This document shows, piece by piece, positions 1 to 64,000 of a stretch of 64,000 bases of DNA. Source of the DNA: a virus; IMG/VR virus record IMGVR_UViG_3300035698_022838, positions 32,001-96,000 of that record. One strand, given 5' to 3'. A model generated the notes under the pieces. It worked only from the letters and a program-made list of their open reading frames with translations. It ran no database searches and had not been told where the DNA came from. Each line of letters opens with the position of its first letter. Position 1 is the stretch's first letter. The translations under genes were made by a program, and so were the position numbers.

Positions 1-98
1 TTTATATTTTTCTGGGATTCAACCTCATTATAAACAGGAACCTTAGATGATTCATTTATATAGTTAGAAAAATCCTCGAATTCTTTTAAATTATCCAT
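1..98 (-). CDS. 5' part of a gene running off the window; N-terminal capsid-targeting-like peptide
   Basis: ATG at 98 reads MDNLKEFEDFSNYINESSKVPVYNEVESQKNI, open to the window edge. GATATATA motif at 117-124 upstream. Not in the ORF track. Confidence 0.75.
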   Translation of the reverse strand, partial: MDNLKEFEDFSNYINESSKVPVYNEVESQKNI

Positions 99-116
99 AT
101 TGTAATTTATTTTATC

Positions 117-124
117 TATATATC
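117..124 (-). promoter_or_regulatory. GATATATA putative late promoter
   Basis: Recurrent octamer; upstream of ATG at 98. Confidence 0.65.
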
Positions 125-142
125 ATAAACAACATTTAGCTT

Positions 143-1420
143 TTACCTCTTTTTCGTTAGTTTACTAGCGGCCTTCTGTTGTTTGATTGCTTCTGCTTTT
201 TTTGCTGCAGCTTGTTTATAATGAGTATAGTTTTTTGAAAGTCTTTCCCTTTCTCCCTCTTGTATATATTGGAAAAAATCAGCTTTTATAACATCTTGCA
301 TTTTTTCAGCACCAATTTCAGGATTACCAGTTTTAAATGCAGCAATAGAATATTCATCAAGTAATCTCCATTGCCATATTTCAGGTTCAACAAAAAGGAT
401 ATCAGATGTTCCTGGATTTTTAATCGCCATACTAGCATAGGTAAAAGCTAAAACGAATCTATCTTGTTCTCTTAATTTTCTAACTACATGGAAAGCTGCT
501 TCGAGTCTTTCTGGTCTATATTCCCATGCTTTTGAATATGCCATTACAACCTCATCAGGATGTCTTCCCAATTGTTCTTTTAGTCTCCCTATCATATAAA
601 GTGAATAGTAAACCTCTTCTGCCCATCCACCAGCATCAACTCTTCTCTGGTAGTTTTCTATGGACTTTAACTTTTGATTAGAATCTCTGTAACTTTGAGC
701 CAAATAAAACATATATCTACTATTTGTTGGCTCTTTCTCTAATGCATCTTCTAATGTCTTAGCATCATTAGCATATTTTTCCTCAAGACTATTAGCTCTT
801 TTTAGTGGACTGATATTAGCATTAACTAAACAAATATCACCTGGTAGTTGATATTGCTGTATATTAGGCTTACCTGGTAAATCAAGATATTCATGCAAAA
901 CTCCGCAATAAACCCAATCTTGATCAGATCTAATTATCTGTGCTCTGTGATACTGAAGGCTATTTAATCTGTATAATATTTGCAAACAATCTGCATGCTC
1001 TGGTACATAATGAAATGGATTTACGTTTGGATCTTGTACTTCAAAAGTATCATCAGCATCAATAATCCATCGATAATCGCATTTTCCTTTAGATAGTTCT
1101 AAGCTTTCCGTTCTATTTGTCCCAAAATCAACCCAAGGTCTTTCGTGAATTTCACCCTTTAGACCAAGTTCTTCAGTAACTGCCTTTAATTCGTCGAGTG
1201 TATTATCAGTTGACCCGGTGTCAACTATTACATATTCTGAAATATATGGTGCAACTTTAGTTATACATTTTCTGATTGTATCTTCTTCATCCTTGATAAT
1301 CATAACCAAACAAAGACTTATAGCTTGTTTAGTTTTATCGATTTTTGGGGTGTTTGTCGGTCTAGTTTGTTTTTGGAAACTAGTATTTTTCTTTTTCTTA
1401 TTGCTTTTCTTAGAGCCCAT
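143..1420 (-). CDS. Family 2 glycosyltransferase with C-terminal TPR repeats (SunS-like, protein-glycosylating architecture)
   Basis: GT-A motifs LCLVMIIKDEE, VIVDTGSTDNT, DFGTNR, IDADD (DxD) and GVLHEY; TPR-like helices RYMFYLAQSYRD and AWEYRPERLEA. Confidence 0.9.
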   Translation of the reverse strand: MGSKKSNKKKKNTSFQKQTRPTNTPKIDKTKQAISLCLVMIIKDEEDTIRKCITKVAPYISEYVIVDTGSTDNTLDELKAVTEELGLKGEIHERPWVDFGTNRTESLELSKGKCDYRWIIDADDTFEVQDPNVNPFHYVPEHADCLQILYRLNSLQYHRAQIIRSDQDWVYCGVLHEYLDLPGKPNIQQYQLPGDICLVNANISPLKRANSLEEKYANDAKTLEDALEKEPTNSRYMFYLAQSYRDSNQKLKSIENYQRRVDAGGWAEEVYYSLYMIGRLKEQLGRHPDEVVMAYSKAWEYRPERLEAAFHVVRKLREQDRFVLAFTYASMAIKNPGTSDILFVEPEIWQWRLLDEYSIAAFKTGNPEIGAEKMQDVIKADFFQYIQEGERERLSKNYTHYKQAAAKKAEAIKQQKAASKLTKKR

Positions 1421-1480
1421 TACTAATATTGATTAATAAATATTTATACTTATAGAGAAATGATCCGAAAAGATTTCATA

Positions 1481-2164
1481 TTACATTGGGTTAACAGATA
1501 TTATACGTTCAAGTATAATATCACTATTATAAGCGATTGAAAACTCCCCGATAATTTTGATATTTTTACGTTTTAAGGTAGAATATAGCTCGATATTCAG
1601 AAGACCTGATTCGTTACTTAAATATGTTTCATCTATAACTTCATCAGTTTTAGTAACAAACTTAGATCTACTCATATTTTTACCGTTCCAATAAACAAGT
1701 GTTAAACCATCAAGATTTCCATCTAATATTTTAATTACGTGATTATCCCTTAAACATTCTATTTTCATAGTACATTTCCCATCTATATCACTTGTAAATG
1801 ATAACATAGAATAACCTCTACCTTCTAGTAAACCTGAGATTGTATTATTTTGGATTGAAAAAATTGATAGTGAACCAATAAACCTATGCTTTTTGAATTT
1901 AACGTTAAGATCATTAAGTATTTTTTCAGCTATAGTAATTAATATATCTATATTATATTTTTTATTAAAGTAAAAATGTAGGAATGCTTGTGGCTTTTTG
2001 ATAAATTTACACATAGGAGTTTCTAACTTCTCCTCTACTATTCTATCACTTAACAATGAGCTTATTGTGAAAATTTGATTTACTTCAGATTCATTAACCT
2101 TTTCTCTATCTGCAAGCTCAGTTTCAAAATTTAAGATGAAATCATCTAATAAATTCTCTTTCAT
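1481..2164 (-). CDS. Hypothetical protein
   Basis: 227-aa ORF in the minus-strand gene run; no motif recognised. Confidence 0.6.
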   Translation of the reverse strand: MKENLLDDFILNFETELADREKVNESEVNQIFTISSLLSDRIVEEKLETPMCKFIKKPQAFLHFYFNKKYNIDILITIAEKILNDLNVKFKKHRFIGSLSIFSIQNNTISGLLEGRGYSMLSFTSDIDGKCTMKIECLRDNHVIKILDGNLDGLTLVYWNGKNMSRSKFVTKTDEVIDETYLSNESGLLNIELYSTLKRKNIKIIGEFSIAYNSDIILERIISVNPM

Positions 2165-2186
2165 TTTCAGTATACGTTAATTAAAA

Positions 2187-2822
2187 TTAGGCTTTCTTAC
2201 TTGATTTTGATACACCAAGTATTTTAGTAGCTTCTTTATATACATCTCTTATTTTTTGGGATGCATCTAATTTTATTAAGCGTCTACTTTTTTTGTATTT
2301 TTCTATGATTGGTACAGTTTTTTCACGATATTCTTTAAATCTTCTTTCTATAGTTTCTTCGTTCTTATCATCTTCTCTTCCTTCTCTTTCTGCTCGTCCC
2401 ATTATTCTTTTTTTAGCAGTTTCTTCCCCAACCTCTAAATAGATACAATGGTTTAAAGAAACCCCTAACTTACCAAAGATAGAGTCAAGGAGTTTAGTTT
2501 GTTTTACTGTTCTTGGAAATCCATCTATAATTATATTTTTAGAAAAATCTATTTTTCTGAGTCTTTTTCTTAGTAATCTACCTATTGCACGATCAGAAAC
2601 TAATCCTCCACTAGAACTAGTTTTTTTTAATTCTTTATCTTCTGATGATCTTATTAGATCACCTGTAGAAATATGCACAAAACCATTGTTATCTGCAAGC
2701 TTCTCTGAAATAGTACCTTTACCAGAACCCGGAGGTCCTAACATAATTATAATTTTGCCCTGTTTATCCGGAATCTGCATTTCATTAAGAAATGTTGAAA
2801 AATCCACTGCTTTATCTACCAT
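2187..2822 (-). CDS. adk: Adenylate kinase (short-LID type) with N-terminal extension
   Basis: P-loop GPPGSGKGT, HISTGDLIR, GGLVSD, IIDGFPRT, GREDD. About 20 extra N-terminal residues (MVDKAVDFSTFLNE...). Confidence 0.93.
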   Translation of the reverse strand: MVDKAVDFSTFLNEMQIPDKQGKIIIMLGPPGSGKGTISEKLADNNGFVHISTGDLIRSSEDKELKKTSSSGGLVSDRAIGRLLRKRLRKIDFSKNIIIDGFPRTVKQTKLLDSIFGKLGVSLNHCIYLEVGEETAKKRIMGRAEREGREDDKNEETIERRFKEYREKTVPIIEKYKKSRRLIKLDASQKIRDVYKEATKILGVSKSSKKA

Positions 2823-2865
2823 CTATGTTTTAATAATTTTAAGCTTTAAAACTCTTTCGATGGCT

Positions 2866-2873
2866 TATATATC
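2866..2873 (-). promoter_or_regulatory. GATATATA putative late promoter
   Basis: Upstream of adk. Confidence 0.65.
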
Positions 2874-2908
2874 CTTGGTAATAGTAAAAATTAATAATTA
2901 TGTCCGTA

Positions 2909-3268
2909 TTACATCAGGGGTATAAATTGACCACAAGCTACATCCTTTTCAAGCCGTAATATTGGATCGGGGTTATACATACATTTGCCATTTTGATTTT
3001 CTTTGATAACATCACCAGGTCTATGATATCCTCGTTGCCAATAGTCACAATTAGCACAAATTCTTTCAAGTGGTTTAGTGTTACAGTTCTTCGGCCAATG
3101 TAGTTCATCTTTCAACTTATTACCCATATCAGCAGCTTGCTTTGCATGAAACTTACTTTTACCATGTGTAGCAACATGTTGTTTTCCATCATCATCAATA
3201 CCCAATATTACTAAGTGGGTAAAATCAAACTGTTCTCTAATTTCCTTTACATCATTAATTTTTATCAT
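2909..3268 (-). CDS. Hypothetical protein with C-terminal Cys cluster (possible Zn binding)
   Basis: CANCDYW...GKC...VACGQF. Confidence 0.6.
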   Translation of the reverse strand: MIKINDVKEIREQFDFTHLVILGIDDDGKQHVATHGKSKFHAKQAADMGNKLKDELHWPKNCNTKPLERICANCDYWQRGYHRPGDVIKENQNGKCMYNPDPILRLEKDVACGQFIPLM

Positions 3269-3293
3269 TTTAATATTTTTAGAAAATTTGAAA

Positions 3294-3797
3294 TTAATAA
3301 TTACCTCTTACCTGACGCTCGCGATTTTCTTTGTTTTTAGCCGCGTACATATTGGTTATTAATTCTGGGGTTAAACCAATAGCAATAGCTTCATTGAACA
3401 TAAAGTGCATCTTATCAATCCACTCATACTGTAATTCAATAACTTCTTCCTTAGTAAGATCCGAAAAAGATCTATTCATCGCCTCATCATGTTTTGCTTT
3501 CCAGGGTTTCCAGCATCTTGGGTAACTATGAATACCTGTTATAGCATCTTGCAATTCTCTATCCTCATCTCTGATTGCCTCTTCGTTCCAGTCAACAAAA
3601 GCTTTTAATGATCTAATTGATGATCTGATTACATCAAAATCGTACCCATAAATTTGTTCTTGTATACCTTTTTGCATATTGAATAAAAATGCTAAAGCAT
3701 CTTTACCGTTACTTTTTAATTCTAAGTATTCATCATCTACTTTAAGATGCGCACATTGTGTTATTCCACTCATTCCTGTTATATTTTCTTTTTCCAT
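3294..3797 (-). CDS. gp56: T4 gp56-like all-alpha dCTP/dUTP pyrophosphatase
   Basis: CAHL, DE.REL, WKPWK, E.IDKMHF and KNKENRERQ..Y follow the T4 gp56 / dimeric dUTPase pattern. Confidence 0.88.
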   Translation of the reverse strand: MEKENITGMSGITQCAHLKVDDEYLELKSNGKDALAFLFNMQKGIQEQIYGYDFDVIRSSIRSLKAFVDWNEEAIRDEDRELQDAITGIHSYPRCWKPWKAKHDEAMNRSFSDLTKEEVIELQYEWIDKMHFMFNEAIAIGLTPELITNMYAAKNKENRERQVRGNY

Positions 3798-3802
3798 TTT
3801 AT

Positions 3803-5203
3803 TTACATTTTTTCATATTCTCTTTCCATTAGATCTATATCGATTTGCATTTTAAGCATTCGTTTTTTTGTAGCTTTTCTTTGTGCATATAAATCTTTAA
3901 CTATAATCTTTAGGATTGGTTTTTCATTGTCACCGCCAAATACTGCACCAGAACAAGTTTTAATCCAGCCATCCTTAATACTTTCAAAGTTTTTCCCTTT
4001 ATATACTTCTGGTGATATTCCCCATTGAACAATTACATTTGGGTATAGCGAAGCAAAATCATAACAAGCAACCCACTCATGCAGACCTCTTATCGGTTCT
4101 TTAACATATCCACCAGTAAATTTCACATGTGTTTCATCCTTCCGTTCGTTTACAAAAACCTGTTTACGTTCTAAGAATTTTTTAAGCATCATTACTTCTG
4201 TAGACCAAACAGGTGAAAGAGCTCTACTAATTTCCACTGTATTTAGGTTTGCTATTTTGAAGTAAGTTAGCATTGTTTTTAGCTTAACATCTATATAATG
4301 CACCAATGCACAGTCAATAACATTATAAAGAATAAACTTAGGAAAATCTGACTGATAAAGATCTCTTAATGAACCATCATATGATATTTTCTTTAACCCC
4401 GTAGCTTTTTCAGCAACATAATCTAATCTATTACTTTCCTTAATCTTAATTACTCTGTCCCATTTTTTATAAATCTCCAGATAATCGACCATTGTTAAGT
4501 GCATAGGTAAACTATTTTTACCAATTAGATATTTACCAGGGGATACTATTTTAGGATCTATACCTAATTTTCTAGCTCTATTGATAAGATATGGCCAGTC
4601 ATATCCAAACCAATTCCAGCCTGTAATCAAAGCCATTTTAGGAGCAAAATCTTTGAAAAATGTATATAGCATATCATATTCACTTTCAAATTGCTTATAT
4701 TTAAACGTCCACTCATCACCCATAGGTTCCAAGTATTTATTTATTCTCTTGTAGATATCACCTTGTTCTTCTGCTGTTAACGGATCTAGCCCAAACACTA
4801 TAGATTTACATTTATCAGTTGCTACTGCTATCGAGAGTACCTTATTCGGGGTATTTACAGTATCTAATGCATCCTTCATCTCATTGGTCATCTCAACCTC
4901 AATATCAATAAAGTATTTTTTAGGTGTTTGGTATTCCCATAATGGTTTAGTTAGTTCAGGATCTGCCTCGTTTAACATCTGGACCATTCGATATTTATCA
5001 TATCTTTGAGTTGGGACTTTACGAATCGGAAAACCATTCCAAGTTTTCCATTCTGGATCCCTTCTTCGGTCTGATTGTGAACATACTTCCCATATAAATC
5101 TTTCTTCTTCCGGTATTGGGATCTGTATGAATATACGATCTCCTTCTTCAGAAAATGAAGAAACTCTTAAATAAGTTCCTTTGTTTTCAATGTCTGTTAT
5201 CAT
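3803..5203 (-). CDS. gp43: Family B DNA polymerase, N-terminal subunit (exonuclease + motif A) of a split gp43-like enzyme
   Basis: ExoI FIDIE, ExoII GWNWFGYDWPY, ExoIII YNVID, motif A YDFASLYP. Ends after the first fingers helix; no KxxxNSxYG or YGDTDS. Confidence 0.92.
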   Translation of the reverse strand: MITDIENKGTYLRVSSFSEEGDRIFIQIPIPEEERFIWEVCSQSDRRRDPEWKTWNGFPIRKVPTQRYDKYRMVQMLNEADPELTKPLWEYQTPKKYFIDIEVEMTNEMKDALDTVNTPNKVLSIAVATDKCKSIVFGLDPLTAEEQGDIYKRINKYLEPMGDEWTFKYKQFESEYDMLYTFFKDFAPKMALITGWNWFGYDWPYLINRARKLGIDPKIVSPGKYLIGKNSLPMHLTMVDYLEIYKKWDRVIKIKESNRLDYVAEKATGLKKISYDGSLRDLYQSDFPKFILYNVIDCALVHYIDVKLKTMLTYFKIANLNTVEISRALSPVWSTEVMMLKKFLERKQVFVNERKDETHVKFTGGYVKEPIRGLHEWVACYDFASLYPNVIVQWGISPEVYKGKNFESIKDGWIKTCSGAVFGGDNEKPILKIIVKDLYAQRKATKKRMLKMQIDIDLMEREYEKM

Positions 5204-5220
5204 CTATTATTTTTTAATTG

Positions 5221-5245
5221 AATCCGATTCTGGGTTATTCGGATT
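5221..5245 (-). promoter_or_regulatory. Leader hairpin of the DNA polymerase mRNA (putative translational operator)
   Basis: AATCCGA-ATAACCCAGAA-TCGGATT, a 7-bp stem ending 17 nt before the pol ATG. Confidence 0.5.
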
Positions 5246-5253
5246 GATATATA
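5246..5253 (+). promoter_or_regulatory. GATATATA putative late promoter
   Basis: On the + strand, upstream of the + strand gene at 5259. Confidence 0.6.
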
Positions 5254-5282
5254 AGTATATGAATGAAAAGATCAAAAGTTTC
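5254..5282 (-). promoter_or_regulatory. Putative early/middle promoter GAAAC-N18-TATACT for the DNA polymerase gene
   Basis: The same bipartite pattern recurs upstream of the Hc1, gp32, GT2 and endonuclease genes. Confidence 0.45.
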
Positions 5283-5582
5283 GAGAATTTTCTCCTTGAG
5301 TTCTACACATCAGATGCTCCGGGGAGTGTAGTAGTACCAGGAAATTGGTATAAAGATACCGTTAACTCACGTAATTATAAGCCTGCACATAGTCAAACAC
5401 CACAGGTAGTAGATGCAATGTATCAAACAACAGATTTATATAATTATCTTGATACTTTAGAAGAAGAAGAAGAATTTAATAATATATTAAAAGACGGAAA
5501 AAAAGGACCGAAGGAATTAATCAAATATTTAAAGCAAAGAATACACGACGAACTTTCTCCAACAGCAAAGACATCAAAATAA
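5259..5582 (+). CDS. Hypothetical protein with capsid-targeting-like N-terminus (start revised from 5181)
   Basis: ATG at 5259 gives MNEKIKSFENFLLE; GATATATA at 5246-5253 just upstream. The longer start would overlap the pol gene. Confidence 0.75.
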   Translation: MNEKIKSFENFLLEFYTSDAPGSVVVPGNWYKDTVNSRNYKPAHSQTPQVVDAMYQTTDLYNYLDTLEEEEEFNNILKDGKKGPKELIKYLKQRIHDELSPTAKTSK

Positions 5583-5594
5583 AGACAATTTACA

Positions 5595-6425
5595 TTGAAA
5601 ATCAACAAAGTCCCTTTAATAAAGGAATCTTACTACGCGGAAGCGCACCCAAAAGATTCCATATTCTTACACCATACCCAAGGCCATAATAGACCCGATT
5701 GGGTAATAAAATCATGGGGAAGAGAAAGAGCAACATCAACAAACAAGATAAGATCCGGAGTTTCCTATGTAATAGGGGGCACTGATATTCTTACGTTAGA
5801 TGAAAACTATGATGGAATAATAGCAGAAGCATTTAAGCCCAATTTCTGGTCACACCACCTTTACATTAAAGCAAAAAGTAATACATTCTTAAACCAAAAA
5901 AGTATTGGTATTGAGATTTGTAATTATGGAGATCTGATTAATACGTTAGATGGTGAATTTTACACATCAACAAATATACCAATCGATCCAAAATATGTGA
6001 TAGAATTAAATGAACCATTTAGAGGTTCTAAATATTTCCACTCATATACAGAAAGTCAAATAGAATCATTAAGGTTACTATTATTGAAATTAGCTAAAGA
6101 GTTTGAGATAGATTTAGCTAAAGGATTAAAAAGGGAATTGAATAAAACGATTAAAGAAATGCCTAAATTCCATACTGTATTCGAAGGTAAAAAATGGTTA
6201 AACCATAACGGATTTACTGATAACAGAGGTAAAAGACTACATGAGAACAACAGGGAGGATTCTAATTATACACAGGCAGCAGCATCTGTTGGTAAAAGTG
6301 CATTCGATTTAGCACCAAATGCATTAAAAGGCTACCCAGGCCTCTGGTCACATACTAATGTAAGAATAGATAAAAAAGGTATTTATCCACACCCATTAAT
6401 TATAGAACTTATTAACTCTTTTTAA
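5595..6425 (+). CDS. N-acetylmuramoyl-L-alanine amidase (Amidase_2-like)
   Basis: IFLHHT, SIGIEICNYG, YT..QIESL..LL, LWSHTNVR.DK...P. Confidence 0.8.
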   Translation: MKINKVPLIKESYYAEAHPKDSIFLHHTQGHNRPDWVIKSWGRERATSTNKIRSGVSYVIGGTDILTLDENYDGIIAEAFKPNFWSHHLYIKAKSNTFLNQKSIGIEICNYGDLINTLDGEFYTSTNIPIDPKYVIELNEPFRGSKYFHSYTESQIESLRLLLLKLAKEFEIDLAKGLKRELNKTIKEMPKFHTVFEGKKWLNHNGFTDNRGKRLHENNREDSNYTQAAASVGKSAFDLAPNALKGYPGLWSHTNVRIDKKGIYPHPLIIELINSF

Positions 6426-6634
6426 TCTGAGTTAAACCTATTCTTATATTTTTTTACTGTTTTATCAAACAATTCAGAGGTTTTTGTTCGATCTTTATCT
6501 AAGATAATAGATAATTTTCGTATACATTCTTCCTTTTTTAGAACTCCTCTATATTCAGGATCTTTAGATCTCATATCCAATTCAGATGCAAATTCTTTTG
6601 CGACCCTATGTAGCATTTCTTCGTTTCTATCCAT
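6422..6634 (-). CDS. Small hypothetical protein
   Basis: 70-aa ORF converging on the amidase with a shared TTAA stop. Confidence 0.55.
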   Translation of the reverse strand: MDRNEEMLHRVAKEFASELDMRSKDPEYRGVLKKEECIRKLSIILDKDRTKTSELFDKTVKKYKNRFNSD

Positions 6635-6668
6635 AAAAAAGCTCGATTTAATTATTTAAGTCGAGCTT
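6635..6668 (-). terminator. Intrinsic terminator downstream of hsp20
   Basis: Minus strand AAGCTCGACTTAA-ATAA-TTAAATCGAGC-TTTTTT. Confidence 0.8.
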
Positions 6669-6699
6669 CTTAGTGTAATGAGGTTATATTATTTCACCA

Positions 6700-7050
6700 T
6701 TACTTGATCTTTATTTTCTTAGATTGTGATTCCGGTCTTCGTTCGAATGTTACCTTAAGAATACCATTCTCAATTGTTGCATCAACCTTACTAGGATCTA
6801 ATGAATTTGGCATTCTAAACTTCTTAGTGAAATCTTCAGTCCATCTTGAGTCTTCATTCGCACCATCAATGATTAGAACTCCATCTATAGTCTCGATTGT
6901 TATGTCCTCTTTGGTAAATCCAGGAACTGGCATTTCCAATGTTGTTTTGTCGTCTAACTCCTCAACATGATAATCTTTATTATAGATTACTGAAAGATTG
7001 TTTTCGAGTATGCGATCTAGCATAGTTAATGTATTGTTAATTCTATTCAT
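6700..7050 (-). CDS. Small heat-shock protein (Hsp20/alpha-crystallin family)
   Basis: VPGFTKEDI, F.KKF..P..LD...V.ATIENGIL, C-terminal I-x-I (KKIKIK). Confidence 0.92.
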   Translation of the reverse strand: MNRINNTLTMLDRILENNLSVIYNKDYHVEELDDKTTLEMPVPGFTKEDITIETIDGVLIIDGANEDSRWTEDFTKKFRMPNSLDPSKVDATIENGILKVTFERRPESQSKKIKIK

Positions 7051-7083
7051 AATATAAATTTATTTATAATTTATATTAATAAT

Positions 7084-7099
7084 TGCAATAAATGTTCCA
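7084..7099 (-). promoter_or_regulatory. Sigma-54 (RpoN)-type -24/-12 promoter of hsp20
   Basis: TGGAACATTTATTGCA has exact GG-N10-GC spacing against the consensus TGGCAC-N5-TTGCA; 33 nt before the ATG. Confidence 0.6.
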
Positions 7100-7107
7100 T
7101 AAATAAA

Positions 7108-7136
7108 AATGCCAATATGTAAGACATATTGGCATT
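7108..7136. repeat. Perfect 13-bp inverted repeat (terminator and/or activator sites)
   Basis: AATGCCAATATGT-AAG-ACATATTGGCATT, followed by a T-rich tract on the minus strand. Confidence 0.8.
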
Positions 7137-7162
7137 AATTATATATTTATATGACAAAATGT

Positions 7163-7645
7163 CTACTTTCCTTGTAAATTCTTCATAGCAGATAAGAAAT
7201 CTAAGTAGGTTTTAACTTTTCTTACTTTTTTCTTTTTCTTACCTTTCTTTTTAGCTGCTGGGGTTCCAGCAGTTAATGATGGAAACTTATCACCAGATCC
7301 GGTTTTACTTGAATTATGGAAATCTGTATTGGTTCCATTTCCGGTTGGTGTTGATACTGGACCCATTCCTGGTGTAGTACTTAAAGATGCATGCGCACCG
7401 CCTCCATCCATTCCTCCATCCATTTCCATTAAATAATAATCTTCGTGCCCGCATTCGTACATAGCTTCATCCATTTGCCATTGCTCCACACAATAATCAT
7501 TCTTATCTAACCATTCCTTAAGAGATCTTTCAATCTCATTAGGTGTTTCTATTGATTCTAATACTGGTTTATCATTTTCACAACAAAGACAAACTACTGT
7601 TCTTCCTTTTGTTGTTTCTCCGGTTGGGTAATATAAATTTTCCAT
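7163..7645 (-). CDS. Hypothetical low-complexity protein, probable head-internal protein
   Basis: Gly/Thr-rich linker, Lys tract and C-terminal KVKTYLDFL. Confidence 0.7.
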   Translation of the reverse strand: MENLYYPTGETTKGRTVVCLCCENDKPVLESIETPNEIERSLKEWLDKNDYCVEQWQMDEAMYECGHEDYYLMEMDGGMDGGGAHASLSTTPGMGPVSTPTGNGTNTDFHNSSKTGSGDKFPSLTAGTPAAKKKGKKKKKVRKVKTYLDFLSAMKNLQGK

Positions 7646-7646
7646 T

Positions 7647-7871
7647 TTAATCTAATACTTTTATTACGTTTTTAGCAAATATTCTAACAACTTTTCCATC
7701 TCGATCTTTTGCTATATATCCTATAATATCTTTATATACATCATATATAGGTGCATTTATCAAAAGTATATTATTATTTATATCTAAAACGTTCTTTCCT
7801 GCTAATTTATCAGGCTCTTTTTTATGATCTATTTTGGGTCTATTTGGACCCTTACTGCAGCCACACCCCAT
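7647..7871 (-). CDS. Small hypothetical protein (MGCGC N-terminus)
   Basis: 74-aa ORF tightly packed with its neighbours. Confidence 0.7.
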   Translation of the reverse strand: MGCGCSKGPNRPKIDHKKEPDKLAGKNVLDINNNILLINAPIYDVYKDIIGYIAKDRDGKVVRIFAKNVIKVLD

Positions 7872-7873
7872 AA

Positions 7874-8284
7874 TTATCTATAATCCTCTCTTTTTTCTTT
7901 TCTTACAAGATATTCATATAGATATTTTAAACCTTTAATATATGCTTTGGATGTTCTAAAATGTCCTTTAAAGCTTTTTATAGCATTACCTTGTCCCTCT
8001 GACATCTCAGTATCTTTTTTGGGATTATACCTTTTAACAACTCCTGTTGGGTGTATAGTATAGAAAACGTTACCATATCCCCTTTCTTCTGGTTGCTTCT
8101 TTCTTTCGAATTTTATAGTATTGTTACCTGCTTGTTGATCTGACGTAATATCTTTAAATCCAAGGCCTAAAATATTCTCGTATTCCTGACTTTTCTTAAT
8201 TTTTGCTAAATCAAGATCTCTCCTAGAATCCTCTTTGTATTCTTCCTTAGGATCATATTTATCATATTCTAAAAGGTTATTCAT
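7874..8284 (-). CDS. Hypothetical protein
   Basis: 136 aa, TAATG-coupled to the upstream gene; N-terminus MNNLLEYDKY. Confidence 0.7.
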   Translation of the reverse strand: MNNLLEYDKYDPKEEYKEDSRRDLDLAKIKKSQEYENILGLGFKDITSDQQAGNNTIKFERKKQPEERGYGNVFYTIHPTGVVKRYNPKKDTEMSEGQGNAIKSFKGHFRTSKAYIKGLKYLYEYLVRKEKREDYR

Positions 8285-8850
8285 TATTTCTTATTACCTT
8301 TTATCCAGTCGCGATAGTCTTTTAGATTCTCCAAATTCTTTTTCCCTTTCTTTTTCTTCTTTGAATCTGGATCTAATTGAGGAATAATAGTTGGTATTTT
8401 ACCTTCACTAACGTCTTCCTTCTTTTCTTTTTTACCCTTTATTGGAAGTCCATCCAATTTAGTCTTAGCAAAATCTTTAAGTTCCTTATTTGCCATCTTA
8501 CTAAAAGCAATTTTCTTAACTGATCTACGATACTTAGGACTGATATCATCAAGTTCAATTTGTCCTGTTCTTAAGGCCCAAGCTTGTCCCATTAATGCTT
8601 GTTGTGCTTTTGAAACCGATTTCTCATTTATGTCCATATTAAATTCTATATTTTCTTTTATTGCCTCCGTATACTTTCCGGGTTTACCAAGCATACCTGC
8701 TGTAAGATCATCATCACTCATATCACTATTAGCAACCTCTTTAACTACTTCTCTAAATATTTCTCCGACGCTTGATATCTCAAGAGTTCCTCCTCTAACA
8801 CCTAACGCAAATCCCGCAATCATTTGGGGCATTCTATTCATTGATGGCAT
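8284..8850 (-). CDS. Protein with DUF3008-like segment, probable head-internal protein
   Basis: INE-KSVSKAQQALMG.A.A.R.G...KELKDFAKTK..GLP resembles DUF3008; Lys tract; C-terminal NLKDYRDWI. Confidence 0.65.
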   Translation of the reverse strand: MPSMNRMPQMIAGFALGVRGGTLEISSVGEIFREVVKEVANSDMSDDDLTAGMLGKPGKYTEAIKENIEFNMDINEKSVSKAQQALMGQAWALRTGQIELDDISPKYRRSVKKIAFSKMANKELKDFAKTKLDGLPIKGKKEKKEDVSEGKIPTIIPQLDPDSKKKKKGKKNLENLKDYRDWIKGNKK

Positions 8851-8855
8851 AATAC

Positions 8856-9122
8856 TTAATTATCTTCATTAAAAAATTCATCCCATTCTTTCAAATGTAA
8901 CGTTTTCATCTTTTTCTTTATCTCTTTAGGAGACATAGGTTTAGCATTCAATCCCCAATTGGTCTTAGGATCAATTATGGTTTTCTTTTTCTTTTTCTTC
9001 TTCCATTTGGAAAAATCCCACATCCATCGGTTGTATGCTTTACCAACGGTTTCGAATCCTTTATCACCTGGTTGTATTGCAATCGGTGATTGTGGTGGTA
9101 TGTAACTACCTGTTTCTGCCAT
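8856..9122 (-). CDS. Small basic hypothetical protein
   Basis: Lys tract; C-terminal HLKEWDEFFNE. Confidence 0.65.
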   Translation of the reverse strand: MAETGSYIPPQSPIAIQPGDKGFETVGKAYNRWMWDFSKWKKKKKKKTIIDPKTNWGLNAKPMSPKEIKKKMKTLHLKEWDEFFNEDN

Positions 9123-9123
9123 A

Positions 9124-9330
9124 TTATTCTAACACTGCTTCTATTTTAGATTTTGAAACCCGAACAACTTCATAGTGACCAGTGCTTCCCTCCATGTGTT
9201 CTGCAACTTTAACTTCTACGTCTGTTACTGATTCTGCCGGAACTAAGAATTCTGATTTAATAATTACAGGATCTCCGTTTCTTTTCTGTTCTACTGATTC
9301 ATAATCTACTTTTGCTACCCAATAAGCCAT
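9124..9330 (-). CDS. DUF4494-like protein (Bacteroidota-associated family)
   Basis: W.AKV.YE....NG......E.LV.AES.T..E pattern. Confidence 0.65.
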   Translation of the reverse strand: MAYWVAKVDYESVEQKRNGDPVIIKSEFLVPAESVTDVEVKVAEHMEGSTGHYEVVRVSKSKIEAVLE

Positions 9331-9352
9331 ATTTAAAAATTTAAAGTTAATG

Positions 9353-9360
9353 TATATATC
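9353..9360 (-). promoter_or_regulatory. GATATATA putative late promoter
   Basis: Just after a terminator, upstream of the gene at 9330. Confidence 0.65.
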
Positions 9361-9375
9361 TGTTTTATTCTTTAC

Positions 9376-9404
9376 AAAAAAGGCAATCTAATGATTGCCT
9401 TTTT
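9376..9404. terminator. Intrinsic (bidirectional-type) terminator after the Hc1-like gene
   Basis: AAAAA-AGGCAATC-TAAT-GATTGCCT-TTTT. Confidence 0.85.
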
Positions 9405-9425
9405 ATATTTTCTCTTTCTTTTATC

Positions 9426-9599
9426 CTAAGCGTTTTTTGCTTCTTGGATTTCTATTCTAACTTCTTGTGCAAGTCTTTTTAATTGCTGCATTGCTTGTCT
9501 TACTCTTGTACCTGCTGCGTTATTGCCTTTATCAGCAAATTTTTCAACGTCGTCTTCAGTATTTAAAATAAGATCTTTAATTTCTTCGAATGATTCCAT
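9426..9599 (-). CDS. Histone H1-like protein Hc1 (57 aa; below the ORF-track cutoff)
   Basis: MESFEEIKDLILNTEDDVEKFADKGNNAAGTRVRQAMQQLKRLAQEVRIEIQEAKNA, with the KGN.AAG.RVR signature, its own promoter and its own terminator. Confidence 0.9.
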   Translation of the reverse strand: MESFEEIKDLILNTEDDVEKFADKGNNAAGTRVRQAMQQLKRLAQEVRIEIQEAKNA

Positions 9600-9622
9600 A
9601 ATTTTGTTTTAATATTTATTAA

Positions 9623-9650
9623 ATTATATGAATATGTATCGTTTTGTTTC
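9623..9650 (-). promoter_or_regulatory. Putative promoter GAAAC-N17-TATAAT for the Hc1-like gene
   Basis: GAAAC AAAACGATACATATTCA TATAAT in the intergenic gap. Confidence 0.55.
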
Positions 9651-9652
9651 GT

Positions 9653-10177
9653 TTATCTGCTTATAATGTATGTTTTCTCTTCTGAACCTTCTTGCATTGA
9701 CCATTCATTACCTAACTCGGCGACAATCACAGATTTAACCTTTTCCATGTAATTCTCTGCTTTACAATTTAAGTTCATTTCGTCAAATATTCTAACCACA
9801 CTTGGATTCTTTTCAAGATAACTCATTAAAGCTTTTGAAGCCTGATTGAATAATCTAACTAAATCATTACCTTCTATATTGAATGTTATATCATTTAACT
9901 CTGGTAGTTCGTTATTATTAACTGCTATATCCTGTATCTCTTCAGGTGCTATTTCATTCAAATTTAAAACTGCATAAGAATTCTTAGGCCCTTCAGTTGT
10001 TTCGTATTGTGAATATTTACCTATTATAAAAGAAAATCCTTTTGTTTCTCCACTTTCAAGCCCAAGGTTAAACATATAATAACAAAGGTCTCCGTCTTTC
10101 CTAAATAGAAAAGGCATGCTACCAAAGCCATCTGCTTCATTTATAAATTCTATAAAATTTCTAATCTTTCTTTCCAC
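9653..10177 (-). CDS. Hypothetical protein with capsid-targeting-like N-terminus
   Basis: MERKIRNFIEFINE (GTG start). Confidence 0.7.
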   Translation of the reverse strand: MERKIRNFIEFINEADGFGSMPFLFRKDGDLCYYMFNLGLESGETKGFSFIIGKYSQYETTEGPKNSYAVLNLNEIAPEEIQDIAVNNNELPELNDITFNIEGNDLVRLFNQASKALMSYLEKNPSVVRIFDEMNLNCKAENYMEKVKSVIVAELGNEWSMQEGSEEKTYIISR

Positions 10178-10192
10178 TATATTAATTTATTT

Positions 10193-12127
10193 TTATACCT
10201 CTGTTACGAGACTATTAAATAGATTACTAACCTCTTTAGGTACTAATTTTTTGAACGTCGAAAAATCTTCGTCCTTTAGTGCTGCTCTAACTCTAGTTGC
10301 TGATGTCAATCTTGGGGTTTTTTCTAGTGAAAAGGACTTATGTAAATTATCCTTCAAATCGGATACCTTAATGTAGTCCATCTGCTTCTTATAATCGTCG
10401 CTACGGTCATCCCCAGTACCAACTAAGCGCGGATCGTAACCATCTTTAACTAACTTATTTATTGCAGAACCCAATAGTCCTCTAGATACTATAAAATATC
10501 CTTCTATCTCATTATTATTCGATACGACAGCATCCATATAATGTTTGATTGTATTCTCATTAAATGGTGATTTACCGGATTTATTATGACCTGGATAAAC
10601 TACGATTACGAATGTTGGTAGATCATTCTTTTTCTTCATTACTCTTGCCATCTTCAAATGTCCATTATGAAATGGTTGAAATCTACCAATTATTACATTA
10701 ACTTTGACTCTTTTTTGCGTAGTCTCATTCTCAGTTAATAATATAGCTTCTTGTTGTGGTTGCGATTCAGGTTGGGTTTCCTCATTTGAGCTTTCCTCTA
10801 TGGTTTCGAGTTTACTTCTAAAATTATCATAAGATTGTAATGGATTTTCTAGGTCTTCTTCCTCACTTTCAGTTTGTATATAATCAACACTTGGTACAAA
10901 ATCCTTTTTAAAATCAGCAAATGAAATAAACGTTGATTCACTTATTACTTCTTTGGGTTTTTTAATGTACTTTTTAATGTGGTTGATTAACCCATTTAAT
11001 TGTTTTAGCATACCATCGGTAACAATTCCACTAGTTCTAGATTTGATTTTTCTAAATGAGTTTAGAATTAGCTTAAAAAGAGATTCGTATGCATCATCTT
11101 TCTTAAGATATTTTAAAACTTTTCTATCATTTATTATTTCCTTATTTAATCTAAATTCATCTCTTTTAAGATATTCGGGTTCTTCGAAATCAGTACCTTT
11201 ATATTTATCAGCATATTCATCTAAAAATTTCACAAACACGCTTGATATAAAGGAAATATACCTTTCATCGTCTGTTGATCCTTCAATTTCGAATTTATCT
11301 AAACCTCTTTCAAGTATGAAGTTCATTACATCTAATAAAGTTATACCTAAAAAATCACTAGGCTTTTTAGACTCTTTCTTAGCAGATTTATGTTTAGCTA
11401 TTTCAGTAAATATTGGATCAACCATTTTTGCTAATACTGTTTCGTCCTTATCTTGACCACCAAACTTGAATACAACACCCTCGACATCCTTATCAAGATC
11501 GTCATTTAATGCGGTTTTAGATAACTTAGGATTAAGTGTTTTAATTATAAATCTAACAAAACTTGAGGTCTTAAACTTCTCGATTAGCTCTTTATTTGGG
11601 GTATTTAAAAAATCCATCAATTCAGATTTCTGATCCTCATCCAATTTACCTTGGAAAATTATAGGAGGTCTTTCAACATCCAGTAAATCAGCCCAATCAT
11701 TTAACTCATTTTTATCATGTATTATTTTAGTGATCTTCTTAGAATTATCTAAGCGGTGTATAAATGAAAGGATAAGATTATTTTTAGGTAATCTGTCGTA
11801 TGTTATCTCAACTGGTTTAGTTGAGGCAAAATATTCAAAACCAAACCTAACCCCTCTTGGGATTTGCTCTATTATATTCGGTTGTAAAGATTCTATATAC
11901 TGTATTGGTTTCTCATAATATTTCATGAGTGTTCTATCAACCAATGTAATTGGATGTCTTTGATCTCTTCGGTAAAACTCAAATTTACCGGTGCTTCTAT
12001 TCCTTTCGAACGAAAACGCTGAACCATCCATTTTTTCATTAATAGTCACAAACTTATTGAAAAGTTGTTCTATAAAATCTGATCCCTTCTTATTATAAAT
12101 ATCATATAAATGATTTATTCCTGCCAT
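10193..12127 (-). CDS. Fusion: ATP-dependent RNA-ligase-like domain + HIGH-family (cytidylyl/adenylyl) nucleotidyltransferase
   Basis: Ligase motifs I EKMDGS, III GFEYF, IV EGVVFK, V LAKMVD. C-terminal GRFQPFHNGH, SPF, GDDR..DY, TSATRVR. Confidence 0.8.
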   Translation of the reverse strand: MAGINHLYDIYNKKGSDFIEQLFNKFVTINEKMDGSAFSFERNRSTGKFEFYRRDQRHPITLVDRTLMKYYEKPIQYIESLQPNIIEQIPRGVRFGFEYFASTKPVEITYDRLPKNNLILSFIHRLDNSKKITKIIHDKNELNDWADLLDVERPPIIFQGKLDEDQKSELMDFLNTPNKELIEKFKTSSFVRFIIKTLNPKLSKTALNDDLDKDVEGVVFKFGGQDKDETVLAKMVDPIFTEIAKHKSAKKESKKPSDFLGITLLDVMNFILERGLDKFEIEGSTDDERYISFISSVFVKFLDEYADKYKGTDFEEPEYLKRDEFRLNKEIINDRKVLKYLKKDDAYESLFKLILNSFRKIKSRTSGIVTDGMLKQLNGLINHIKKYIKKPKEVISESTFISFADFKKDFVPSVDYIQTESEEEDLENPLQSYDNFRSKLETIEESSNEETQPESQPQQEAILLTENETTQKRVKVNVIIGRFQPFHNGHLKMARVMKKKNDLPTFVIVVYPGHNKSGKSPFNENTIKHYMDAVVSNNNEIEGYFIVSRGLLGSAINKLVKDGYDPRLVGTGDDRSDDYKKQMDYIKVSDLKDNLHKSFSLEKTPRLTSATRVRAALKDEDFSTFKKLVPKEVSNLFNSLVTEV

Positions 12128-12131
12128 CTTC

Positions 12132-12539
12132 TTAGTTAAGTAAAAATTTATTCTGCAAACTAGCCATTAATAACGGATTACTATCTACTACTATATGTGC
12201 TATACCTTCTAGTATATTTTTTAAAAGAATTTTCGATTTATCATGCAAATCTTCTTCGCCTAATTCAATAACTCTTTCTACTAATTCCTCCATATTTGGT
12301 GCATCGTTCTCTTGTGTAATTAACTCGAATACTGAATTTTCGATAGTATAGACTATTGACCTTTCTACTATTATATCCCAATTACCATCAGAATTCTCTA
12401 TAATGTCACCATGAAACCCTAATACTGTAACAAAATGTATATTTTTTTCCGCTCTTCTAACAATACTTGGAGAATCATTCTCTAAGAATATCTCTAAAGC
12501 TCCATATATTAGGTCGTTATGTTTTTGTGTAAATGCCAT
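12132..12539 (-). CDS. Hypothetical protein
   Basis: 135-aa ORF between the two nucleotidyltransferase genes; gaps of 1-4 nt. Confidence 0.65.
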   Translation of the reverse strand: MAFTQKHNDLIYGALEIFLENDSPSIVRRAEKNIHFVTVLGFHGDIIENSDGNWDIIVERSIVYTIENSVFELITQENDAPNMEELVERVIELGEEDLHDKSKILLKNILEGIAHIVVDSNPLLMASLQNKFLLN

Positions 12540-12540
12540 A

Positions 12541-13452
12541 TTATTTTATTTCATTAGGAATTTCATAATCCCCATTTGTTAAATATCTAATTAAATCTTT
12601 TTTTATTTCTTCAATTTTGTCTTTGTGTTTAAAATCATCTTTAATAACTAATTTCCATGCGCTTTCGAACGTTTTAACATCCTCTGGCTTAACCCCATTA
12701 CCGAATAATAAATTTACAAGATCTCTTGGATCATTTGTTATAAGTGTTCCCTTCTTAGAAATTATCTTTGGTTTAGCTAATCTTTTTTTAATCCCCTTGT
12801 ATGTTTTCTTATTTCTATATACTCCATCACTTAATCTTAATACATAAGCATTATAATCTTCAATTTCACCATTTTCATCTTTTGATATTATAGCTTTCAT
12901 AGATGATAATATTGCTTGAAATAACCAATTTCTATGTGCGGATTTATACTTACTTTCACTAATTTTATAATCTGGTGAATAAAATATAAATTTTGCCCAG
13001 TCCATATCACTAATCGGAATCAAATCTAATTGAACCAGCCCATTCTTCTCTTCGCCTTCTATTGGCCAACCTACCGACAATACATTAATACCCTTCATTA
13101 ATCGTATCTCTGTATCAAATCCTAATTTCTTTGGCAATTCGTTGGTTAATATTTTTTCCAGAAAATCTAATACCTCGCTCTTTTTAATCTTGAATTTATT
13201 TGCAATAAATGCTTTATTTATACCAAGATCTATATCGCCAGACGTTTCGTTTGGATCTTTTTTCTTACCAACACTTCCTATAATAATGTATGCACTATCT
13301 AACTTACCATTCCCAATAATTGGAAATAATGTATCCTCTATTGACTTTATAGTTTGCGGAACCTCACCTTCCTTTATTCTTCTGGATTTAGTAATTGCAT
13401 TACCACCCTCAAACAAAGATGTAAACTGATTATATTTAAGCAAATTACTCAC
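12541..13452 (-). CDS. Pol-beta-superfamily nucleotidyltransferase with capsid-targeting-like N-terminus
   Basis: IGSVGKK.....SGDIDL (GS...DxD) and third Asp in VQLDL; N-terminus MSNLLKYNQFTSLFE-GGNA. Confidence 0.75.
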   Translation of the reverse strand: MSNLLKYNQFTSLFEGGNAITKSRRIKEGEVPQTIKSIEDTLFPIIGNGKLDSAYIIIGSVGKKKDPNETSGDIDLGINKAFIANKFKIKKSEVLDFLEKILTNELPKKLGFDTEIRLMKGINVLSVGWPIEGEEKNGLVQLDLIPISDMDWAKFIFYSPDYKISESKYKSAHRNWLFQAILSSMKAIISKDENGEIEDYNAYVLRLSDGVYRNKKTYKGIKKRLAKPKIISKKGTLITNDPRDLVNLLFGNGVKPEDVKTFESAWKLVIKDDFKHKDKIEEIKKDLIRYLTNGDYEIPNEIK

Positions 13453-13940
13453 TATTTAAAATTGAAATATTTTGAAGCATTATTAACATATTCAGCATAA
13501 ATACTTTGTTCTTTACCTTCAGGATTCTCAGGATCAAACTTACCACCGAAAGATTTTCTACCTTTTAATATTGCATCTCTATAAAACTTCTCATAATCAG
13601 CTTCTTTGTTATTACCCTTTCTTCTTATATCATCACCCCATTTAGAAAGTATCTCATCTTGACTCCCACGTAGAGCATCTGCTGACATGCTTGATGTTCT
13701 CCCATTATTAAATAAATCACTTATCCCGCTTGTGAGTCCTGCTAAACTATTAATAGCACCCTTAAGTAATCTCTTTAATGCACCAGCTTCATCATATGTC
13801 GTTTGATATATCTTTTCTTGTGGGGTTTCTGCAGAAATCCTACTTCTAATCTCCTTAATCTTTCTTTCGGCATCACTATAATTAGTATAATAGCGCTTTG
13901 ATTCATTTAAGAAATCATCAAAAGTTTTTAAATTGTCCAT
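13452..13940 (-). CDS. Hypothetical head-internal-type protein
   Basis: MDNLKTFDDFLNE; GATATATA at 13961-13968. Confidence 0.75.
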   Translation of the reverse strand: MDNLKTFDDFLNESKRYYTNYSDAERKIKEIRSRISAETPQEKIYQTTYDEAGALKRLLKGAINSLAGLTSGISDLFNNGRTSSMSADALRGSQDEILSKWGDDIRRKGNNKEADYEKFYRDAILKGRKSFGGKFDPENPEGKEQSIYAEYVNNASKYFNFK

Positions 13941-13960
13941 AGCATGGGTTTTATTTATGC

Positions 13961-13968
13961 TATATATC
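13961..13968 (-). promoter_or_regulatory. GATATATA putative late promoter
   Basis: Heads the 13940-9653 operon. Confidence 0.65.
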
Positions 13969-13975
13969 TCGTAAA

Positions 13976-15514
13976 TTAAAGTTTTACTTTATAAATCTTG
14001 TAGATAAACTTCTCATTCTCGTATATTTGAATACGTGCGCTACTATGCTTCATAAGATAATTTACATATTTTGAAGTACTGAAATCATCTACGAAGTCAA
14101 TGACTATTACTTTATCCTTTCCTTCCATTAACCTCATACCTCTACCTAAACTCTGTTTTATTAAAACTTCGCTTTTATAGGATTCTACTAGAAAAATGTT
14201 ATGTAGATTATCTATAGAAATTCCAGTTGAGAATGTACCGTATGTAGCGATCAACACCTTATTCTCACCTACCGCCATTCTTGACTTATACTCTTCTCTC
14301 CTATTTTCATCAATATCGCCATCTACATAGAAAACCTCTTTTTCACCGTTTATTTCACGAAGTTCATTCCAAATTTTCTTACCATATTCATCCTTTACTG
14401 ATTGGAAAAGAACTAACGAATTCTTGGTTGTTCTATTTATAAAGTCAACTATATAATCAAACCTTTTTTTACTTTCGATAACAAGTCTTCTCTCTATATT
14501 ATAGATTTCAGTACTATCGGTTTTCTCTTTATCTTTTTTATTCCTGTTTTTTAGCTCAGCTAACTTCAGTTTTAATTCTTCATCTAACCAATCTAATACA
14601 ACTACTTTAATCTCAACAGGTGTTGCATATTTGTTTTGAAATAAAAATTCGGGTGGGATTTCAACTAATAATGGACCTAGGTACTGCTGAATAGTTAAAT
14701 GATCTGCTGAATCCCTCTTTGTTAGTGTTCCAGACATACCAAATCTCCATTTACTGTTCGTGCACTTAGATAAGATCTTCTTGATTGACATCGTGTCAGT
14801 ATGGTGTGCCTCATCAACGAAAACAGCATCTACATCATCGAAAAATTCTTCGTCTCTTTTCACTAAGGATTGAAATGTACCAATAATAACATTACATCCT
14901 TCTCTTAATTTACTTCCGCCGCCAATTTGCTGAACCTTACAATCCTCAAGTCTACCAATTCCATATTCTATAAAATCATCATTACCTTGAAATACTAGGT
15001 TTGTCTTTGGTGCTACCATTAGGAATTTTCTAATGTAGCCTTGGCTTTTAAGGAACGCAAGTATCATAAAAGCTATGAGCGTTTTACCAGAAGATGTAGC
15101 TATTTCTGAAATTGAATATCTAAATTTTATAATTCTCCATGCTGCTTCTATCTGATAATCTCTTGGTTTCTTCTCGTTATTCTTAAAAAATTCATTAGCC
15201 CATCCAGTAAATGCTACTAACGTTAGGTCAGTTAAAAATATTTCAGTAAGACCATTTACTTCAATCTGTATATCATATTTTTTACCAACATTCATAACCT
15301 CATTCCATAGTCCTATTGGAACTTTCCAGAATGAACTTTTCTTTTCTATAAAGCAAATGTTACCATCCCAGAGCTTTTTCTTAACTAATGGATGGAAAAA
15401 CCACTTATCTATTTTTTTGGTCAGAGATATTTCAAGTTGTCTCTTCTCGATCTCATCATTGGCTTCGATCAAGATCAACCACTTTTTATCTTCTGAAACA
15501 TTAAACTTTAACAT
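13976..15514 (-). CDS. uvsW: UvsW-like SF2 DNA helicase
   Basis: WDG.I, PRDYQ, ATSSGKT, DEAH, GMSGT, FSTGISI.NLH, QSLGRGMR. Confidence 0.93.
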   Translation of the reverse strand: MLKFNVSEDKKWLILIEANDEIEKRQLEISLTKKIDKWFFHPLVKKKLWDGNICFIEKKSSFWKVPIGLWNEVMNVGKKYDIQIEVNGLTEIFLTDLTLVAFTGWANEFFKNNEKKPRDYQIEAAWRIIKFRYSISEIATSSGKTLIAFMILAFLKSQGYIRKFLMVAPKTNLVFQGNDDFIEYGIGRLEDCKVQQIGGGSKLREGCNVIIGTFQSLVKRDEEFFDDVDAVFVDEAHHTDTMSIKKILSKCTNSKWRFGMSGTLTKRDSADHLTIQQYLGPLLVEIPPEFLFQNKYATPVEIKVVVLDWLDEELKLKLAELKNRNKKDKEKTDSTEIYNIERRLVIESKKRFDYIVDFINRTTKNSLVLFQSVKDEYGKKIWNELREINGEKEVFYVDGDIDENRREEYKSRMAVGENKVLIATYGTFSTGISIDNLHNIFLVESYKSEVLIKQSLGRGMRLMEGKDKVIVIDFVDDFSTSKYVNYLMKHSSARIQIYENEKFIYKIYKVKL

Positions 15515-15523
15515 TGTATATCT

Positions 15524-15973
15524 TTATTTTATGGTACTACCTCTCAAATACTCCTCAAGTGCAATTCTTTGTTTTATTCCATATAACATATGATCAACGG
15601 TCTGTACTGTTTGATCCACATATTTACGGTGACCCTCGACTAGTTCCATTTTTTCAGTTATCTCTGATAGATCTGATTCAATTAGAGTTTTCATTTCGGT
15701 TGAGTTATATCGAACATCGCGTTTCTCTGTATATTCTTTTAACTTAACTGCTCTTTTCTGACGTTCTTTTGTAGAAAGTTTAGATATTATTTGAGCAAGC
15801 TTAAATCCATATTCTATTAATACCTGTCTAGTTGAAAATAATTCAACCTGTGCAGGTGCTACTGTTCTAATGTCTTTAAGTTTTAGAGCTATAGCCTGAA
15901 TTTTTTCTCTCCATTCAGTTCGTTCATTCTCGAAAACTTTAGCATAGTCTATTTTCTTTTTTTCTTCTGACAT
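15524..15973 (-). CDS. uvsY: UvsY-like recombination mediator
   Basis: 149-aa helical protein beside uvsW; E.KTLIESD...I.....E and Y.IK..I..EEY..G pattern. Confidence 0.6.
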   Translation of the reverse strand: MSEEKKKIDYAKVFENERTEWREKIQAIALKLKDIRTVAPAQVELFSTRQVLIEYGFKLAQIISKLSTKERQKRAVKLKEYTEKRDVRYNSTEMKTLIESDLSEITEKMELVEGHRKYVDQTVQTVDHMLYGIKQRIALEEYLRGSTIK

Positions 15974-15974
15974 A

Positions 15975-16193
15975 TTAAAATAGTTTAGTACCCTTTACCT
16001 TTGGTTGTTTCTTATTAATATCAACTTCAGTAAACTTCGTTTCTTTCAATCTTGGTTCCTCTAATTCAAAATCCTCTTTAATCTCTCCTAAAGCCACTAA
16101 GTCCTCTGTGATAAACAAAGTAACTGGAAATTTAATTCTTCCACCCTTATCTTTCTTTTTTGGGTGTTCTCCCCACATCATTTGCTCAGCCAT
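15975..16193 (-). CDS. Small hypothetical protein
   Basis: 72 aa, overlapping the primase stop. Confidence 0.6.
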   Translation of the reverse strand: MAEQMMWGEHPKKKDKGGRIKFPVTLFITEDLVALGEIKEDFELEEPRLKETKFTEVDINKKQPKVKGTKLF

Positions 16194-17247
16194 CTATAAA
16201 ATCTAATAAATCAAGTACTTCTTCTGTGAAATAACCATCAAACCTTTGTATCTTTATTCTTTTAGCTCTTAGATAATTGACAAGATCGTTTAAATCCCAC
16301 TTCCTATTTATCGGTAAGTCATGATCAACCAAAAACTTCTTCCAATTAAACACAGTTGCCCCTTGAGTTAATAGTTCAGAATTCTTCTCCCTACCTGCAT
16401 TGTCCCAGTCATACCAATATTGAATATTTTCAATCTCGAATGGGAATTTGTTCTCAATAGAACAAAGTGCTACTGAGTTTGGCCAGAACCAAGAATCCAT
16501 TGGACCTTCAAATATAGTTATTTGTCGATCAAATGCTACTGTACCGATATTAAAAACGTGTGAAACTGGGTCTATTTTTCGTGCCTCTGTTAGGAAAGCT
16601 TCATCTGTTATTTTATAAAGTTTTTCCCAAATCCCACTAAGCTTATATGTATAATACTTAGAACCAAATTTACTGTTCATATTTCTGAACTGTAAACCTA
16701 TAATCTCATTATTTCTAGTTAGATTAAAAAGATATAATTTTCCATTTTTCTTATCCCATGCAAACCTATTATCTAACGGTTGATTTCTTCTTATTAAATA
16801 TGTTTCTATACTTGAACCCTTTACATTTTCTAAACCAAACCTTTCAACAAAGGAGTTTCTAGGGATAACAACTTTTGAAAAATCAGTATTGAATAACATA
16901 GAAATATCAACGTCACCGTATATAGTTCTCCGTTTTTCTTTACCTTCTTTTATTATTGTAAACACTTCAGATTTTTCCTCTGAAGTTAATTTATTGGTTA
17001 GACCATAGTCATCTAACATTGAATAAATATCCTTAAATATCCCACAACCCCCATTATAACACTTATATGCTAATGTAGTGAAGTAGAAATTTCCTCTCTT
17101 CTTTCTTGGATTTTTACTATCACCACAATATGGGCAAGAAAAATTTAACCTACTATCTGCTGGGTAAATTTCTTGTTTAGCGAAATCTCCTGGGAATTCC
17201 TTTTTGAGAATATCTTTTAGAAGTCCTTCTATTTTTACTAGATCCAT
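16186..17247 (-). CDS. gp61: T4 gp61-like DNA primase
   Basis: Zn finger CPYCGDS...KCYNGGC; TOPRIM IFEGPMDS, DWDNAG, DLNDL. Confidence 0.92.
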   Translation of the reverse strand: MDLVKIEGLLKDILKKEFPGDFAKQEIYPADSRLNFSCPYCGDSKNPRKKRGNFYFTTLAYKCYNGGCGIFKDIYSMLDDYGLTNKLTSEEKSEVFTIIKEGKEKRRTIYGDVDISMLFNTDFSKVVIPRNSFVERFGLENVKGSSIETYLIRRNQPLDNRFAWDKKNGKLYLFNLTRNNEIIGLQFRNMNSKFGSKYYTYKLSGIWEKLYKITDEAFLTEARKIDPVSHVFNIGTVAFDRQITIFEGPMDSWFWPNSVALCSIENKFPFEIENIQYWYDWDNAGREKNSELLTQGATVFNWKKFLVDHDLPINRKWDLNDLVNYLRAKRIKIQRFDGYFTEEVLDLLDFIDG

Positions 17248-17262
17248 ATACTTGGTTTTAAT

Positions 17263-17297
17263 AAAAAGGGATAGAATATAATAATCCTATCCCTTTT
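17263..17297 (-). terminator. Intrinsic terminator after gp32
   Basis: Minus strand AAAAGGGATAG-N12-CTATCCCTTTTT. Confidence 0.85.
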
Positions 17298-17312
17298 AGT
17301 ATTTAATGGATT

Positions 17313-18338
17313 TTAAAGGTCTTTGTATAGATCATCTAATGATGATGCTGCGTTTCCAGTTGTTACCAGAGGTGCAACTGGAGGTGCAACTGGAGGCGTA
17401 GTATTTTCGCCGATCTTAGTTGCATTAACTTCTTCGTGAATTTTACCTATATCATTTCCAGCTGGTGGAACATGTGCAGGTATTTCTACTGGTGGTGTTT
17501 CCACTGGTGGTATTGATGCAGCTGTTGGCGTTGATGTAGCTGCTATATTTACACTACCAATTACTTCATTAACCATTCTACCATCAGGCACAGTAGCTTG
17601 GATGATACCCAAGACTCTTTCAGTTAATGCGCTATCCCAATCCTTATATTCGAAACTAGTCAAGTTATCAGGTCCAGTTTTTAGGAATTCCATAATAGTA
17701 TCCATATCTGTCTGATTTTTTGCCATTGATTTTCCTTCTACTGCAATCGCACAAGGATCACCTACGAACGAACACATATCATAATTATTCCATTCGCCAA
17801 CTTTCCTAGTGTGTATATTGAAAAGTTTACCTTCGAAAAGATCGAATGGATTACATGACTTAGAATAAGATGAGGTAGGCTTAATTTGTGCTTCTAGCAT
17901 CTCGTTGACTTTCTTTCCGTATTTGAAAATCATGATTTTGCCTTCGAATTCTGCATTGTTTTTATCTTCTACAATTTGTACTAGAGAATAATAATCCTCT
18001 TTCCTACCAAAATTCTTAGCTAAATCTTGGTCTGCTGCAGAATGCGAATTCTTAAGCTTCCAAAACATATCCTTTAATATAGATTTCTTACCAACTGTTG
18101 ACGGGCAATCCACTGGGAAGCTGTCTCCTGTAGCAGGGTCATCTAAATAAACGTAATACTTTTGGATTTTGGATTTGGAAACATCTGCGTGGTTTGGTAA
18201 AAACCTGATGATTGATTCGTAGATACCGTCTTTTCCGTTTTCTGGGTATGGCTTATAAAAGCCTGAATCCGTTCCTTCTCCTTTTGGTTTGTTTACAAAA
18301 TCTTGGGTGTCCAAGTTAAAAATGTCTAAATTACTCAT
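17313..18338 (-). CDS. gp32: T4 gp32-like single-stranded DNA-binding protein
   Basis: IIRFLP, CPSTVG, EGKIMIFKYGKK, NPFDLFEG, NYD..SF; acidic tail LDDLYKDL. Confidence 0.93.
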   Translation of the reverse strand: MSNLDIFNLDTQDFVNKPKGEGTDSGFYKPYPENGKDGIYESIIRFLPNHADVSKSKIQKYYVYLDDPATGDSFPVDCPSTVGKKSILKDMFWKLKNSHSAADQDLAKNFGRKEDYYSLVQIVEDKNNAEFEGKIMIFKYGKKVNEMLEAQIKPTSSYSKSCNPFDLFEGKLFNIHTRKVGEWNNYDMCSFVGDPCAIAVEGKSMAKNQTDMDTIMEFLKTGPDNLTSFEYKDWDSALTERVLGIIQATVPDGRMVNEVIGSVNIAATSTPTAASIPPVETPPVEIPAHVPPAGNDIGKIHEEVNATKIGENTTPPVAPPVAPLVTTGNAASSLDDLYKDL

Positions 18339-18339
18339 A

Positions 18340-18403
18340 TTCCTTAAATTATTTTTGAATGTTTCTTAATATTATCTCTAAATTCCTTAAAAGTTTCCCT
18401 TAA
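18340..18403 (-). promoter_or_regulatory. gp32 leader with four TTAAG(G)AA repeats (putative autogenous operator) and a GAAAC-N16-GATAAT promoter-like element
   Basis: Repeats at 18340-47, 18362-69, 18383-90 and 18395-403. Confidence 0.5.
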
Positions 18404-18406
18404 AGT

Positions 18407-19084
18407 CTATATATCTTTTTTTTCTTCTGAAAAGTGTGATTTTAGGAATAAAGTTACCCAAAATGCGTCAATTAAATCATCTATAGGCTTATTGATAGCC
18501 AATGACTTAGTGATCCACTCTTCCTTATTATCAGCAAGTATAGTAGTGAAGATTTCCAAATTAGTTTCATCCTCTTTATGATTAATTATTACATCATATA
18601 ACTCATGCTTTTTAGCATTACCCTTAAATGCAAACTTCTTTACTGTAGTAGGAGAGAATACGTAAAAGTTTTCGCTACCTACCATTTCTATTATCTCTTT
18701 TCTCAATAAAGCAGTGGCCATTGATATGTCAATTAAAGCATTACCAGCGGAAGCAAAACTTAGTCCCTCTATAGCTACTACGAACTCATCATCACCTACA
18801 AGCTCTAAAATTCTAGACCAAAATTTATCAACTAATTCTATGAAATAATCAATCTTAATTCTTTCTCGCTCGACGTAATCCTTTGGTATAACTTTCTTAT
18901 CCATGAAGATAAGGTCCACCATATCAACATCATCTAAGATTGCAAAAGGCTTTACCTTAGTTTTTTTGAGTGACTCTGGTGTACGTTCGCTTCTAGTTAA
19001 AGAGCCAAAGTGAAATTGATTATCTTTTAATATGCAAAATGCAGGGGAATTTAACGAGAAGTCAATACCAACTAGTGTTTTCAA
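18407..19084 (-). CDS. RuvC-like (RNase H fold) Holliday-junction resolvase/nuclease
   Basis: LVGIDFSLNSPA, VAIEG.SF, SPTTVKKFA.KGNA.K, DDLIDA. Confidence 0.8.
   Translation of the reverse strand: MKTLVGIDFSLNSPAFCILKDNQFHFGSLTRSERTPESLKKTKVKPFAILDDVDMVDLIFMDKKVIPKDYVERERIKIDYFIELVDKFWSRILELVGDDEFVVAIEGLSFASAGNALIDISMATALLRKEIIEMVGSENFYVFSPTTVKKFAFKGNAKKHELYDVIINHKEDETNLEIFTTILADNKEEWITKSLAINKPIDDLIDAFWVTLFLKSHFSEEKKDI
18408..18415 (-). promoter_or_regulatory. GATATATA putative late promoter
   Basis: Upstream of the gp32 leader. Confidence 0.5.
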
Positions 19085-19110
19085 TGTATTAGTTTTAAAT
19101 GGTTATGGTG

Positions 19111-19118
19111 TATATATC
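19111..19118 (-). promoter_or_regulatory. GATATATA putative late promoter
   Basis: Just after a terminator, upstream of the RuvC-like gene. Confidence 0.65.
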
Positions 19119-19123
19119 ACCAC

Positions 19124-19149
19124 AAAAAAAGAGGGAAATAATCCCTCTC
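19124..19149 (-). terminator. Intrinsic terminator
   Basis: Minus strand AGAGGGA-TTATT-TCCCTC-TTTTTTT. Confidence 0.8.
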
Positions 19150-19170
19150 AAATAAATTATGTGGTTAATC

Positions 19171-19416
19171 TTAGATAGCAGGTTTTACCGCTTCTCCTTT
19201 TTTACCAGTGTAGTTGTATTCATTTGTTAGTTTATCATAACATTTTTTCATAGATTCTTCCGTTAAACAATCGACAATGTCATTTAAAACTCTTTGGTCG
19301 TTACCTGAAGCAGCAACTAAAAGATCTTTCATGTGTTGTTTTAGATCTGCTTTACCTGCCATAGGTTGGCCATATTTCATTTCGTTAATCTTTTCTAGGT
19401 CTGAATATGTTTTCAT
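19171..19416 (-). CDS. Small probable internal head protein
   Basis: MKTYSDLEKINE resembles the T4 capsid-targeting sequence MKTYQEFIAE; own GATATATA motif and terminator. Confidence 0.7.
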   Translation of the reverse strand: MKTYSDLEKINEMKYGQPMAGKADLKQHMKDLLVAASGNDQRVLNDIVDCLTEESMKKCYDKLTNEYNYTGKKGEAVKPAI

Positions 19417-19437
19417 AATATTATATTTTTTCTATCT

Positions 19438-19445
19438 TATATATC
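19438..19445 (-). promoter_or_regulatory. GATATATA putative late promoter
   Basis: Upstream of the gene at 19416. Confidence 0.65.
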
Positions 19446-20006
19446 TTACTCGTCTTTACCAATTTCGAGATCCACGTCCATATAGTTACATTTAAACATA
19501 ACATTGAATGTATGTACTGCTGGAGCATTCTGTGTATAGCTCAATTCTAGGTTAGACATTCCAGTAACTGTAACTTCTTTAAACATCAAAGTAGTTACGA
19601 TTACTCCATCATTATTAAGTATTCTAACTGGTAAATTTTGTATGAAAAGTTCCTTATTTTTGAAATTTAACTTATCTAGAATTGTTTCTAGCATTATAAA
19701 GTAATTTATAAAACCTGACGAAATTCTAAAAGAAACTTCGAAATCTCTACTAAATAAATCCTGTACCGGTGTAGCACTTTGATAATTAACTATTTTACCA
19801 AGGTTCCTAACTTGCTGAACAAGATCTATATTAATTGATGGAATAGCAACACTTTGTATAGTACTGTTCATATATGACGTTAATGTATCATAAGGATTCG
19901 GTGTTTTCTTTAGGTAGTCTATATATTTTTTATGCACCCTGTCAGGAAAAAATCCTTTTGGGAATACAAAATAAAAACTATTACCTCTTGCGTTTAATAT
20001 AGCCAT
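19446..20006 (-). CDS. T4 gp3-like tail tube terminator / tail completion protein
   Basis: QSVAIPSI and ILNN.G....L.FK...V..MSNLELSY follow the gp3/tail-tube fold pattern. Confidence 0.65.
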   Translation of the reverse strand: MAILNARGNSFYFVFPKGFFPDRVHKKYIDYLKKTPNPYDTLTSYMNSTIQSVAIPSINIDLVQQVRNLGKIVNYQSATPVQDLFSRDFEVSFRISSGFINYFIMLETILDKLNFKNKELFIQNLPVRILNNDGVIVTTLMFKEVTVTGMSNLELSYTQNAPAVHTFNVMFKCNYMDVDLEIGKDE

Positions 20007-20015
20007 AATTTTCTA

Positions 20016-22577
20016 TTATACTTGATGTGGGAATCTCGGGTTTCCGCCAGGACGTCCTGAACCTCCGCTATCACTTCCGCTTTGATTTGATGAAGATCCT
20101 CCTTGTGAAGCAGAACCACCATTACTCTGTCCTCCTTCAGTATTCCCGTAATTATCTAAAAGAATCATATCTCTAGCACTAAATATACCAGAAACAGCTA
20201 CTTTAAATATTGCTTTATCTATACCTTCATATAATTTAAAACCAGGAGACGATGGATCTAAGAAATATTTTATAATTTCATTAGTTGTCCAACCTAACGC
20301 GATTTTTCCTTGTACATCAGATGCTATAGATGAAACTAGTTCTTTCATAGCAAGTTTAGCTGGTATCGGACTTGGTTTAACTGGATCTGCTGTTCCTGAA
20401 GTTCCTGATTTTTTACCACCTTTACTTCCACTTACTTGCCAAGAACTCTTACCAACGCCCTTTTTACTAGCTACTTCTGTAGTAGTTTTACTATCTAATA
20501 TTACTTTAGTTTCATCTAATATTGAGGTAACACTTGGTTCATCTTTACCTTCTCCTTCTTTAAGCCATTTACCCCAATAAATAGTAGATGTTGACTTAGA
20601 AGTTATTCTAGCACTATTTCTTGATATCTTCTTGGATGTACCAAAAACCGAACTCTCTTTAGCTGCCATAGTAATATCCTTGATTGAATCATCTAATGCA
20701 ACTGACTTTTTAGCAAGTCTCTCTTTAACTGAACTAACCTTAGATATGCCAAGAGGTGATTCAGGTAAAGTACTATCAGAAGGTCTATTACTGATATAGA
20801 AATTTCTGTTTGTAAATTGGAGTACCTGCGTGGAAAGAGATTCATCAACTTTAAAAGCAAGTTCTCCTTTACCTGGATTTGCTAGATTTTTATCAGTTAT
20901 ACTTGGTGCAGATACTTTGTTAGTTTTATTATCAATAAATACCATTGTATAATTTCCAGATGCTGATAGATCTAATTCTTTAGTACTCCCATCTCCACTT
21001 TTTTGGTATAATGTAAATTTATAATAGTTATCAAATGGGGATATTGTTATATGTGCTTTACCCATACCATATGAAATTGGTAATCTTCTTAAATTACCAT
21101 CATCTGAATTAGTGCTTATTCTTCTAGTTGGATCAGTATTTATTTCACTTAAACTGGTACCAATTTCTCTAGTATTAGCTCTTTCTGAACGAATACCGAT
21201 TTCCTTAATATCAGTTCCACCAATATTAAGATTTGATACTGTAGTATTAACAGAAACTTTATCTATAAACACATTAGAATATTTAACTATTTGCTCCACT
21301 AGTGGCACTTCCTCGGGTATTGATATATCTACTCGGTTTGCTACTTTATTATAAATCTTTTGTTGTTGGGGTAATATAGATAACGTCAATGGAGTTATAG
21401 TTAAACCATAGCTACTAGGATCACTAGATGTATATGTTGCTATTCTAATTAATCTGGATTGATCTTTTGAATTAATTAAAGTCATTGTATATCTTAATGT
21501 AAAACTTGTCGCAACTGATGCATATTGTACGATTGGTCTAAATAATAGAGGTACATCATAAGCACTTGTTTGTATACTCGTAAAGTTAGACGTTTCAATT
21601 AATGCTGCACCTATTTGCTCTAATACCTCTATTGCATGTTGAATATAATAGCTATTTCCTATAGAATTTTGAAATAAAATAAAATCTTCAGGAAATCCAC
21701 CATTATCAGTTGCAAAATACTCAAAGAAATCTCCAGTGTCAGCAGGACCTATATGTGCACCAAGATCGCTATATGGATCAGTAGTTTCTAATGATAGTAA
21801 TGCTGATAGTTGTGTACCATAAGTATCATAACCACTAGTCGGTGTTGTATTTAATATCTCATAAGCTTTTATTCTTATTGGTGGTCCCATGAGATAACCA
21901 TTTCCACTTTTACTTGTAAGAGCACTTAATGTTTTTGGTTTATTTGAAGCTGAAGCTGCCTGATATTTATTATTCATATCAGCTAAACTAGGTATTTTAA
22001 CTTCAAAATATTTATCATATATATTAGCTCCAATCGTTAATGGACTTGGATTTAATGTATATTCTTGAACAGAACCCTTAGAGATTTTAATCTGTGAAAC
22101 AGTAACGTATGATCCATCAGTATCTGGATATTGTATAGTTACAATTAAGCCATCTATATTATCCAGATTATAACCAGCTAAAATGTGATACCTAACGCTA
22201 TCGTAAATCACGCTAATATTACTTGGAAATGTGATTTCTAAATTTGCAGTAGATGTTAAACCACTATTAAAATCGTTATATGGTATAATTAAATTTGGAT
22301 TTAATGTTATGAACGAACTATCAGTTACCTTAACTACACTATTGAGACGTGTATTCTGAGTAATTGATGAATCCTCATCTAAGTTGAAAATTTGGGCATC
22401 ATTTGTAACTTCACCATTAGTATCGGTTAAAACGCCATTAATGAGTTTATTATACCCAACTGTTGTCACTCCAGTATTAACTGGATACGTCTCAGGATTT
22501 GGTTGATCTGCATACAAGTATTCCATTACCAGGTAAGGAGCTAATTGTACATATTTTGATGTGGTTGTGAAACTCAT
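20016..22577 (-). CDS. Large virion structural protein (tail/neck associated)
   Basis: 853 aa, S/T/G/N-rich, within the structural operon. Confidence 0.6.
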   Translation of the reverse strand: MSFTTTSKYVQLAPYLVMEYLYADQPNPETYPVNTGVTTVGYNKLINGVLTDTNGEVTNDAQIFNLDEDSSITQNTRLNSVVKVTDSSFITLNPNLIIPYNDFNSGLTSTANLEITFPSNISVIYDSVRYHILAGYNLDNIDGLIVTIQYPDTDGSYVTVSQIKISKGSVQEYTLNPSPLTIGANIYDKYFEVKIPSLADMNNKYQAASASNKPKTLSALTSKSGNGYLMGPPIRIKAYEILNTTPTSGYDTYGTQLSALLSLETTDPYSDLGAHIGPADTGDFFEYFATDNGGFPEDFILFQNSIGNSYYIQHAIEVLEQIGAALIETSNFTSIQTSAYDVPLLFRPIVQYASVATSFTLRYTMTLINSKDQSRLIRIATYTSSDPSSYGLTITPLTLSILPQQQKIYNKVANRVDISIPEEVPLVEQIVKYSNVFIDKVSVNTTVSNLNIGGTDIKEIGIRSERANTREIGTSLSEINTDPTRRISTNSDDGNLRRLPISYGMGKAHITISPFDNYYKFTLYQKSGDGSTKELDLSASGNYTMVFIDNKTNKVSAPSITDKNLANPGKGELAFKVDESLSTQVLQFTNRNFYISNRPSDSTLPESPLGISKVSSVKERLAKKSVALDDSIKDITMAAKESSVFGTSKKISRNSARITSKSTSTIYWGKWLKEGEGKDEPSVTSILDETKVILDSKTTTEVASKKGVGKSSWQVSGSKGGKKSGTSGTADPVKPSPIPAKLAMKELVSSIASDVQGKIALGWTTNEIIKYFLDPSSPGFKLYEGIDKAIFKVAVSGIFSARDMILLDNYGNTEGGQSNGGSASQGGSSSNQSGSDSGGSGRPGGNPRFPHQV

Positions 22578-22590
22578 TTAACTATATATT

Positions 22591-23409
22591 TTATTTTCCA
22601 AATTGAAGCCATTTAGGTGAATAATAAATACCTACACCTATCATAGGTCCACTTGAATATCCATTCTCACTGAAAAGAAGTCCATATCCAGCATTGAAAC
22701 CAATACCAAATGATTTTCTTTCATCTCTAAGTGCTTTTCTTGTTTCAGTATCTACTATATCCAATGCTTTTATATCATTAAATGTGATATTTGGATATTT
22801 GGTTGATATTCTAACATAAAGCATACCATCTTTAGGGTTTCTATATAAACCAGTAGTTAAACTAACTTTTTGCGATATATTCAACTGCGCTTTATCAGCA
22901 AACAACAGTGGTTTGAAATTAAACTTATTGGTTGATTCATCTAAAGTACTATCCAATTCTAAGGTGTATGGAATTTTCACGTCTATTTTTAGATCATTAT
23001 CACCAGGAAGATCTGGGTTATGTACGAACGAAAGACTAGTATCTGGGTTCATAAAGACAGGGATTTCCACTATACTATCAATATAGACATATTTATATTC
23101 AATTACTGTTTTTGGCTTCTTACCTTTTACTAATTCAAGTTCAGCAATTATTTTCTTCTGTTCCTTGGATAGTTCTTTATATTTTAACTCGAGTGCAGCT
23201 TTTTCAGAAATTGTACTTCCCATCTCAGATTTTATAGATTTTATGGAATCATTCTGAGCTATATAATTTCTATAATTTCTATCTGCTTCATCTTTAGCTT
23301 CAGCTGATACGTCACATTGTCTGAACAATAAGAATATAAGTCCTGCAATCACTATAAATAATGTTAATTTAGAACTTAAGATTTCTAATATTTTACTTAT
23401 TTTTATCAT
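22591..23409 (-). CDS. Membrane-anchored coiled-coil protein, putative spanin/Rz-like lysis protein
   Basis: N-terminal TM helix followed by Cys, a coiled coil, and C-terminal FGIGFNAGYG...GVGIYYS hairpin. Confidence 0.5.
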   Translation of the reverse strand: MIKISKILEILSSKLTLFIVIAGLIFLLFRQCDVSAEAKDEADRNYRNYIAQNDSIKSIKSEMGSTISEKAALELKYKELSKEQKKIIAELELVKGKKPKTVIEYKYVYIDSIVEIPVFMNPDTSLSFVHNPDLPGDNDLKIDVKIPYTLELDSTLDESTNKFNFKPLLFADKAQLNISQKVSLTTGLYRNPKDGMLYVRISTKYPNITFNDIKALDIVDTETRKALRDERKSFGIGFNAGYGLLFSENGYSSGPMIGVGIYYSPKWLQFGK

Positions 23410-23641
23410 CTATTTTATATGTTAATTGGATAGGATCTAATACACCCTGACCGTATTTCTTACTTAACTTCTCTACAAAAGTTCTCTCTTCATTTCTTAT
23501 TTTTTCTAAATTATCCAATAATTCATTAATACGAATTGATAATCCTTCCATTTCATTCTGGGTAATTTGGATTTCTGATCTATTTGATCTGAAATCGTCC
23601 TTTATTCTATTTGCTTTCTCTATTTCTTTTTTTGTTAGCAT
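23393..23641 (-). CDS. Small coiled-coil protein
   Basis: 82 aa; L.KKYG.G.LD ending. Confidence 0.65.
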   Translation of the reverse strand: MLTKKEIEKANRIKDDFRSNRSEIQITQNEMEGLSIRINELLDNLEKIRNEERTFVEKLSKKYGQGVLDPIQLTYKIDDKNK

Positions 23642-23655
23642 ATTTATTTAATTAA

Positions 23656-25275
23656 TTAGCTTTTAGGTCCTATTGGGTCTGGATCAAATGGATCACTACT
23701 AGTTGACCCGCCAATTGGATCAATTGATCCGGGTATTACATAAACATAAGAAATCCAACCACATTTAAAATTACTATCTGGTCCGGTACCTCCGCCAGCA
23801 AATGTCCTATAGAAAGCTTCTGTTTTACCACTAAAAAATGTTAATTCGATATGTCTACATCCACCAGTAGCTCCAGTACCACCATCAGGAATACCAACAG
23901 TAATATCACTCCATGGGGGATATTGTTTCATTCTTATCCCACCAAAAGAATATTTATCACTATCCAAAAAGAAATTAAATGTTCTTTTCTTTGAACTTGA
24001 TACATCAACCCAAGAAAAATCATTACCTAGAGATAAATAAAATCTATCTGCATTACCATCAGATAAAGGAATTTTAGTATTTCCAATCTTTAAAGGGGTT
24101 ATTGTAACCTCATCACTAGATGGGACAGCTTCGACATAATTATTATTATAAGAACCTTTAGTAAATCTAGGTCCAATTACATAATCAACTAATTGTAAAT
24201 CTTTAACTATTAAACCGTTATCTGTGTCGCCAGTATTTCCAACAATAATTGGCCCATCATTTCTTACTTTAAAAATTGAATCCCCGCTAGCACCAATAGT
24301 ATTTAATAAAAATTTAGAACTATTTATATTATTAGTTTCTACAGATACACCATTACCCTTTGCTATTGTAAGTGTAATGATATTATCCCCTGTTGCAGAA
24401 GCAGTACAACCATCAGATACATTAACATCGAAGGAATTTGTACTTACATTAATATTATTTGATATTAGATTTAATTGTGAATTACTAACAAAACTCGCTG
24501 TTCCACCTTGCATAACAACATAAGTGCCAGTTTGGACATTCATATTACCATTTGAAATAAGAGAAGCAGTCCCACCCGTTGCTGATAATGTAATTTGATC
24601 CCCAGCAGATATAGTAAACTTATCACTACTAGTATATTTGATTGAATAATCGTTCGTCGAAGGAGAAGCCCAATATAAACCAGGTAAATTTGATTGTTGT
24701 TGAAAGGTCTTACCAAAAGCAATAAGAGGATTTTCTGAATCACTATTTGTCTCTATTAATAGCTTGGATAAATTTCGGTTTACATCTTCTATTCCAGCAC
24801 TTCTACTTAACAAAGCAAGACTATAATCTTGTGGTGTTCCTGGACTTCCTTTTATATGAATTGCATTATCTTCTGTTAATCCAGCAGGACCAGAGATTTC
24901 TTCTAGTATATCAAATATTGGAGTACTTAAAAGGCTATCAACTTCTTCCCATTCAAGTACACCATTATCCCATTCATATCTAAAAACTTTTTGATATCCA
25001 GTTGGTCCTAGATTAACCCATATATCGCCCTCATTAGAATCGGATGGTAATGGCTCAGTATAACTAAAATACCAATTAGAAGCTCTATCACCAGTAATCC
25101 CAAGGTTTCCGTCCCTACCAACCTGTCCCTTAATACCGGTTAAACCGGGTTCTCCAATCTCACCAGGTTTACCTATACCATTAAACAGTATTTGATCAAA
25201 GTTATAATTCGTTTTAAGAATTATTGCATCCTTGTTATCACCAGGTAACATATATTTTGTGTTAAAATTACTCAT
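23656..25275 (-). CDS. Tail fibre-like protein with collagen-like segment (start revised from 25371)
   Basis: ATG at 25275 (MSNFNTKYMLPGD) aligns with the N-terminus of the upstream paralog; Gly-X-Y run GKPGEIGEPGLTGIKGQVGRDG. Confidence 0.75.
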   Translation of the reverse strand: MSNFNTKYMLPGDNKDAIILKTNYNFDQILFNGIGKPGEIGEPGLTGIKGQVGRDGNLGITGDRASNWYFSYTEPLPSDSNEGDIWVNLGPTGYQKVFRYEWDNGVLEWEEVDSLLSTPIFDILEEISGPAGLTEDNAIHIKGSPGTPQDYSLALLSRSAGIEDVNRNLSKLLIETNSDSENPLIAFGKTFQQQSNLPGLYWASPSTNDYSIKYTSSDKFTISAGDQITLSATGGTASLISNGNMNVQTGTYVVMQGGTASFVSNSQLNLISNNINVSTNSFDVNVSDGCTASATGDNIITLTIAKGNGVSVETNNINSSKFLLNTIGASGDSIFKVRNDGPIIVGNTGDTDNGLIVKDLQLVDYVIGPRFTKGSYNNNYVEAVPSSDEVTITPLKIGNTKIPLSDGNADRFYLSLGNDFSWVDVSSSKKRTFNFFLDSDKYSFGGIRMKQYPPWSDITVGIPDGGTGATGGCRHIELTFFSGKTEAFYRTFAGGGTGPDSNFKCGWISYVYVIPGSIDPIGGSTSSDPFDPDPIGPKS

Positions 25276-25288
25276 ATAATTATTTGAT

Positions 25289-26815
25289 TTATGGTATGTA
25301 TAAATACCCAGAATCCCCATTACATGAATGGTAAAATACCTTGGATCTATCGGCTGCAACCCCGGCCACAAGTTTTATTATAGTAACATCTACAAACTTA
25401 ACTGGTTCTATAAAATGCACATAAGTGGTTGTTGAGCTCACTGGTAGTGGTGGACTTCCACTCGTATTAACACCCAGATCAGTAATTTTCTTAGTATCAG
25501 GAGCAAAAATTCTTATATTTAAAGATTGACCAACATCTAAATAATCGTCCCAAGTCCCTGCTACCGTAGATAACGGTATGCTAATTCCTCTTCTACCTGA
25601 TGCTGCGAAATCTGCGTATACTGTATTACCACTTCTCATTGCATTAGCACCAGTTACCCCAAATATCCACCAGTCTACATCTAGATCCGTTTCGCTATAT
25701 TTATTATATCCAGTATAGCTAGAATCCTTTATGCCATCAAGATCACTAAATGAATTAATCGTTCTAGCAATATTAATCCTTCCATCGTTTCTAATACCAA
25801 ATTTACTTGTACTACGTGATACAAAATTACCTAAATAATAAGAAGAACTGCTATTACTTGATACTACACGTAAGCCACCGCCATCCCCTGTATTAGTTAC
25901 AGTTAAACCAGGTAGAGATGTGCTTGCAACTATATTAATTGGCATGGATAAGGAAAATAGACTATTATTTACTTGGAATTTCTCTGAAATAAACGTCATA
26001 GTATTTGCACCGGAACTAAATGTCATACTACTGCCAGATGTAATTGACATATTACCATCACTCTGTGCTATAAACTTAGTGCTTGTATTAATATTTATTG
26101 CTCCACCTGTACTATTTAAAGTAAAATCGCCTCCAGTATTTATCGAAAAAGCATCTTGTGGTATGTTTAATAATAAACCATAGTTAGATGTACCGGTACC
26201 CATCCACTTAAAATGTGGATGTCTACCATAATCTTGAATTGTACCAATTCCTAATGCACTATCAGTTTTAGCAAATTCCAATAATGGATAATCGTTTGTC
26301 CCATTAGTAGATATTAATAATTTAGCATAAGTGGGATTAGCATTAGTTAATAATGGGGAATCACTTAAAACTAAAGTGTTTAAGGCTGGAAATGAGCTAT
26401 TGAAAACAATAGCATTTCTATTACTACTTGGACCCCATATATTATAAATGGTTTTAAATACCTCGGTAGCTTTCATATCGTGACCAGTTGATACCCAACC
26501 ACTAGCAGTATATTGAAAAATAGTATTATCACCAGCAACTGTTTGTACCCAATAATCACCATAATATATAGGATCACTACTACCACCAACAGGTTCATTA
26601 GGACTAACAAACCATCTAGTTCCACGTCTTCCTTGCTGTCCTTGATCACCTTTATCTCCCCCGCCACCAATAATCCCTCTTTTTCCTCTTAGCCCCTTTC
26701 TTCCTCTTGGTCCTCCTCCACTATATACTAATGAATCAAAGTTTTGATTCATTTTACTAGCGAGATTTTCCTGTGTATCTCCGGGATTTAATTTTATTAT
26801 ATTTAATTCAGACAT
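25289..26815 (-). CDS. Tail fibre-like protein with collagen-like segment
   Basis: GPRGRKGLRGKRG...GDKGDQGQQGRRGTRW; beta-repeat mid-section. Confidence 0.75.
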   Translation of the reverse strand: MSELNIIKLNPGDTQENLASKMNQNFDSLVYSGGGPRGRKGLRGKRGIIGGGGDKGDQGQQGRRGTRWFVSPNEPVGGSSDPIYYGDYWVQTVAGDNTIFQYTASGWVSTGHDMKATEVFKTIYNIWGPSSNRNAIVFNSSFPALNTLVLSDSPLLTNANPTYAKLLISTNGTNDYPLLEFAKTDSALGIGTIQDYGRHPHFKWMGTGTSNYGLLLNIPQDAFSINTGGDFTLNSTGGAININTSTKFIAQSDGNMSITSGSSMTFSSGANTMTFISEKFQVNNSLFSLSMPINIVASTSLPGLTVTNTGDGGGLRVVSSNSSSSYYLGNFVSRSTSKFGIRNDGRINIARTINSFSDLDGIKDSSYTGYNKYSETDLDVDWWIFGVTGANAMRSGNTVYADFAASGRRGISIPLSTVAGTWDDYLDVGQSLNIRIFAPDTKKITDLGVNTSGSPPLPVSSTTTYVHFIEPVKFVDVTIIKLVAGVAADRSKVFYHSCNGDSGYLYIP

Positions 26816-26856
26816 TGGTTTAATTTCTTTCTTTATATATTCTTATTTTATTCACC

Positions 26857-29805
26857 TTAGATTTTTTCAATTTTAAAAGTAAATGTTGTGGAATAATTTT
26901 GTCCCTCCTCTAATTTAACCTCAAAATTATACATTAAAGAATTAATTCTTATCAATTTATAATTTGGCTCTAGATAATAAGAATATCTTATTCTGTCTGG
27001 GTTAATTAAATCTCCTCTCAATAATATTTGGGTAGAAGTTAATGGTTCACCTGATTTTTTCACATAGAGATCAAAATCAATACCTTGGTATATAGGTGAA
27101 ATATTTCTATCTATGTATGATTTAATATCATCATTTATATCATTAGGATTATCAACACCATATTCACTAATTATATTGTCAATAAATACTTTACTTACAC
27201 CATTATTTAATAGATATCTTCTTAAAATACGATCAAGTCTTATAGATCCATATAACATATTAGTTCTATCATCCTTTTGCCAAAATACTTCTACGTCAGG
27301 GTATACATCTTGATCAAAAACAGGTAAATCTACAGTACTGTAAACGGTACCAAGTTGGCCTATTCCAGTATTTGAAGTTGATGGTTTAATTTTCTGTACT
27401 ATAGGGATTGCAGATGTAGCTAAACTATTTATATTATTAATTGCAGTTGAGCCTTTCGTTCTGGAAATTTCTAATGTTGTAAACGTATAAGCTGTTATAG
27501 AATACGGGGTTTGCATAATTTTAGATCCTAAAAATGACTTATTTTCCTTCATACTTCTTGTACCAGCAACAGGAGTTCCTATAATCGCAGAAGTATACAT
27601 ATTATAATAGCCAGGATCCCATGATGAATAAAATACAGAAAAATCCTTATTTGCTATTGGAGTTTCGCCTATTAAAGGATATACTGGACCACTAGGGATA
27701 TTTTCAGATGCTTTAAGAATATCATTACCCAATGAAACTTTAGTATAACCGATATTTTTTATAAGACCGAACATTTCTCTTTCAGGAGCAAATGTACAAT
27801 TTCTATATTTAAGATCCGCTGTATTATAGCCTAAAATAGTATCAATTTTATCATTTTTAAATTTAAGTACTTTTCTAAATAGAGGTTCATATCCTCCTGG
27901 ATATCTTAAAATATCAGCTGCAAAGATAGTACCACCGCTTACAATATCATATCCAGTTGGTTGATTTTGACCAAGTGTTTGTGGACCAGAATAATCTGCT
28001 AATGGTCTTAATCCACTGCTTCTACGCATTGCAGTTGGTTGTACCATACTAATTTGAAATCTATCAGTTTCAGAAATTGTAGATGCTGTTGTTTCATCCC
28101 ATGAATATGTGGTGTAACTAATATATGGACTTTCCGTATTAACTCTATTAGAAATATCAGCAACAGAGATTCTTCTCATTATAAAGTCCATATAATTTTT
28201 ACCACCATTTATTTGGAATACTGGATTATTTCTATATATACTACTAGAACCTAATGGTACATTAGTCACAACTGCCGTACCAAATGTAAAAGAAAATGGG
28301 ATAGTAAAGTCATAATTAGAAACATCAAGCGGACCAAACAAAACAAGATTTTCAGATCTTCCAATAGGCCAAGGATACTGTGAATCTATGGCTGGAACAG
28401 AAAAACTACCAGGACCAGTTAGGCCAAGTGTTGAACTACCATCGACAGGATATAATAAATTTATTTCATCTCTTAAATCTGTATCATAATCGGGATTTGT
28501 TTCGATATAAACAAATCCTGGATTTGTTGTTGCTGTTACTGAACTATTAGAAGCAACAGATAAATTTAAAGCTGCACTTAATTTTATATCATCAATCTCG
28601 TATAATACAGATCCGGTTGGGCCAGATGCACCAGTTAAACCTATTAATGAATCTTTTTTCTTATCACTAAGAGAATATAGTAATGTATAATCTAGATATG
28701 GTGTTCCTCCCGTTCCGCCAGTATAGCCTAAAGGTAAAGCTCTATAATCCTTTATTACTACTTTACAAACAAAAAGTATGCATTTTTGTTCTATATTTTC
28801 AATAAATTCATATGTAACTGGTGCTTGGATTATACTATTATCTTCTGGTAAAACTCTTAATATTGCTGCAAATTTATAATCATCAAACCCCCTGTAGTTT
28901 GGTATGTATTTATCAGTACCATTATTTGTATTTTCAACAGTACTCTTTCTTTTTAGTGTAAGTTTAATCCCTCTAAAAACAGTATCATAAAACCCAGTTG
29001 ATTTATTATAAACCAAAGGTGTAAATAACTCCTTTGTTAAATTAGTAGAAATATTATATGGTGCATCATAATCCAATGGATCAACAGTAAAAAACGAGGA
29101 GAAATATAAAGAATCCCCGGAAGCACCACTAACAATTTTAGAAAGATCTATTTCACCAGGTAGATATCCTTTTTGTTCATCAATACTATTTATTGGATAT
29201 TCTCTAGGAATTCCCTCTAATAACATCCATTCATGTGTTAAATACTGGGGATCTGGCGTTTCTCTTTGAAAACTTGGTGAAAAGTTAGTTGGACTAAAAG
29301 CAGGGGATACATTAAGCCTATATGGGTTTCCTCTAGCATCCGTCCCATTAAAAAATCCCCATTTATTGATATACGGTACTATTCTGGATCTATTAGCTCT
29401 TTCAGAAGTGTAATTTTCTTCTAGATATAAATACTCATTATCCAATTTACCATATTCAAATAATAGTTCCTTATTATCTGATGGTAATATACTATTCTCA
29501 TTAATTGATTGTATACCATAAAAACCAGAGAACCCATCTAAATTCTCTTCTGCTAATTTTACGTGTTCATATTCAGTTGCTTCATCAACCCAGCCAAGTC
29601 GCATGAATATTGCAGGTACAACAATTACATTAACCCCAGTCGACACTAATCCAGCATCAGAAAAATAACTAACATTAGTTCCTATGAAAACTTTACCTGC
29701 AGAAAGAATACGCTCGCTACCAAGTCCTATATCGACTCTAGCTAATCCATCCTTTATTAGATATTTTACATTTTCTACTATTTGTCCTGGTTGATCTGGA
29801 ATCAA
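26857..29805 (-). CDS. C-terminal part of a giant virion/baseplate protein (probably continuous with 29802-32393 through a -1 frameshift)
   Basis: TTG start only; its frame opens exactly at the T5 run at 29858-29862. Confidence 0.7.
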   Translation of the reverse strand: MIPDQPGQIVENVKYLIKDGLARVDIGLGSERILSAGKVFIGTNVSYFSDAGLVSTGVNVIVVPAIFMRLGWVDEATEYEHVKLAEENLDGFSGFYGIQSINENSILPSDNKELLFEYGKLDNEYLYLEENYTSERANRSRIVPYINKWGFFNGTDARGNPYRLNVSPAFSPTNFSPSFQRETPDPQYLTHEWMLLEGIPREYPINSIDEQKGYLPGEIDLSKIVSGASGDSLYFSSFFTVDPLDYDAPYNISTNLTKELFTPLVYNKSTGFYDTVFRGIKLTLKRKSTVENTNNGTDKYIPNYRGFDDYKFAAILRVLPEDNSIIQAPVTYEFIENIEQKCILFVCKVVIKDYRALPLGYTGGTGGTPYLDYTLLYSLSDKKKDSLIGLTGASGPTGSVLYEIDDIKLSAALNLSVASNSSVTATTNPGFVYIETNPDYDTDLRDEINLLYPVDGSSTLGLTGPGSFSVPAIDSQYPWPIGRSENLVLFGPLDVSNYDFTIPFSFTFGTAVVTNVPLGSSSIYRNNPVFQINGGKNYMDFIMRRISVADISNRVNTESPYISYTTYSWDETTASTISETDRFQISMVQPTAMRRSSGLRPLADYSGPQTLGQNQPTGYDIVSGGTIFAADILRYPGGYEPLFRKVLKFKNDKIDTILGYNTADLKYRNCTFAPEREMFGLIKNIGYTKVSLGNDILKASENIPSGPVYPLIGETPIANKDFSVFYSSWDPGYYNMYTSAIIGTPVAGTRSMKENKSFLGSKIMQTPYSITAYTFTTLEISRTKGSTAINNINSLATSAIPIVQKIKPSTSNTGIGQLGTVYSTVDLPVFDQDVYPDVEVFWQKDDRTNMLYGSIRLDRILRRYLLNNGVSKVFIDNIISEYGVDNPNDINDDIKSYIDRNISPIYQGIDFDLYVKKSGEPLTSTQILLRGDLINPDRIRYSYYLEPNYKLIRINSLMYNFEVKLEEGQNYSTTFTFKIEKI

Positions 29806-32393
29806 TTCAAAATATCTATGTGTTTCTGGGGTTGGTGTAATACCATATACAGAAGATAAAAATCAAAATCAAAATCTTTAATATCAAAAAATGAGAAAAC
29901 CCCACTATATAATGTGGCCATTTCAAATACATTGAATTTAGAATCACTACCAAGATCTATAATTGCTTTCTGGTCTACTAAATTAGCAACTAAAAGTTCA
30001 TCATATCCAGTAAAAGATGTTACTTCTCCTGTCTTATTATTTATATTATTATCATAGACTGGAGAATCAACATATCTAGTTATTGATCCTATCATAGCCA
30101 TACCTCCAGTTACTCCTCTTCCGCTTTCAACTTCTATCCAATCACCAGCAGTTATCTTATCAATCTCAGATATGTTAAATGCAACTCTACATAAACCATA
30201 GTCAGTTCCACCAGTAAAATTAACAGGTTGACTAACCAAAGATGCATCAATACCTCCGATTTCTAATATACCTGATGTTGAAAATGGAATATATATAGAC
30301 CAATAAGCTGGTTCTTCTGTAGGGATTTGACCCATGCTACTTCTTGCAATACATGTATAATAAGCACTATTATAATAAACTATATTATTAGTTTCATAAG
30401 TACTTTCCGTTATCCACTGACCAGCATAATTTGGACCAAAAGTATCATAATCGTCAAATACACCAATACTAAATGAATTATTTGGTTTATATCCACTTAA
30501 TTTGGATCTTATGATCGAGGTGTCATTATTAGGAACTGAATCCCAAACAACAGTACTTATATCTGATATACATTCACTGAATGAATTTGCAACATCACTA
30601 GTTTCACCTTGTATACTATTAAAATAGTGTTCATTATCTATGTTATATGAACTACCTGCTCGCCAACCAACTAATGTTCCACCAAATTCCCCGCTTTTAA
30701 CAAGGTCATATCTACCAGTAGAACTATTTATTGTGCCGTTTGGCCAAAATATCTTAAGTACTATTTTATTTGCATAATTAGTAGTATTAAGAAATTTAAT
30801 CCCTATATTTGCATATCCGTTTGTTTTCGGTAATAAACCTTTATATGAACCTATAATATCTCCATGTCCTGTAAAACTTAATAAATCTACAGATTTATTT
30901 GGAATTACTAAATCACCGGTATCTAATGCTATATTACCAGTTATACCAAATCCAGTACTAGCATATGGGCCATATGTACTATGTGATGGTGTCCAGGTAT
31001 CCCATGATTCAGTTTCAGATAAATAATTCTCTGTTCTCTTTAATGAATAAAAATTATCATTTTTATCAGTTATATAATATAATTTCTGTGCATCATTTAC
31101 ATTAACATCATAAGAACCTGGAATCCAACCAGAAGCACCTTCATAAAATAATCTTACCCCTCCAGTGCTACTTTGATATGACGAAACATTATTATTATAA
31201 TAACCAATATTGTTTCTAGTTGGTTTAGGTTCATTTAGATTGCCTTCCTTATTTTTAAATTCATGGAAATAATTACCATTTAATTTAAACTCTCCAAGAT
31301 CATTTCTAGATACATAACATCCATAATATCTATTGATTGTATATAAATCAGAATCCTTATCATCAAAAAGAAACTCAAGATTAAGTAAATTTGGACAAAT
31401 TATACCATTGCGTTCAAATCCTTCAGTTATTTTTTCTTCAAAATCTGATTGTATAGATGCATTTTCGCTAACAAGATATTCAGATAGAAGTTCACCCTTT
31501 TTAGTAAAAACCCCATCTTTTACACTTATACCATTATAATACGTATATGTATTTTGTTGAAATGAGAAATCGAGTGGGGTTTTAGAATAACCTTCTGCAT
31601 TTATAACAGATCTAATATATTTACCTATTGTCGTTTCAGATCTTAGATCAAAGGTCGATATAACCATCGAATTAGGTAATATTTTACCATTGAAAAGATC
31701 AGGTACATTATCAACATTAGACTTATACTTTAATTCATTCATTTCAACAACTTTACCAGTACCGGAAACTATTGTATATGTTGAATATAACGAATTACCT
31801 TCAAATATTGCATCATTAGTATATTGTATATTTTCACCAAGCTCATTTTTACTATAAAGAATAATAAAATCTTCTATAGAATCTGGATCTTCTATAACCT
31901 TATATTCAACATCACCAGTAATAATTGTCTGGTTTGTTATGTATGGGTAGCTCAACGGACCCGGAACCTTAAATATAACAAAGAATTCTGGAAGTTCATC
32001 TCGAAGCCATAATGGTTGAAAATACCTAAAATTTTCATCATAATTTCTATCTATTAAGGTAGAAGCTCCAGCACCATAGAAAAAATCATATTGATATTCA
32101 AAATTATTTACAGACTGCTTGCTCCCGTCGGTAAACTCTCCAGCCTGGAATATAATATCGTTTGAAATCGAGCCATCAAGAAAAAAACTAAAAAGGTCAC
32201 TCGCATAGCTATCTTCGCCAGTAACTCGAAATTTCTTATATTTTTGATCACTCAGTGTTGGGTTAGCATTCATCGAATTTAACCATACTCCACCACTCGA
32301 ATCGAGCGATATTTTTACGTTACCGGTTAATTTTGGGTTTGTTCTTAATAATCCGAATGATGTATTATAATCAAATAGTCTTGGTGTTGCCAT
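29802..32393 (-). CDS. N-terminal part of a giant virion/baseplate protein
   Basis: 863 aa with structural composition; the last ~17 residues are off-composition. Confidence 0.7.
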   Translation of the reverse strand: MATPRLFDYNTSFGLLRTNPKLTGNVKISLDSSGGVWLNSMNANPTLSDQKYKKFRVTGEDSYASDLFSFFLDGSISNDIIFQAGEFTDGSKQSVNNFEYQYDFFYGAGASTLIDRNYDENFRYFQPLWLRDELPEFFVIFKVPGPLSYPYITNQTIITGDVEYKVIEDPDSIEDFIILYSKNELGENIQYTNDAIFEGNSLYSTYTIVSGTGKVVEMNELKYKSNVDNVPDLFNGKILPNSMVISTFDLRSETTIGKYIRSVINAEGYSKTPLDFSFQQNTYTYYNGISVKDGVFTKKGELLSEYLVSENASIQSDFEEKITEGFERNGIICPNLLNLEFLFDDKDSDLYTINRYYGCYVSRNDLGEFKLNGNYFHEFKNKEGNLNEPKPTRNNIGYYNNNVSSYQSSTGGVRLFYEGASGWIPGSYDVNVNDAQKLYYITDKNDNFYSLKRTENYLSETESWDTWTPSHSTYGPYASTGFGITGNIALDTGDLVIPNKSVDLLSFTGHGDIIGSYKGLLPKTNGYANIGIKFLNTTNYANKIVLKIFWPNGTINSSTGRYDLVKSGEFGGTLVGWRAGSSYNIDNEHYFNSIQGETSDVANSFSECISDISTVVWDSVPNNDTSIIRSKLSGYKPNNSFSIGVFDDYDTFGPNYAGQWITESTYETNNIVYYNSAYYTCIARSSMGQIPTEEPAYWSIYIPFSTSGILEIGGIDASLVSQPVNFTGGTDYGLCRVAFNISEIDKITAGDWIEVESGRGVTGGMAMIGSITRYVDSPVYDNNINNKTGEVTSFTGYDELLVANLVDQKAIIDLGSDSKFNVFEMATLYSGVFSFFDIKDFDFDFYLLYMVLHQPQKHIDILN

Positions 32394-32403
32394 TTTTTAA
32401 TGT

Positions 32404-35400
32404 TTAACCTATGATTCTAGTTGTTGAAAAATTAGGGGAAGAAAGTGTATCATTCTTATATTTACCAGTAACTTGTACATCGAAAGAGAATGGACTTTGA
32501 TTCCTTACTTGTAGATCAACACCTATCTTTTTGGTGTATGTTATATTAGTTGGGTTTCCAGTCGCTCTAAATCCGCCAATATACCCTAGCTTATCAGTAG
32601 CTCTAAATTGGAATATTATAGGAATACTAAGAGAATTAGAATCACCAGATTTCATGAATTTAGAAGCTAATTTTGATGATCCTTCTACTTGTATAGTTGA
32701 ATTATAAGGAGGACCTAGATATAAATAAGATCCGCATGTATATCTGCCAACTAAATATTCATCATCAGCAGTAAACCCTAATTTTTGGGGATACATTGAA
32801 TCCTGTCTGGCTGACGTAGCGCCAGTAACAAAGTCTGTTGTAACAGAAGAATAACCTAATTGACTATAGAAGTTAGATATAGTCGTATCTAACTGAAAAT
32901 GATCAGAGTGCCTGAAATAAGGGTATACTACAATACCACCAGAAAAATCAGGCTTAGTCAATTGCTCAAATGTTAATCCGGTTGTACTTGCTGGATGGTC
33001 TAGATGCATACAGAATTCGCTTAATGTTCCCCCGCCATACCATTCGTACGTACCTGTACCACCAGTACCTGTACCGTCCCATATATTAGAATCTATACCA
33101 GAAGCTGTTGGTACTGTAGTTTGTGTTGGGTCAAATGGTAAAAGTTGACTTCCATTTCTCGGTAAGTCCGAGGAATCGCCTGTATATACATATGATGAAT
33201 TATATGCATTTACCTCATTATAAAGATTTGAATCAAAACCAACACTTTTCCATCTAGGATAAACAAATTGACTATTTGAATTACCAGAAGCATACGGCGG
33301 AGCTTGTCTAAATAATTGGAAAGATTGCTCGTTTGCAGCACCAGTAGAATCAGCAGGCACTATATCAGCATTATTTAAAGATGTTATAGAAATTGGAATT
33401 TCACCATATTTTAAATTTGATGTATAACCTTCAGGTAAAGCATATGATGATGATGTACCAGCAAGAGTATCAAGACCTCCTGTTAAAACAGAAGCCAATT
33501 CAAGTAAACCTGTACCTGAATTAACGATCTTAATTTCATATATCTGAGATGCAATTTTACCAGCATCAGATGTTGTTGGACTAGAATATATTTGATTGTA
33601 ATAACCAGCATTAAGATTTATAGTAGATCCATTAGTTACCAGTTGGGTATTATCATTACTATCAACTAAATAAACTTCAAGTACACCAGTTGCATTACTA
33701 ATAGAAGCATTTAATGAATTAAGTTGGTCTTGTAATTCAGTTATTTTACGGAATAAATCTAAAGGTGCTCCAGCATCATCATAAAAACCACTAGATACTG
33801 ATTCTGAATCCATATAATATTTTTTAGACCCTGCAGTAAATTGTTTACTTAATAAACCATCGATACCTTTAGCAGATAAATCTTTCTGTACTTCTAATAC
33901 TGCTTGGTCTTTAAGATTGGTTGTGATAGTAGTATTAGTAGCACCTACTGTAGCATCAGCAGGAAATGAAATAGTAACAGCATTACTAAAGCTTGACGTA
34001 GTTGGGTTCTCTGGCCAGCCAGCTTCAGAAATAGATTGTATTCTTATCTGTACTCTTTCTCCTTTAGTTATTGGTATATCCAATTGGTTAATCTTCTGTA
34101 CATCTGCATTATCAGTAGATTCCGGTGCCCATTCATAAGTACCAGTATCGCTGTTGTATATCTTTTTACGAACTAAACTTTTTACCTCTACCCAATTACT
34201 AAACGCACCAGTCTTTTTCTGTGTATTTCGATCGATGTATTCAATCTGATCGACAGGAGGTGCTATTCCAGCATCGCTTAGATATCTATATTGTATAATG
34301 AATTGAATTACACTTTGTGGTCCAGTTAAAGGATTTCCCTTAGGATCTGGTATTGGCCAAAATCCTCTTACTCTATATTTAGATTTTACCGCTATTTGTG
34401 GATTTATTACAACAATGGATGTAATAGCAGAAACTGTACTTCCTAGTAAATCCTGTTTTTGTACTCGTTCATTAGTTAGTGAATTAAGATTAGCCTGTAA
34501 TGCAGAAACATTAGTTGCTACTTGTGTACCTTTAAGTGAACTAGCACTTTCCGAAGCTTTATTACCAGCAGGTGCAACAGCAACATCAGACGCATTATTG
34601 ATACGTGATCTAGTTTGTGCTATTGTTTTATCTATTTGGTTTATTTCAGATTGTAATGTTGTTTTTAATGCAACTTTTTCATTTAATGTATCAGCATCTA
34701 CACTCTTTGTTAATTGTTTATTTATTTCTACTACCTTGAAGTTATCAACAGTAATTGTTGGTGCATCAGGTAATACTGAATTTATTGCACTAATTCTTTT
34801 CTCCTTAGCCATACCAAGAAACATTTGACCTAAATCAGCAACCGAGTTTTGATAATATGTCTCTAAAGTTTGTACACCAAATTCAGTATTAATCTTTAGT
34901 TCATTACTATAAAAAACAACACCAGTTGACCAAGTAGATCCAATTACATTGTAATTATCATCAATCTTTTTAAAAAATACACCTTGTCTTTCATCAAAAC
35001 CAACATTTACATGAACATACCTTGGACTAAATTGGGTAGATAATAAAGTTAAAGTATTATTACCAATATTAACTGGTTGATATCCAGAAATCCTTTTTAA
35101 TTGGACAGATGTTTCGTTATTATTAATCGCTGTAATTTTATATCTAGTACCATCTTCAGTCAATAAAATATTATCAACAGCTAAAGATTTTCCGTTTTCA
35201 ACATTAGTAGTTGTATCTGTATATTTAATTGAATTTAATTTGTAATTTCTTCTAGTCTCACTAGTTTCTACTCCGTTAGAATCCGTTATAGTAACTACAT
35301 CATCATAAAATGATGTTACACCAAAATTACCTTTATTTCTTATAGTTCTGAGTGGTAAATCAACATTACTCTCATCGGTAAAATATATAATTCCACCCTT

Positions 35401-35964
35401 AGTTAGCTCATTTATAAATTGACTCTCTGTTAAATCGTTTCTTCCTTTTAGATTTGAATCAAAATAAACTTTCCTTTCTTCAGTATCTGTGTGTGCAATT
35501 ATTCTTTTTACTCTGATTCTATCACTATCATCTGAAATTTGTCCAGTTACATCAAGATCTATGTATAACAATGGGCTTAAGAAACTTTCAAAAAACCAAT
35601 TATCTTTAGTTTCAAATGTACTGGGAACAGCTAAATTTGACAGGGGAATTGGATCTCTTACTGGTTGGGATTTATATATTTGTGAATACGTCCCATCAGG
35701 ATTTCTTACTGTTGCAAGATTATCACCAAGGCCTGAAAGCGATTGTATATTAGAATCTAACCTTTGTATCTGACTACGCATATACGCGTAACCGGGTAAA
35801 CTAGCTAATATAGGAAGTCCACTTTCATCTAAAACCTCTATTTGTACAGTATCATTAGTAGAAGTTGCAACTTCATTTAAGCCATTGATTATCTCAATAG
35901 CATTTTTTTGAAGTCTTAAAAACTGAGCTACTAGTGAACTGATTGAATTTTGTGTACTACTCAT
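32404..35964 (-). CDS. Large virion structural protein with coiled-coil and FnIII-like segments
   Basis: 1186 aa with two heptad regions, in the structural operon. Confidence 0.65.
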   Translation of the reverse strand: MSSTQNSISSLVAQFLRLQKNAIEIINGLNEVATSTNDTVQIEVLDESGLPILASLPGYAYMRSQIQRLDSNIQSLSGLGDNLATVRNPDGTYSQIYKSQPVRDPIPLSNLAVPSTFETKDNWFFESFLSPLLYIDLDVTGQISDDSDRIRVKRIIAHTDTEERKVYFDSNLKGRNDLTESQFINELTKGGIIYFTDESNVDLPLRTIRNKGNFGVTSFYDDVVTITDSNGVETSETRRNYKLNSIKYTDTTTNVENGKSLAVDNILLTEDGTRYKITAINNNETSVQLKRISGYQPVNIGNNTLTLLSTQFSPRYVHVNVGFDERQGVFFKKIDDNYNVIGSTWSTGVVFYSNELKINTEFGVQTLETYYQNSVADLGQMFLGMAKEKRISAINSVLPDAPTITVDNFKVVEINKQLTKSVDADTLNEKVALKTTLQSEINQIDKTIAQTRSRINNASDVAVAPAGNKASESASSLKGTQVATNVSALQANLNSLTNERVQKQDLLGSTVSAITSIVVINPQIAVKSKYRVRGFWPIPDPKGNPLTGPQSVIQFIIQYRYLSDAGIAPPVDQIEYIDRNTQKKTGAFSNWVEVKSLVRKKIYNSDTGTYEWAPESTDNADVQKINQLDIPITKGERVQIRIQSISEAGWPENPTTSSFSNAVTISFPADATVGATNTTITTNLKDQAVLEVQKDLSAKGIDGLLSKQFTAGSKKYYMDSESVSSGFYDDAGAPLDLFRKITELQDQLNSLNASISNATGVLEVYLVDSNDNTQLVTNGSTINLNAGYYNQIYSSPTTSDAGKIASQIYEIKIVNSGTGLLELASVLTGGLDTLAGTSSSYALPEGYTSNLKYGEIPISITSLNNADIVPADSTGAANEQSFQLFRQAPPYASGNSNSQFVYPRWKSVGFDSNLYNEVNAYNSSYVYTGDSSDLPRNGSQLLPFDPTQTTVPTASGIDSNIWDGTGTGGTGTYEWYGGGTLSEFCMHLDHPASTTGLTFEQLTKPDFSGGIVVYPYFRHSDHFQLDTTISNFYSQLGYSSVTTDFVTGATSARQDSMYPQKLGFTADDEYLVGRYTCGSYLYLGPPYNSTIQVEGSSKLASKFMKSGDSNSLSIPIIFQFRATDKLGYIGGFRATGNPTNITYTKKIGVDLQVRNQSPFSFDVQVTGKYKNDTLSSPNFSTTRIIG

Positions 35965-35972
35965 TTTATTTT

Positions 35973-38183
35973 TTATCCATTATTTGTTAAACTTTTACCC
36001 ACTATATCAACTTGGAAAATTAAATTCTCCACGTTAACACAAACTATATCAATGACAGGAAGATAGTCGTAGGTTACCACATCCGCATTATTTAATGATG
36101 TTATTAATTTTGAATATGCAACATTACTTGGATTAGCTAATGGGAAATCCCCCGTTGCATCAGTAATAAAAACAATATTGAAATCACCAGGTATAACCAT
36201 ATCACCAAAACTAAATCTCATAACCTGACCAGGTCTCCATTTTAAAACAGTATCATCAATTCGAATAATAAGATCTGAGGTTAATGTAATTGGAGTTCCG
36301 TTGTTTATATGCTTTACGTAATTACCAAACTCTGCTAATGTTATAGTATTGGTATCATTGTTTTGTAATGATATTACACCATTCTCTGAACTTATATTAT
36401 AATCCTGATTCAGATTTGATATAGTCACTTGATTTTCTACTGTTCTATCAACTCTAACTCCTTTACCCTCTTTGATTGAATCTAGATTATAAGAAATTTC
36501 AGCAGATGTTTCATTATTTATTATTGCCCTTATTAGCTCATAATTTTGGTTAATAAGTCCCATTACTGATTCTGTATTATTAAATAATGCTTGATTCGCA
36601 GCATATGAATTTTCTAATGCTTCTATCCTTCGATTTAGCATCGAGGCTGTATCAGAAGATAATGCCATATTTTCCAATTCAGAAACTCTATTTGCTAAAG
36701 TAGTGTATATCGCTGCAGCATCATTAAGAGTTCCCGATGAATCTTGTAATACGTTCATGGCATCCATAAACATGGTTAACGAGAAAGAAGAATAGTCATT
36801 AATTGCTTGTTCAACCCCTGTCTGATCTATATCGACATCAAATTTAATATTTAGCTTTAATCCATACGAATTACCATTTAATTTAGTAACTATATTTGGT
36901 TTATATTTTTCAAAACTAGGAATACTATAAATATTACTACCTGATGTTTGTACATCATCTAGGAAAAGTACACCATATAAATTTGTAACATATTCAGTTG
37001 GATCAGCAGGATCATATACATCATAATAAATTAAGACTGCATTAAAACTAAAATCTGCTGATTCTGGAACAGAATTAAATTCTTCTAATGAAGCTATTGA
37101 TGCATCATCAACTATTTCTTTATATGAATCAGGATCGAAATCTATACCGATTGAATCTAATCTAGTCCTTACATATTTTTGGTATCCAGTACCAGTGCCA
37201 CCAAGTGTAGTTTTTTCTAATATAAGTGAAGTTGGATCAGTAAAATATGGATCATTATAATATGTATTTGCAGTATCTCTTGGAGAATACCAATTACCAT
37301 CTCCAGTAGAACCATCTATAGTATCCTCAAATACAACAGTTGGTGAACCTAATACATCATCGTCAAAAATAGCTAAATTAGTAAGTCCACTTGGGTTATA
37401 TTCATCATATGCTCTTCCTGTTAAATATTCTTTATCTAAAGGATCTGTAGGACTATTAGTCCATCCATAATCGGGATAATAATTTTTATCAACAATGTTT
37501 TTGAAAAGTACAGTTGGTGTATTACCATCTTTTGTTGGTACATGAACATATACTTCGGAATAGGTATTATTATTATTCTTTACTGAATTGACAATATCAA
37601 GATTACCAACATATTGGACAACTCTATTATAGGTAGCCCCGGCTAAACCATATGCTCCAGTTGTACCCGTAACTGGGTCCCCCTCGACATAACGTTTTTC
37701 AGTAACTGGTAAATCATTAACAACAGTTATCGTATTCTGATCTAAAGTATCTACAACTTGATCTGAAGATGCTGGTTGATATCTTATTGCTCCGATTTCC
37801 TTCATCCACTTAAAAAATATTCTCTCAGATATATTTTGTGTTAATAAGGAATCATAAGCATCACTACTAAGTATAGTAGTTTCTATATTCAAACAGTAGC
37901 TTTGAAAACTTTGTGAAAAATCTACATTGGCATTACCCGTGATGATATTTCCTGCGCTGGTTGCCAAATCCAAAAATGCGCCATCCGGTGCGTTAAGTTT
38001 AATACTGTTTCCTAAAGGATCACCAGAATTAATATCTGGGATATTAAGAAGTGCAAATTTAGAAAATTTGAACTTATTTACCGAATTATTGAACGTAAAA
38101 GACAAATCTTCAGCAGCAGACGAAAAAGCATAAAATGTTCCGCCCTGTACTTGAAGAGGTCTTATAAATGGGGTTTTTGCCAT
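35973..38183 (-). CDS. Virion structural (baseplate/tail) protein with central coiled coil
   Basis: 736 aa; acidic, N/D/T-rich; structural context. Confidence 0.65.
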   Translation of the reverse strand: MAKTPFIRPLQVQGGTFYAFSSAAEDLSFTFNNSVNKFKFSKFALLNIPDINSGDPLGNSIKLNAPDGAFLDLATSAGNIITGNANVDFSQSFQSYCLNIETTILSSDAYDSLLTQNISERIFFKWMKEIGAIRYQPASSDQVVDTLDQNTITVVNDLPVTEKRYVEGDPVTGTTGAYGLAGATYNRVVQYVGNLDIVNSVKNNNNTYSEVYVHVPTKDGNTPTVLFKNIVDKNYYPDYGWTNSPTDPLDKEYLTGRAYDEYNPSGLTNLAIFDDDVLGSPTVVFEDTIDGSTGDGNWYSPRDTANTYYNDPYFTDPTSLILEKTTLGGTGTGYQKYVRTRLDSIGIDFDPDSYKEIVDDASIASLEEFNSVPESADFSFNAVLIYYDVYDPADPTEYVTNLYGVLFLDDVQTSGSNIYSIPSFEKYKPNIVTKLNGNSYGLKLNIKFDVDIDQTGVEQAINDYSSFSLTMFMDAMNVLQDSSGTLNDAAAIYTTLANRVSELENMALSSDTASMLNRRIEALENSYAANQALFNNTESVMGLINQNYELIRAIINNETSAEISYNLDSIKEGKGVRVDRTVENQVTISNLNQDYNISSENGVISLQNNDTNTITLAEFGNYVKHINNGTPITLTSDLIIRIDDTVLKWRPGQVMRFSFGDMVIPGDFNIVFITDATGDFPLANPSNVAYSKLITSLNNADVVTYDYLPVIDIVCVNVENLIFQVDIVGKSLTNNG

Positions 38184-38203
38184 TTAATTTATATTTTTTT
38201 AAA

Positions 38204-39082
38204 TTATAACCAAGATAGATTAGAAGAACCTAAAACTACCCAAGATCCTTCTTCAGTTCCTGTATCTTTACCTATTCTAGGTTCCCATTGTAATTGTATA
38301 GAAGCCTGATAAGGTCTATTTGGATCAACAGTAATACCAGTTGATGGAAATTCACCATAGGTAGCTACTGTGTTAAAACCAGTATATTCAGTTTGTACCC
38401 CAGTTTTAATAGTTCCTGTTCCACCTTGAGTATTTATAATTGTTATTCTGTGTCCTGCAGGTATATTTGATGCAGTACCCCCTGTTGTACCAACACTTAA
38501 ATAGAATCCACTCTCGCATTGTGCATAGATTATATCATCCAAACCAGTTACAGCATAAGGTGCACCTGTAGTTGTTGAAAATCCACCACCCGTAGTGTCC
38601 GAACCAGCAAAAGGTTGTCCTGAAGTAGCTCCAGCAACTATGAGTGTATTTGTACTTCTAATGCTTCCACCAGAGCCTATTGTAAAAGATGAATTTAATG
38701 TAGTTGCTCCACTAAATATAGAAGATCCACTGAAAGTCGAACTACCAGATTGGGTAAGAGTTCCAGTTAATGTTATTGTTCCGCTAGCACTTAATGCAGT
38801 TGTAGATAGACTAGCAAATGAGCCAGCTCCACTCGAATTAATTTGTGCTAATGCCGTACCTCCGCTTGGTATCATTAAAGAATTAAACTTCCCGGTTTTA
38901 GCAGAGATTCTACCAGTTGACGCCTCAGTTAGATCCAAGATCCCATTAGTCGTATCTAGACTAAAAACGTTGTCATAATTATTTATCCAGTTCTCTAATA
39001 AGGTAATATTAGAATTAATTCTAGTTCTAGAACCAGAGATTCCATCAGAGCCTGACATTGGTGTAGTATTTACTGTTGCCAT
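38204..39082 (-). CDS. Short tail fibre/spike-like protein
   Basis: SR..IN.N...L N-terminal anchor, S/T/G-rich beta repeats, C-terminal WVVLG; GATATATA at 39108-39115. Confidence 0.6.
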   Translation of the reverse strand: MATVNTTPMSGSDGISGSRTRINSNITLLENWINNYDNVFSLDTTNGILDLTEASTGRISAKTGKFNSLMIPSGGTALAQINSSGAGSFASLSTTALSASGTITLTGTLTQSGSSTFSGSSIFSGATTLNSSFTIGSGGSIRSTNTLIVAGATSGQPFAGSDTTGGGFSTTTGAPYAVTGLDDIIYAQCESGFYLSVGTTGGTASNIPAGHRITIINTQGGTGTIKTGVQTEYTGFNTVATYGEFPSTGITVDPNRPYQASIQLQWEPRIGKDTGTEEGSWVVLGSSNLSWL

Positions 39083-39107
39083 TTAATGTATTTATTTTAG
39101 TTTGGAA

Positions 39108-39115
39108 TATATATC
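39108..39115 (-). promoter_or_regulatory. GATATATA putative late promoter
   Basis: Restarts the structural operon after phoH. Confidence 0.65.
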
Positions 39116-39162
39116 ACACTACAGCAAAGACAAAAAATTAGATTGAAATTAAATTATAATTT

Positions 39163-39858
39163 ATGGCAAACGGAAAAAGTAAAACTTTTAAACTCACAAA
39201 AAAAGATTTCAGAGACATCTCTCTAACTCCAAACCAAAAGATCTACTCAGACGCAATTTTCAAGAACAAAATAACCTTTTGTTCTGGTCCAGCAGGTACT
39301 TCAAAGACTTTCACAGCATGTTATACCGCATTGCAGATGCTAGCTAAGGGAGAAGTTAAAGAGATAATTCTAACAAAACCAATTCAGGAATCTGGCGAAA
39401 AGCTAGGTAGTTTACCGGGTGATGAAGATGAAAAGGTACGTCCATACCTGGAAAGCTTCATATTAACAATGCAAAAGATAATACCTAAGGAAATGGTTAC
39501 GTTTCTTTTTGCTGATGGTAGGATCTCATTTAGACCATTGGCATATATGAGAGGCGCTACATTTGACGATGCAGTTATGATTCTTGATGAAGCTCAAAAT
39601 TGTGATATGAAGCAAATAATGCTTTATGTTTCAAGGATAGGTAGAGATTCTACTGTTATAGTAGCCGGTGATATTACTCAATATGACATAGCATTCAATA
39701 AAGTTGCTTTACCTAATTTTATCGAAATGGTAAAAGGAATAGACCATGTGGGTATATTCGGGTTTAAAGAAGAAGATATAGTTAGGTCTGAAATCTTAAA
39801 AGTAATAGTCAAAAGATACGAGAAATGGAAATATGATGAATTTAAAAGTAAATCTTAA
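39163..39858 (+). CDS. phoH: PhoH-like ATPase
   Basis: GPAGTSKT, LGSLPG, PLAYMRGATF, ILDEAQN, GDITQYD, DIVRS. Confidence 0.95.
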   Translation: MANGKSKTFKLTKKDFRDISLTPNQKIYSDAIFKNKITFCSGPAGTSKTFTACYTALQMLAKGEVKEIILTKPIQESGEKLGSLPGDEDEKVRPYLESFILTMQKIIPKEMVTFLFADGRISFRPLAYMRGATFDDAVMILDEAQNCDMKQIMLYVSRIGRDSTVIVAGDITQYDIAFNKVALPNFIEMVKGIDHVGIFGFKEEDIVRSEILKVIVKRYEKWKYDEFKSKS

Positions 39859-42800
39859 TTCCCAGCAAAAGTATCATCAGGATTATCATCAATCACTATT
39901 CCTGAGCTAAAAGTTATTTTATTTTCATCTATTATAACTTTTTGTTGAGCCAAAAGATCTCTTTGTAAATCTGCCATTTTGGTATTTCTAGTATTGGCAA
40001 GCTCTATGTACCCATAGTCTATTGAATTAACATATTCTGGGTTAGGGTCTCCAGCAGCAGGGATTGATTGATTCACTACTGTTATGAATGCGGGTTTAGA
40101 TGTTTCATATACGTTTCCTTCTGAATCTTCTATAGAATTTATAATTGAATAATATCCATTCTTAGTAAATGTGTATATGAAATATGGTATATTTTTAACA
40201 TCCAATAATATTTCATTATTTGAAGCGTCAGATAAAACCCATCTATTACTATTTTTCCCATATATCTCTGAAGCATAATTACTCATGAAAATAGTAGATA
40301 ACATAGGTACATATAAATTAGAATTTGAATTATGTACGTCAGCCCACACCCAGGCGCCCGATCCAACCTGAGACCTAATATCTCCCATATCCTTTCCTGT
40401 TAACGTTTTGTAGCTTTCCATAATACCTATGAAATTTCCACTAGCTCCTGGGTATGGTAATCCAGTAGGTCCAGTAACTCCACTATTAGATCCAGCAATA
40501 AAAATATCTAAATCATCAGATACTGATAATTTTAGAGTAGCTTGATCTCCAGTAATTCCAGTTGTAGGGAACGTTGAAAAACTATCAATATAAGTTCCAC
40601 TAACATTTCTTTTAATTATAACATGTGCACTACCACTAATACCTGGTGTTTCAGGATAATGAATTGCATTATAATAATCGGTAGTATTTGTAGTATCAGT
40701 TATATCAGATATGGTTGCATTATACACGTCCACGTACGTATCGGGTAAAACCTCGTATGTTGACAATAAGGTATAATATCCTCCTGGGTTTATTGAAATA
40801 GTAGCTAAATTCAATGCACCAGTCAATCCACTAGCTACACTATCATCATTTGGTGTTGGTACTATTGTAGATTCACCAGTGAATAAAACATCAGCATAAT
40901 ATTGATTATCTGATTTATATCCTCTGATTGTATTATACCAAGTATTATATTCAGCTCCAGTAAGTCCAATATTAGCAAGAAATGCCCCGGTAATACCACT
41001 ATTAGAACTATCATTCAACACGAAATATGCATTAGAATAACCTGGATTTGGATGACTTAATATGAAATCACCATTAGTAACATCATAAGTAGAAGTACCA
41101 GTAAGTAAATATGTAAGTCCCTCTGATAATGAATTGACATCATCTAAAGAAGAAGTATTAACGCCAGTCATACCAATACTAAAGGCTTTTCTTATATTCA
41201 ACGAAGCATTAAGATCTATAACCATCCCGCTTCTATTATATGACGTAAGATCATCTAATGGTGTTGAGAAAACAAAAGCATTAACATTATTGAAATCACT
41301 GTTATTTTCATATTCACCGGTTAGTGTGCTTATACCACCTCTAAAATTACTAGTCAGTCTAACTGTATTCTTAGCAACAGAAAGATCACATGCTCCAAAT
41401 TCATAAGGCCCTGAAACACCACTTATTGTATTATTTGGATCATATCCAGATGAAGCACCAGGGAAATGCCTAAAGTTCTTTAAACAGAATTTAGATGCGA
41501 ATTCATCATTTTCAAAATCAATTCCACCATAGCTTATTTCATTACCTAGATCAAAATCTATTTCGGCAAGAAAGAGCGAAACAGTATCTGTTACTACAGT
41601 CATATCAGGTAAATATGCACCACCAGTAGCACTGGTTGGACCATTTTGAATCCATGGATAATTATAGCTTGCAGTTAAACCAGGAGTCGCAATATTAGAG
41701 AATCCAATAGGTCCACCAATAGGACCAGTTACACCAGTAACAGTCATATTACCAGCACCAGGATATTCTGAGCCATAAAGGAATTTACCTGCTTCTATAT
41801 ACCCAGAATATGATCCTAAAATAAAGAGAGAGGAGTCATCTAATGAGGACGCAATCTTTAATGCTTTCGTATCGTATCCGCGAAGTGGTATAGCTCCTCT
41901 AACTTGACCCCCATCATTAAAGAACGCAATAAAACCTATATTATTAAGACCAACGCTAGCAGTCGGGTTTATATTTTCAATTGTATAATCAGTTATTAAG
42001 CTATTTTGTTCACCGAGTGTTATTGTTGATGTTGTTGCATAACCGGTTACAACATTCATATCTCTATATCTGGCAGTAGATGTTATAGTAAAACTACTAG
42101 TATTATTTAACCAAGTATAATCTGGTATTAATTTATTTAATTCACTTTCTGCATATGGTATAATTTCACCATTATTCCAATATTCTTGGTTACCTGCGCT
42201 TTTATCAATTAGATCTTTAAAGTTAACATCTAAAAACATATTTCTTGGATCTAATCCAGGATGCTGTAATGCAATTTTTTTAACGTCATAATCAAGCCAC
42301 GTAGGGGTAGTCCAAGTATATTTACCAGCTTTTGGTATCTTTGCTTCGTCTCCTGTTGAGCCACTTGTAGTTGGTTCATAATACACAAAATTCCAACCAG
42401 TAGCACCTTCATAATTTGATGTACCATAAACATGTGGTATAGTATAATCAAATAAACTAATCACATTTCCGTTAATAATCCATAGATCGTCTTCATAGAC
42501 AGTCAAATCTCCTCTTTGAGACTTATCATTGGATAATAGTATATCAATGACACGATCGTACGGTAATGGCGGCGTAGAGCTGTTATTATACAGAGTAAAT
42601 GTATCACCGTTGAAATGATATAAACCGTTTGTTGTGGTTGGACTATTTAAAGGATTACCTCTTCTAAAGAAAACATGGCCATTTTTTCTTGCTTGTACCT
42701 TTGTTATGCCGTTACCATCCCCTGCAGTCCAATTATAGAACTTTTCATTATCCCAGTATACTAATCCTGCTTGTGTTCCTGCCCAGTATTTACCGCATTC

Positions 42801-43511
42801 ATCAAATGAAAGTGAATAAACTATATCTGAACCAATCCCAGAATTATTTGAATTCAATTTTTTAAGAGTTGGTATTAGTTGGGTACCATCTATCATAGTC
42901 TGAAGATCCAAATGTCCGTCTGGGATTATTTGTAATCCATCATTAGTTGCCATATAGTAATTAAACCCATCAGGCTCACATCTAGCAGTTATTTCATAGA
43001 TATGTGGCCACGTATATCCTGGAGCTACTTCATTCCACAGTTCAGATTTCTTGTCATATCTCCATAGATAACCACCAGTTGCACTAGATAGACCAGTTGC
43101 ACCAGTACCTAATGCTCCATTTAATGGACTAATAAAAGCAAGTATGTCACTGCAATATGGACTAGCATATATTGTAGGTACTTCCCAATTTGGTGATTCA
43201 TCTATAAGATTACCAAATTCGCTAAGTAACCAAGAAGATCCTGTTGCAGCATTAATATTTTCAGCTGAAAAAACAAGAGTTTGATTCAATGTTTCAGAAA
43301 CTGCACAACCAAGCCATTTAGTATCGTCACTATCAATACTTATAGATCTGGTATCTAAATAATATGGTAAATTATCAGGAACAGTAGAATTTGACGCCCC
43401 ATAATAAGTGCTATCAGCTCCATCATATTTAATAAGATCTCTTCCAGCACACCAAATGTTACCAAAAGAATCCAATTTTGCTTGATTTATATAAAATACA
43501 GTACTTGACAT
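39855..43511 (-). CDS. Large beta-propeller-containing tail/receptor-binding protein
   Basis: Reg_prop-like blades (D..G..W.GT..GL; F..YN..S...LP.D.V..I), many G-x-T-G motifs, PKD-like C-terminus. Confidence 0.65.
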   Translation of the reverse strand: MSSTVFYINQAKLDSFGNIWCAGRDLIKYDGADSTYYGASNSTVPDNLPYYLDTRSISIDSDDTKWLGCAVSETLNQTLVFSAENINAATGSSWLLSEFGNLIDESPNWEVPTIYASPYCSDILAFISPLNGALGTGATGLSSATGGYLWRYDKKSELWNEVAPGYTWPHIYEITARCEPDGFNYYMATNDGLQIIPDGHLDLQTMIDGTQLIPTLKKLNSNNSGIGSDIVYSLSFDECGKYWAGTQAGLVYWDNEKFYNWTAGDGNGITKVQARKNGHVFFRRGNPLNSPTTTNGLYHFNGDTFTLYNNSSTPPLPYDRVIDILLSNDKSQRGDLTVYEDDLWIINGNVISLFDYTIPHVYGTSNYEGATGWNFVYYEPTTSGSTGDEAKIPKAGKYTWTTPTWLDYDVKKIALQHPGLDPRNMFLDVNFKDLIDKSAGNQEYWNNGEIIPYAESELNKLIPDYTWLNNTSSFTITSTARYRDMNVVTGYATTSTITLGEQNSLITDYTIENINPTASVGLNNIGFIAFFNDGGQVRGAIPLRGYDTKALKIASSLDDSSLFILGSYSGYIEAGKFLYGSEYPGAGNMTVTGVTGPIGGPIGFSNIATPGLTASYNYPWIQNGPTSATGGAYLPDMTVVTDTVSLFLAEIDFDLGNEISYGGIDFENDEFASKFCLKNFRHFPGASSGYDPNNTISGVSGPYEFGACDLSVAKNTVRLTSNFRGGISTLTGEYENNSDFNNVNAFVFSTPLDDLTSYNRSGMVIDLNASLNIRKAFSIGMTGVNTSSLDDVNSLSEGLTYLLTGTSTYDVTNGDFILSHPNPGYSNAYFVLNDSSNSGITGAFLANIGLTGAEYNTWYNTIRGYKSDNQYYADVLFTGESTIVPTPNDDSVASGLTGALNLATISINPGGYYTLLSTYEVLPDTYVDVYNATISDITDTTNTTDYYNAIHYPETPGISGSAHVIIKRNVSGTYIDSFSTFPTTGITGDQATLKLSVSDDLDIFIAGSNSGVTGPTGLPYPGASGNFIGIMESYKTLTGKDMGDIRSQVGSGAWVWADVHNSNSNLYVPMLSTIFMSNYASEIYGKNSNRWVLSDASNNEILLDVKNIPYFIYTFTKNGYYSIINSIEDSEGNVYETSKPAFITVVNQSIPAAGDPNPEYVNSIDYGYIELANTRNTKMADLQRDLLAQQKVIIDENKITFSSGIVIDDNPDDTFAGN

Positions 43512-43523
43512 TTCTTTATTTGT

Positions 43524-45140
43524 TTATTTATATATGGATCCCCCATAAGTAATTTTTGTTCCATACCCAGCATAATATCCGGAAGTAGATAGATCTAAAG
43601 TTTGTGCTACACCAGTACATGAATTATAACTTCCTATGGTAGCTGCAAATGGTACTATCTCTATAGGCCCACCCAAATCATTAAGTACATTAGAATTATC
43701 TGTAAGCTCTATACTAGTTACCTTTGAATTTTTTATCATTATAGCTATACCATAATAACTACCTGTACCCCCACGGTGTGCTAAATATAAATCAGATGCA
43801 ACTGCTTCTACATAACCGGTTCCACCAGTAACACCAATAGCTATAGCTGTATTTATCATCTCGGCAATTCCAGTTGCTCCTGCTGGATTATCTGCAGTAT
43901 TTTGCATTTTATAAAACGTACCATTTGACGAATTACCAGTTCCTCCATTTGCATCAAAGTCTATACTTGGATTGTCTACACCTGAAGATTGTGTAACCTC
44001 TAACGTCAAAGTATATTTATTTCCTGGAAACCCTGCATCAGTAAAATATTGAGGTGATACTATAAGTGGATTCGAAGTAGTATTGTCATCTGGGTTTTCT
44101 TGATATTCACCGCCACGAGCATACGCTTGTGCACTATGAACTAATGGGTAGGGTGAACTTATAACACTTGTTAAAAGTGCATCAGACCAATTAAAGCTAT
44201 CTGCTAAAATTGTAATATTACCAGTATCCATATAGAATATATTATTCTTCAATCCTGGGGTAAGATAATCTCCTGAATCTATTGCAGTTTCACCAGGACT
44301 ATATAATATATTATTTATACCAATAACACCAGAGATTTCTTCTATCCCGTCCTCAAACGTACTATCACCTGCTAACCCAGTAGCTACTAAAGTACAATCC
44401 TCGTTTGTCGAATGGAAATTACTTATTACCTGTGCTGCTCCGCCACTAGCTCCAACACCAATTTCGAATATTTTATTATTTAATGGTAAACTAGCATCAG
44501 AACCTTTAAATGCGGATAGAGTAACAGAGGAAGCTTGTATATAAGTATTAGCAATACCATCGGTATTTATATAAACAGTTTCAGCTACTCCAATTTTACT
44601 CATGGTAAAATTATCAGATGTTGTGTCGTGAATAAGACCATTTTCCGCAGTAAGTTGGACAGTAACTTGTCTACTATAACCAGGAGGATCTGCAATATCT
44701 GCTCCTTGCACATCAACCCAATCAGACAATTCAAAATTGGTAACATTTTGTGAGGTAGATCCGCTACCTCCAATGTCCCAACTCCACGTATCAGGACTAG
44801 CGAAATCACCGGTTGAGGCATCGGTAAAATTTATAGTTTCAGACATTATTATAGCAGTATCGCTTTTGGTAAAACTAGCAGTTATAGTTGATGGTAAAAC
44901 GTTTATTAGATTAACATAATATGCGTAATCGATAACATTATTAAAATCTGTTATACTTAAGTATGCATTGTATAAACCAGGTGAAGTATATTGGATATTT
45001 GCAGTTGGACCATATGTTTGTATTATTCCTGAGCCTGTCGTAAATACCCAATGATATACTATATATGGGGTAACCCCACCATAGGTTGTATCAGTAAAAT
45101 CTACTGATTGTGATGCGTATATTGTAATTTGATTTGCCAT
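43524..45140 (-). CDS. PKD-domain virion protein
   Basis: V.FTDT...Y.W.F...Y.SPG.Y...L and ASF....INFTDASTG...TWSWD.G. Confidence 0.75.
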   Translation of the reverse strand: MANQITIYASQSVDFTDTTYGGVTPYIVYHWVFTTGSGIIQTYGPTANIQYTSPGLYNAYLSITDFNNVIDYAYYVNLINVLPSTITASFTKSDTAIIMSETINFTDASTGDFASPDTWSWDIGGSGSTSQNVTNFELSDWVDVQGADIADPPGYSRQVTVQLTAENGLIHDTTSDNFTMSKIGVAETVYINTDGIANTYIQASSVTLSAFKGSDASLPLNNKIFEIGVGASGGAAQVISNFHSTNEDCTLVATGLAGDSTFEDGIEEISGVIGINNILYSPGETAIDSGDYLTPGLKNNIFYMDTGNITILADSFNWSDALLTSVISSPYPLVHSAQAYARGGEYQENPDDNTTSNPLIVSPQYFTDAGFPGNKYTLTLEVTQSSGVDNPSIDFDANGGTGNSSNGTFYKMQNTADNPAGATGIAEMINTAIAIGVTGGTGYVEAVASDLYLAHRGGTGSYYGIAIMIKNSKVTSIELTDNSNVLNDLGGPIEIVPFAATIGSYNSCTGVAQTLDLSTSGYYAGYGTKITYGGSIYK

Positions 45141-45154
45141 TTTTATATATTTAA

Positions 45155-48100
45155 TTAAGGTCCAGTAGCATAAGTAAAACTAACCACTAACGGTGATGCT
45201 GCTCCTGGCATAGTTGCAGGGGGTGCTAAAACCCCTCCTGTACCAGAGAAAGAATTAAAAGTTATTTCAACAGGTTCAGATGTTGTTAATGAGGTTGTTG
45301 CTATAGTAGGTCTTACACGATAGTAAAAATTAGTAATGTTTTCATCTGTTGAATTATTTAGTTGATTTGCAACATCACCCAACGTTAGATACCCTGATGG
45401 ACCATTTATAAATGTTACACCAACAGGAAATGGATATTTTTCTTTTCCTGGACTAACCTTTATATGATCGCCAACCTTCGTAGTATGGATCTCATATCCA
45501 CCTAACCATCCATTATTGTATGAAAAATCATCCCAAGTATGCGCATAAGCTTCATCCCATGTAGACTCATTAAACATATTCCAATTTAGATTTTTTGTAC
45601 CAAAATATCTTATATTACTATTTCCGTCTATATCATCATACGGATCCCAAGGAATATAAGCAGTTCCCCCAGTAATTCCACCAGACAATATAGAATCTAC
45701 TGACACTAAAGTAAGTGAACCGGTTAATGATACAGTTAATACGTCATTGTTACCAATTCCACCTGTTCCGGTATCACTAGCAACATTAATTGTTGCTGGA
45801 GAAACCTCTGGGTTAAATGATTGTGCAAAATAGTCCGGATACAGAGTAACACTATTAATTTCTTGGACAATCGCGTTTACTGTTGCTTGTATATTAGAAC
45901 CTGACGCAGTAGATCCAACATTTCTATTATTTATAGAAACTGTTATTCCTCCACCTCCTGTTACTTTCTGATCAGGTAATACTACAGGATCTAAATAATA
46001 TGCAGTACCTCCAGCAATTGAAGCTGCGCCAGACGTAGTTCCTACCCCATATTCAGGAGACAGTATATATGGAATAGTAAATGAATATCCAGTAGCTCCG
46101 GTGGGTATAGATATATTCCAGGGTTTATTAAGATCGTCAATTGAACCAGTTAAGAATATTTGACTACCTTCTACAAATGAGTGAGGTTCAGTAGTAAAGA
46201 AAAGGCAATAACCATATTGAGAACCTGATGCCCATAAAGAATATGCCTTGGCTATAGATAATATATTCTGAGATATTATAAAATCTCCTGATGCACCAAT
46301 AGGCTCATTATATTTACTAAGTAATAGCTCTTGTCCATTTAATGCATTATTACCATATACAGCAAAATCTAATATAGCCTTTGGTATTTCTTTCGTAATT
46401 TCATTATATGTTTTGCCTTCTGCCGGGGATATCCAAGTAGAATTATAATCATCCCAATCTTTTACTGTTTGGTCCCAAGTATAATTTTCATTTTCCTTAT
46501 ATCTAGTCCATGCATCAATAAGTATTTCCTTTGGTGCTACTTTTATTGTGCTTTTTTTAATTTTAATATTCTTGAAATTAAACGAGTCATATAAATAACA
46601 AGTAACATCATATTCACCAATATATGGTAAAAAATGTGCTAATTTATAAAAATCCTTAGTATACCCACGATATGAAAAATAATATCCAGAACCTACTTGA
46701 TTCTGCGATTTTTCTATGACCCACTCGATCTCATTATATGCTGAAAGATCTATAGAATCCCATGTTAAAGCTTTTGCTGTACTTGTAGTATCAGGAAGCT
46801 CCATAGAATTCCAATCCATTCCCATTTCATCCCATGTCCAATTATCAATTTCGAGTTCAAGTACTACCGGCATTCCAATCGGAGGTTTATACTCCGAACC
46901 GTCTATATTAGTATATATTATTGGATCATTAACATTATCACCTAGATTTTCTAATAAACTATTTTCCTTTAAATAATAATAGTTTGAAATCGCATCAAGC
47001 ATGCTTAGATTCTCTGCTGCTGTGTATTTTTGGCCATTGGTAATTGGGGGTATAATATTACCAAGATCTGAAACGCTGCTATTTACTATATTCATAGCAC
47101 CATTCAGCTTAGTTGTATTCACATCAGAATAGTAATAAATGGTTGCTTGTTCTTGTGGGTTTACGTCAATAGTAACTGTAGCTCCACCTGTTGCACCACT
47201 GTTTGTAACACCTAATGGTAAATTATCACCAGTAAGTCCACTATTGGTACTTAAAACAAAATTATAAGTATCACTATTGATTACAAAGTTGTACCTCTTT
47301 CCTTTGCTTAGATTTAAAGTTTGATTATCCCCGGTTACACCAGCGAATCTAAATACATCACCTGATGGACCTGCTACAGAAACCTCTATGGTTTCTTCAT
47401 TATAATAATTCATTGGTGCCTGTATAGCATCAACACTTTCTCTAGTACCAAAAGCTCTTAAATCCTCAAGAAAACCAAAATCTGGATTCACTTTGAATTC
47501 TAGATCATTTCCAGATTCAATATCAACTCTTTTTAAGGTATCTGTCCATTCTTTAGTATTATAAACATTGAAATAAACACCTTCTCCAGTAATATCAACT
47601 ATTCTAGCATTTAATGGAAGATAACTTTTTTTCAGTCTTTCCTTTAATGCGAATAACTTTACTAATACCTCTTCTTGGGTAAAAGCAAAAGCTTCTGGTG
47701 TTACTGGGTAACCATATGGATCAGTAGCTGTTGATTCAGTATTAATGTCATAATATAAACCAAATAATGCAGTCTTTTTGTATGTTCTGCTAGGAACTAA
47801 GGTATTCTCTGATGAAACATCCAGTACATATTCACCATCTGAATTTGGGCCGTATGTTTGTTCAAGTCTATATTTACCACTATTTTCATTATCTAATACA
47901 TCACTGATTAGTGAAACTTGGTTTGGTATTTTTGTTGATTTATATTTATCTAAAAATATCTTATTTTCTTCAACAGGACGTACGTCTGCTTTAGCATATC
48001 TAAGGTTTAGCCAATATTCTTTTATACGCAAATCTTGGTACCCAAAGAATTTCAAAGCACCAATTAAGCCTTTATAACTACCAATATAAGGAAATATTTC

Positions 48101-49192
48101 CTCACCAGCAACCATAAGTTCCTTTCTCTTTTCGTTGATCTCTAGGTAATCAGGAAGAGGTTCGGCTGGATCATGATCTCTTAATATAGGGGAATCAGTA
48201 CCAAAAAATGCTCGACCCATATTTTGAGTAAGTACATCAAGCCTTTTATCCTCACCTATTACTTGTCCATAGAATAGAATCTCTGCGACTTTTTCGGTGG
48301 TTCCAGACGTAATATCCTCAATTATGAGTTTCCTCTCATATACTTCAGCACCAATATCTGGTGCATTTATAGCAACATTAATACCTAAAGATCTAGAAGG
48401 TGTTCCAGCTTCTGGTGTTACTATATAGCCAGTTGAAAATGTATCTGATGAATTAAGTATAACAGGAATTGTTATATTTTGGTAATTAGTGATTGATGGG
48501 TTTCCATCAATTTCTGGATCTTCCTCATCTATTTTATATGTAAATATGATGTTTGTTACATCAGTAGAACCATAACTATCATTTTCCCACCTAGTTCTCC
48601 ATAATGGAGTATTACTCGAAGCAGTAGCTCCAGTATGTGGTAATCCAACGAAATGTTCACTAGTAACAGAATCTTCAAACTCTTGTATTATGAATATCTG
48701 TTCGTTTTCATATAAACCTGCAGAAACCTCGTCAAAGAAAACAGACCCACTAAAATACCCACCAGGCAAATCTTCACTTATAGTTTCAATATATGCACTA
48801 TTACCATCAGAAATATTAGTAACTCCGGTAATGCTAGAAAATTCAATGCTTACAAGAGCTCCAACCTTATTTATGCCTGAAACAATTCCTTCCAAAACAT
48901 TAGAAGGATGGAATGTAATTTTTAATGTAATTTTTCCACCCTGTGATACTGCATCACTTACCGCAGTTATCCATGGACTTATATCATATCCATTCACATC
49001 ATTTACATTCAGGAATAAAAAATTACTCGAGATTGAATGCAAAGATAGATTACCAGATGTTGAAATCCCACCAATAGGTGCAGATTTATATCTGAAGTTA
49101 TATGTCAAAGGACCAGCAGCAGTAGCTCCAGTATACCCAAAGTTTAAAGGATTTCCCTGCTTATCAAAAAATTTAAGGTGTTTATTAGCCAT
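45155..49192 (-). CDS. Large baseplate wedge protein (gp7/P2-I-like segment)
   Basis: YIGSYKGL..ALKFFGY..L.IKEYW; lies downstream of gp25-gp6. Confidence 0.6.
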   Translation of the reverse strand: MANKHLKFFDKQGNPLNFGYTGATAAGPLTYNFRYKSAPIGGISTSGNLSLHSISSNFLFLNVNDVNGYDISPWITAVSDAVSQGGKITLKITFHPSNVLEGIVSGINKVGALVSIEFSSITGVTNISDGNSAYIETISEDLPGGYFSGSVFFDEVSAGLYENEQIFIIQEFEDSVTSEHFVGLPHTGATASSNTPLWRTRWENDSYGSTDVTNIIFTYKIDEEDPEIDGNPSITNYQNITIPVILNSSDTFSTGYIVTPEAGTPSRSLGINVAINAPDIGAEVYERKLIIEDITSGTTEKVAEILFYGQVIGEDKRLDVLTQNMGRAFFGTDSPILRDHDPAEPLPDYLEINEKRKELMVAGEEIFPYIGSYKGLIGALKFFGYQDLRIKEYWLNLRYAKADVRPVEENKIFLDKYKSTKIPNQVSLISDVLDNENSGKYRLEQTYGPNSDGEYVLDVSSENTLVPSRTYKKTALFGLYYDINTESTATDPYGYPVTPEAFAFTQEEVLVKLFALKERLKKSYLPLNARIVDITGEGVYFNVYNTKEWTDTLKRVDIESGNDLEFKVNPDFGFLEDLRAFGTRESVDAIQAPMNYYNEETIEVSVAGPSGDVFRFAGVTGDNQTLNLSKGKRYNFVINSDTYNFVLSTNSGLTGDNLPLGVTNSGATGGATVTIDVNPQEQATIYYYSDVNTTKLNGAMNIVNSSVSDLGNIIPPITNGQKYTAAENLSMLDAISNYYYLKENSLLENLGDNVNDPIIYTNIDGSEYKPPIGMPVVLELEIDNWTWDEMGMDWNSMELPDTTSTAKALTWDSIDLSAYNEIEWVIEKSQNQVGSGYYFSYRGYTKDFYKLAHFLPYIGEYDVTCYLYDSFNFKNIKIKKSTIKVAPKEILIDAWTRYKENENYTWDQTVKDWDDYNSTWISPAEGKTYNEITKEIPKAILDFAVYGNNALNGQELLLSKYNEPIGASGDFIISQNILSIAKAYSLWASGSQYGYCLFFTTEPHSFVEGSQIFLTGSIDDLNKPWNISIPTGATGYSFTIPYILSPEYGVGTTSGAASIAGGTAYYLDPVVLPDQKVTGGGGITVSINNRNVGSTASGSNIQATVNAIVQEINSVTLYPDYFAQSFNPEVSPATINVASDTGTGGIGNNDVLTVSLTGSLTLVSVDSILSGGITGGTAYIPWDPYDDIDGNSNIRYFGTKNLNWNMFNESTWDEAYAHTWDDFSYNNGWLGGYEIHTTKVGDHIKVSPGKEKYPFPVGVTFINGPSGYLTLGDVANQLNNSTDENITNFYYRVRPTIATTSLTTSEPVEITFNSFSGTGGVLAPPATMPGAASPLVVSFTYATGP

Positions 49193-49193
49193 T

Positions 49194-49721
49194 TTAAAAA
49201 ACTCTTCTATTATTAAAAGGTACAGTGTAATTAAATGAATTTCTTATCTGTTTTACACTTTCTATTAAAGCAAAAACAACTTTCTGTAAATAAGATAAAA
49301 TTCCTTCTCTGTCCTGATTTCTGAATATCACATTTGACATTGTCTTTTTGAATATTTGTTCTTTATAATCAAATCCTTCCCTAGCAGTATCATTTATTGA
49401 ATTCTTAACATCGAATAAATTATTTCTTTGATCAAATTGATAATATCTTCTACTCATTTCACCAGGTTTTATTTCATCCATAATAGCTAAATATGTACTA
49501 CCTGATGAACATGGACCATACTTAATTTTCCCAGTAACATCAGTTCGTACTTTTCTATATCCGGTTGAACCTATATTTATTGCTCTTTCTTCTGCTTCAG
49601 CTATTGTAGCATATAAATCATCAGATGATTCAAAGTCACTAGTAAATGTCTTATATTTTGAACCGTTTACAGTATATGAATTTTTATTATCAGGAAAATA
49701 TGGACTAAATTTATTATTCAT
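49194..49721 (-). CDS. Hypothetical baseplate-associated protein
   Basis: 175 aa between gp6 and the wedge protein. Confidence 0.6.
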   Translation of the reverse strand: MNNKFSPYFPDNKNSYTVNGSKYKTFTSDFESSDDLYATIAEAEERAINIGSTGYRKVRTDVTGKIKYGPCSSGSTYLAIMDEIKPGEMSRRYYQFDQRNNLFDVKNSINDTAREGFDYKEQIFKKTMSNVIFRNQDREGILSYLQKVVFALIESVKQIRNSFNYTVPFNNRRVF

Positions 49722-49726
49722 AATTA

Positions 49727-51457
49727 TTACCTATTTTGTGCTATTATTTTCTTTTTAGTATTTGAATTTAATTCATTCAAGAAATTCTTAGGATTAATTG
49801 AGGTAACAGAAATATTCAATGCAGACGGTCTACCATCTATAATTCCATCTACAAAATATGTATGGTTTCTGTCTGCCCAACCACCTCTCATGAGTATAAG
49901 TTCTCCTCTTCCTATGATAATGTCACCATATGAATCCAAGCCTATTTTTTTATTTAACTGTTTAGTGCTTACATTACTTAAATGATCAACAGTTTTGTGA
50001 TACCTTTCATTATCCTCTCCTATAAAATTGAATGAAACTGAATCTACGCCTTCTATACCTTCTATCAATGCAATAATATCAGATTTTGGTATTTTATCTC
50101 TTCTTTGATTAGCTAACATATAATCAGAGATAGAAGACCTAACTTTATCTTTAATTACCTCTGGATCATAACCTTCAAATGTAGACATTGATACATTACC
50201 GATGAATCTCTTAACCTCTGGTTCTATGATTTTTACAACAGTAGTTGCTATCATTTGGCCTGAATCCTCGATTAGGTTTAAAATGGATAGTTTTTGTGAT
50301 ATGCTGAGTAAAAAACTTTCTTCTGGTATGTCAAAATAGTCCTGGTTACTAGTAAGACCTATTGTTACATCAGGTACTAAGAAAATATAGATTACATTAT
50401 CATCATCTAAATATTCATCATCGAATGTTGAAAATGCTTGAATTTGTGAAAATATATTAAACTTATGTAGAAAAATCTCATAATTTTCAGCATTTACAAA
50501 AACAAAAGATCTACTCATTTTAGGAGCAACCAATTTTGTAACTTCTATTGGTTCAGCATCTGCTCCGAAAGATGGATCTAAAATTCCACCTACTGTAATA
50601 TAATTGTCTAAATTAACGACATTCCCAAATAAATCTGTACCACCATCTAAGAATTTGAAAGATAACGTAGTATCACCTCTAGATTGTATATTACCAGCAT
50701 ATCCAGAAGTTTGTAGATATTCAACTGCTATAACACTTCCAGCTTGAGGAATTTTACCAAAGTTTGAATTACCAAAATAAACATCAATACCCTCAGATAT
50801 TCCTGATTTAACTAGAAATCCTTCCTTATTTAATGGTATATCATATAAAGATTCATATTTATTCCATTTATTACCGTTTACATAAACATTAACATAGAAT
50901 TGATCTACTAATGCACCAGATTTAGATGGTACATTAAAACTTTGTAATGCTCTACCTGTACCAGTGAAATTAATTGTTACAAATGCACCTTGCGCAATTT
51001 TAAAGTTAAATGAACTTGCTCTAGTTAAAGGTATTTTTACGTTTGGTGAATTTAATATTAAAGAATATGGTAACCCGTTTTGCAAACATTGCATTCTAGT
51101 ATTGTCCTGTAGCATAATCGCTCCGCCCCCAATATCAGCCTCTTTTAAATTCCATTTAACAGAAACTTCTCCTTGTGCTGCCATACCTCTCCCTGGATCA
51201 TGGCCTGAAATTCTAGCTAAACTTTTTATTGAATGTGCTCTAGTAGCTTCGTTTATGTTTAATTCAGTTATCGAATCCTCTATAAAATAAAGGATAAGTT
51301 GGGATAGATTCTCAAGAACAAATAAAATCTGCCCCCATGCAGAAGATACTGTAAACACATTTCTTGATTGATTATACGTTCTTTGCAGAAACTCGTACGA
51401 ATCACTTAATAATCCTTGTATAAGGATATTATTCTTTTTAAAGATGTTGTTTGCCAT
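49727..51457 (-). CDS. gp6: T4 gp6-like baseplate wedge protein
   Basis: I.EAT...SI..LA...G, VYFGN..FGKIP..GS.I.VEYL...G..GN, GAD.E.IE....AP. Confidence 0.82.
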   Translation of the reverse strand: MANNIFKKNNILIQGLLSDSYEFLQRTYNQSRNVFTVSSAWGQILFVLENLSQLILYFIEDSITELNINEATRAHSIKSLARISGHDPGRGMAAQGEVSVKWNLKEADIGGGAIMLQDNTRMQCLQNGLPYSLILNSPNVKIPLTRASSFNFKIAQGAFVTINFTGTGRALQSFNVPSKSGALVDQFYVNVYVNGNKWNKYESLYDIPLNKEGFLVKSGISEGIDVYFGNSNFGKIPQAGSVIAVEYLQTSGYAGNIQSRGDTTLSFKFLDGGTDLFGNVVNLDNYITVGGILDPSFGADAEPIEVTKLVAPKMSRSFVFVNAENYEIFLHKFNIFSQIQAFSTFDDEYLDDDNVIYIFLVPDVTIGLTSNQDYFDIPEESFLLSISQKLSILNLIEDSGQMIATTVVKIIEPEVKRFIGNVSMSTFEGYDPEVIKDKVRSSISDYMLANQRRDKIPKSDIIALIEGIEGVDSVSFNFIGEDNERYHKTVDHLSNVSTKQLNKKIGLDSYGDIIIGRGELILMRGGWADRNHTYFVDGIIDGRPSALNISVTSINPKNFLNELNSNTKKKIIAQNR

Positions 51458-51462
51458 TCTAT

Positions 51463-51834
51463 TTAACTTACTTTAATTGAAATTGCAGGTCCTGCATTTT
51501 CATTTTTTCTTAGAAAAAAATCTAATACAGCTATATCCCTATTTATACCCTGGTAGAAACTCAAATTGAAATACCCACCCAGCGTACCAAATAAGGGTAC
51601 ATATATCCGCAGATTTTTATATATTTCTGCTTTTAAACTTTCTTCCGAAAGATCTAAGGTAAATATCTTTTCTTCTAAACTCAGACCAAATTTAGGGTCG
51701 CCTAATACCTCACCTTTATTAGTAAGGAGTAGCATTTTTAATTGTCCTATACAAATCTCTACTGGATCTGTAACTTCAACAATGCCCTCTTTATAGTTTA
51801 TATCGTCTGGATCTCTATTATAAATCTCAACCAT
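51463..51834 (-). CDS. gp25: gp25-like baseplate wedge subunit (ATG at 51834 preferred over TTG at 51855)
   Basis: LLLTNKGE..GDPKFG..L...IF; directly upstream of gp6. Confidence 0.82.
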   Translation of the reverse strand: MVEIYNRDPDDINYKEGIVEVTDPVEICIGQLKMLLLTNKGEVLGDPKFGLSLEEKIFTLDLSEESLKAEIYKNLRIYVPLFGTLGGYFNLSFYQGINRDIAVLDFFLRKNENAGPAISIKVS

Positions 51835-51855
51835 TGGGAATTTTTTATTTCCCAA

Positions 51856-51863
51856 TATATATC
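51856..51863 (-). promoter_or_regulatory. GATATATA putative late promoter
   Basis: Upstream of gp25. Confidence 0.65.
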
Positions 51864-51893
51864 TACCTTAAAAAGTACGGGAAATGTGAACAG

Positions 51894-52898
51894 TTAAAAC
51901 CCTAATTCATCTAAGTCAGATAATATATCTAGTTGTTCTTTATATTTTTCTGGAATTATTATATTCTTCCTAACTTCTTTAAAGTTTTCATCGTTCCAAA
52001 TTGACTTGAGCAACATAATGAATTTACCTGGTGTAATTTTTATTTGATGATTTATTTCGTTTATGATACGATGTCCAAATATCTTTAGAAAATTGGATTT
52101 CCAATTATCTATATTATCTTCTATATTATCTTTATCACTACTATGAAGATGTTCATATGGATTTATAAATACATCCAGTAAATCAGAAATACTTTGAACC
52201 CTGACGTTATACATATAAAATTCACCAATTGAGAATTCCGGCAGAAAATGATTGAATACATTATTTATATCTGACCCAAAAGATTCAGGAATTGCATCAA
52301 AATCTATACAATCGTTTATATCTGCATAAATGCGATAGCTTCCTCCAACCTTCTTTGGTCCACCAATTAAAGATATTTTATTACCTGTTGTTTTCATTTC
52401 AAAATTACCTAAGACATGTTCAGGTGCACCTTTGAAATTTTTACCATTAAATCCATCTATTTTATATGACCCTTTTGCATTTTTTCCCGGTACACGGGCT
52501 TCTTTCCCTATTCCTGTTACTATTTTTGGTCCACCAATTAAAGATTTTAATTCACTATTATCCATCTCAATTTCGAACGAACCAACATTATTTGGTGAAC
52601 CAATTAAAGATTCTAGGCTTTCTGTTACTAGAAGGACTAAAGCACCTTTTGTATATTTTGGTATACCATCTAGGTTAGGAACACTAGCATTGAAATATCC
52701 GCTTACATTTCCAAATTTTATTTTTTTTAAAGATTTTTGAGATAGGTTGTAATATGCAGGATCAAAATCTCCATCAATGTCGACTAATTCATTATTTAAT
52801 TTCCATGTACCCTTTATTCTTTTATTTAAGAATTTTTCTAAGGAAGGCTTTAATTGATAATTATTTTCTTCGTATAGGTTTATATGTTTCAATTTCAT
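51894..52898 (-). CDS. Leucine-rich-repeat-like phage protein (LxSLxGxP repeats)
   Basis: LESLIGSPNNVG, LKSLIGGPKIV, FKGAPEHVLG, ISLIGGPKKVGG; N-terminus MKLKHINLYEE. Confidence 0.7.
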   Translation of the reverse strand: MKLKHINLYEENNYQLKPSLEKFLNKRIKGTWKLNNELVDIDGDFDPAYYNLSQKSLKKIKFGNVSGYFNASVPNLDGIPKYTKGALVLLVTESLESLIGSPNNVGSFEIEMDNSELKSLIGGPKIVTGIGKEARVPGKNAKGSYKIDGFNGKNFKGAPEHVLGNFEMKTTGNKISLIGGPKKVGGSYRIYADINDCIDFDAIPESFGSDINNVFNHFLPEFSIGEFYMYNVRVQSISDLLDVFINPYEHLHSSDKDNIEDNIDNWKSNFLKIFGHRIINEINHQIKITPGKFIMLLKSIWNDENFKEVRKNIIIPEKYKEQLDILSDLDELGF

Positions 52899-52902
52899 AT
52901 AT

Positions 52903-52910
52903 TATATATC
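52903..52910 (-). promoter_or_regulatory. GATATATA putative late promoter
   Basis: Upstream of the LRR-like gene. Confidence 0.6.
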
Positions 52911-52951
52911 TACCTAAAATGTGCGAAACATTAAAAAGAAAATGATATATA

Positions 52952-54259
52952 ATGAAAATACACCAAACTATGAAAGACCTATTAAAAGAGTTAAAGAACA
53001 AAAGAAAACAAGACAATAAAACATTTGGTCCGCTGTTAAATAAAATTAAACATAATAAAGAATGGACAGAATATATTAAACATAAGACCATATTTCTAGA
53101 TAATGTTTATGTTAATATTCCACTGGCGCAAAGATTTTATCATCTATGGTTTAGTATAGATAACATAGAAACTTGTTCTGTTTGTAAAAAACCATTGCAA
53201 TTTAACAAATATGGTAGGTTTTCGGTAGATAGAATTAAACTACATTCAAATTATATACAAACCTGTACTTCAGTTAAATGTTTAATAGAAACAGAGAAAT
53301 TAAAAGGAACTAGAACAGGAAAGGGTTATGCATCACTAATAATCAAAATATCAAAAAATGAAATGTTACATAAAGATATTATCAAAGAAACTGGGTTTCT
53401 AGATAAGTACTATAAAAACATATCAATTTCACAAAGGTTTTATCACATCTATTTTGGGATAGAATTAGAGAAATGTCCACATTGTAATGGATATAGGAAA
53501 TTTAGTTATAAGAATCAATTTTCAATAAACCAAACTGGACATAGAGAAACTAACTACCAAAAATCATGTGGAAATAAGGAATGTTCGATATTAGCAAATG
53601 TTGCATGTTCAAAGAATGGGCTAATTGAGAAACACGGGGTTGATAATATATGGGATATCCCTGGACACAGAGAAAATTTTGAAAAAACCATGATGGAAAA
53701 ATATGGAACTAAATATATGTTTGGAAGCAAACACTTTAAAGAGAAAACACTAGAAAAGATAGAAAAAGATTGGGATGGACTACACCCAACGAAACATAAA
53801 GAAGTACAGGATAAAAAGAAGGAAACTAATATAGAAATATATGGACACGGTTGTGCTTTACAAAACCCGGAAATATACGAAAAACATTTAAAATCATGTT
53901 ATAATTTCAAAAATTACACACTACCAAACGGGGAAATTATACAGATACAAGGCTATGAAAACCTTGCTTTGGATATAATTCTAGAAACTAAAATGACACA
54001 ACTAAAAGATATCATAGTTGATAATATAGAAATTAGGAAAACACTAGGAGATTTTAAATACACGTTAGACAAAAAGGAAAGAATATATTTCCCAGATATC
54101 TATTTAAAAAACCTAAATTTAATAATAGAGGTCAAATCGGAATACACATACCAAAATAAACTAGAAGAGAATATAAAGAAAAAAGAATCTGTTCTTAACA
54201 AAGGAATAAGCTTTGAATTTTGGATCCTTGATAAAGATTCAGATTTAGATAAAATATAA
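52952..54259 (+). mobile_element. Free-standing homing-endonuclease-like gene (tandem Zn-ribbon repeats + PD-(D/E)xK nuclease)
   Basis: Two repeats of FLD..Y.NI...QRFYH..F...E.C..C; EKYG-type repeats; C-terminal QGYE...YFPDIY......IIEVKS. Antisense to the flanking operon. Confidence 0.7.
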
Positions 54260-54283
54260 CGTAAGTACTTGATTATCAATGGT

Positions 54284-55060
54284 TTAATTCCATTGTAAAA
54301 AATACGAAGGACTATTTTCTGAATTTATCATGTCCATTACTTCCTGAAGCTCTCTTTCACCATCACTTCTAAGTTCAGCTGAATTGACTCTGATACCACC
54401 TGGGAGGTTGTAATCAAAGGCACTAAGTATTCTAGATAATGATATTTTTGCTTTTGCGTAGCAATATCTAACGAATAATTCATCATCATACAATTCATGT
54501 TCGTTAATAGCAACAAAACATCTAATAGCAACATCCATTCCTCCTGAGTCAATTCCATTATTAACTCCGCTAAGTCCAGATCTATTTGGATCTCTACCAA
54601 GTATGGTAAGTTTCTTGCTGTTCTTGTTCCATTTAAAAGCATATGTTTGTAATAAATATGCTTGTGCCAGATCAAAATATGAATACATAACTGTTCTATA
54701 CACAAGATTATCTCCGGTAAACGGAGACAGTAGCAATTCAGAGCCTAGTAATTTAGAGTCTCCAAAATCCCTATCTGGGTTACCAGAAATTCCCATACCA
54801 TTAACTTCTCTCACATCATATACAGTTACTATTTTATCAGGTAATTTAAGCTGTCTAGTATTTCTGAATAGTGGATTTGCAAATAAAGCATTACCTAATA
54901 TGAAAACTCTATCATCAACAGCATATTGATAATTATCATACATGAATAATTTAGCACGTTTTACTATACGGGCGATTTCCTCATCATTTAAGTTATAGGG
55001 AAGAGAACAACTTGCATTAAGTTCATCTTTTATTTCTTGCTCCAGTTCTTCGTATGTCAT
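54284..55060 (-). CDS. gp13: T4 gp13-like neck (head completion) protein
   Basis: LPD.I..V; C-terminal LPGG..VN...L...G..EL..V. Confidence 0.78.
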   Translation of the reverse strand: MTYEELEQEIKDELNASCSLPYNLNDEEIARIVKRAKLFMYDNYQYAVDDRVFILGNALFANPLFRNTRQLKLPDKIVTVYDVREVNGMGISGNPDRDFGDSKLLGSELLLSPFTGDNLVYRTVMYSYFDLAQAYLLQTYAFKWNKNSKKLTILGRDPNRSGLSGVNNGIDSGGMDVAIRCFVAINEHELYDDELFVRYCYAKAKISLSRILSAFDYNLPGGIRVNSAELRSDGERELQEVMDMINSENSPSYFLQWN

Positions 55061-56460
55061 TATTGATAATTTTGATTTTTAAACTTCATCTTAGATATCT
55101 TATTGTTAAGGTCTTTTAGCCTATTATCACTAATAAATCGAGATTGGCGTATCTCATTAAAACCTTTTACCTCTTCAGTCTCTTTACTAACTATAGCATT
55201 TCTACCAATATCAGCTTTCCTAATTACTCCACCTTTAATCTCGCAGTCGATCATCTTTTCTGGTGAATCAATATAACAAGATTCCAATAAATTAGTAAAT
55301 CCAGCTGACGTATCTTTTATTTTACTGTCATATATCTTATTCGAATTAACTACATCACAATTATCAATTTCAGAATTTTTAACATCACAACCATGTAAAT
55401 TACAATTACGTAAATGTGAATTTCTTATTTTGCAATCAACTAGATCTAAATCTTCTAATATAGTTGCATTCTTACATTTTGCACCCTTTAATTGGAATCT
55501 TCCTGTATTAGTATCATAATTAAAGAAAGCATATTTAACATTACCTTCAACAATGATATCAAAAACCTTTTCCCTAATAAAAGGGAAATAAGTTTTTATA
55601 TTTTCTTCGAATCCTTTTAAATCAACTAACAAATGAAAATCTGGGAAGTTTTCAAAGAAGGCTTCAGGATTGGAAAAGCTTCTAACAACTTTGCCGTAAT
55701 CTTTCATCATTTCTTTGAGTTTAGCTAAATCTTTTTGACTGTATTGTCTAGCCCCACTAAGAATATCATATAAGAAAAGTATCATATAATCAACAATTTC
55801 TCTTATCTGTGTAATTTTTTTTTGGTAATCTCTACCACCAAGATATCTTATTTCGATATACCCCTCAGGAACTTTGGTAAAATTAGCACCATAATATTTT
55901 TCATCTGGGATTTTAAATAGACGGCTGTCAATAGTAGATATATTCTCCAATACAGAAAATCTGTTTCTTGGTATAATTCTTTTAACCGATTTCGCATATA
56001 CATTATTTGTTCTGTTACCAAACTTTGAATATATTAATCCTTCATCAACTCCAAGTATAAACTTAAGTTTGTCAAGTTCCTCCATTCTTCCAATCTCTCT
56101 ATTGTCTTTATCGAAGCTTATAGAAAATTGAAATGCACATTTATCAGTAGTCCAACCATTTTTATCGATCCAGATTAATGTTTTTATTAATATTGGGATT
56201 GCTTCTACATATGGGATTGGACCAGTTATTAACTCATTCATTTTTCCACCACCAGAATAATCTGGTTCTAGCTTAAATGTATTTGGAGTAACTGGAACCT
56301 TTGAATGATATTTATCACTCAAAATGATTTTTTTGCCAAGTAATTTAGACAAAGAATCAACGATTCTTCCCCTTACCATATTAGAATAGAATTCAAATTC
56401 GAAGCCTATAACGCCAAAGGAAAGAACCTGTCTTTTATCAAAGTGTGTTTTTTTATTCAT
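55060..56460 (-). CDS. Putative amidoligase-fold (COOH-NH2 ligase) protein with C-terminal beta-helix repeats
   Basis: IGFEFEF, LEPDYSGG, ELITGP, GWTTDKC, KYYGANF, IEIRYLGG; repeats CKIRNSHLRNCNLHGCDVKNSEI. Confidence 0.7.
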   Translation of the reverse strand: MNKKTHFDKRQVLSFGVIGFEFEFYSNMVRGRIVDSLSKLLGKKIILSDKYHSKVPVTPNTFKLEPDYSGGGKMNELITGPIPYVEAIPILIKTLIWIDKNGWTTDKCAFQFSISFDKDNREIGRMEELDKLKFILGVDEGLIYSKFGNRTNNVYAKSVKRIIPRNRFSVLENISTIDSRLFKIPDEKYYGANFTKVPEGYIEIRYLGGRDYQKKITQIREIVDYMILFLYDILSGARQYSQKDLAKLKEMMKDYGKVVRSFSNPEAFFENFPDFHLLVDLKGFEENIKTYFPFIREKVFDIIVEGNVKYAFFNYDTNTGRFQLKGAKCKNATILEDLDLVDCKIRNSHLRNCNLHGCDVKNSEIDNCDVVNSNKIYDSKIKDTSAGFTNLLESCYIDSPEKMIDCEIKGGVIRKADIGRNAIVSKETEEVKGFNEIRQSRFISDNRLKDLNNKISKMKFKNQNYQ

Positions 56461-57622
56461 CTTCCGGTTGAGCGAAAATTTTTCCCATTATAGGATCAAC
56501 CTCATATATCAGAACCATTATGGAATCACCAGTCCTAAGGTTTTTATGCTCTTTACCAAGTTTACTAGCTGGTATAAGTGCTAATATTCCAAATGCATCT
56601 AGTTCTATAAGTGCACCATTTTTTCTCTTGTGTTTAACTGTAGCGCATAAAGGCTCGCTTACCCCTTCATCAACTTCAGTTTTCAACTGATAGAGTTTTA
56701 TAGTTTTCTCCATAGGCTCACCAAACGTACATGTAAGTCTATTATCTTCTTTAACCTCTTTAACATAAAATTCGATTTCGTCACCAGTAGTAAACCCAGA
56801 AACAACTTGTCCATCAAATTCAGTCTTATGTATTAATCCTGTATAGACATCTTCCCATTCGACAAAAACCCCGAAATCAGATGTTCCAGTAACATACCCT
56901 TTATATTTTTTAGTAAGATCTAATTCACTTATTTTCTGATCCATTATCTTACCTAAGTATTTTTTATATGAAACTACAAAAATATCCTTTTTAGGTACAT
57001 AACCGTCAATCATTACATATAGTTTTTTCCCAATGTATGATTCAAAATCTGTTATTTTATTAGCTGCTGCCAAAGAACCAGGTAAGAAACATTTGATTCC
57101 TTGCACATCTGCGATATAACCACCCCTATTTACACTCTCGATTGTTGCCTCATATGCTACAGATTCTTTTTGTATTTGTTCAAAGAACTCTAATCTTGTA
57201 CTCTGTATGAAACAATCAATAACAGAACCATAATAGGTTCCCATCGAATCTCTGGTAATTGCTTCAATATTAACACCAACATTTAATTCATTCCAGGTGA
57301 TGCCTAATTTTTCTGCATCTTTTCTTTCTTTTACCAGATCTATATAAACTGTTTGGCCAGAATCAGTTTGTGCCAAAGCTCTATTTTCAGAAAGTTGTGT
57401 CACTTTACATGTATATGATTGTCCATTTATAAGATCTTTGGAAAGTGTTATATTTTCCAAATTTCCACTATAAAGATCATATAGATCTTGGGCATATGGC
57501 TCAGTGCAATAAACTCTATCGCCATGCTGTGTTTCAATCTTTTCGTTTACACCAAATTTGTTGGTTATTCCACTCCAATCGAATTCTTCTAGTGTTACTG
57601 CGGTTTGATTTTCTTTATTCAT
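56453..57622 (-). CDS. rpsA: Ribosomal protein S1-like multi-S1-domain RNA-binding protein
   Basis: About four S1 domains, including NRGGYIADVQGIKCFLPGS and G.VTG..DFGVFVE....TGLIHKTE. Confidence 0.8.
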   Translation of the reverse strand: MNKENQTAVTLEEFDWSGITNKFGVNEKIETQHGDRVYCTEPYAQDLYDLYSGNLENITLSKDLINGQSYTCKVTQLSENRALAQTDSGQTVYIDLVKERKDAEKLGITWNELNVGVNIEAITRDSMGTYYGSVIDCFIQSTRLEFFEQIQKESVAYEATIESVNRGGYIADVQGIKCFLPGSLAAANKITDFESYIGKKLYVMIDGYVPKKDIFVVSYKKYLGKIMDQKISELDLTKKYKGYVTGTSDFGVFVEWEDVYTGLIHKTEFDGQVVSGFTTGDEIEFYVKEVKEDNRLTCTFGEPMEKTIKLYQLKTEVDEGVSEPLCATVKHKRKNGALIELDAFGILALIPASKLGKEHKNLRTGDSIMVLIYEVDPIMGKIFAQPEDE

Positions 57623-57650
57623 TATTTTTATATTAAAAGGTTAATCTTCT

Positions 57651-57658
57651 TATATATC
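57651..57658 (-). promoter_or_regulatory. GATATATA putative late promoter
   Basis: Upstream of the S1-like gene. Confidence 0.65.
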
Positions 57659-57678
57659 TATTCTGAAAAGTAGTTCAA

Positions 57679-58254
57679 TTAAGGAATTAGGTTAACTGTA
57701 TTTTTTATAGTATTTAATGCTTCACCAACATTAATCACACTATTAGGAAGTGGGAAAGAAATATTAATAGCAGCTTGGAGCATTTGCATAAAAACTTGTA
57801 TTAAATTATTTAGTATATTTAATAGTGAATTTTTTTTCTCTTTAAGTGAAAGAACTATAGATGCTGGATTTGGTACTACAACAGGAACTGCGATAACAGA
57901 TGGTAATAAATTCATGGGAGCTATCGTAGCAATCATTGCTTTTATTTGATCCATTCCTGATAATAGTGAAGAATATGAAAGCTTTATCGTAGCAATTTGT
58001 TCATCTATGAAAGTACGCCCGTGGGTTTTTAACGTTTTCTTTAATTCTTCACGTTTTTCTTCACGTTTTTTCTTCTTCTCTTCAGCAGAATCCTCAGAAT
58101 TCTCAGAATCCATAGAATCAAATAGTTCTTTAAATTTTGGATCACGTTCAAGCATCCCCTCTATAACTGTATCGGTATCTAGTCCTGGTATATTTACACC
58201 GCTGTCGCCGAGCTTTACTACCAAATCTTGCATTTCTTCTATCGTTGCTGCCAT
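57679..58254 (-). CDS. Hypothetical protein
   Basis: 191 aa, directly downstream of the spike gene. Confidence 0.65.
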   Translation of the reverse strand: MAATIEEMQDLVVKLGDSGVNIPGLDTDTVIEGMLERDPKFKELFDSMDSENSEDSAEEKKKKREEKREELKKTLKTHGRTFIDEQIATIKLSYSSLLSGMDQIKAMIATIAPMNLLPSVIAVPVVVPNPASIVLSLKEKKNSLLNILNNLIQVFMQMLQAAINISFPLPNSVINVGEALNTIKNTVNLIP

Positions 58255-58260
58255 TATATA

Positions 58261-58929
58261 TTATTTAGTTTTAGATACGTTAGAGAGATGATTTGGTGTT
58301 GATGGAATTATAGGCGGACTCGTGGGCGTGCCCGTATTACCCACATGCGTGTGCGAATTGAAAAATGTTTGGAATGTATTCCCTTTTATAACAGATTCTA
58401 TTGCTCTCTCACCAAGTTCTATATTATTTGAATTTACAATAACCTTATTATCTTCCATTCTAACTTGATCGTTACCCATTTCAATAACTACTCTAAGTTC
58501 ACCATCATTCTGTGTATCTAATTGGATCTTAGCATCACCTAATATGAAATTAAGTCCTTTTTCTTTTGTATAGAACAATTGTAATGGTCCGGGTTCTGCA
58601 TCATTATCATAAATAAGAGCATGTGCTCCTTCATATGAATTTTCAATTTCTGCTTTTAAATCAGGAGAGGTATTCCATTCTCCATGATAAACCATTCTAT
58701 AATAGTTTTGGCCATCAAATTCTACAGTAACTACGGAACCAAGCCTAGGAATAGATAGCATACCATTACCTCCTCTACCAAACATTATTCCATTTTTCTG
58801 TGTTGCCCACGGAATATCCTCAGTTTCAATGCCATCAAAAAGACCAAAGACCTTAATCTTAGCTCTTCCTTCTTTTTTAGGATCCTTTATATCTACTACT
58901 TCGCCTATGTATATTCTTGCTGATGACAT
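58261..58929 (-). CDS. Baseplate central spike (gp5 N-terminal OB fold / gpV-like)
   Basis: G.VVD..DP...GR.K.KVFG......IPWA, SIPRLGS.V.V.F; C-terminal HTH (HxH) apex motif. Confidence 0.82.
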   Translation of the reverse strand: MSSARIYIGEVVDIKDPKKEGRAKIKVFGLFDGIETEDIPWATQKNGIMFGRGGNGMLSIPRLGSVVTVEFDGQNYYRMVYHGEWNTSPDLKAEIENSYEGAHALIYDNDAEPGPLQLFYTKEKGLNFILGDAKIQLDTQNDGELRVVIEMGNDQVRMEDNKVIVNSNNIELGERAIESVIKGNTFQTFFNSHTHVGNTGTPTSPPIIPSTPNHLSNVSKTK

Positions 58930-58934
58930 AAAAA

Positions 58935-61403
58935 TTATTGTTCTTCGTATTCGTCTGGATTATGTGTACCTAAACTAGGATTATATTTACTTGATGATTT
59001 AAGATTTCCTAAGTTTAATGGCTGATCTACTATGAAATCACCAGATGTTTCTGGGTATACACCATCAAAACCTAGTGTTCTATTATCCTTAGATTCTGGT
59101 TGATATACTTTTTCTGGTTTGGTTTCAAAATTACTTTCAGGGGATCTTAATTCACCTCTTGATGATATAATTTTCTTCTCTGGGTATACTGTATCTATGC
59201 TACTAGTTTCAGTATCTATAGGCTTTGTATAAACCCTATCCAATGAAGGTTTACTTGTTATTTTCTCTGGACTATAAACAACATCTTTTTCTAATTTAGT
59301 ATTTAAAACCTCCTCCTTATAAACAGTCTCTTTTGCTAGTTTATCAGTTGGAACTACATCAGGATAAACGTCATCGTTTACTTCTGGATATATTCTATCG
59401 GGTACACCTAAATCACTACCTGGTACATCAGCATAAACATCGTCATTCGGTCCGCTATATACTCTATCAGGTACACCTAGATCGCTACCTGGATTATCTA
59501 AGTAAACATCGCCTGTTGTTTCTGGGTAAACCCTATCAGGTACACCAAGATCACTTCCAGGTACATTAGGATATACGTCCCCTTGTGGTTCTGGATAAAT
59601 CCTATCTGGTACACCCAAATCACTGCCAGGTACATTTTCATACACATCACCTTCTGGTTTTGGATATATCCTTTCAGGTACACCTAGATCACTACCTGGG
59701 TTATTATTATATACGTCATCTTCTACCTCCTGATAAACTCTATCGGGAACACCAAGATCTGTGCCTGGTACATTTTCATACACATCACCTTCAGGCTTAG
59801 CGTAAACTCTTTCCTTAACCCCTAGATCTGTACCCGGTACATTAGGGTATACATCACTTTCATCCTTGCTTATTATTGGATATACTCTTTCCGGAGGTCC
59901 ACCTTCTCCCATTGTTTGAGGATTTGGTAAATTACCTTTAAATATATTATCAATTCCGGTTTCACTAGCACCATTTAGGTAATTTGCAGCATTATTAAAT
60001 AACCCTTTACCATTAGTAGCACTAGTTAATTGTGAAGGGTCCATGGAATAAATATTCCCCATTATACTCTGGTCCAATCCACTTAATGCTGGACTTATAA
60101 ATTGACTGATTCCTTCGTTTATTAAATCAGAAACTGCACCAGAAACAAAATTAGTCAATAATTCTGCACCCATAGATGTAATACTTTCAATATCCAATGT
60201 AGGATCAAGATCCTCTACACTAGTTTGATCCTGGCTATATCCATCAGCAAGTATCAAGGGTTTCTTATCACTTCTTATATTAGGATATTGGTTTTTTATT
60301 CTTACTTTACCAACGTGTATTTTGAATGAGTTTTCCTCTGGTGTAGATGATTCTGCTCCAATATCAACGATAGCTTTTAGTGATGTGCTTTCACTGAAAT
60401 CAAATTCACACTGACTGCATTCATAGATCAAAACTGGTTTTATTCCACTTTGGTCTGCTTGGTTTGACAAAGCATCTCTTTCATTAGATAAGCCTGCACC
60501 TTCTGCAACATTACCAACAAAGCTAGAAAAAGCACTTTGGTCATTTCCACTCCTATTGCTTCCACTGCCAGAACTTTCAATATCATTTTCTATTATGGCA
60601 GCCCCTGGGTTTCTATCTGTACTTATCAATGAACTAAGATCATCTATTACAGAAAGAGCTGTACTAGCTCCAGCTAACCTGCTAGTTTTAAAAAAGTTTC
60701 TTATTTCACCTACAAATATCCACATAGTAAACTTACGAAGATTCCTTGGGACAAGCCATCTCATATTATCAGCATCAAATGTTGCTTGGTTATATAGATC
60801 TTGAAGTGCATTCATTCTAAGATTAAGAGATTCTAGAGTTTTTATAGTTAAATGTTTACCACCAGTCCTTTGATTATCAAAAAAATCTATATCATCATCA
60901 GTTTGAAATCCGCTCTTTGATACCTTATCTAACATATTTAATCCTTCGATCGACTGGAAAAACCACGGGGAATTAGTATTTGTTTCTTTTAGTAATTTTT
61001 GGAATTGCAAAAGTGCATTAGCTCTCTTCTTTTGATTGTTTTTTTGTTTTTCAAAAGCGCCATCTCTTTCCAATAAATAATTATATGCGGAATAATAAAT
61101 TGGGCTATCTCCGTCGCCTCTTTTTAATTCCTCTTCATCTTTATCTCCAACAGATGCTACATATTGTGGTTGTCCGAATGGGTTTAACATAGAAGCCATA
61201 CTAGCACCTTGGGTAGATGTATAATTACCCTTTTTTAATATTGGACTTGGGGGCCAACCATAATTAGAGTTAATTGGTAAAACTCCAAAATCAAATATTA
61301 TTTTAAACCCAAGATATGTCGGATCTTCATTACTTCCCGAATTAGAGAGTTTGAACCCTTTAAGAAAAAGGTTTCTGTTTTTATCTGTAGCTTTAATTCC
61401 CAT
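58935..61403 (-). CDS. Tail-tube/baseplate-junction-like protein with C-terminal 23-aa tandem repeats
   Basis: EDPTYLGF, PWFFQSIEGL, LESL.LR, P.NLRKF.M.I; repeats DVYxNVPGSDLGVPDRVYP. Confidence 0.6.
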   Translation of the reverse strand: MGIKATDKNRNLFLKGFKLSNSGSNEDPTYLGFKIIFDFGVLPINSNYGWPPSPILKKGNYTSTQGASMASMLNPFGQPQYVASVGDKDEEELKRGDGDSPIYYSAYNYLLERDGAFEKQKNNQKKRANALLQFQKLLKETNTNSPWFFQSIEGLNMLDKVSKSGFQTDDDIDFFDNQRTGGKHLTIKTLESLNLRMNALQDLYNQATFDADNMRWLVPRNLRKFTMWIFVGEIRNFFKTSRLAGASTALSVIDDLSSLISTDRNPGAAIIENDIESSGSGSNRSGNDQSAFSSFVGNVAEGAGLSNERDALSNQADQSGIKPVLIYECSQCEFDFSESTSLKAIVDIGAESSTPEENSFKIHVGKVRIKNQYPNIRSDKKPLILADGYSQDQTSVEDLDPTLDIESITSMGAELLTNFVSGAVSDLINEGISQFISPALSGLDQSIMGNIYSMDPSQLTSATNGKGLFNNAANYLNGASETGIDNIFKGNLPNPQTMGEGGPPERVYPIISKDESDVYPNVPGTDLGVKERVYAKPEGDVYENVPGTDLGVPDRVYQEVEDDVYNNNPGSDLGVPERIYPKPEGDVYENVPGSDLGVPDRIYPEPQGDVYPNVPGSDLGVPDRVYPETTGDVYLDNPGSDLGVPDRVYSGPNDDVYADVPGSDLGVPDRIYPEVNDDVYPDVVPTDKLAKETVYKEEVLNTKLEKDVVYSPEKITSKPSLDRVYTKPIDTETSSIDTVYPEKKIISSRGELRSPESNFETKPEKVYQPESKDNRTLGFDGVYPETSGDFIVDQPLNLGNLKSSSKYNPSLGTHNPDEYEEQ
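59355..59855 (-). repeat. Coding tandem repeat, 7 full + 1 partial 69-bp units
   Basis: DVYPNVPGTDLGVKERVYAKPEG, DVYENVPGTDLGVPDRVYQEVED and similar; synonymous positions diverged. Confidence 0.92.
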
Positions 61404-61426
61404 TAGGGTTTATTATTTTATTATAT

Positions 61427-62929
61427 TTATCCATCAATAAGATTAATTGGAAATGCTTTAGGGAATTTACCTGCACTGTTTAAAACCCAATCTCTTTTCC
61501 TTAAATGTAAAACCTGATACATTCCACGGTGTGCTTCGTATTTTAATTCAATTCCCATTAGTATATAAACGCCAGATAAAAATCTATCAATCACTGGATT
61601 TATAGTTTCTTCTGGTTTTTCGTTATTAGATGCCCCAGTATTTTCTTTTCTTAATCCTTGATCATTTACGTAAATTACAACTGGGATAGCTTGTCCCCTA
61701 TAAATTCCATTATAATATCCATTAGTTTCGATTTTAAGGGTAAATTTATTTAGATCTTCTTTATTGAATTTATTCTGAATCAAAGCCTGTATAAAATTCT
61801 CATGAACTCCGCCAGGACCTTCCTCGTCATTCAGTGAACCATACCAATTTTTTCTAATATCCTTAGAATATTCATTTTCTATCGCTCTACCTTTTTGTAA
61901 AACCATATTTTCACCAACTATTTCAGTAGTTGAGGTTTCTATTGTATAGTTAATATACTTTTCAACTGGATTATCAGTTTTGAATCCATCATCATAGAAT
62001 TGGACTTCTTGTACGTACCCGCGATTATTTGTAATGTTTCCTGCTTGTGAAACTAGAGTATAATTAAGAATATATGTCGGCGAATCAAAAGAGCCTTTTT
62101 CATTTGTTAAAACTAATGGTACATCTTGTAGTGGGTTGTTTATACCAGGAAACAAAGTATCGTTGGCATTTCCGGTACCTAGTCCGCTAATAACTTTTAC
62201 TATTTGTATATAATCTTTAGCAGATAATTGATTGTCTAAATTAATGAAGGTTAAATTATAATATGGGTCTATCCAAGTACCAAAGAAACTTCGATCATTT
62301 TTATATGATCTACTAGTTACTTCTTTTATGAAATCATGAGCTGATAAATTAGGACAAATCCAAGTCATTTCATCATTAAGATTAGCATCATTAGTAGAAA
62401 ATCCAAGGTTTAATAGTTGTGAAACATCAAAAAGAGTGTCATATGATGTTTTTGTTCTGAATGCTTTAGAAACTTCACTATATAGACCTGGAATTTTTGC
62501 TTCACCTAATATACTAAACGTCATACCATTACCATCAGGATCACTTGATTGATTAGATCTAACTGATAATACATTAAAATCCATTCTTATTGGTTTATAT
62601 AACTCAATCCACGATCTAACATATACTGATATTACATCACCATCTTTAGGGTAAGAAACCCCAATAAATAACGAATTCTGCATATCAAATTGAATTCTTA
62701 CAGTAGGTAAAAATCCAGTCATATCAAGATTGAAATATGGCATGAATTTATGTACATAATATCCATTAATAAAAACTACCGGTACATAAGCGCCAAAAGA
62801 TTTTTCATCTGAATCTTGAGCTGCTGGAGCTCCTTCATTACCCCGTCCAGTTCGGTTAGGAACAACTAATTCGTCTAATCTTAATGTAGGTTTAGCTACA
62901 TTTCGTATAATTATTTCATCTGAAGCCAT
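61427..62929 (-). CDS. gp27-like baseplate hub protein
   Basis: 500 aa between the gp53-like and spike genes; D.M.WI.P, WIDPYYNL.F, LSG.Y.L.GI...Y pattern. Confidence 0.6.
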   Translation of the reverse strand: MASDEIIIRNVAKPTLRLDELVVPNRTGRGNEGAPAAQDSDEKSFGAYVPVVFINGYYVHKFMPYFNLDMTGFLPTVRIQFDMQNSLFIGVSYPKDGDVISVYVRSWIELYKPIRMDFNVLSVRSNQSSDPDGNGMTFSILGEAKIPGLYSEVSKAFRTKTSYDTLFDVSQLLNLGFSTNDANLNDEMTWICPNLSAHDFIKEVTSRSYKNDRSFFGTWIDPYYNLTFINLDNQLSAKDYIQIVKVISGLGTGNANDTLFPGINNPLQDVPLVLTNEKGSFDSPTYILNYTLVSQAGNITNNRGYVQEVQFYDDGFKTDNPVEKYINYTIETSTTEIVGENMVLQKGRAIENEYSKDIRKNWYGSLNDEEGPGGVHENFIQALIQNKFNKEDLNKFTLKIETNGYYNGIYRGQAIPVVIYVNDQGLRKENTGASNNEKPEETINPVIDRFLSGVYILMGIELKYEAHRGMYQVLHLRKRDWVLNSAGKFPKAFPINLIDG

Positions 62930-62938
62930 ATCTTAATA

Positions 62939-63523
62939 TTATAATGATGCATCAGGATTTGAGGTTGCATTGGTTACGTCAGGAGCAAGACCTATTACAG
63001 CATTAGTTCTTACTGTTTGTCTTTCACCCTCTTGCATAAAATTAGGAGGAAGAATTTGTGCTGGTGCATTCTTAGCCTTTAGTCTATCCTCTATAAATTT
63101 TTTCCTAGAATCACTAACTTTAAATTTCTTTTGTTCTTGTGCTTTTCTAAACTTTTGATTTGGATTTGAATTATCGTTTCCTTTCTCTATTATACTGGTT
63201 TTGTTCTCTGCAGCATTGTCGAAGGTTGCTTTAGTTGGTACTAAAAGAAAATCGCCAGTATTAATTGAAAATGGATTAGATATTGAATTGAATTTCATAA
63301 CATAGCCAAGATATTTAGGACTAGCAAATATTCGATTCGATATTAGATCTGCCCTCATAACATCATCATCAGTAACCATAATATAATTTTTTATTCTTAC
63401 GTTTACGTTTTTATATGATATTGAGGATCTTGTAAGATCCCATATACCATATTTTTTCCCTTGCATTTCGGGATTTGGGTTGAAAATAGTTTTATTTTTA
63501 ACTAAGGTATCTATATTAAGCAT
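62939..63523 (-). CDS. gp53: gp53-like (LysM-type) baseplate wedge protein
   Basis: RADLIS...F......V.KFN.ISNPFSI..GD.L.VP. Confidence 0.75.
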   Translation of the reverse strand: MLNIDTLVKNKTIFNPNPEMQGKKYGIWDLTRSSISYKNVNVRIKNYIMVTDDDVMRADLISNRIFASPKYLGYVMKFNSISNPFSINTGDFLLVPTKATFDNAAENKTSIIEKGNDNSNPNQKFRKAQEQKKFKVSDSRKKFIEDRLKAKNAPAQILPPNFMQEGERQTVRTNAVIGLAPDVTNATSNPDASL

Positions 63524-63537
63524 TTTATATTATTTTT

Positions 63538-64000
63538 TTACGAACTACTTTTAGATTCTCCATCTTTAGCATAAGTTGCAGCTAATTGGTCTGCTGCAGT
63601 AGTAACTCCATTCTTATATCTAACTTGTTCACCATCAGTTGTACCTAGACTATTAATTGATTGTTGATTTGCATAGGTATCAAGAACACTTTGATATAAT
63701 CTACCGTCACCTCGATTAAACATACTTTCTATCTCACCTCGTTCCCTATCTCTACCGTGTCTCAATGTAAATGTTGCAACTATTTCGGTTGGAAAATCAT
63801 CAGGACCTAAAACCTCACCAAATTCTATCTTTATCCCGTGACATATCAGGTTACCAATCATTGCTATTGGGTTCATAGGATTTCCTACTACTAAGTGCCA
63901 TTCACCAGTAGGTGCACCAGTTTTTAAGCCTAAAGGAACCTGTATTTCACTTATTAAATTAGTAGATAATGCAAACGTTAAAGCATTTTTAGCTCCTTCA
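63538..64000 (-). CDS. 3' part of a tail/baseplate protein entering from beyond the window
   Basis: Frame is open from 63999 (EGAKNAL...GEWHLVVGNPMNPIAMIGNLIC...GPDDFP). Confidence 0.75.
   Translation of the reverse strand, partial: EGAKNALTFALSTNLISEIQVPLGLKTGAPTGEWHLVVGNPMNPIAMIGNLICHGIKIEFGEVLGPDDFPTEIVATFTLRHGRDRERGEIESMFNRGDGRLYQSVLDTYANQQSINSLGTTDGEQVRYKNGVTTAADQLAATYAKDGESKSSS

Follow-up and report, generated by a model that had tools for sequence, protein, structure and literature searches.

A late-type gene unit of a putative T4-related jumbo phage combines leader-bearing proteins with an Rnl2-like ligase–HIGH-domain fusion

The window, the 64,000-nt stretch of DNA analysed here, is best explained as part of a jumbo phage that is related to T4 and uncultured. 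It contains six co-directional minus-strand genes between an GATATATA box (13961–13968) and a hairpin terminator (9377–9404). The features from the box to the terminator are as follows.

13961–13968, minus strand: promoter-like GATATATA box of late type, with the g162 ATG 28 nt downstream
13452–13940, minus strand: g162, a basic, poorly conserved protein of 162 aa with the leader MDNLKTFDDFLNE followed by S; candidate head-internal protein
12541–13452, minus strand: NT303, a 303-aa Pol β-fold nucleotidyltransferase (NTase) resembling the family X palm and thumb, with a leader (residues 1–15) that ends in LFE and is followed by GG
12132–12539, minus strand: g135, a small, acidic protein without a leader, found in part of the clade only
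11396–12127, minus strand: fusion residues 1–244, Rnl2-like covalent nucleotidyltransferase domain (K32, E98, E216 and K234)
10952–11395, minus strand: fusion residues 245–392, helical domain after the ligase NTase domain
10712–10951, minus strand: fusion residues 393–472, disordered acidic linker (pI 4.05)
10196–10711, minus strand: fusion residues 473–644, HIGH-motif adenylyl/cytidylyltransferase domain (GRFQPFHNGH and TSATRVR)
9653–10177, minus strand: g174, a conserved acidic protein with the leader MERKIRNFIEFINE followed by ADGFG
9426–9599, minus strand: Hc1-like protein of 57 aa (PF07432, E 6.6e-24), the final gene before the terminator
9377–9404, minus strand: terminator-like palindromic hairpin with a GC stem and a T-run; the next GATATATA box follows immediately (9353–9360)

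The reading frames of g162 (13940..13452), NT303 (13452..12541), g135 (12539..12132), the fusion (12127..10193) and g174 (10177..9653) are spaced by −1 to 15 nt. The box and the closely spaced, co-directional frames bear out the single operon behind position 13961 that a preliminary description of this DNA had proposed. All five genes listed there are present, but the Hc1-like gene (9599..9426) probably belongs to the unit as a sixth member, because the hairpin at 9377–9404 is the sole terminator-like structure. The GATATATA box occurs 41 times in the genome and is a non-chance match, since 31 of the 41 copies are followed within 60 nt by a start codon on the same strand, most often at a distance of 24–36 nt. 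The box also precedes the gp21-type head maturation protease gene and a baseplate operon. The region contains 20 sigma-70-like promoters, which is no enrichment over the 27 expected. Three distinct folds underlie the three different nucleotidyl-transfer sites that had been assigned to this late-type unit.

The fusion protein (644 aa) consists of a T4 Rnl2-like ligase module, the disordered acidic linker and the HIGH-motif adenylyl/cytidylyltransferase domain. The ligase module contains EKMDG (residues 31–35; motif I), FGFEYF (motif III), EGVVFK (motif IV; EGVV at 216–219) and AKMVD (motif V; AKMV at 233–236). The Pfam RNA_ligase model (PF09414) covers residues 27–234 with a borderline score (E 5.7e-6; 27.0 bits versus a cut-off of 27), and a genome-wide search gives the fusion 29.9 bits for the same model. 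The N-terminal domain matches the full-length T4 Rnl2 structure (2hvr) with a Foldseek E of 1.8e-8 and a VIA Z of 10.9 over 195 aa. Motifs, Pfam and fold thus agree with the earlier claim of a ligase-like domain that has all lysine-adenylate motifs. No sequence-profile link from the ligase module to any solved structure was found.

As in T4 RNA ligase 2 (gp24.1; PF09414), T. brucei REL1 and Trl1 LIG, an N-terminal NTase fold is followed by a helical domain, and the fusion shares the motif I Lys, the motif III Glu, the motif IV EGxV and the motif V Lys with T4 Rnl2. The fusion differs in the single Lys of motif V (AKMVD instead of KxK), in the joining of the ligase to a HIGH transferase via an acidic linker and in a family-specific E-S-x-x-P-S-F-x-D-F motif that closes the ligase module. 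The single-Lys motif V is not placeable residue by residue, because an hhalign comparison with the second RNA ligase of the genome aligned motif I alone (probability 3.7%). A role of the fusion as the replicative DNA ligase is ruled out, because the genome separately encodes a PF01068 DNA ligase as well as another RNA ligase of the PF09414 family.

The linker contains the peptides VISE, FISFADF, LQSYDNF and LLTE and two conserved short motifs, (V/I)xES..SFxDFKK and FxSYxxF. Its disorder, its acidity, the peptides noted previously and the conservation of the FxxF motifs all hold. However, the motif of the ‘tag-like peptide’ is family-wide and ends the ligase-only forms, so insertion of a capsid tag does not by itself account for the peptide.

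In the HIGH domain, GRFQPFHNGH (residues 481–490) and TSATRVR (residues 608–614) are both variable across the family. Pfam CTP_transf_like (PF01467) is matched with an E of 2e-6 (28.5 bits versus a cut-off of 21), and the domain structure matches NadD, NMNAT and PPAT (Z 13.3–14.6, with 14.6 for NadD). Beyond Pfam, the generic TIGR00125 model is the only one whose cut-off the domain exceeds (30.1 bits versus 27.7), and its scores lie below all curated NMNAT/NadD equivalog cut-offs (NF002243, 26.8 versus 127 bits; TIGR01527, 20.2 versus 181.2 bits). The proposed NMNAT/cytidylyltransferase-like identity is therefore upheld by motif, fold and generic model but not by the NMNAT equivalogs (20–27 bits versus 127–181). 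The Rossmann-like fold is shared with NMN/NaMN adenylyltransferases (archaeal NMNAT, NadM and NadD) and PPAT, and the GRFQPFHxGH signature is identical to that of M. jannaschii NMNAT, along with an SxTxxR-like motif. Failure at the equivalog cut-offs and fusion to a ligase distinguish the HIGH domain from NMNAT and NadD.

The catalytic residues of NT303 are G59 and S60, D73xD75 and D143, which fit the family X palm pattern (hG[GS]x9-13DhD plus a third Asp). All 121 homologs retain the GS/DxD/D residues and the (L/I/V/M)-x-E site followed by GG. The best structural matches are Leishmania pol β, ASFV PolX, pol λ and TdT (Z 8.7–9.1, 163–183 residues). The alignments to ASFV PolX and the pol β palm–thumb have Z 8.5–9.1 and an rmsd of 3.8–5.5 Å, and the similarity to family X structures is modest (Z ∼9, TM 0.3–0.4). 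NT303 has no match among Pfam (including DNA_pol_B_palm/thumb), NCBIfam, PHROG or PDB-profile models. The fold match and the invariant residues support the Pol β-type assignment with GS...DxD...D, but the accompanying RNA-tailing reading finds little here: NT303 looks like a family X palm and thumb, and the alignments to TUTases and CCA enzymes span only ∼100 residues. The closest parallel is provided by the minimal ASFV Pol X, which consists of palm and thumb only; NT303 has a similar GS...SGDxD...D palm, and the domain after the palm may correspond to the thumb, with 163 of the 176 PolX residues aligned (Z 9.0). NT303 differs from family X polymerases in lacking a sequence-level match, the 8-kDa domain and the fingers domain and in possessing an additional C-terminal helical region and the N-terminal leader.

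The T4 capsid-targeting sequence is MKTYQEFIAE (PMC8442874). Similar N-terminal leaders are found on g162, NT303 (MSNLLKYNQFTSLFE followed by GG) and g174, and all of them end in (L/I/V)-x-E. Two of the three uncharacterized genes had been described as capsid-tagged; with the NTase, three operon genes bear a tag. The fusion is without an N-terminal leader. The leader pattern is observed in 14 of 187 N-termini, compared with 2.3% of internal windows, and eight of the 14 leader-bearing genes lie directly behind GATATATA. Such a leader also precedes the core of the adenylate kinase, which begins only at residue ∼25. The head maturation protease is recognized by phrog_207 (E 7e-37), and PF03420 gives 26.6 bits versus a cut-off of 27. 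In profile searches, g162 has no family match, and neither g174 nor the A8 family described below has a sequence-profile link to solved structures. An archease identity of g174, suggested by a Pfam match (E 0.012), is unsupported by the PDB profile search or Atlas.

The short K-T-(F/Y)-x-(D/E)-F-(L/I)-x-E leader, the gp21-type protease and late expression resemble the system of the T4 internal proteins and Alt, which are packaged in the head and injected. By this analogy, the leader-tagged proteins are probably loaded into the head. In contrast to T4, the cargo would be enzymes (the PolX-like NTase and adenylate kinase) and the leader length is variable.

The gene arrangement is kept across 80 loci of the clade to which the window belongs. 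Synteny covers the entire neighbourhood, unrelated genes included, and the cluster lies within a conserved block of replication genes (helicase, primase and SSB). In the wider fusion family, with distant neighbourhoods drawn from IMG/VR loci, NT303 is present in two of 80 loci, and g174 and g135 are each present in 0 of 80; none of the three was found in the huge phage LR756500. The co-occurrence suggested as a check is thus absent outside the clade, and the gene set previously termed a kit is clade-specific. Because NT303, g174 and g135 are missing from the wider family, co-occurrence does not establish a functional link between NT303 and the fusion. Instead, a different leader-tagged ligase-like protein (A8) is located just upstream of the fusion in 74 of the 80 wider-family loci, mostly at less than 200 nt. 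The presence of a leader-tagged nucleotidyltransferase upstream of the fusion in both the clade (NT303) and the wider family (A8) hints at a functional pairing. A UvsW-like helicase precedes the fusion by a few genes in 68 of the 80 wider-family loci. The fusion family comprises 1412 clusters at 50% identity and is best explained as belonging to the core gene set of a very large giant-phage group; literature searches found no published description of an Rnl2–HIGH fusion.

The motif I Lys of the fusion is lost in 30 of 141 family representatives. Within the group that includes the window, one subclade has lost motifs I, III and IV of the ligase, a loss that favours an additional role of the fusion beyond catalysis. 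The catalytic conservation expected from the preliminary description is therefore complete for NT303 but not for the ligase module. Of 111 full-length representatives, 109 keep one or both adenylyl-transfer sites intact, a pattern that suggests selection for catalysis. Some lineages have lost the active-site residues of one fusion domain or the other, but almost never of both.

The observed folds, motifs, conservation, promoter, terminator and synteny are best accounted for, at roughly even odds, by a late unit that combines head-loaded, leader-tagged proteins with an untagged bifunctional Rnl2–HIGH enzyme and functions in nucleic-acid end processing. From the T4 parallel, we infer that g162, the PolX-like NTase and g174 would enter the prohead via their capsid-targeting leaders. 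The gp21-type protease would trim the leaders after (L/I/V)-x-E, and the trimmed proteins would leave the head together with the DNA. The untagged fusion would combine an Rnl2-type nick-sealing ligase with a HIGH-motif adenylyltransferase through the flexible acidic linker. The most likely chemistry would be processing of DNA or RNA ends, in which the PolX-like enzyme may add nucleotides and the fusion may contribute 5′-adenylylation and sealing.

An unlikely alternative is a pre-made injected kit, in which the ligase and a tailing NTase mend tRNAs that anticodon nucleases have cleaved and the NMNAT-like domain restores NAD+ depleted by defences of the Thoeris/SIR2 type. The Rnl2-like fold, the NMNAT-like GRFQPFHNGH and SxTxxR motifs, the late promoter and the leaders on adjacent genes are consistent with such a kit, as are the presence of Nampt in two of five relatives and the status of the fusion as the sole PF01467 match in a complete genome (G001). 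However, the fusion itself is untagged, its HIGH domain falls ∼100 bits or more short of the NMNAT equivalog models and the NTase is nearer to PolX than to CCA-adding or TUTase enzymes. Moreover, no T4-type Pnkp was recognized, no tRNA genes lie within the window and the genome also encodes a canonical RNA ligase distinct from the fusion. The lack of Nampt in both the window's own record and the complete relative G002 weakens the case for NARP2-type NAD salvage as the principal function.

Two further readings are each improbable, somewhat more so than the kit. The fusion might be a late protein whose main role is morphogenetic or structural and which retains a ligase fold, with unrelated head-internal proteins sharing its operon. 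T4 gp63, which is both RNA ligase 1 and a tail-fibre attachment factor, provides a precedent. Catalytic residues are recurrently lost while the protein is kept at 43–49% identity, many non-catalytic residues are invariant (e.g. PITxVDRxLMKYYEKPI and NSFRK), the promoter is late and the partner genes differ among clades. Against a structural role stand the near-universal retention of an intact adenylyl-transfer site and the full set of motifs in the window's own copy. The linkage might otherwise reflect only inherited gene order, with three enzymes serving separate pathways in a conserved replication-gene block. Unrelated genes of the neighbourhood are also syntenic. Lak megaphages and Atu_ph07 encode homologs of NT303, and neither is represented among the matches to the fusion in the phage collection. 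The recurrent occupation of the slot upstream of the fusion by NT303 or A8 speaks against inherited order alone.

NMNAT chemistry converts ATP and a 5′-phosphorylated nucleotide to A(5′)pp(5′)N, which corresponds to the AppN intermediate of ligases. It is most doubtful that the HIGH domain serves not NAD but adenylylation of a polynucleotide 5′-phosphate, with the Rnl2-like module sealing without its own lysine and both acting with a head-delivered PolX- or ligase-like enzyme on incoming genome ends, although such lysine-independent two-domain ligation would explain why either site decays but almost never both.

If the leaders of the proposed late unit load heads, very abundant uncultured giant phages would deliver enzymes with their DNA, beyond small inhibitor proteins. 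A PolX-like transferase and an adenylate kinase would be among the delivered enzymes, which would widen the known repertoire of injected phage proteins. The Rnl2–HIGH fusion represents a defined, testable pairing of two adenylyl-transfer chemistries in one polypeptide.

The viral record, of which the window covers bases 32001-96000, spans 162,880 bp with a GC content of ∼31% and a CheckV-estimated completeness of 59%. The same locus occurs in complete relatives of 349–435 kb, two of which have direct terminal repeats, and the source is therefore a jumbo phage. The operon is flanked by replication and morphogenesis genes of the T4-like type. Beyond the helicase just upstream lie genes for a primase, a gp32-type SSB, a RuvC-like resolvase and a tail tube, and a gp21-type head maturation protease and a baseplate wedge protein are encoded elsewhere in the genome. 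The protease domain occupies the first ∼230 residues of a 677-residue ORF (genome C1:115614-117647, locus L086), whose unassigned C-terminal two-thirds is possibly a fused scaffold.

The five minus-strand ORFs of the preliminary description are exact in their coordinates, with −1 to 15 nt between neighbours. These genes are real, but the transcription unit comprises six genes and includes an Hc1-like gene, because the only terminator-like hairpin downstream (9377-9404) comes after it. The next GATATATA box directly follows the hairpin. The genes bordering and ending the unit are as follows.

15514..13976, minus strand: UvsW/SNF2-type helicase, just upstream of the operon
9426-9599, minus strand: Hc1-like protein of 57 residues with an Hc1 histone-H1-like N-terminal domain (PF07432, E 6.6e-24)

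The Hc1-like protein is acidic (pI 4.8) despite its PF07432 match, and its gene, the last of the late unit, is kept after g174 in nearly all relatives. The first ATG of the operon lies 28 nt after the octamer GATATATA, which has 41 copies genome-wide; 31 of the 41 precede a same-strand start by no more than 60 nt, mostly by 24–36 nt, and the head protease gene and the baseplate operon are among the genes preceded by it. The octamer is thus well supported as a late promoter, on grounds of position only. The terminator hairpin and GATATATA promoter also form a cassette (tagattgccttttttgtaaagaataaaacaGATATATAcattaact) that is found as a near-exact repeat at window 9353-9404 and genome C1:20217-20260.

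The fusion protein matches the Pfam families RNA_ligase (at cut-off) and CTP_transf_like (above cut-off). Its structure model (pLDDT 79) is divided as follows.

Residues 1-244: NTase domain
After the NTase domain, to residue ∼392: helical domain
Residues 393-471: disordered linker
Residues 474-644: Rossmann-like domain

The N-terminal part resembles full-length T4 Rnl2 (E 1.8e-8; Z 10.9), followed by REL1, Trl1-LIG and NgrRnl. For the C-terminal part the matches are NadD, NMNAT and PPAT (Z 13.3–14.6) and TmcAL (Z 12.3), and its HIGH signature is letter-identical to that of M. jannaschii NMNAT. Curated NMNAT/NadD models score only 16–27 bits on the fusion against cut-offs of 112–449, and among the curated models only the generic domain model TIGR00125 is passed; the domain was therefore not accepted as an NMNAT.

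The fusion family is very large, with at least 932 close homologs and 1412 clusters at 50% identity, and ranges from ligase-only forms of ∼400 residues to long forms of up to 1288. The long homologs P0122, P0123, P0128, P0130, P0145, P0147, P0149 and P0165 (990–1288 residues) carry 350–650 extra C-terminal residues, and no Pfam domain was found in these extensions. The proposed conservation of the catalytic residues holds for the majority of 150 representatives (motif I Lys in 111 of 141; final HIGH-motif His in 93 of 118) but fails in some. One subclade within the group to which the window belongs (L059, L061, L063, L065 and L071) has ENLDG, FGMA/VYF and DSLVF as motifs I, III and IV, and in L055 the ligase motifs are intact and FDNLD replaces HNGH. 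Both sites are lost in only 2 of 111 full-length fusions (Fisher p = 0.035, uncorrected for relatedness). The losses count in part against the preliminary description, and the pattern also hints that selection maintains at least one of the adenylyl-transfer sites. The NTase slot of the subclade without the ligase catalytic residues (L059:5722-6552, L063:5670-6551 and L065:5752-6552) contains an unrelated 266–293-residue protein whose C-terminal tail is rich in Glu/Asp and extremely acidic.

The tag-like peptides described in the linker are conserved, with E397, S398, F403, F406 and F436 invariant or nearly so in homologs. The first of them, E-S-x-x-(P)-(S/T)-F-x-(D/E)-(F/Y), is nevertheless family-wide and forms the C-terminal end of ligase-only proteins, and therefore belongs to the ligase module itself. 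It might serve to bind the scaffold, a clamp or another partner, and the (V/I)-x-E in front of it is a possible protease site.

G59-S60, D73-x-D75 and D143 of NT303, the 303-residue NTase of the operon, are conserved without exception across 13 orthologs and all 121 database homologs. NT303 has no match in any sequence library searched, and its homologs (at least 993) are all unnamed. The first Foldseek matches of its AlphaFold model (pLDDT 84) are the family X polymerases pol beta and pol lambda (E ∼4e-4), and a structural comparison (VIA) yields Leishmania pol beta, ASFV Pol X, TdT and pol lambda at Z 8.7–9.1 over 163–183 residues. With TUTases, poly(A) polymerases, CD-NTases and CCA enzymes, the alignment covers only ∼100 residues. 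Among viral models, the best match comes from Atu_ph07, a jumbo phage of Agrobacterium, in the form of an uncharacterised protein (E 5e-16); giant-virus PolX entries come next, and homologs of 28% identity occur in Lak megaphages. NT303 is, with moderate confidence, predicted to be a minimal PolX-like enzyme.

The N-termini of g162, NT303 and g174 share the pattern M-x(2-5)-(I/L)-x-x-(F/Y)-x-x-F...(L/I/V)-x-E. The T4 capsid-targeting sequence, MKTYQEFIAE, is removed by cleavage in the head (PMC8442874; PMC3012670; PMC9026906), and the g162 leader KTFDDFLNE matches KTYQEFIAE position by position. Ortholog leaders differ in length, and the residues past the Glu are kept (GGAAI in NT303 and DGFG in g174); in the NT303 model, disorder extends to residue 16. 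The pattern is present in 14 of 187 N-termini versus 2.3% of internal windows. A protein encoded outside the operon also carries it.

2187-2822, minus strand: adenylate kinase (NCBIfam E 1.4e-47) with the leader MVDKAVDFSTFLNE

Packaging of the leader-tagged proteins in the head is thus a reasonable inference, and the adenylate kinase is a candidate head-packaged kinase. Its recognisable core begins at residue ∼25, after the leader, and it has its own GATATATA box 51 nt upstream. An 81-residue protein (window 19171-19416, minus strand) with a GATATATA box ahead begins MKTYSDLEKINE, the first four residues being those of the T4 internal-protein leader.

That the operon is an injected counter-defence kit for RNA repair and NAD rebuilding appears unlikely. 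Nampt is encoded in two of five relatives examined, and G001, one of these genomes, has no HIGH-type domain other than that of the fusion, a finding compatible with NAD salvage in that phage; however, Nampt was not found in the complete genome G002. Moreover, no T4-type Pnkp was recognised, the window contains no tRNA genes and the genome encodes a separate canonical RNA ligase.

The proposed co-occurrence of the operon genes stands within the window's clade but not outside it. Nearly all of 80 clade loci keep the order helicase–g162–NT303–(g135)–fusion–g174–Hc1, the divergent subclades being without NT303 and g162, and every NT303 locus found in IMG/VR falls in this clade. Across 80 wider-family loci, the helicase is present in 68, NT303 in 2, and g174 and g135 in 0 each. 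The slot upstream of the fusion is occupied in 74 of these 80 loci, mostly within 200 nt, by an unannotated protein of ∼425 residues, A8.

L198:5561-6829 and 73 other loci among L176-L255: A8 family members
L081:5704-6966: A8 family member

A8 starts with a leader that resembles the T4 capsid-targeting sequence and ends in (L/I/V)-x-E, followed by GGAAGHMxHPFDD, and contains the invariant motifs TEKxDGQ, ARNK and PTEGxVFKYKGKxYKLTG of covalent (ligase-type) nucleotidyltransferases. The family has no sequence match in Pfam, PHROG or PDB, and a search with a positive control did not find A8 in the three complete genomes available for the clade of the window. The huge phage LR756500 has the wider-family arrangement, with A8 upstream of the fusion. 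Given the rarity of NT303 and the prevalence of A8 outside the clade, what is conserved is the theme of a leader-tagged nucleotidyltransferase adjoining an untagged ligase-HIGH fusion, and the three-fold enzyme kit is a clade-level variant of this theme.

Follow-up and report, generated by a model that had tools for sequence, protein, structure and literature searches.

Why should tail proteins that are for the most part unrelated to one another carry the same glycine-bounded tetrapeptide again and again? The question is raised by a stretch of 64,000 nucleotides of phage DNA (the window; positions 32,001 to 96,000 of IMG/VR record IMGVR_UViG_3300035698_022838), in which ten minus-strand tail ORFs (23656-49192) lie close to the gene for a gp6-like baseplate wedge, which anchors the tail module and served as our query for relatives (Table 1). 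A first-pass annotation had pointed to a dispersed G-x-[ST]-G in these proteins, and had taken it for the recognition sequon of a GT2-TPR glycosyltransferase encoded elsewhere in the window. Gly-x-Thr-Gly does occur at about seven times the chance level in the outer tail proteins, both of this phage and of its whole clade, and we consider here what it may be for.

Table 1. Genes discussed in the text, in window coordinates. Sites are G-x-[ST]-G tetrapeptides, observed/expected.
Coordinates	Strand	Feature	Length (aa)	Sites	Remarks
143-1420	-	Candidate GT2 + TPR protein O-glycosyltransferase, SgtA/SunS-like	425		PF00535, 41.4 bits (cut-off 23.3)
23656-25371	-	Tail-fibre-like protein	571	8/1.3	Shuffle p<0.004; 4 sites isolated
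25289-26815	-	Paralogue of 23656-25371	508	2/1.4	Not enriched
26857-29805	-	Large tail protein	982	8/0.9	Includes GLTGASGPTG and GYTGGTG
29802-32393	-	Large tail protein	863	3/1.0	All isolated; p about 0.08
32404-35964	-	Large tail protein	1186	1/1.1	PHROG 29329, E 3e-120; non-enriched exception
35973-38183	-	Tail protein	736	3/0.45	p about 0.013
38204-39082	-	Gly/Ser/Thr-rich protein	292	3/1.8	Not above own composition
39855-43511	-	Tail protein, N-terminal Reg_prop-type beta-propeller(s)	1218	14/2.0	11 isolated
43524-45140	-	Tail protein	538	7/1.3	
45155-49192	-	Baseplate-distal protein	1345	9/1.7	All isolated
49727-51457	-	gp6-like baseplate wedge		0/0.5	PHROG 219 (baseplate wedge), E 5.5e-32
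124805-125998		Predicted TibC-type O-heptosyltransferase (outside the window)			GT4 enzyme adjoins

A threonine-specific tetrapeptide

Taken together, the ten tail ORFs contain 43 G-x-T-G against 6.4 expected from composition shuffles, and the excess stands against both kinds of shuffled control (z = 15.4 for global shuffles, and 13.7 with shuffling inside 20-residue blocks). As first put forward, the motif also admitted Ser at position 3, but this part of the proposal held little, G-x-S-G being found 15 times against 6.9 expected. G-x-x-G as a whole is over-represented (104 versus 67.8 expected), an excess contributed entirely by Thr and Ser, because no other residue at position 3 rises above its expected number. 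In essence the signal is specific to Thr, and Ser adds little, here or in the relatives described below. No enrichment was found in the tail ORFs for the scrambled orders GTxG, GGxT, TxGG and GxxTG. Two weaker variants are enriched there, GxTA (15 versus 3.5) and SxTG (19 versus 6.7). The motif thus admits Ser in its first position and Ala in its fourth, which suggests a need for small side chains at these positions rather than for a backbone geometry open to Gly only. The Thr specificity was absent from the first-pass annotation, as was a second protein O-glycosyltransferase, of TibC type, to which we return. Its hand counts were exact (14 in 39855-43511, 9 in 45155-49192 and 8 in 26857-29805), its further sites in the ORFs beginning at 23656 and 43524 are there (8 in 23656-25371 and 7 in 43524-45140), and its rough expectation of about 2 per 1200 residues agrees with the shuffles, which give about 2.0 for the 1218-aa protein.

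The excess is not spread evenly. Three of the ten ORFs (25289-26815, 32404-35964 and 38204-39082) show none, and ORFs beyond the structural gene blocks are close to expectation (GxTG 6 versus 3.8, GxSG 8 versus 4.9). The sites had been described as lying outside collagen runs, and this is mostly right, because in 41 of the 58 G-x-[ST]-G of the ten ORFs neither -3 nor +6 holds an in-register Gly; the exceptions are runs of 9-10 G-X-Y triplets, the longest found, in 23656-25371 (9 triplets, at the N-terminus) and 25289-26815 only. None of the ten ORFs has a Pfam match, the collagen repeat PF01391 included, and they lack the long uninterrupted G-X-Y runs of that family. True collagen ORFs are present elsewhere in the phage genome. 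A weak match connects 23656-25371 to PHROG 3904 (tail fiber), and a search for PDB sequence relatives of 45155-49192 found none. Could the carriers simply share a repeated domain? This was ruled out, as BLASTP among them relates one pair only and leaves the remainder unrelated (25289-26815 matches 23656-25371 with E 9e-22). In the stretch from -4 to +6 of 358 non-redundant sites, there is depletion of K, E, D and Q and enrichment of A, P, S, T and G. An Asp-box-like hairpin (S-x-D-x-G-x-T-W) is a misfit, position -2 not being Asp and position 4 being Gly rather than Trp.

Selection on the peptide rather than the DNA

A repeated short motif might also arise in the DNA itself, as a recombination or slippage motif, or through codon bias or local richness in G and T. 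The one indication in this direction is that motif Thr residues use ACT more than other Thr residues do (70% versus 45%), but ACT is also frequent (58%) where a Thr outside the motif precedes Gly, so that the bias is mostly an effect of the following Gly, and we rejected it as a sign of selection. The pattern GGN-NNN-ACN-GGN occurs 50 times in sense frame 0, not at all in either of the other sense frames, and three times antisense; no 12-mer is common to any two sites, the codons at the sites are diverse, and the block shuffles described above argue against local composition. Because the pattern keeps to the frame that is translated and the Gly codons of the motif match background usage, selection acts on the peptide. 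An origin at the DNA level is, to our minds, scarcely credible.

Distribution across related phages

G-x-T-G was in excess (3.8-9.1-fold) in all 73 of the related loci fetched, which had G-x-S-G at about the expected level and G-x-other-G at 0.4-0.85 of it. In a complete 434-kb relative (G010), the whole genome contains 284 GxTG against 53 expected, and 59 G-x-S-G against 56.6, with a 4.0-fold GxTG excess at the tail locus (L069). About 16 of the 536 ORFs of G010 account for its excess; they are collagen-like fibres or large ORFs, of which several lie among the tail genes, and the remaining ORFs are at expectation (36 versus 29.2).

The tail proteins of a sister clade and of more distant phages showed no motif excess (the outgroup comparison was made under the standard genetic code, with Lak phages left out). 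The sister-clade phages have a gp6 that is 45-48% identical and carry a 34%-identical GT2-TPR enzyme; one 87-kb fragment has only 18 GxTG against 10.1, and the tail genes beside its gp6 have no excess. It had been expected that enrichment would go together with the GT2-TPR gene, and in one direction it does, as the enzyme is encoded by seven of seven complete relatives, and thus by every complete motif-bearing genome; but the association is one-sided, and the enzyme family alone does not predict the motif, because the sister clade has a homologue and almost no excess. Tunturi_5 and LR756502 have more distant homologues of the enzyme gene, separated by 3.7 kb and about 6 kb from genes for collagen-like proteins of (G-x-T)n type.

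Turnover of sites in one carrier

The motif carrier studied most closely is the 1218-aa product of 39855-43511. Neither tblastn against the phage collection nor a single-protein scan of viral contigs gave a match with this protein, and homologous loci were recovered by an alignment-based scan. Across 25-26 aligned homologues, most have 8-15 GxTG where about 1 is expected. Four sites are nearly invariant, and otherwise the sites turn over: 33 distinct positions are used, with about 11 sites per protein, and the conserved Thr residues form islands inside variable flanks.

The sites had been predicted to lie in exposed loops, and in an AlphaFold2 model (mean pLDDT 78.5) 12 of the 14 are in coil adjoining strands; for six sites the model is of low or borderline confidence. 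The best-conserved sites include some in low-confidence segments that are probably flexible. A TG-rich stretch (residues 570-624) is modelled as coil with high confidence. Profile and Foldseek matches of the protein are to Bacteroides hybrid two-component sensor propellers; the Foldseek search (with a 1199-residue model) returned generic beta-propeller matches only, which are uninformative about the motif.

A candidate enzyme related to SgtA

What might read such a peptide? The first-pass identification of 143-1420 as a GT2 + TPR enzyme is borne out by PF00535, the AlphaFold2 model and Foldseek together. The model (pLDDT 85) has an alpha/beta domain at residues 36-200, consistent with an N-terminal GT-A (GT2) domain of the SgtA type, and an all-helical repeat at 212-424, which Foldseek matches to consensus TPR proteins and the TPR domain of OGT. 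A C-terminal TPR domain is thus predicted, and the match to Pfam TPR_17 is weak, below the cut-off (20.3 versus 24.4 bits). The sequence of SgtA used for comparison was that of the GT2 + TPR ORF directly upstream of Clostridioides difficile bclA3 (in L101). By alignment, homology between the phage protein and SgtA is collinear and runs through the GT domain into the helical part (BLASTP aligns phage residues 34-270 with SgtA 5-231, over 253 aa, E 6e-14; hhalign, probability 97.7%, E 1.8e-12 over 263 columns, residues 34-333 against 5-293). The DxD motif D121-A-D-D124 aligns with LDADD of SgtA, and DADD and VDTGS-D are invariant in 15 orthologues.

The best structural matches are SunS and ThuS (PDB 7msn, 7msp and 7msk; E 1e-16 over about 390 residues, against about 1e-6 for other GT2 enzymes). 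Together with the Listeria flagellin O-GlcNAc transferase GmaR, the best sequence match in the PDB, they have a GT2 domain joined to a helical or TPR domain and glycosylate peptides or proteins, not lipids or polysaccharides. They differ in their substrates, since SunS and ThuS are glycocin S-glycosyltransferases that place the sugar on Cys of a helical bacteriocin precursor, and GmaR modifies flagellin and doubles as an anti-repressor. We know of no report that SunS, ThuS or GmaR reads G-x-T-G.

SgtA, in contrast, modifies the collagen-like protein BclA3, in whose GATG and GPTG peptides it attaches O-GlcNAc to Thr; it glycosylates Thr in TGATGLIGPTGATGA and in single-site peptides with one GATG or one GPTG, and every experimentally mapped acceptor Thr lies within G-x-T-G (PMC7157674). 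It consists of a GT-A domain plus TPRs, is Mn2+-dependent, and accepts Ser in vitro (PMC7157674). The likeness to the phage system is therefore one of architecture (N-terminal GT-A/GT2 with DxD, C-terminal TPR, collinear homology) and of acceptors, which for SgtA are G-A-T-G, G-P-T-G and G-I-T-G, with Thr in the natural substrates and a single site in a short unstructured peptide being enough. There are also differences: SgtA is bacterial, its gene directly precedes that of its one collagen-like substrate, and it acts on long runs of (G-x-T)n, whereas the phage enzyme, of 25% identity and candidate activity, adjoins no substrate gene, and the candidate sites are mostly isolated tetrapeptides across non-collagen, beta-rich tail proteins. 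Its neighbours are genes for adenylate kinase and DNA polymerase, with the tail cluster 22 kb off and the nearest collagen-like ORF about 32 kb away. A T4-type late-promoter box, TATAAATA, stands upstream of 143-1420, but of 13 relatives compared a single one keeps it exactly, and we therefore set it aside as evidence.

Other explanations for the motif

It could be that G-x-T-G is purely structural, a short turn of polyproline-II or collagen-like type or else a loop element, left unmodified, that serves folding or trimer packing in the beta-rich tail proteins of the clade; collagen-like fibres, or something else, would then be the sole target of the GT2-TPR enzyme. Such an origin would suit the location of most sites in coil directly beside beta-strands (confidently so at 570-624), the near-invariance of four of them, a triplet-flavoured context (T at -1 and +5, G at -3 and +6) like that of collagen or PGII segments, the poor substitution of Ser for the beta-branched Thr, and the sister clade's retention of a GT2-TPR without the motif. 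It accounts less readily for the enrichment of one tetrapeptide, but not of its scrambled orders, in at least eight proteins without detectable homology, for its absence from the tail proteins of sister-clade and outgroup phages, for the turnover of site positions at constant density, for the acceptance of Ser in the first position and Ala in the fourth, and for the occurrence of several conserved sites in low-confidence, variable segments. We regard it as unlikely, though deserving of serious attention.

A different enzyme might read the motif. The product of 124805-125998 is, by score and homology, a true member of the BAHT (TibC/Aah) family (TIGR04414, 'autotransporter strand-loop-strand O-heptosyltransferase', 268.7 bits against an NCBIfam cut-off of 200; TibC in PDB entry 4rap, E 5e-51), and the adjoining GT4 enzyme would then extend the glycan. 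Members of this family hyperglycosylate loops between short strands in beta-rich surface proteins (PMC4358343), which is where the motif sits, and the gene is present in six of seven complete relatives. TibC, however, modifies Ser rather than Thr in TibA (PMC4358343), and the Ser strand-loop-strand acceptor is not what is seen at the Thr-specific G-x-T-G. Moreover, G010 is without a TibC-like gene and yet keeps its GxTG excess, both at L069 and genome-wide, with G-x-S-G at expectation. The enzyme adjoins a Ser-rich GSS/GTS collagen fibre, a more obvious substrate, and because of its Ser specificity and its absence from a complete relative that retains the motif, it more likely belongs to a separate enzyme-substrate pair; that it reads G-x-T-G seems very unlikely. 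Much the same low probability attaches to some other process, such as another Thr modification (e.g. phosphorylation) or recognition by an assembly chaperone or protease. A short conserved linear motif in flexible loops would suit any peptide-recognizing factor, but no candidate was identified, and the SgtA type, which the clade does encode, is the only enzyme family known to us to read exactly G-x-T-G.

A glycosylated outer tail?

This leads back to G-x-T-G as a minimal acceptor for O-glycosylation, at home first in collagen-like fibres and since taken up by unrelated tail proteins, a reading for and against which we judge the balance to be about even. In it, G-[A/V/P/G/L/I]-T-G would be the minimal acceptor of the clade's conserved SgtA-like GT2-TPR enzyme, envisaged as a GT-A glycosyltransferase of the cytoplasm that depends on metal (DxD) and grips its protein substrates with the TPR arm. 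Collagen-like (G-x-T)n fibres, which these phages also encode, would have been the ancestral substrates; in this clade, point mutations would have created single G-x-T-G units in the loops of eight or more baseplate-distal and fibre proteins that are unrelated to one another, and the outer tail would therefore leave the cell O-glycosylated on many Thr residues. The transferred sugar may be a HexNAc from a host UDP-sugar, by analogy with SgtA. Judged from sequence, the outer tail is probably sugar-coated, and the coat might provide protection from proteases or host defences, or affect solubility or adsorption.

The original assignment of the sequon to the GT2-TPR enzyme is thus favoured by the homology to SgtA, the clade-wide excess at the protein level, the turnover at maintained density and the predominance of loops, and is weakened by the one-sided co-occurrence and by the position of the gene away from the tail genes. 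Several observations count against it: SgtA takes Ser in vitro, yet G-x-S-G is barely enriched here; Gly-rich tetrapeptides are to be expected in loops regardless of function; and three tail ORFs of the cluster are not enriched, while the enzyme gene lies among replication genes. More tentatively still, and with something short of even confidence, we envisage a clade of 250-430 kb phages whose baseplates and fibres are glycan-coated through a collagen-escaped G-x-T-G, regained repeatedly by point mutation, the TibC-type enzyme and the Ser-rich collagen fibre forming a second, orthogonal pair.

One note remarks that phages are not typically glycosylated (PMC11256854). It cites the mycobacteriophage Che8 and its relatives (Freeman et al., 2023), whose own glycosyltransferases attach O-glycans to their virion proteins, forming a glycan shield. 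The targets reported there differ, being the major capsid proteins of small actinophages, and the note does not mention a dispersed four-residue sequon in baseplate or fibre proteins (PMC11256854).

If the sequon reading is correct, an abundant clade of uncultured giant phages sugar-coats the host-contacting end of its tail at predictable sites. To our knowledge, glycosylation of the phage's own particle has been reported among tailed phages only for mycobacteriophages so far, and defined O-glycosylation sequons are rare in bacteria. Such a coat would matter for adsorption, for how well the particle withstands proteases and host defences, and for the way in which tail proteins should be modelled and expressed; it would also offer a minimal four-residue tag for glyco-engineering, with a matching soluble enzyme.

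The tail gene cluster and its phage

The window (bases 32001-96000) comes from a single viral contig of 162,880 bp, estimated by CheckV to be 59% complete. Its relatives in IMG/VR reach 250-434 kb, two of them with terminal repeats, so the term jumbo phage used in the first-pass annotation is a fair one. Downstream of a gene for a gp6-like baseplate wedge protein lie ten large ORFs, none with a Pfam family and only a few resembling, weakly, a PHROG family (tail fibre or unknown). Their products are mutually unrelated by blastp, one pair excepted: the proteins of 23656-25371 and 25289-26815 are paralogues (E 9e-22). These two genes overlap by 83 nt, and for the downstream one the TTG start was probably placed too far upstream. 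Midway through the cluster, a PhoH-like ATPase is encoded on the plus strand. Collagen-like ORFs are found among fibre-like genes at both ends of the contig, which is a fragment.

Features of the contig (window coordinates, except for L001 and L002, which cover the contig ends)
Feature	Position	Strand	Remarks
GT2-TPR enzyme	143-1420		GT2 domain and helical C-terminal repeat
T4-type late promoter box	1441-1448	-	TATAAATA, 20 nt upstream of the GT2-TPR start codon
GAAAT-N18-TATAAG arrangement	1449-1480		just before TATAAATA
Ten large tail ORFs	23656-49192	-	downstream of gp6
Overlap of tail ORFs	25289-25371	-	23656-25371 (TTG start) and 25289-26815
PhoH-like ATPase	39163-39858	+	Pfam E 3e-60
1218-aa tail protein	39855-43511	-	propeller in N-terminal third
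gp6-like baseplate wedge	49727-51457		closest to huge uncultured phages, Lak phages, and Flavobacterium and Tenacibaculum phages
TibC/Aah-type O-heptosyltransferase	L001:6805-7998	-	E 5e-51 to TibC; above NCBIfam TIGR04414 equivalog cut-off
GT4 gene	L001:7989-9029	-	overlaps TibC-type gene
Collagen-like ORF	L001:11602-12741	-	GSS/GTS runs; end of contig
Collagen-like ORF	L002:135-512	+	GAT/GPT runs; start of contig

A Thr-specific, protein-level excess

The hand counts of G-x-[ST]-G in the first-pass annotation were reproduced exactly. Across the ten tail ORFs, composition predicts 6.4 occurrences of G-x-T-G and 6.9 of G-x-S-G, and 43 and 15, respectively, were observed; any other residue at the third position was at or under expectation, so that the G-x-x-G surplus comes wholly from Thr and, less so, from Ser. 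The excess holds against shuffled controls, both of whole proteins (z = 15.4) and within 20-residue blocks (z = 13.7), and the latter value rules out locally Gly/Thr-rich segments as its cause. The order of residues matters, as the scrambled forms GTxG, GGxT, TxGG and GxxTG were all at expectation in these ORFs. Enrichment extends to two relaxed forms (G-x-T-A, 15 vs. 3.5; S-x-T-G, 19 vs. 6.7). Position 2 is preferentially A, V, I, L, P or G. At 41 of the 58 G-x-[ST]-G sites there is no in-register Gly on either side; genuine collagen-like runs (9-10 triplets) occur in two of the ORFs (23656-25371 and 25289-26815). Three members of the cluster (25289-26815, 32404-35964 and 38204-39082) show no enrichment, and outside the structural gene blocks G-x-T-G is close to expectation (6 vs. 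3.8).

The signal is one of protein rather than DNA. A search for GGN-NNN-ACN-GGN in the ten tail ORFs together with ORF 116221-119502 gave 50 matches in the coding frame, none in either of the remaining sense frames and three antisense. No two 12-mers at motif sites are identical and Gly codon usage there is that of the background; ACT is favoured at the motif Thr, mostly as an effect of the following Gly.

Distribution among relatives

We retrieved 73 related loci from IMG/VR, each with 4-9 large tail ORFs. G-x-T-G was in excess in all of them (3.8-9.1x), with G-x-S-G at about 1x and G-x-other-G at 0.4-0.85x. The surroundings (-4 to +6) of 358 non-redundant sites show depletion of K, E, D and Q, enrichment of A, P, S, T and G, and a faint triplet rhythm in which T recurs at -1 and +5 and G at -3 and +6. 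In G010, a complete relative of 434 kb, only about 16 of 536 ORFs carry the excess (the rest have 36 vs. 29.2 expected). Four of these encode collagen-like proteins whose runs are 15-37 triplets long; the other dozen are large ORFs, several of them among the tail genes surrounding the gp6 homologue.

Outside this clade, the dispersed excess is lost. It is absent from the genes beside gp6 in the sister clade (gp6 45-48% identical); LR756500, LR756501, LR745206, MaF61 and pT24 have G-x-T-G at 0-2x; and in LR756502 and Tunturi_5 the motif occurs only within long collagen-like runs.

The 1218-aa protein has many homologues at 35-60% identity, and 25 that were aligned have mostly 8-15 G-x-T-G (about one expected), with one outlier having three. 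The positions are partly shared, making 33 distinct sites over 26 sequences: three or four are near-universal, a dozen are found in only one or two sequences each, and several conserved motif Thr residues sit amid poorly conserved flanks. An AlphaFold model of residues 20-1218 (72 sequences; mean pLDDT 78.5) is beta-rich, with N-terminal propellers of the Reg_prop type. These resemble the periplasmic domains with which Bacteroides hybrid two-component systems sense glycans (PDB 4a2l, 3ott). The N-terminal propeller is a candidate receptor-binding domain and hints at a Bacteroidota-like host. The sites had been predicted to lie in exposed loops, and the model fits this: 12 of the 14 are in coil immediately adjoining strands (one TG-rich stretch being high-confidence coil), although any Gly-rich tetrapeptide would be expected to do likewise. 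Six of the 14, two of the most conserved among them, fall where model confidence is low or borderline.

Two candidate glycosyltransferases

The first-pass annotation proposed that the motif is an O-glycosylation sequon read by the GT2-TPR enzyme. The best PDB sequence matches of this protein are GmaR (a flagellin O-GlcNAc transferase), ThuS and SunS, and its predicted fold matches SunS/ThuS over about 390 residues (E 1e-16, compared with about 1e-6 for ordinary GT2 enzymes). A further comparison is with SgtA of Clostridioides difficile, a protein of 358 aa in which four TPRs accompany a GT-A domain; its gene is immediately upstream of that for the collagen-like exosporium protein BclA3 (PMC7157674). 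In vitro, SgtA adds beta-O-GlcNAc to Thr of the peptides TGATGLIGPTGATGA and AGLIGPTGATGV and also uses single-site peptides with one GATG or one GPTG; all of its mapped acceptors are within G-x-T-G, and Ser is accepted (PMC7157674). We retrieved the C. difficile locus via a pattern back-translated from a peptide printed in that paper; there, the ORF next upstream of bclA3 encodes both GT2 and TPR domains. It is collinear with the phage enzyme (blastp E 6e-14 over 253 residues; hhalign probability 97.7% over 263 columns, spanning the catalytic domain and part of the helical region), and the two have VDTGSTD, DADD and HE motifs in common.

Evidence on the co-occurrence of motif and enzyme is one-sided. 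GT2-TPR orthologues (58-70% identity) are present in all seven complete relatives, but fragments of the sister clade encode a 34%-identical GT2-TPR and yet show little or no G-x-T-G excess, so that this enzyme family is not sufficient for the motif. No contrasting genome, having the motif and lacking the enzyme, was found. More distant homologues lie about 6 kb from the gene for a 1937-aa (G-x-T)n protein in LR756502 and, in Tunturi_5 (PP885688.1; 28905-38126), 3.7 kb from that for a 1469-aa (G-x-T)n protein with 66 G-x-T-G. In Tunturi_5, a cultured Acidobacteria jumbo phage, this homologue (gp35) is accompanied by a nucleotidyltransferase, gp36.

A second candidate protein O-glycosyltransferase, overlooked in the first-pass annotation, is of the TibC/Aah (autotransporter heptosyltransferase) type. 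With its GT4 neighbour it lies outside the window (124805-127029 in window coordinates), 2.6 kb from a 379-aa Ser-rich collagen-like fibre of GSS/GTS/GIA triplets. TibC acts on Ser, not Thr (PMC4358343), and G010, which lacks the gene, still has G-x-T-G at 4.0x in its tail locus; the heptosyltransferase is therefore unlikely to read the Thr motif. More probably it is paired with the Ser-rich GSS/GTS fibre, and the fact that G010, without the enzyme, has G-x-S-G exactly at expectation suggests an enzyme-substrate pair. TibC-like sequence is also fused within much longer ORFs, of about 966 aa in G006, G007 and G011 and of 776-785 aa in G003, G004, G005, G008, G009 and G015, the latter matching only in the C-terminal lobe; these may be new heptosyltransferase domain fusions.

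Is G-x-T-G an O-glycosylation sequon?

A sequon would account for the enrichment of one tetrapeptide across unrelated proteins of one virion module, for Thr alone counting and residue order mattering, for sites that move while their density is held, for the preference for small uncharged neighbours, and for the clade's retention of an enzyme whose family is the only one known to recognise G-x-T-G. Against it, the most important point is the sister-clade GT2-TPR that goes with so little excess. In addition, the GT2-TPR gene sits among replication genes, its upstream T4-type late promoter box is not conserved (the exact octamer recurs in one of 13 relatives checked), and Ser is unused here despite its acceptance by SgtA. 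On balance, we consider a sequon as probable as not. That structure alone is responsible, the motif being a short PPII-like loop element, is a serious rival, if a rather doubtful one, and all remaining explanations are jointly improbable.

The components of such a system are already known, in SgtA and BclA3, the glycocin transferases, the autotransporter heptosyltransferases and the glycosylated virions of mycobacteriophages. The novelty, if the sequon is real, would lie in a clade of phages many of whose non-collagen tail proteins have acquired a minimal O-glycosylation sequon derived from collagen.
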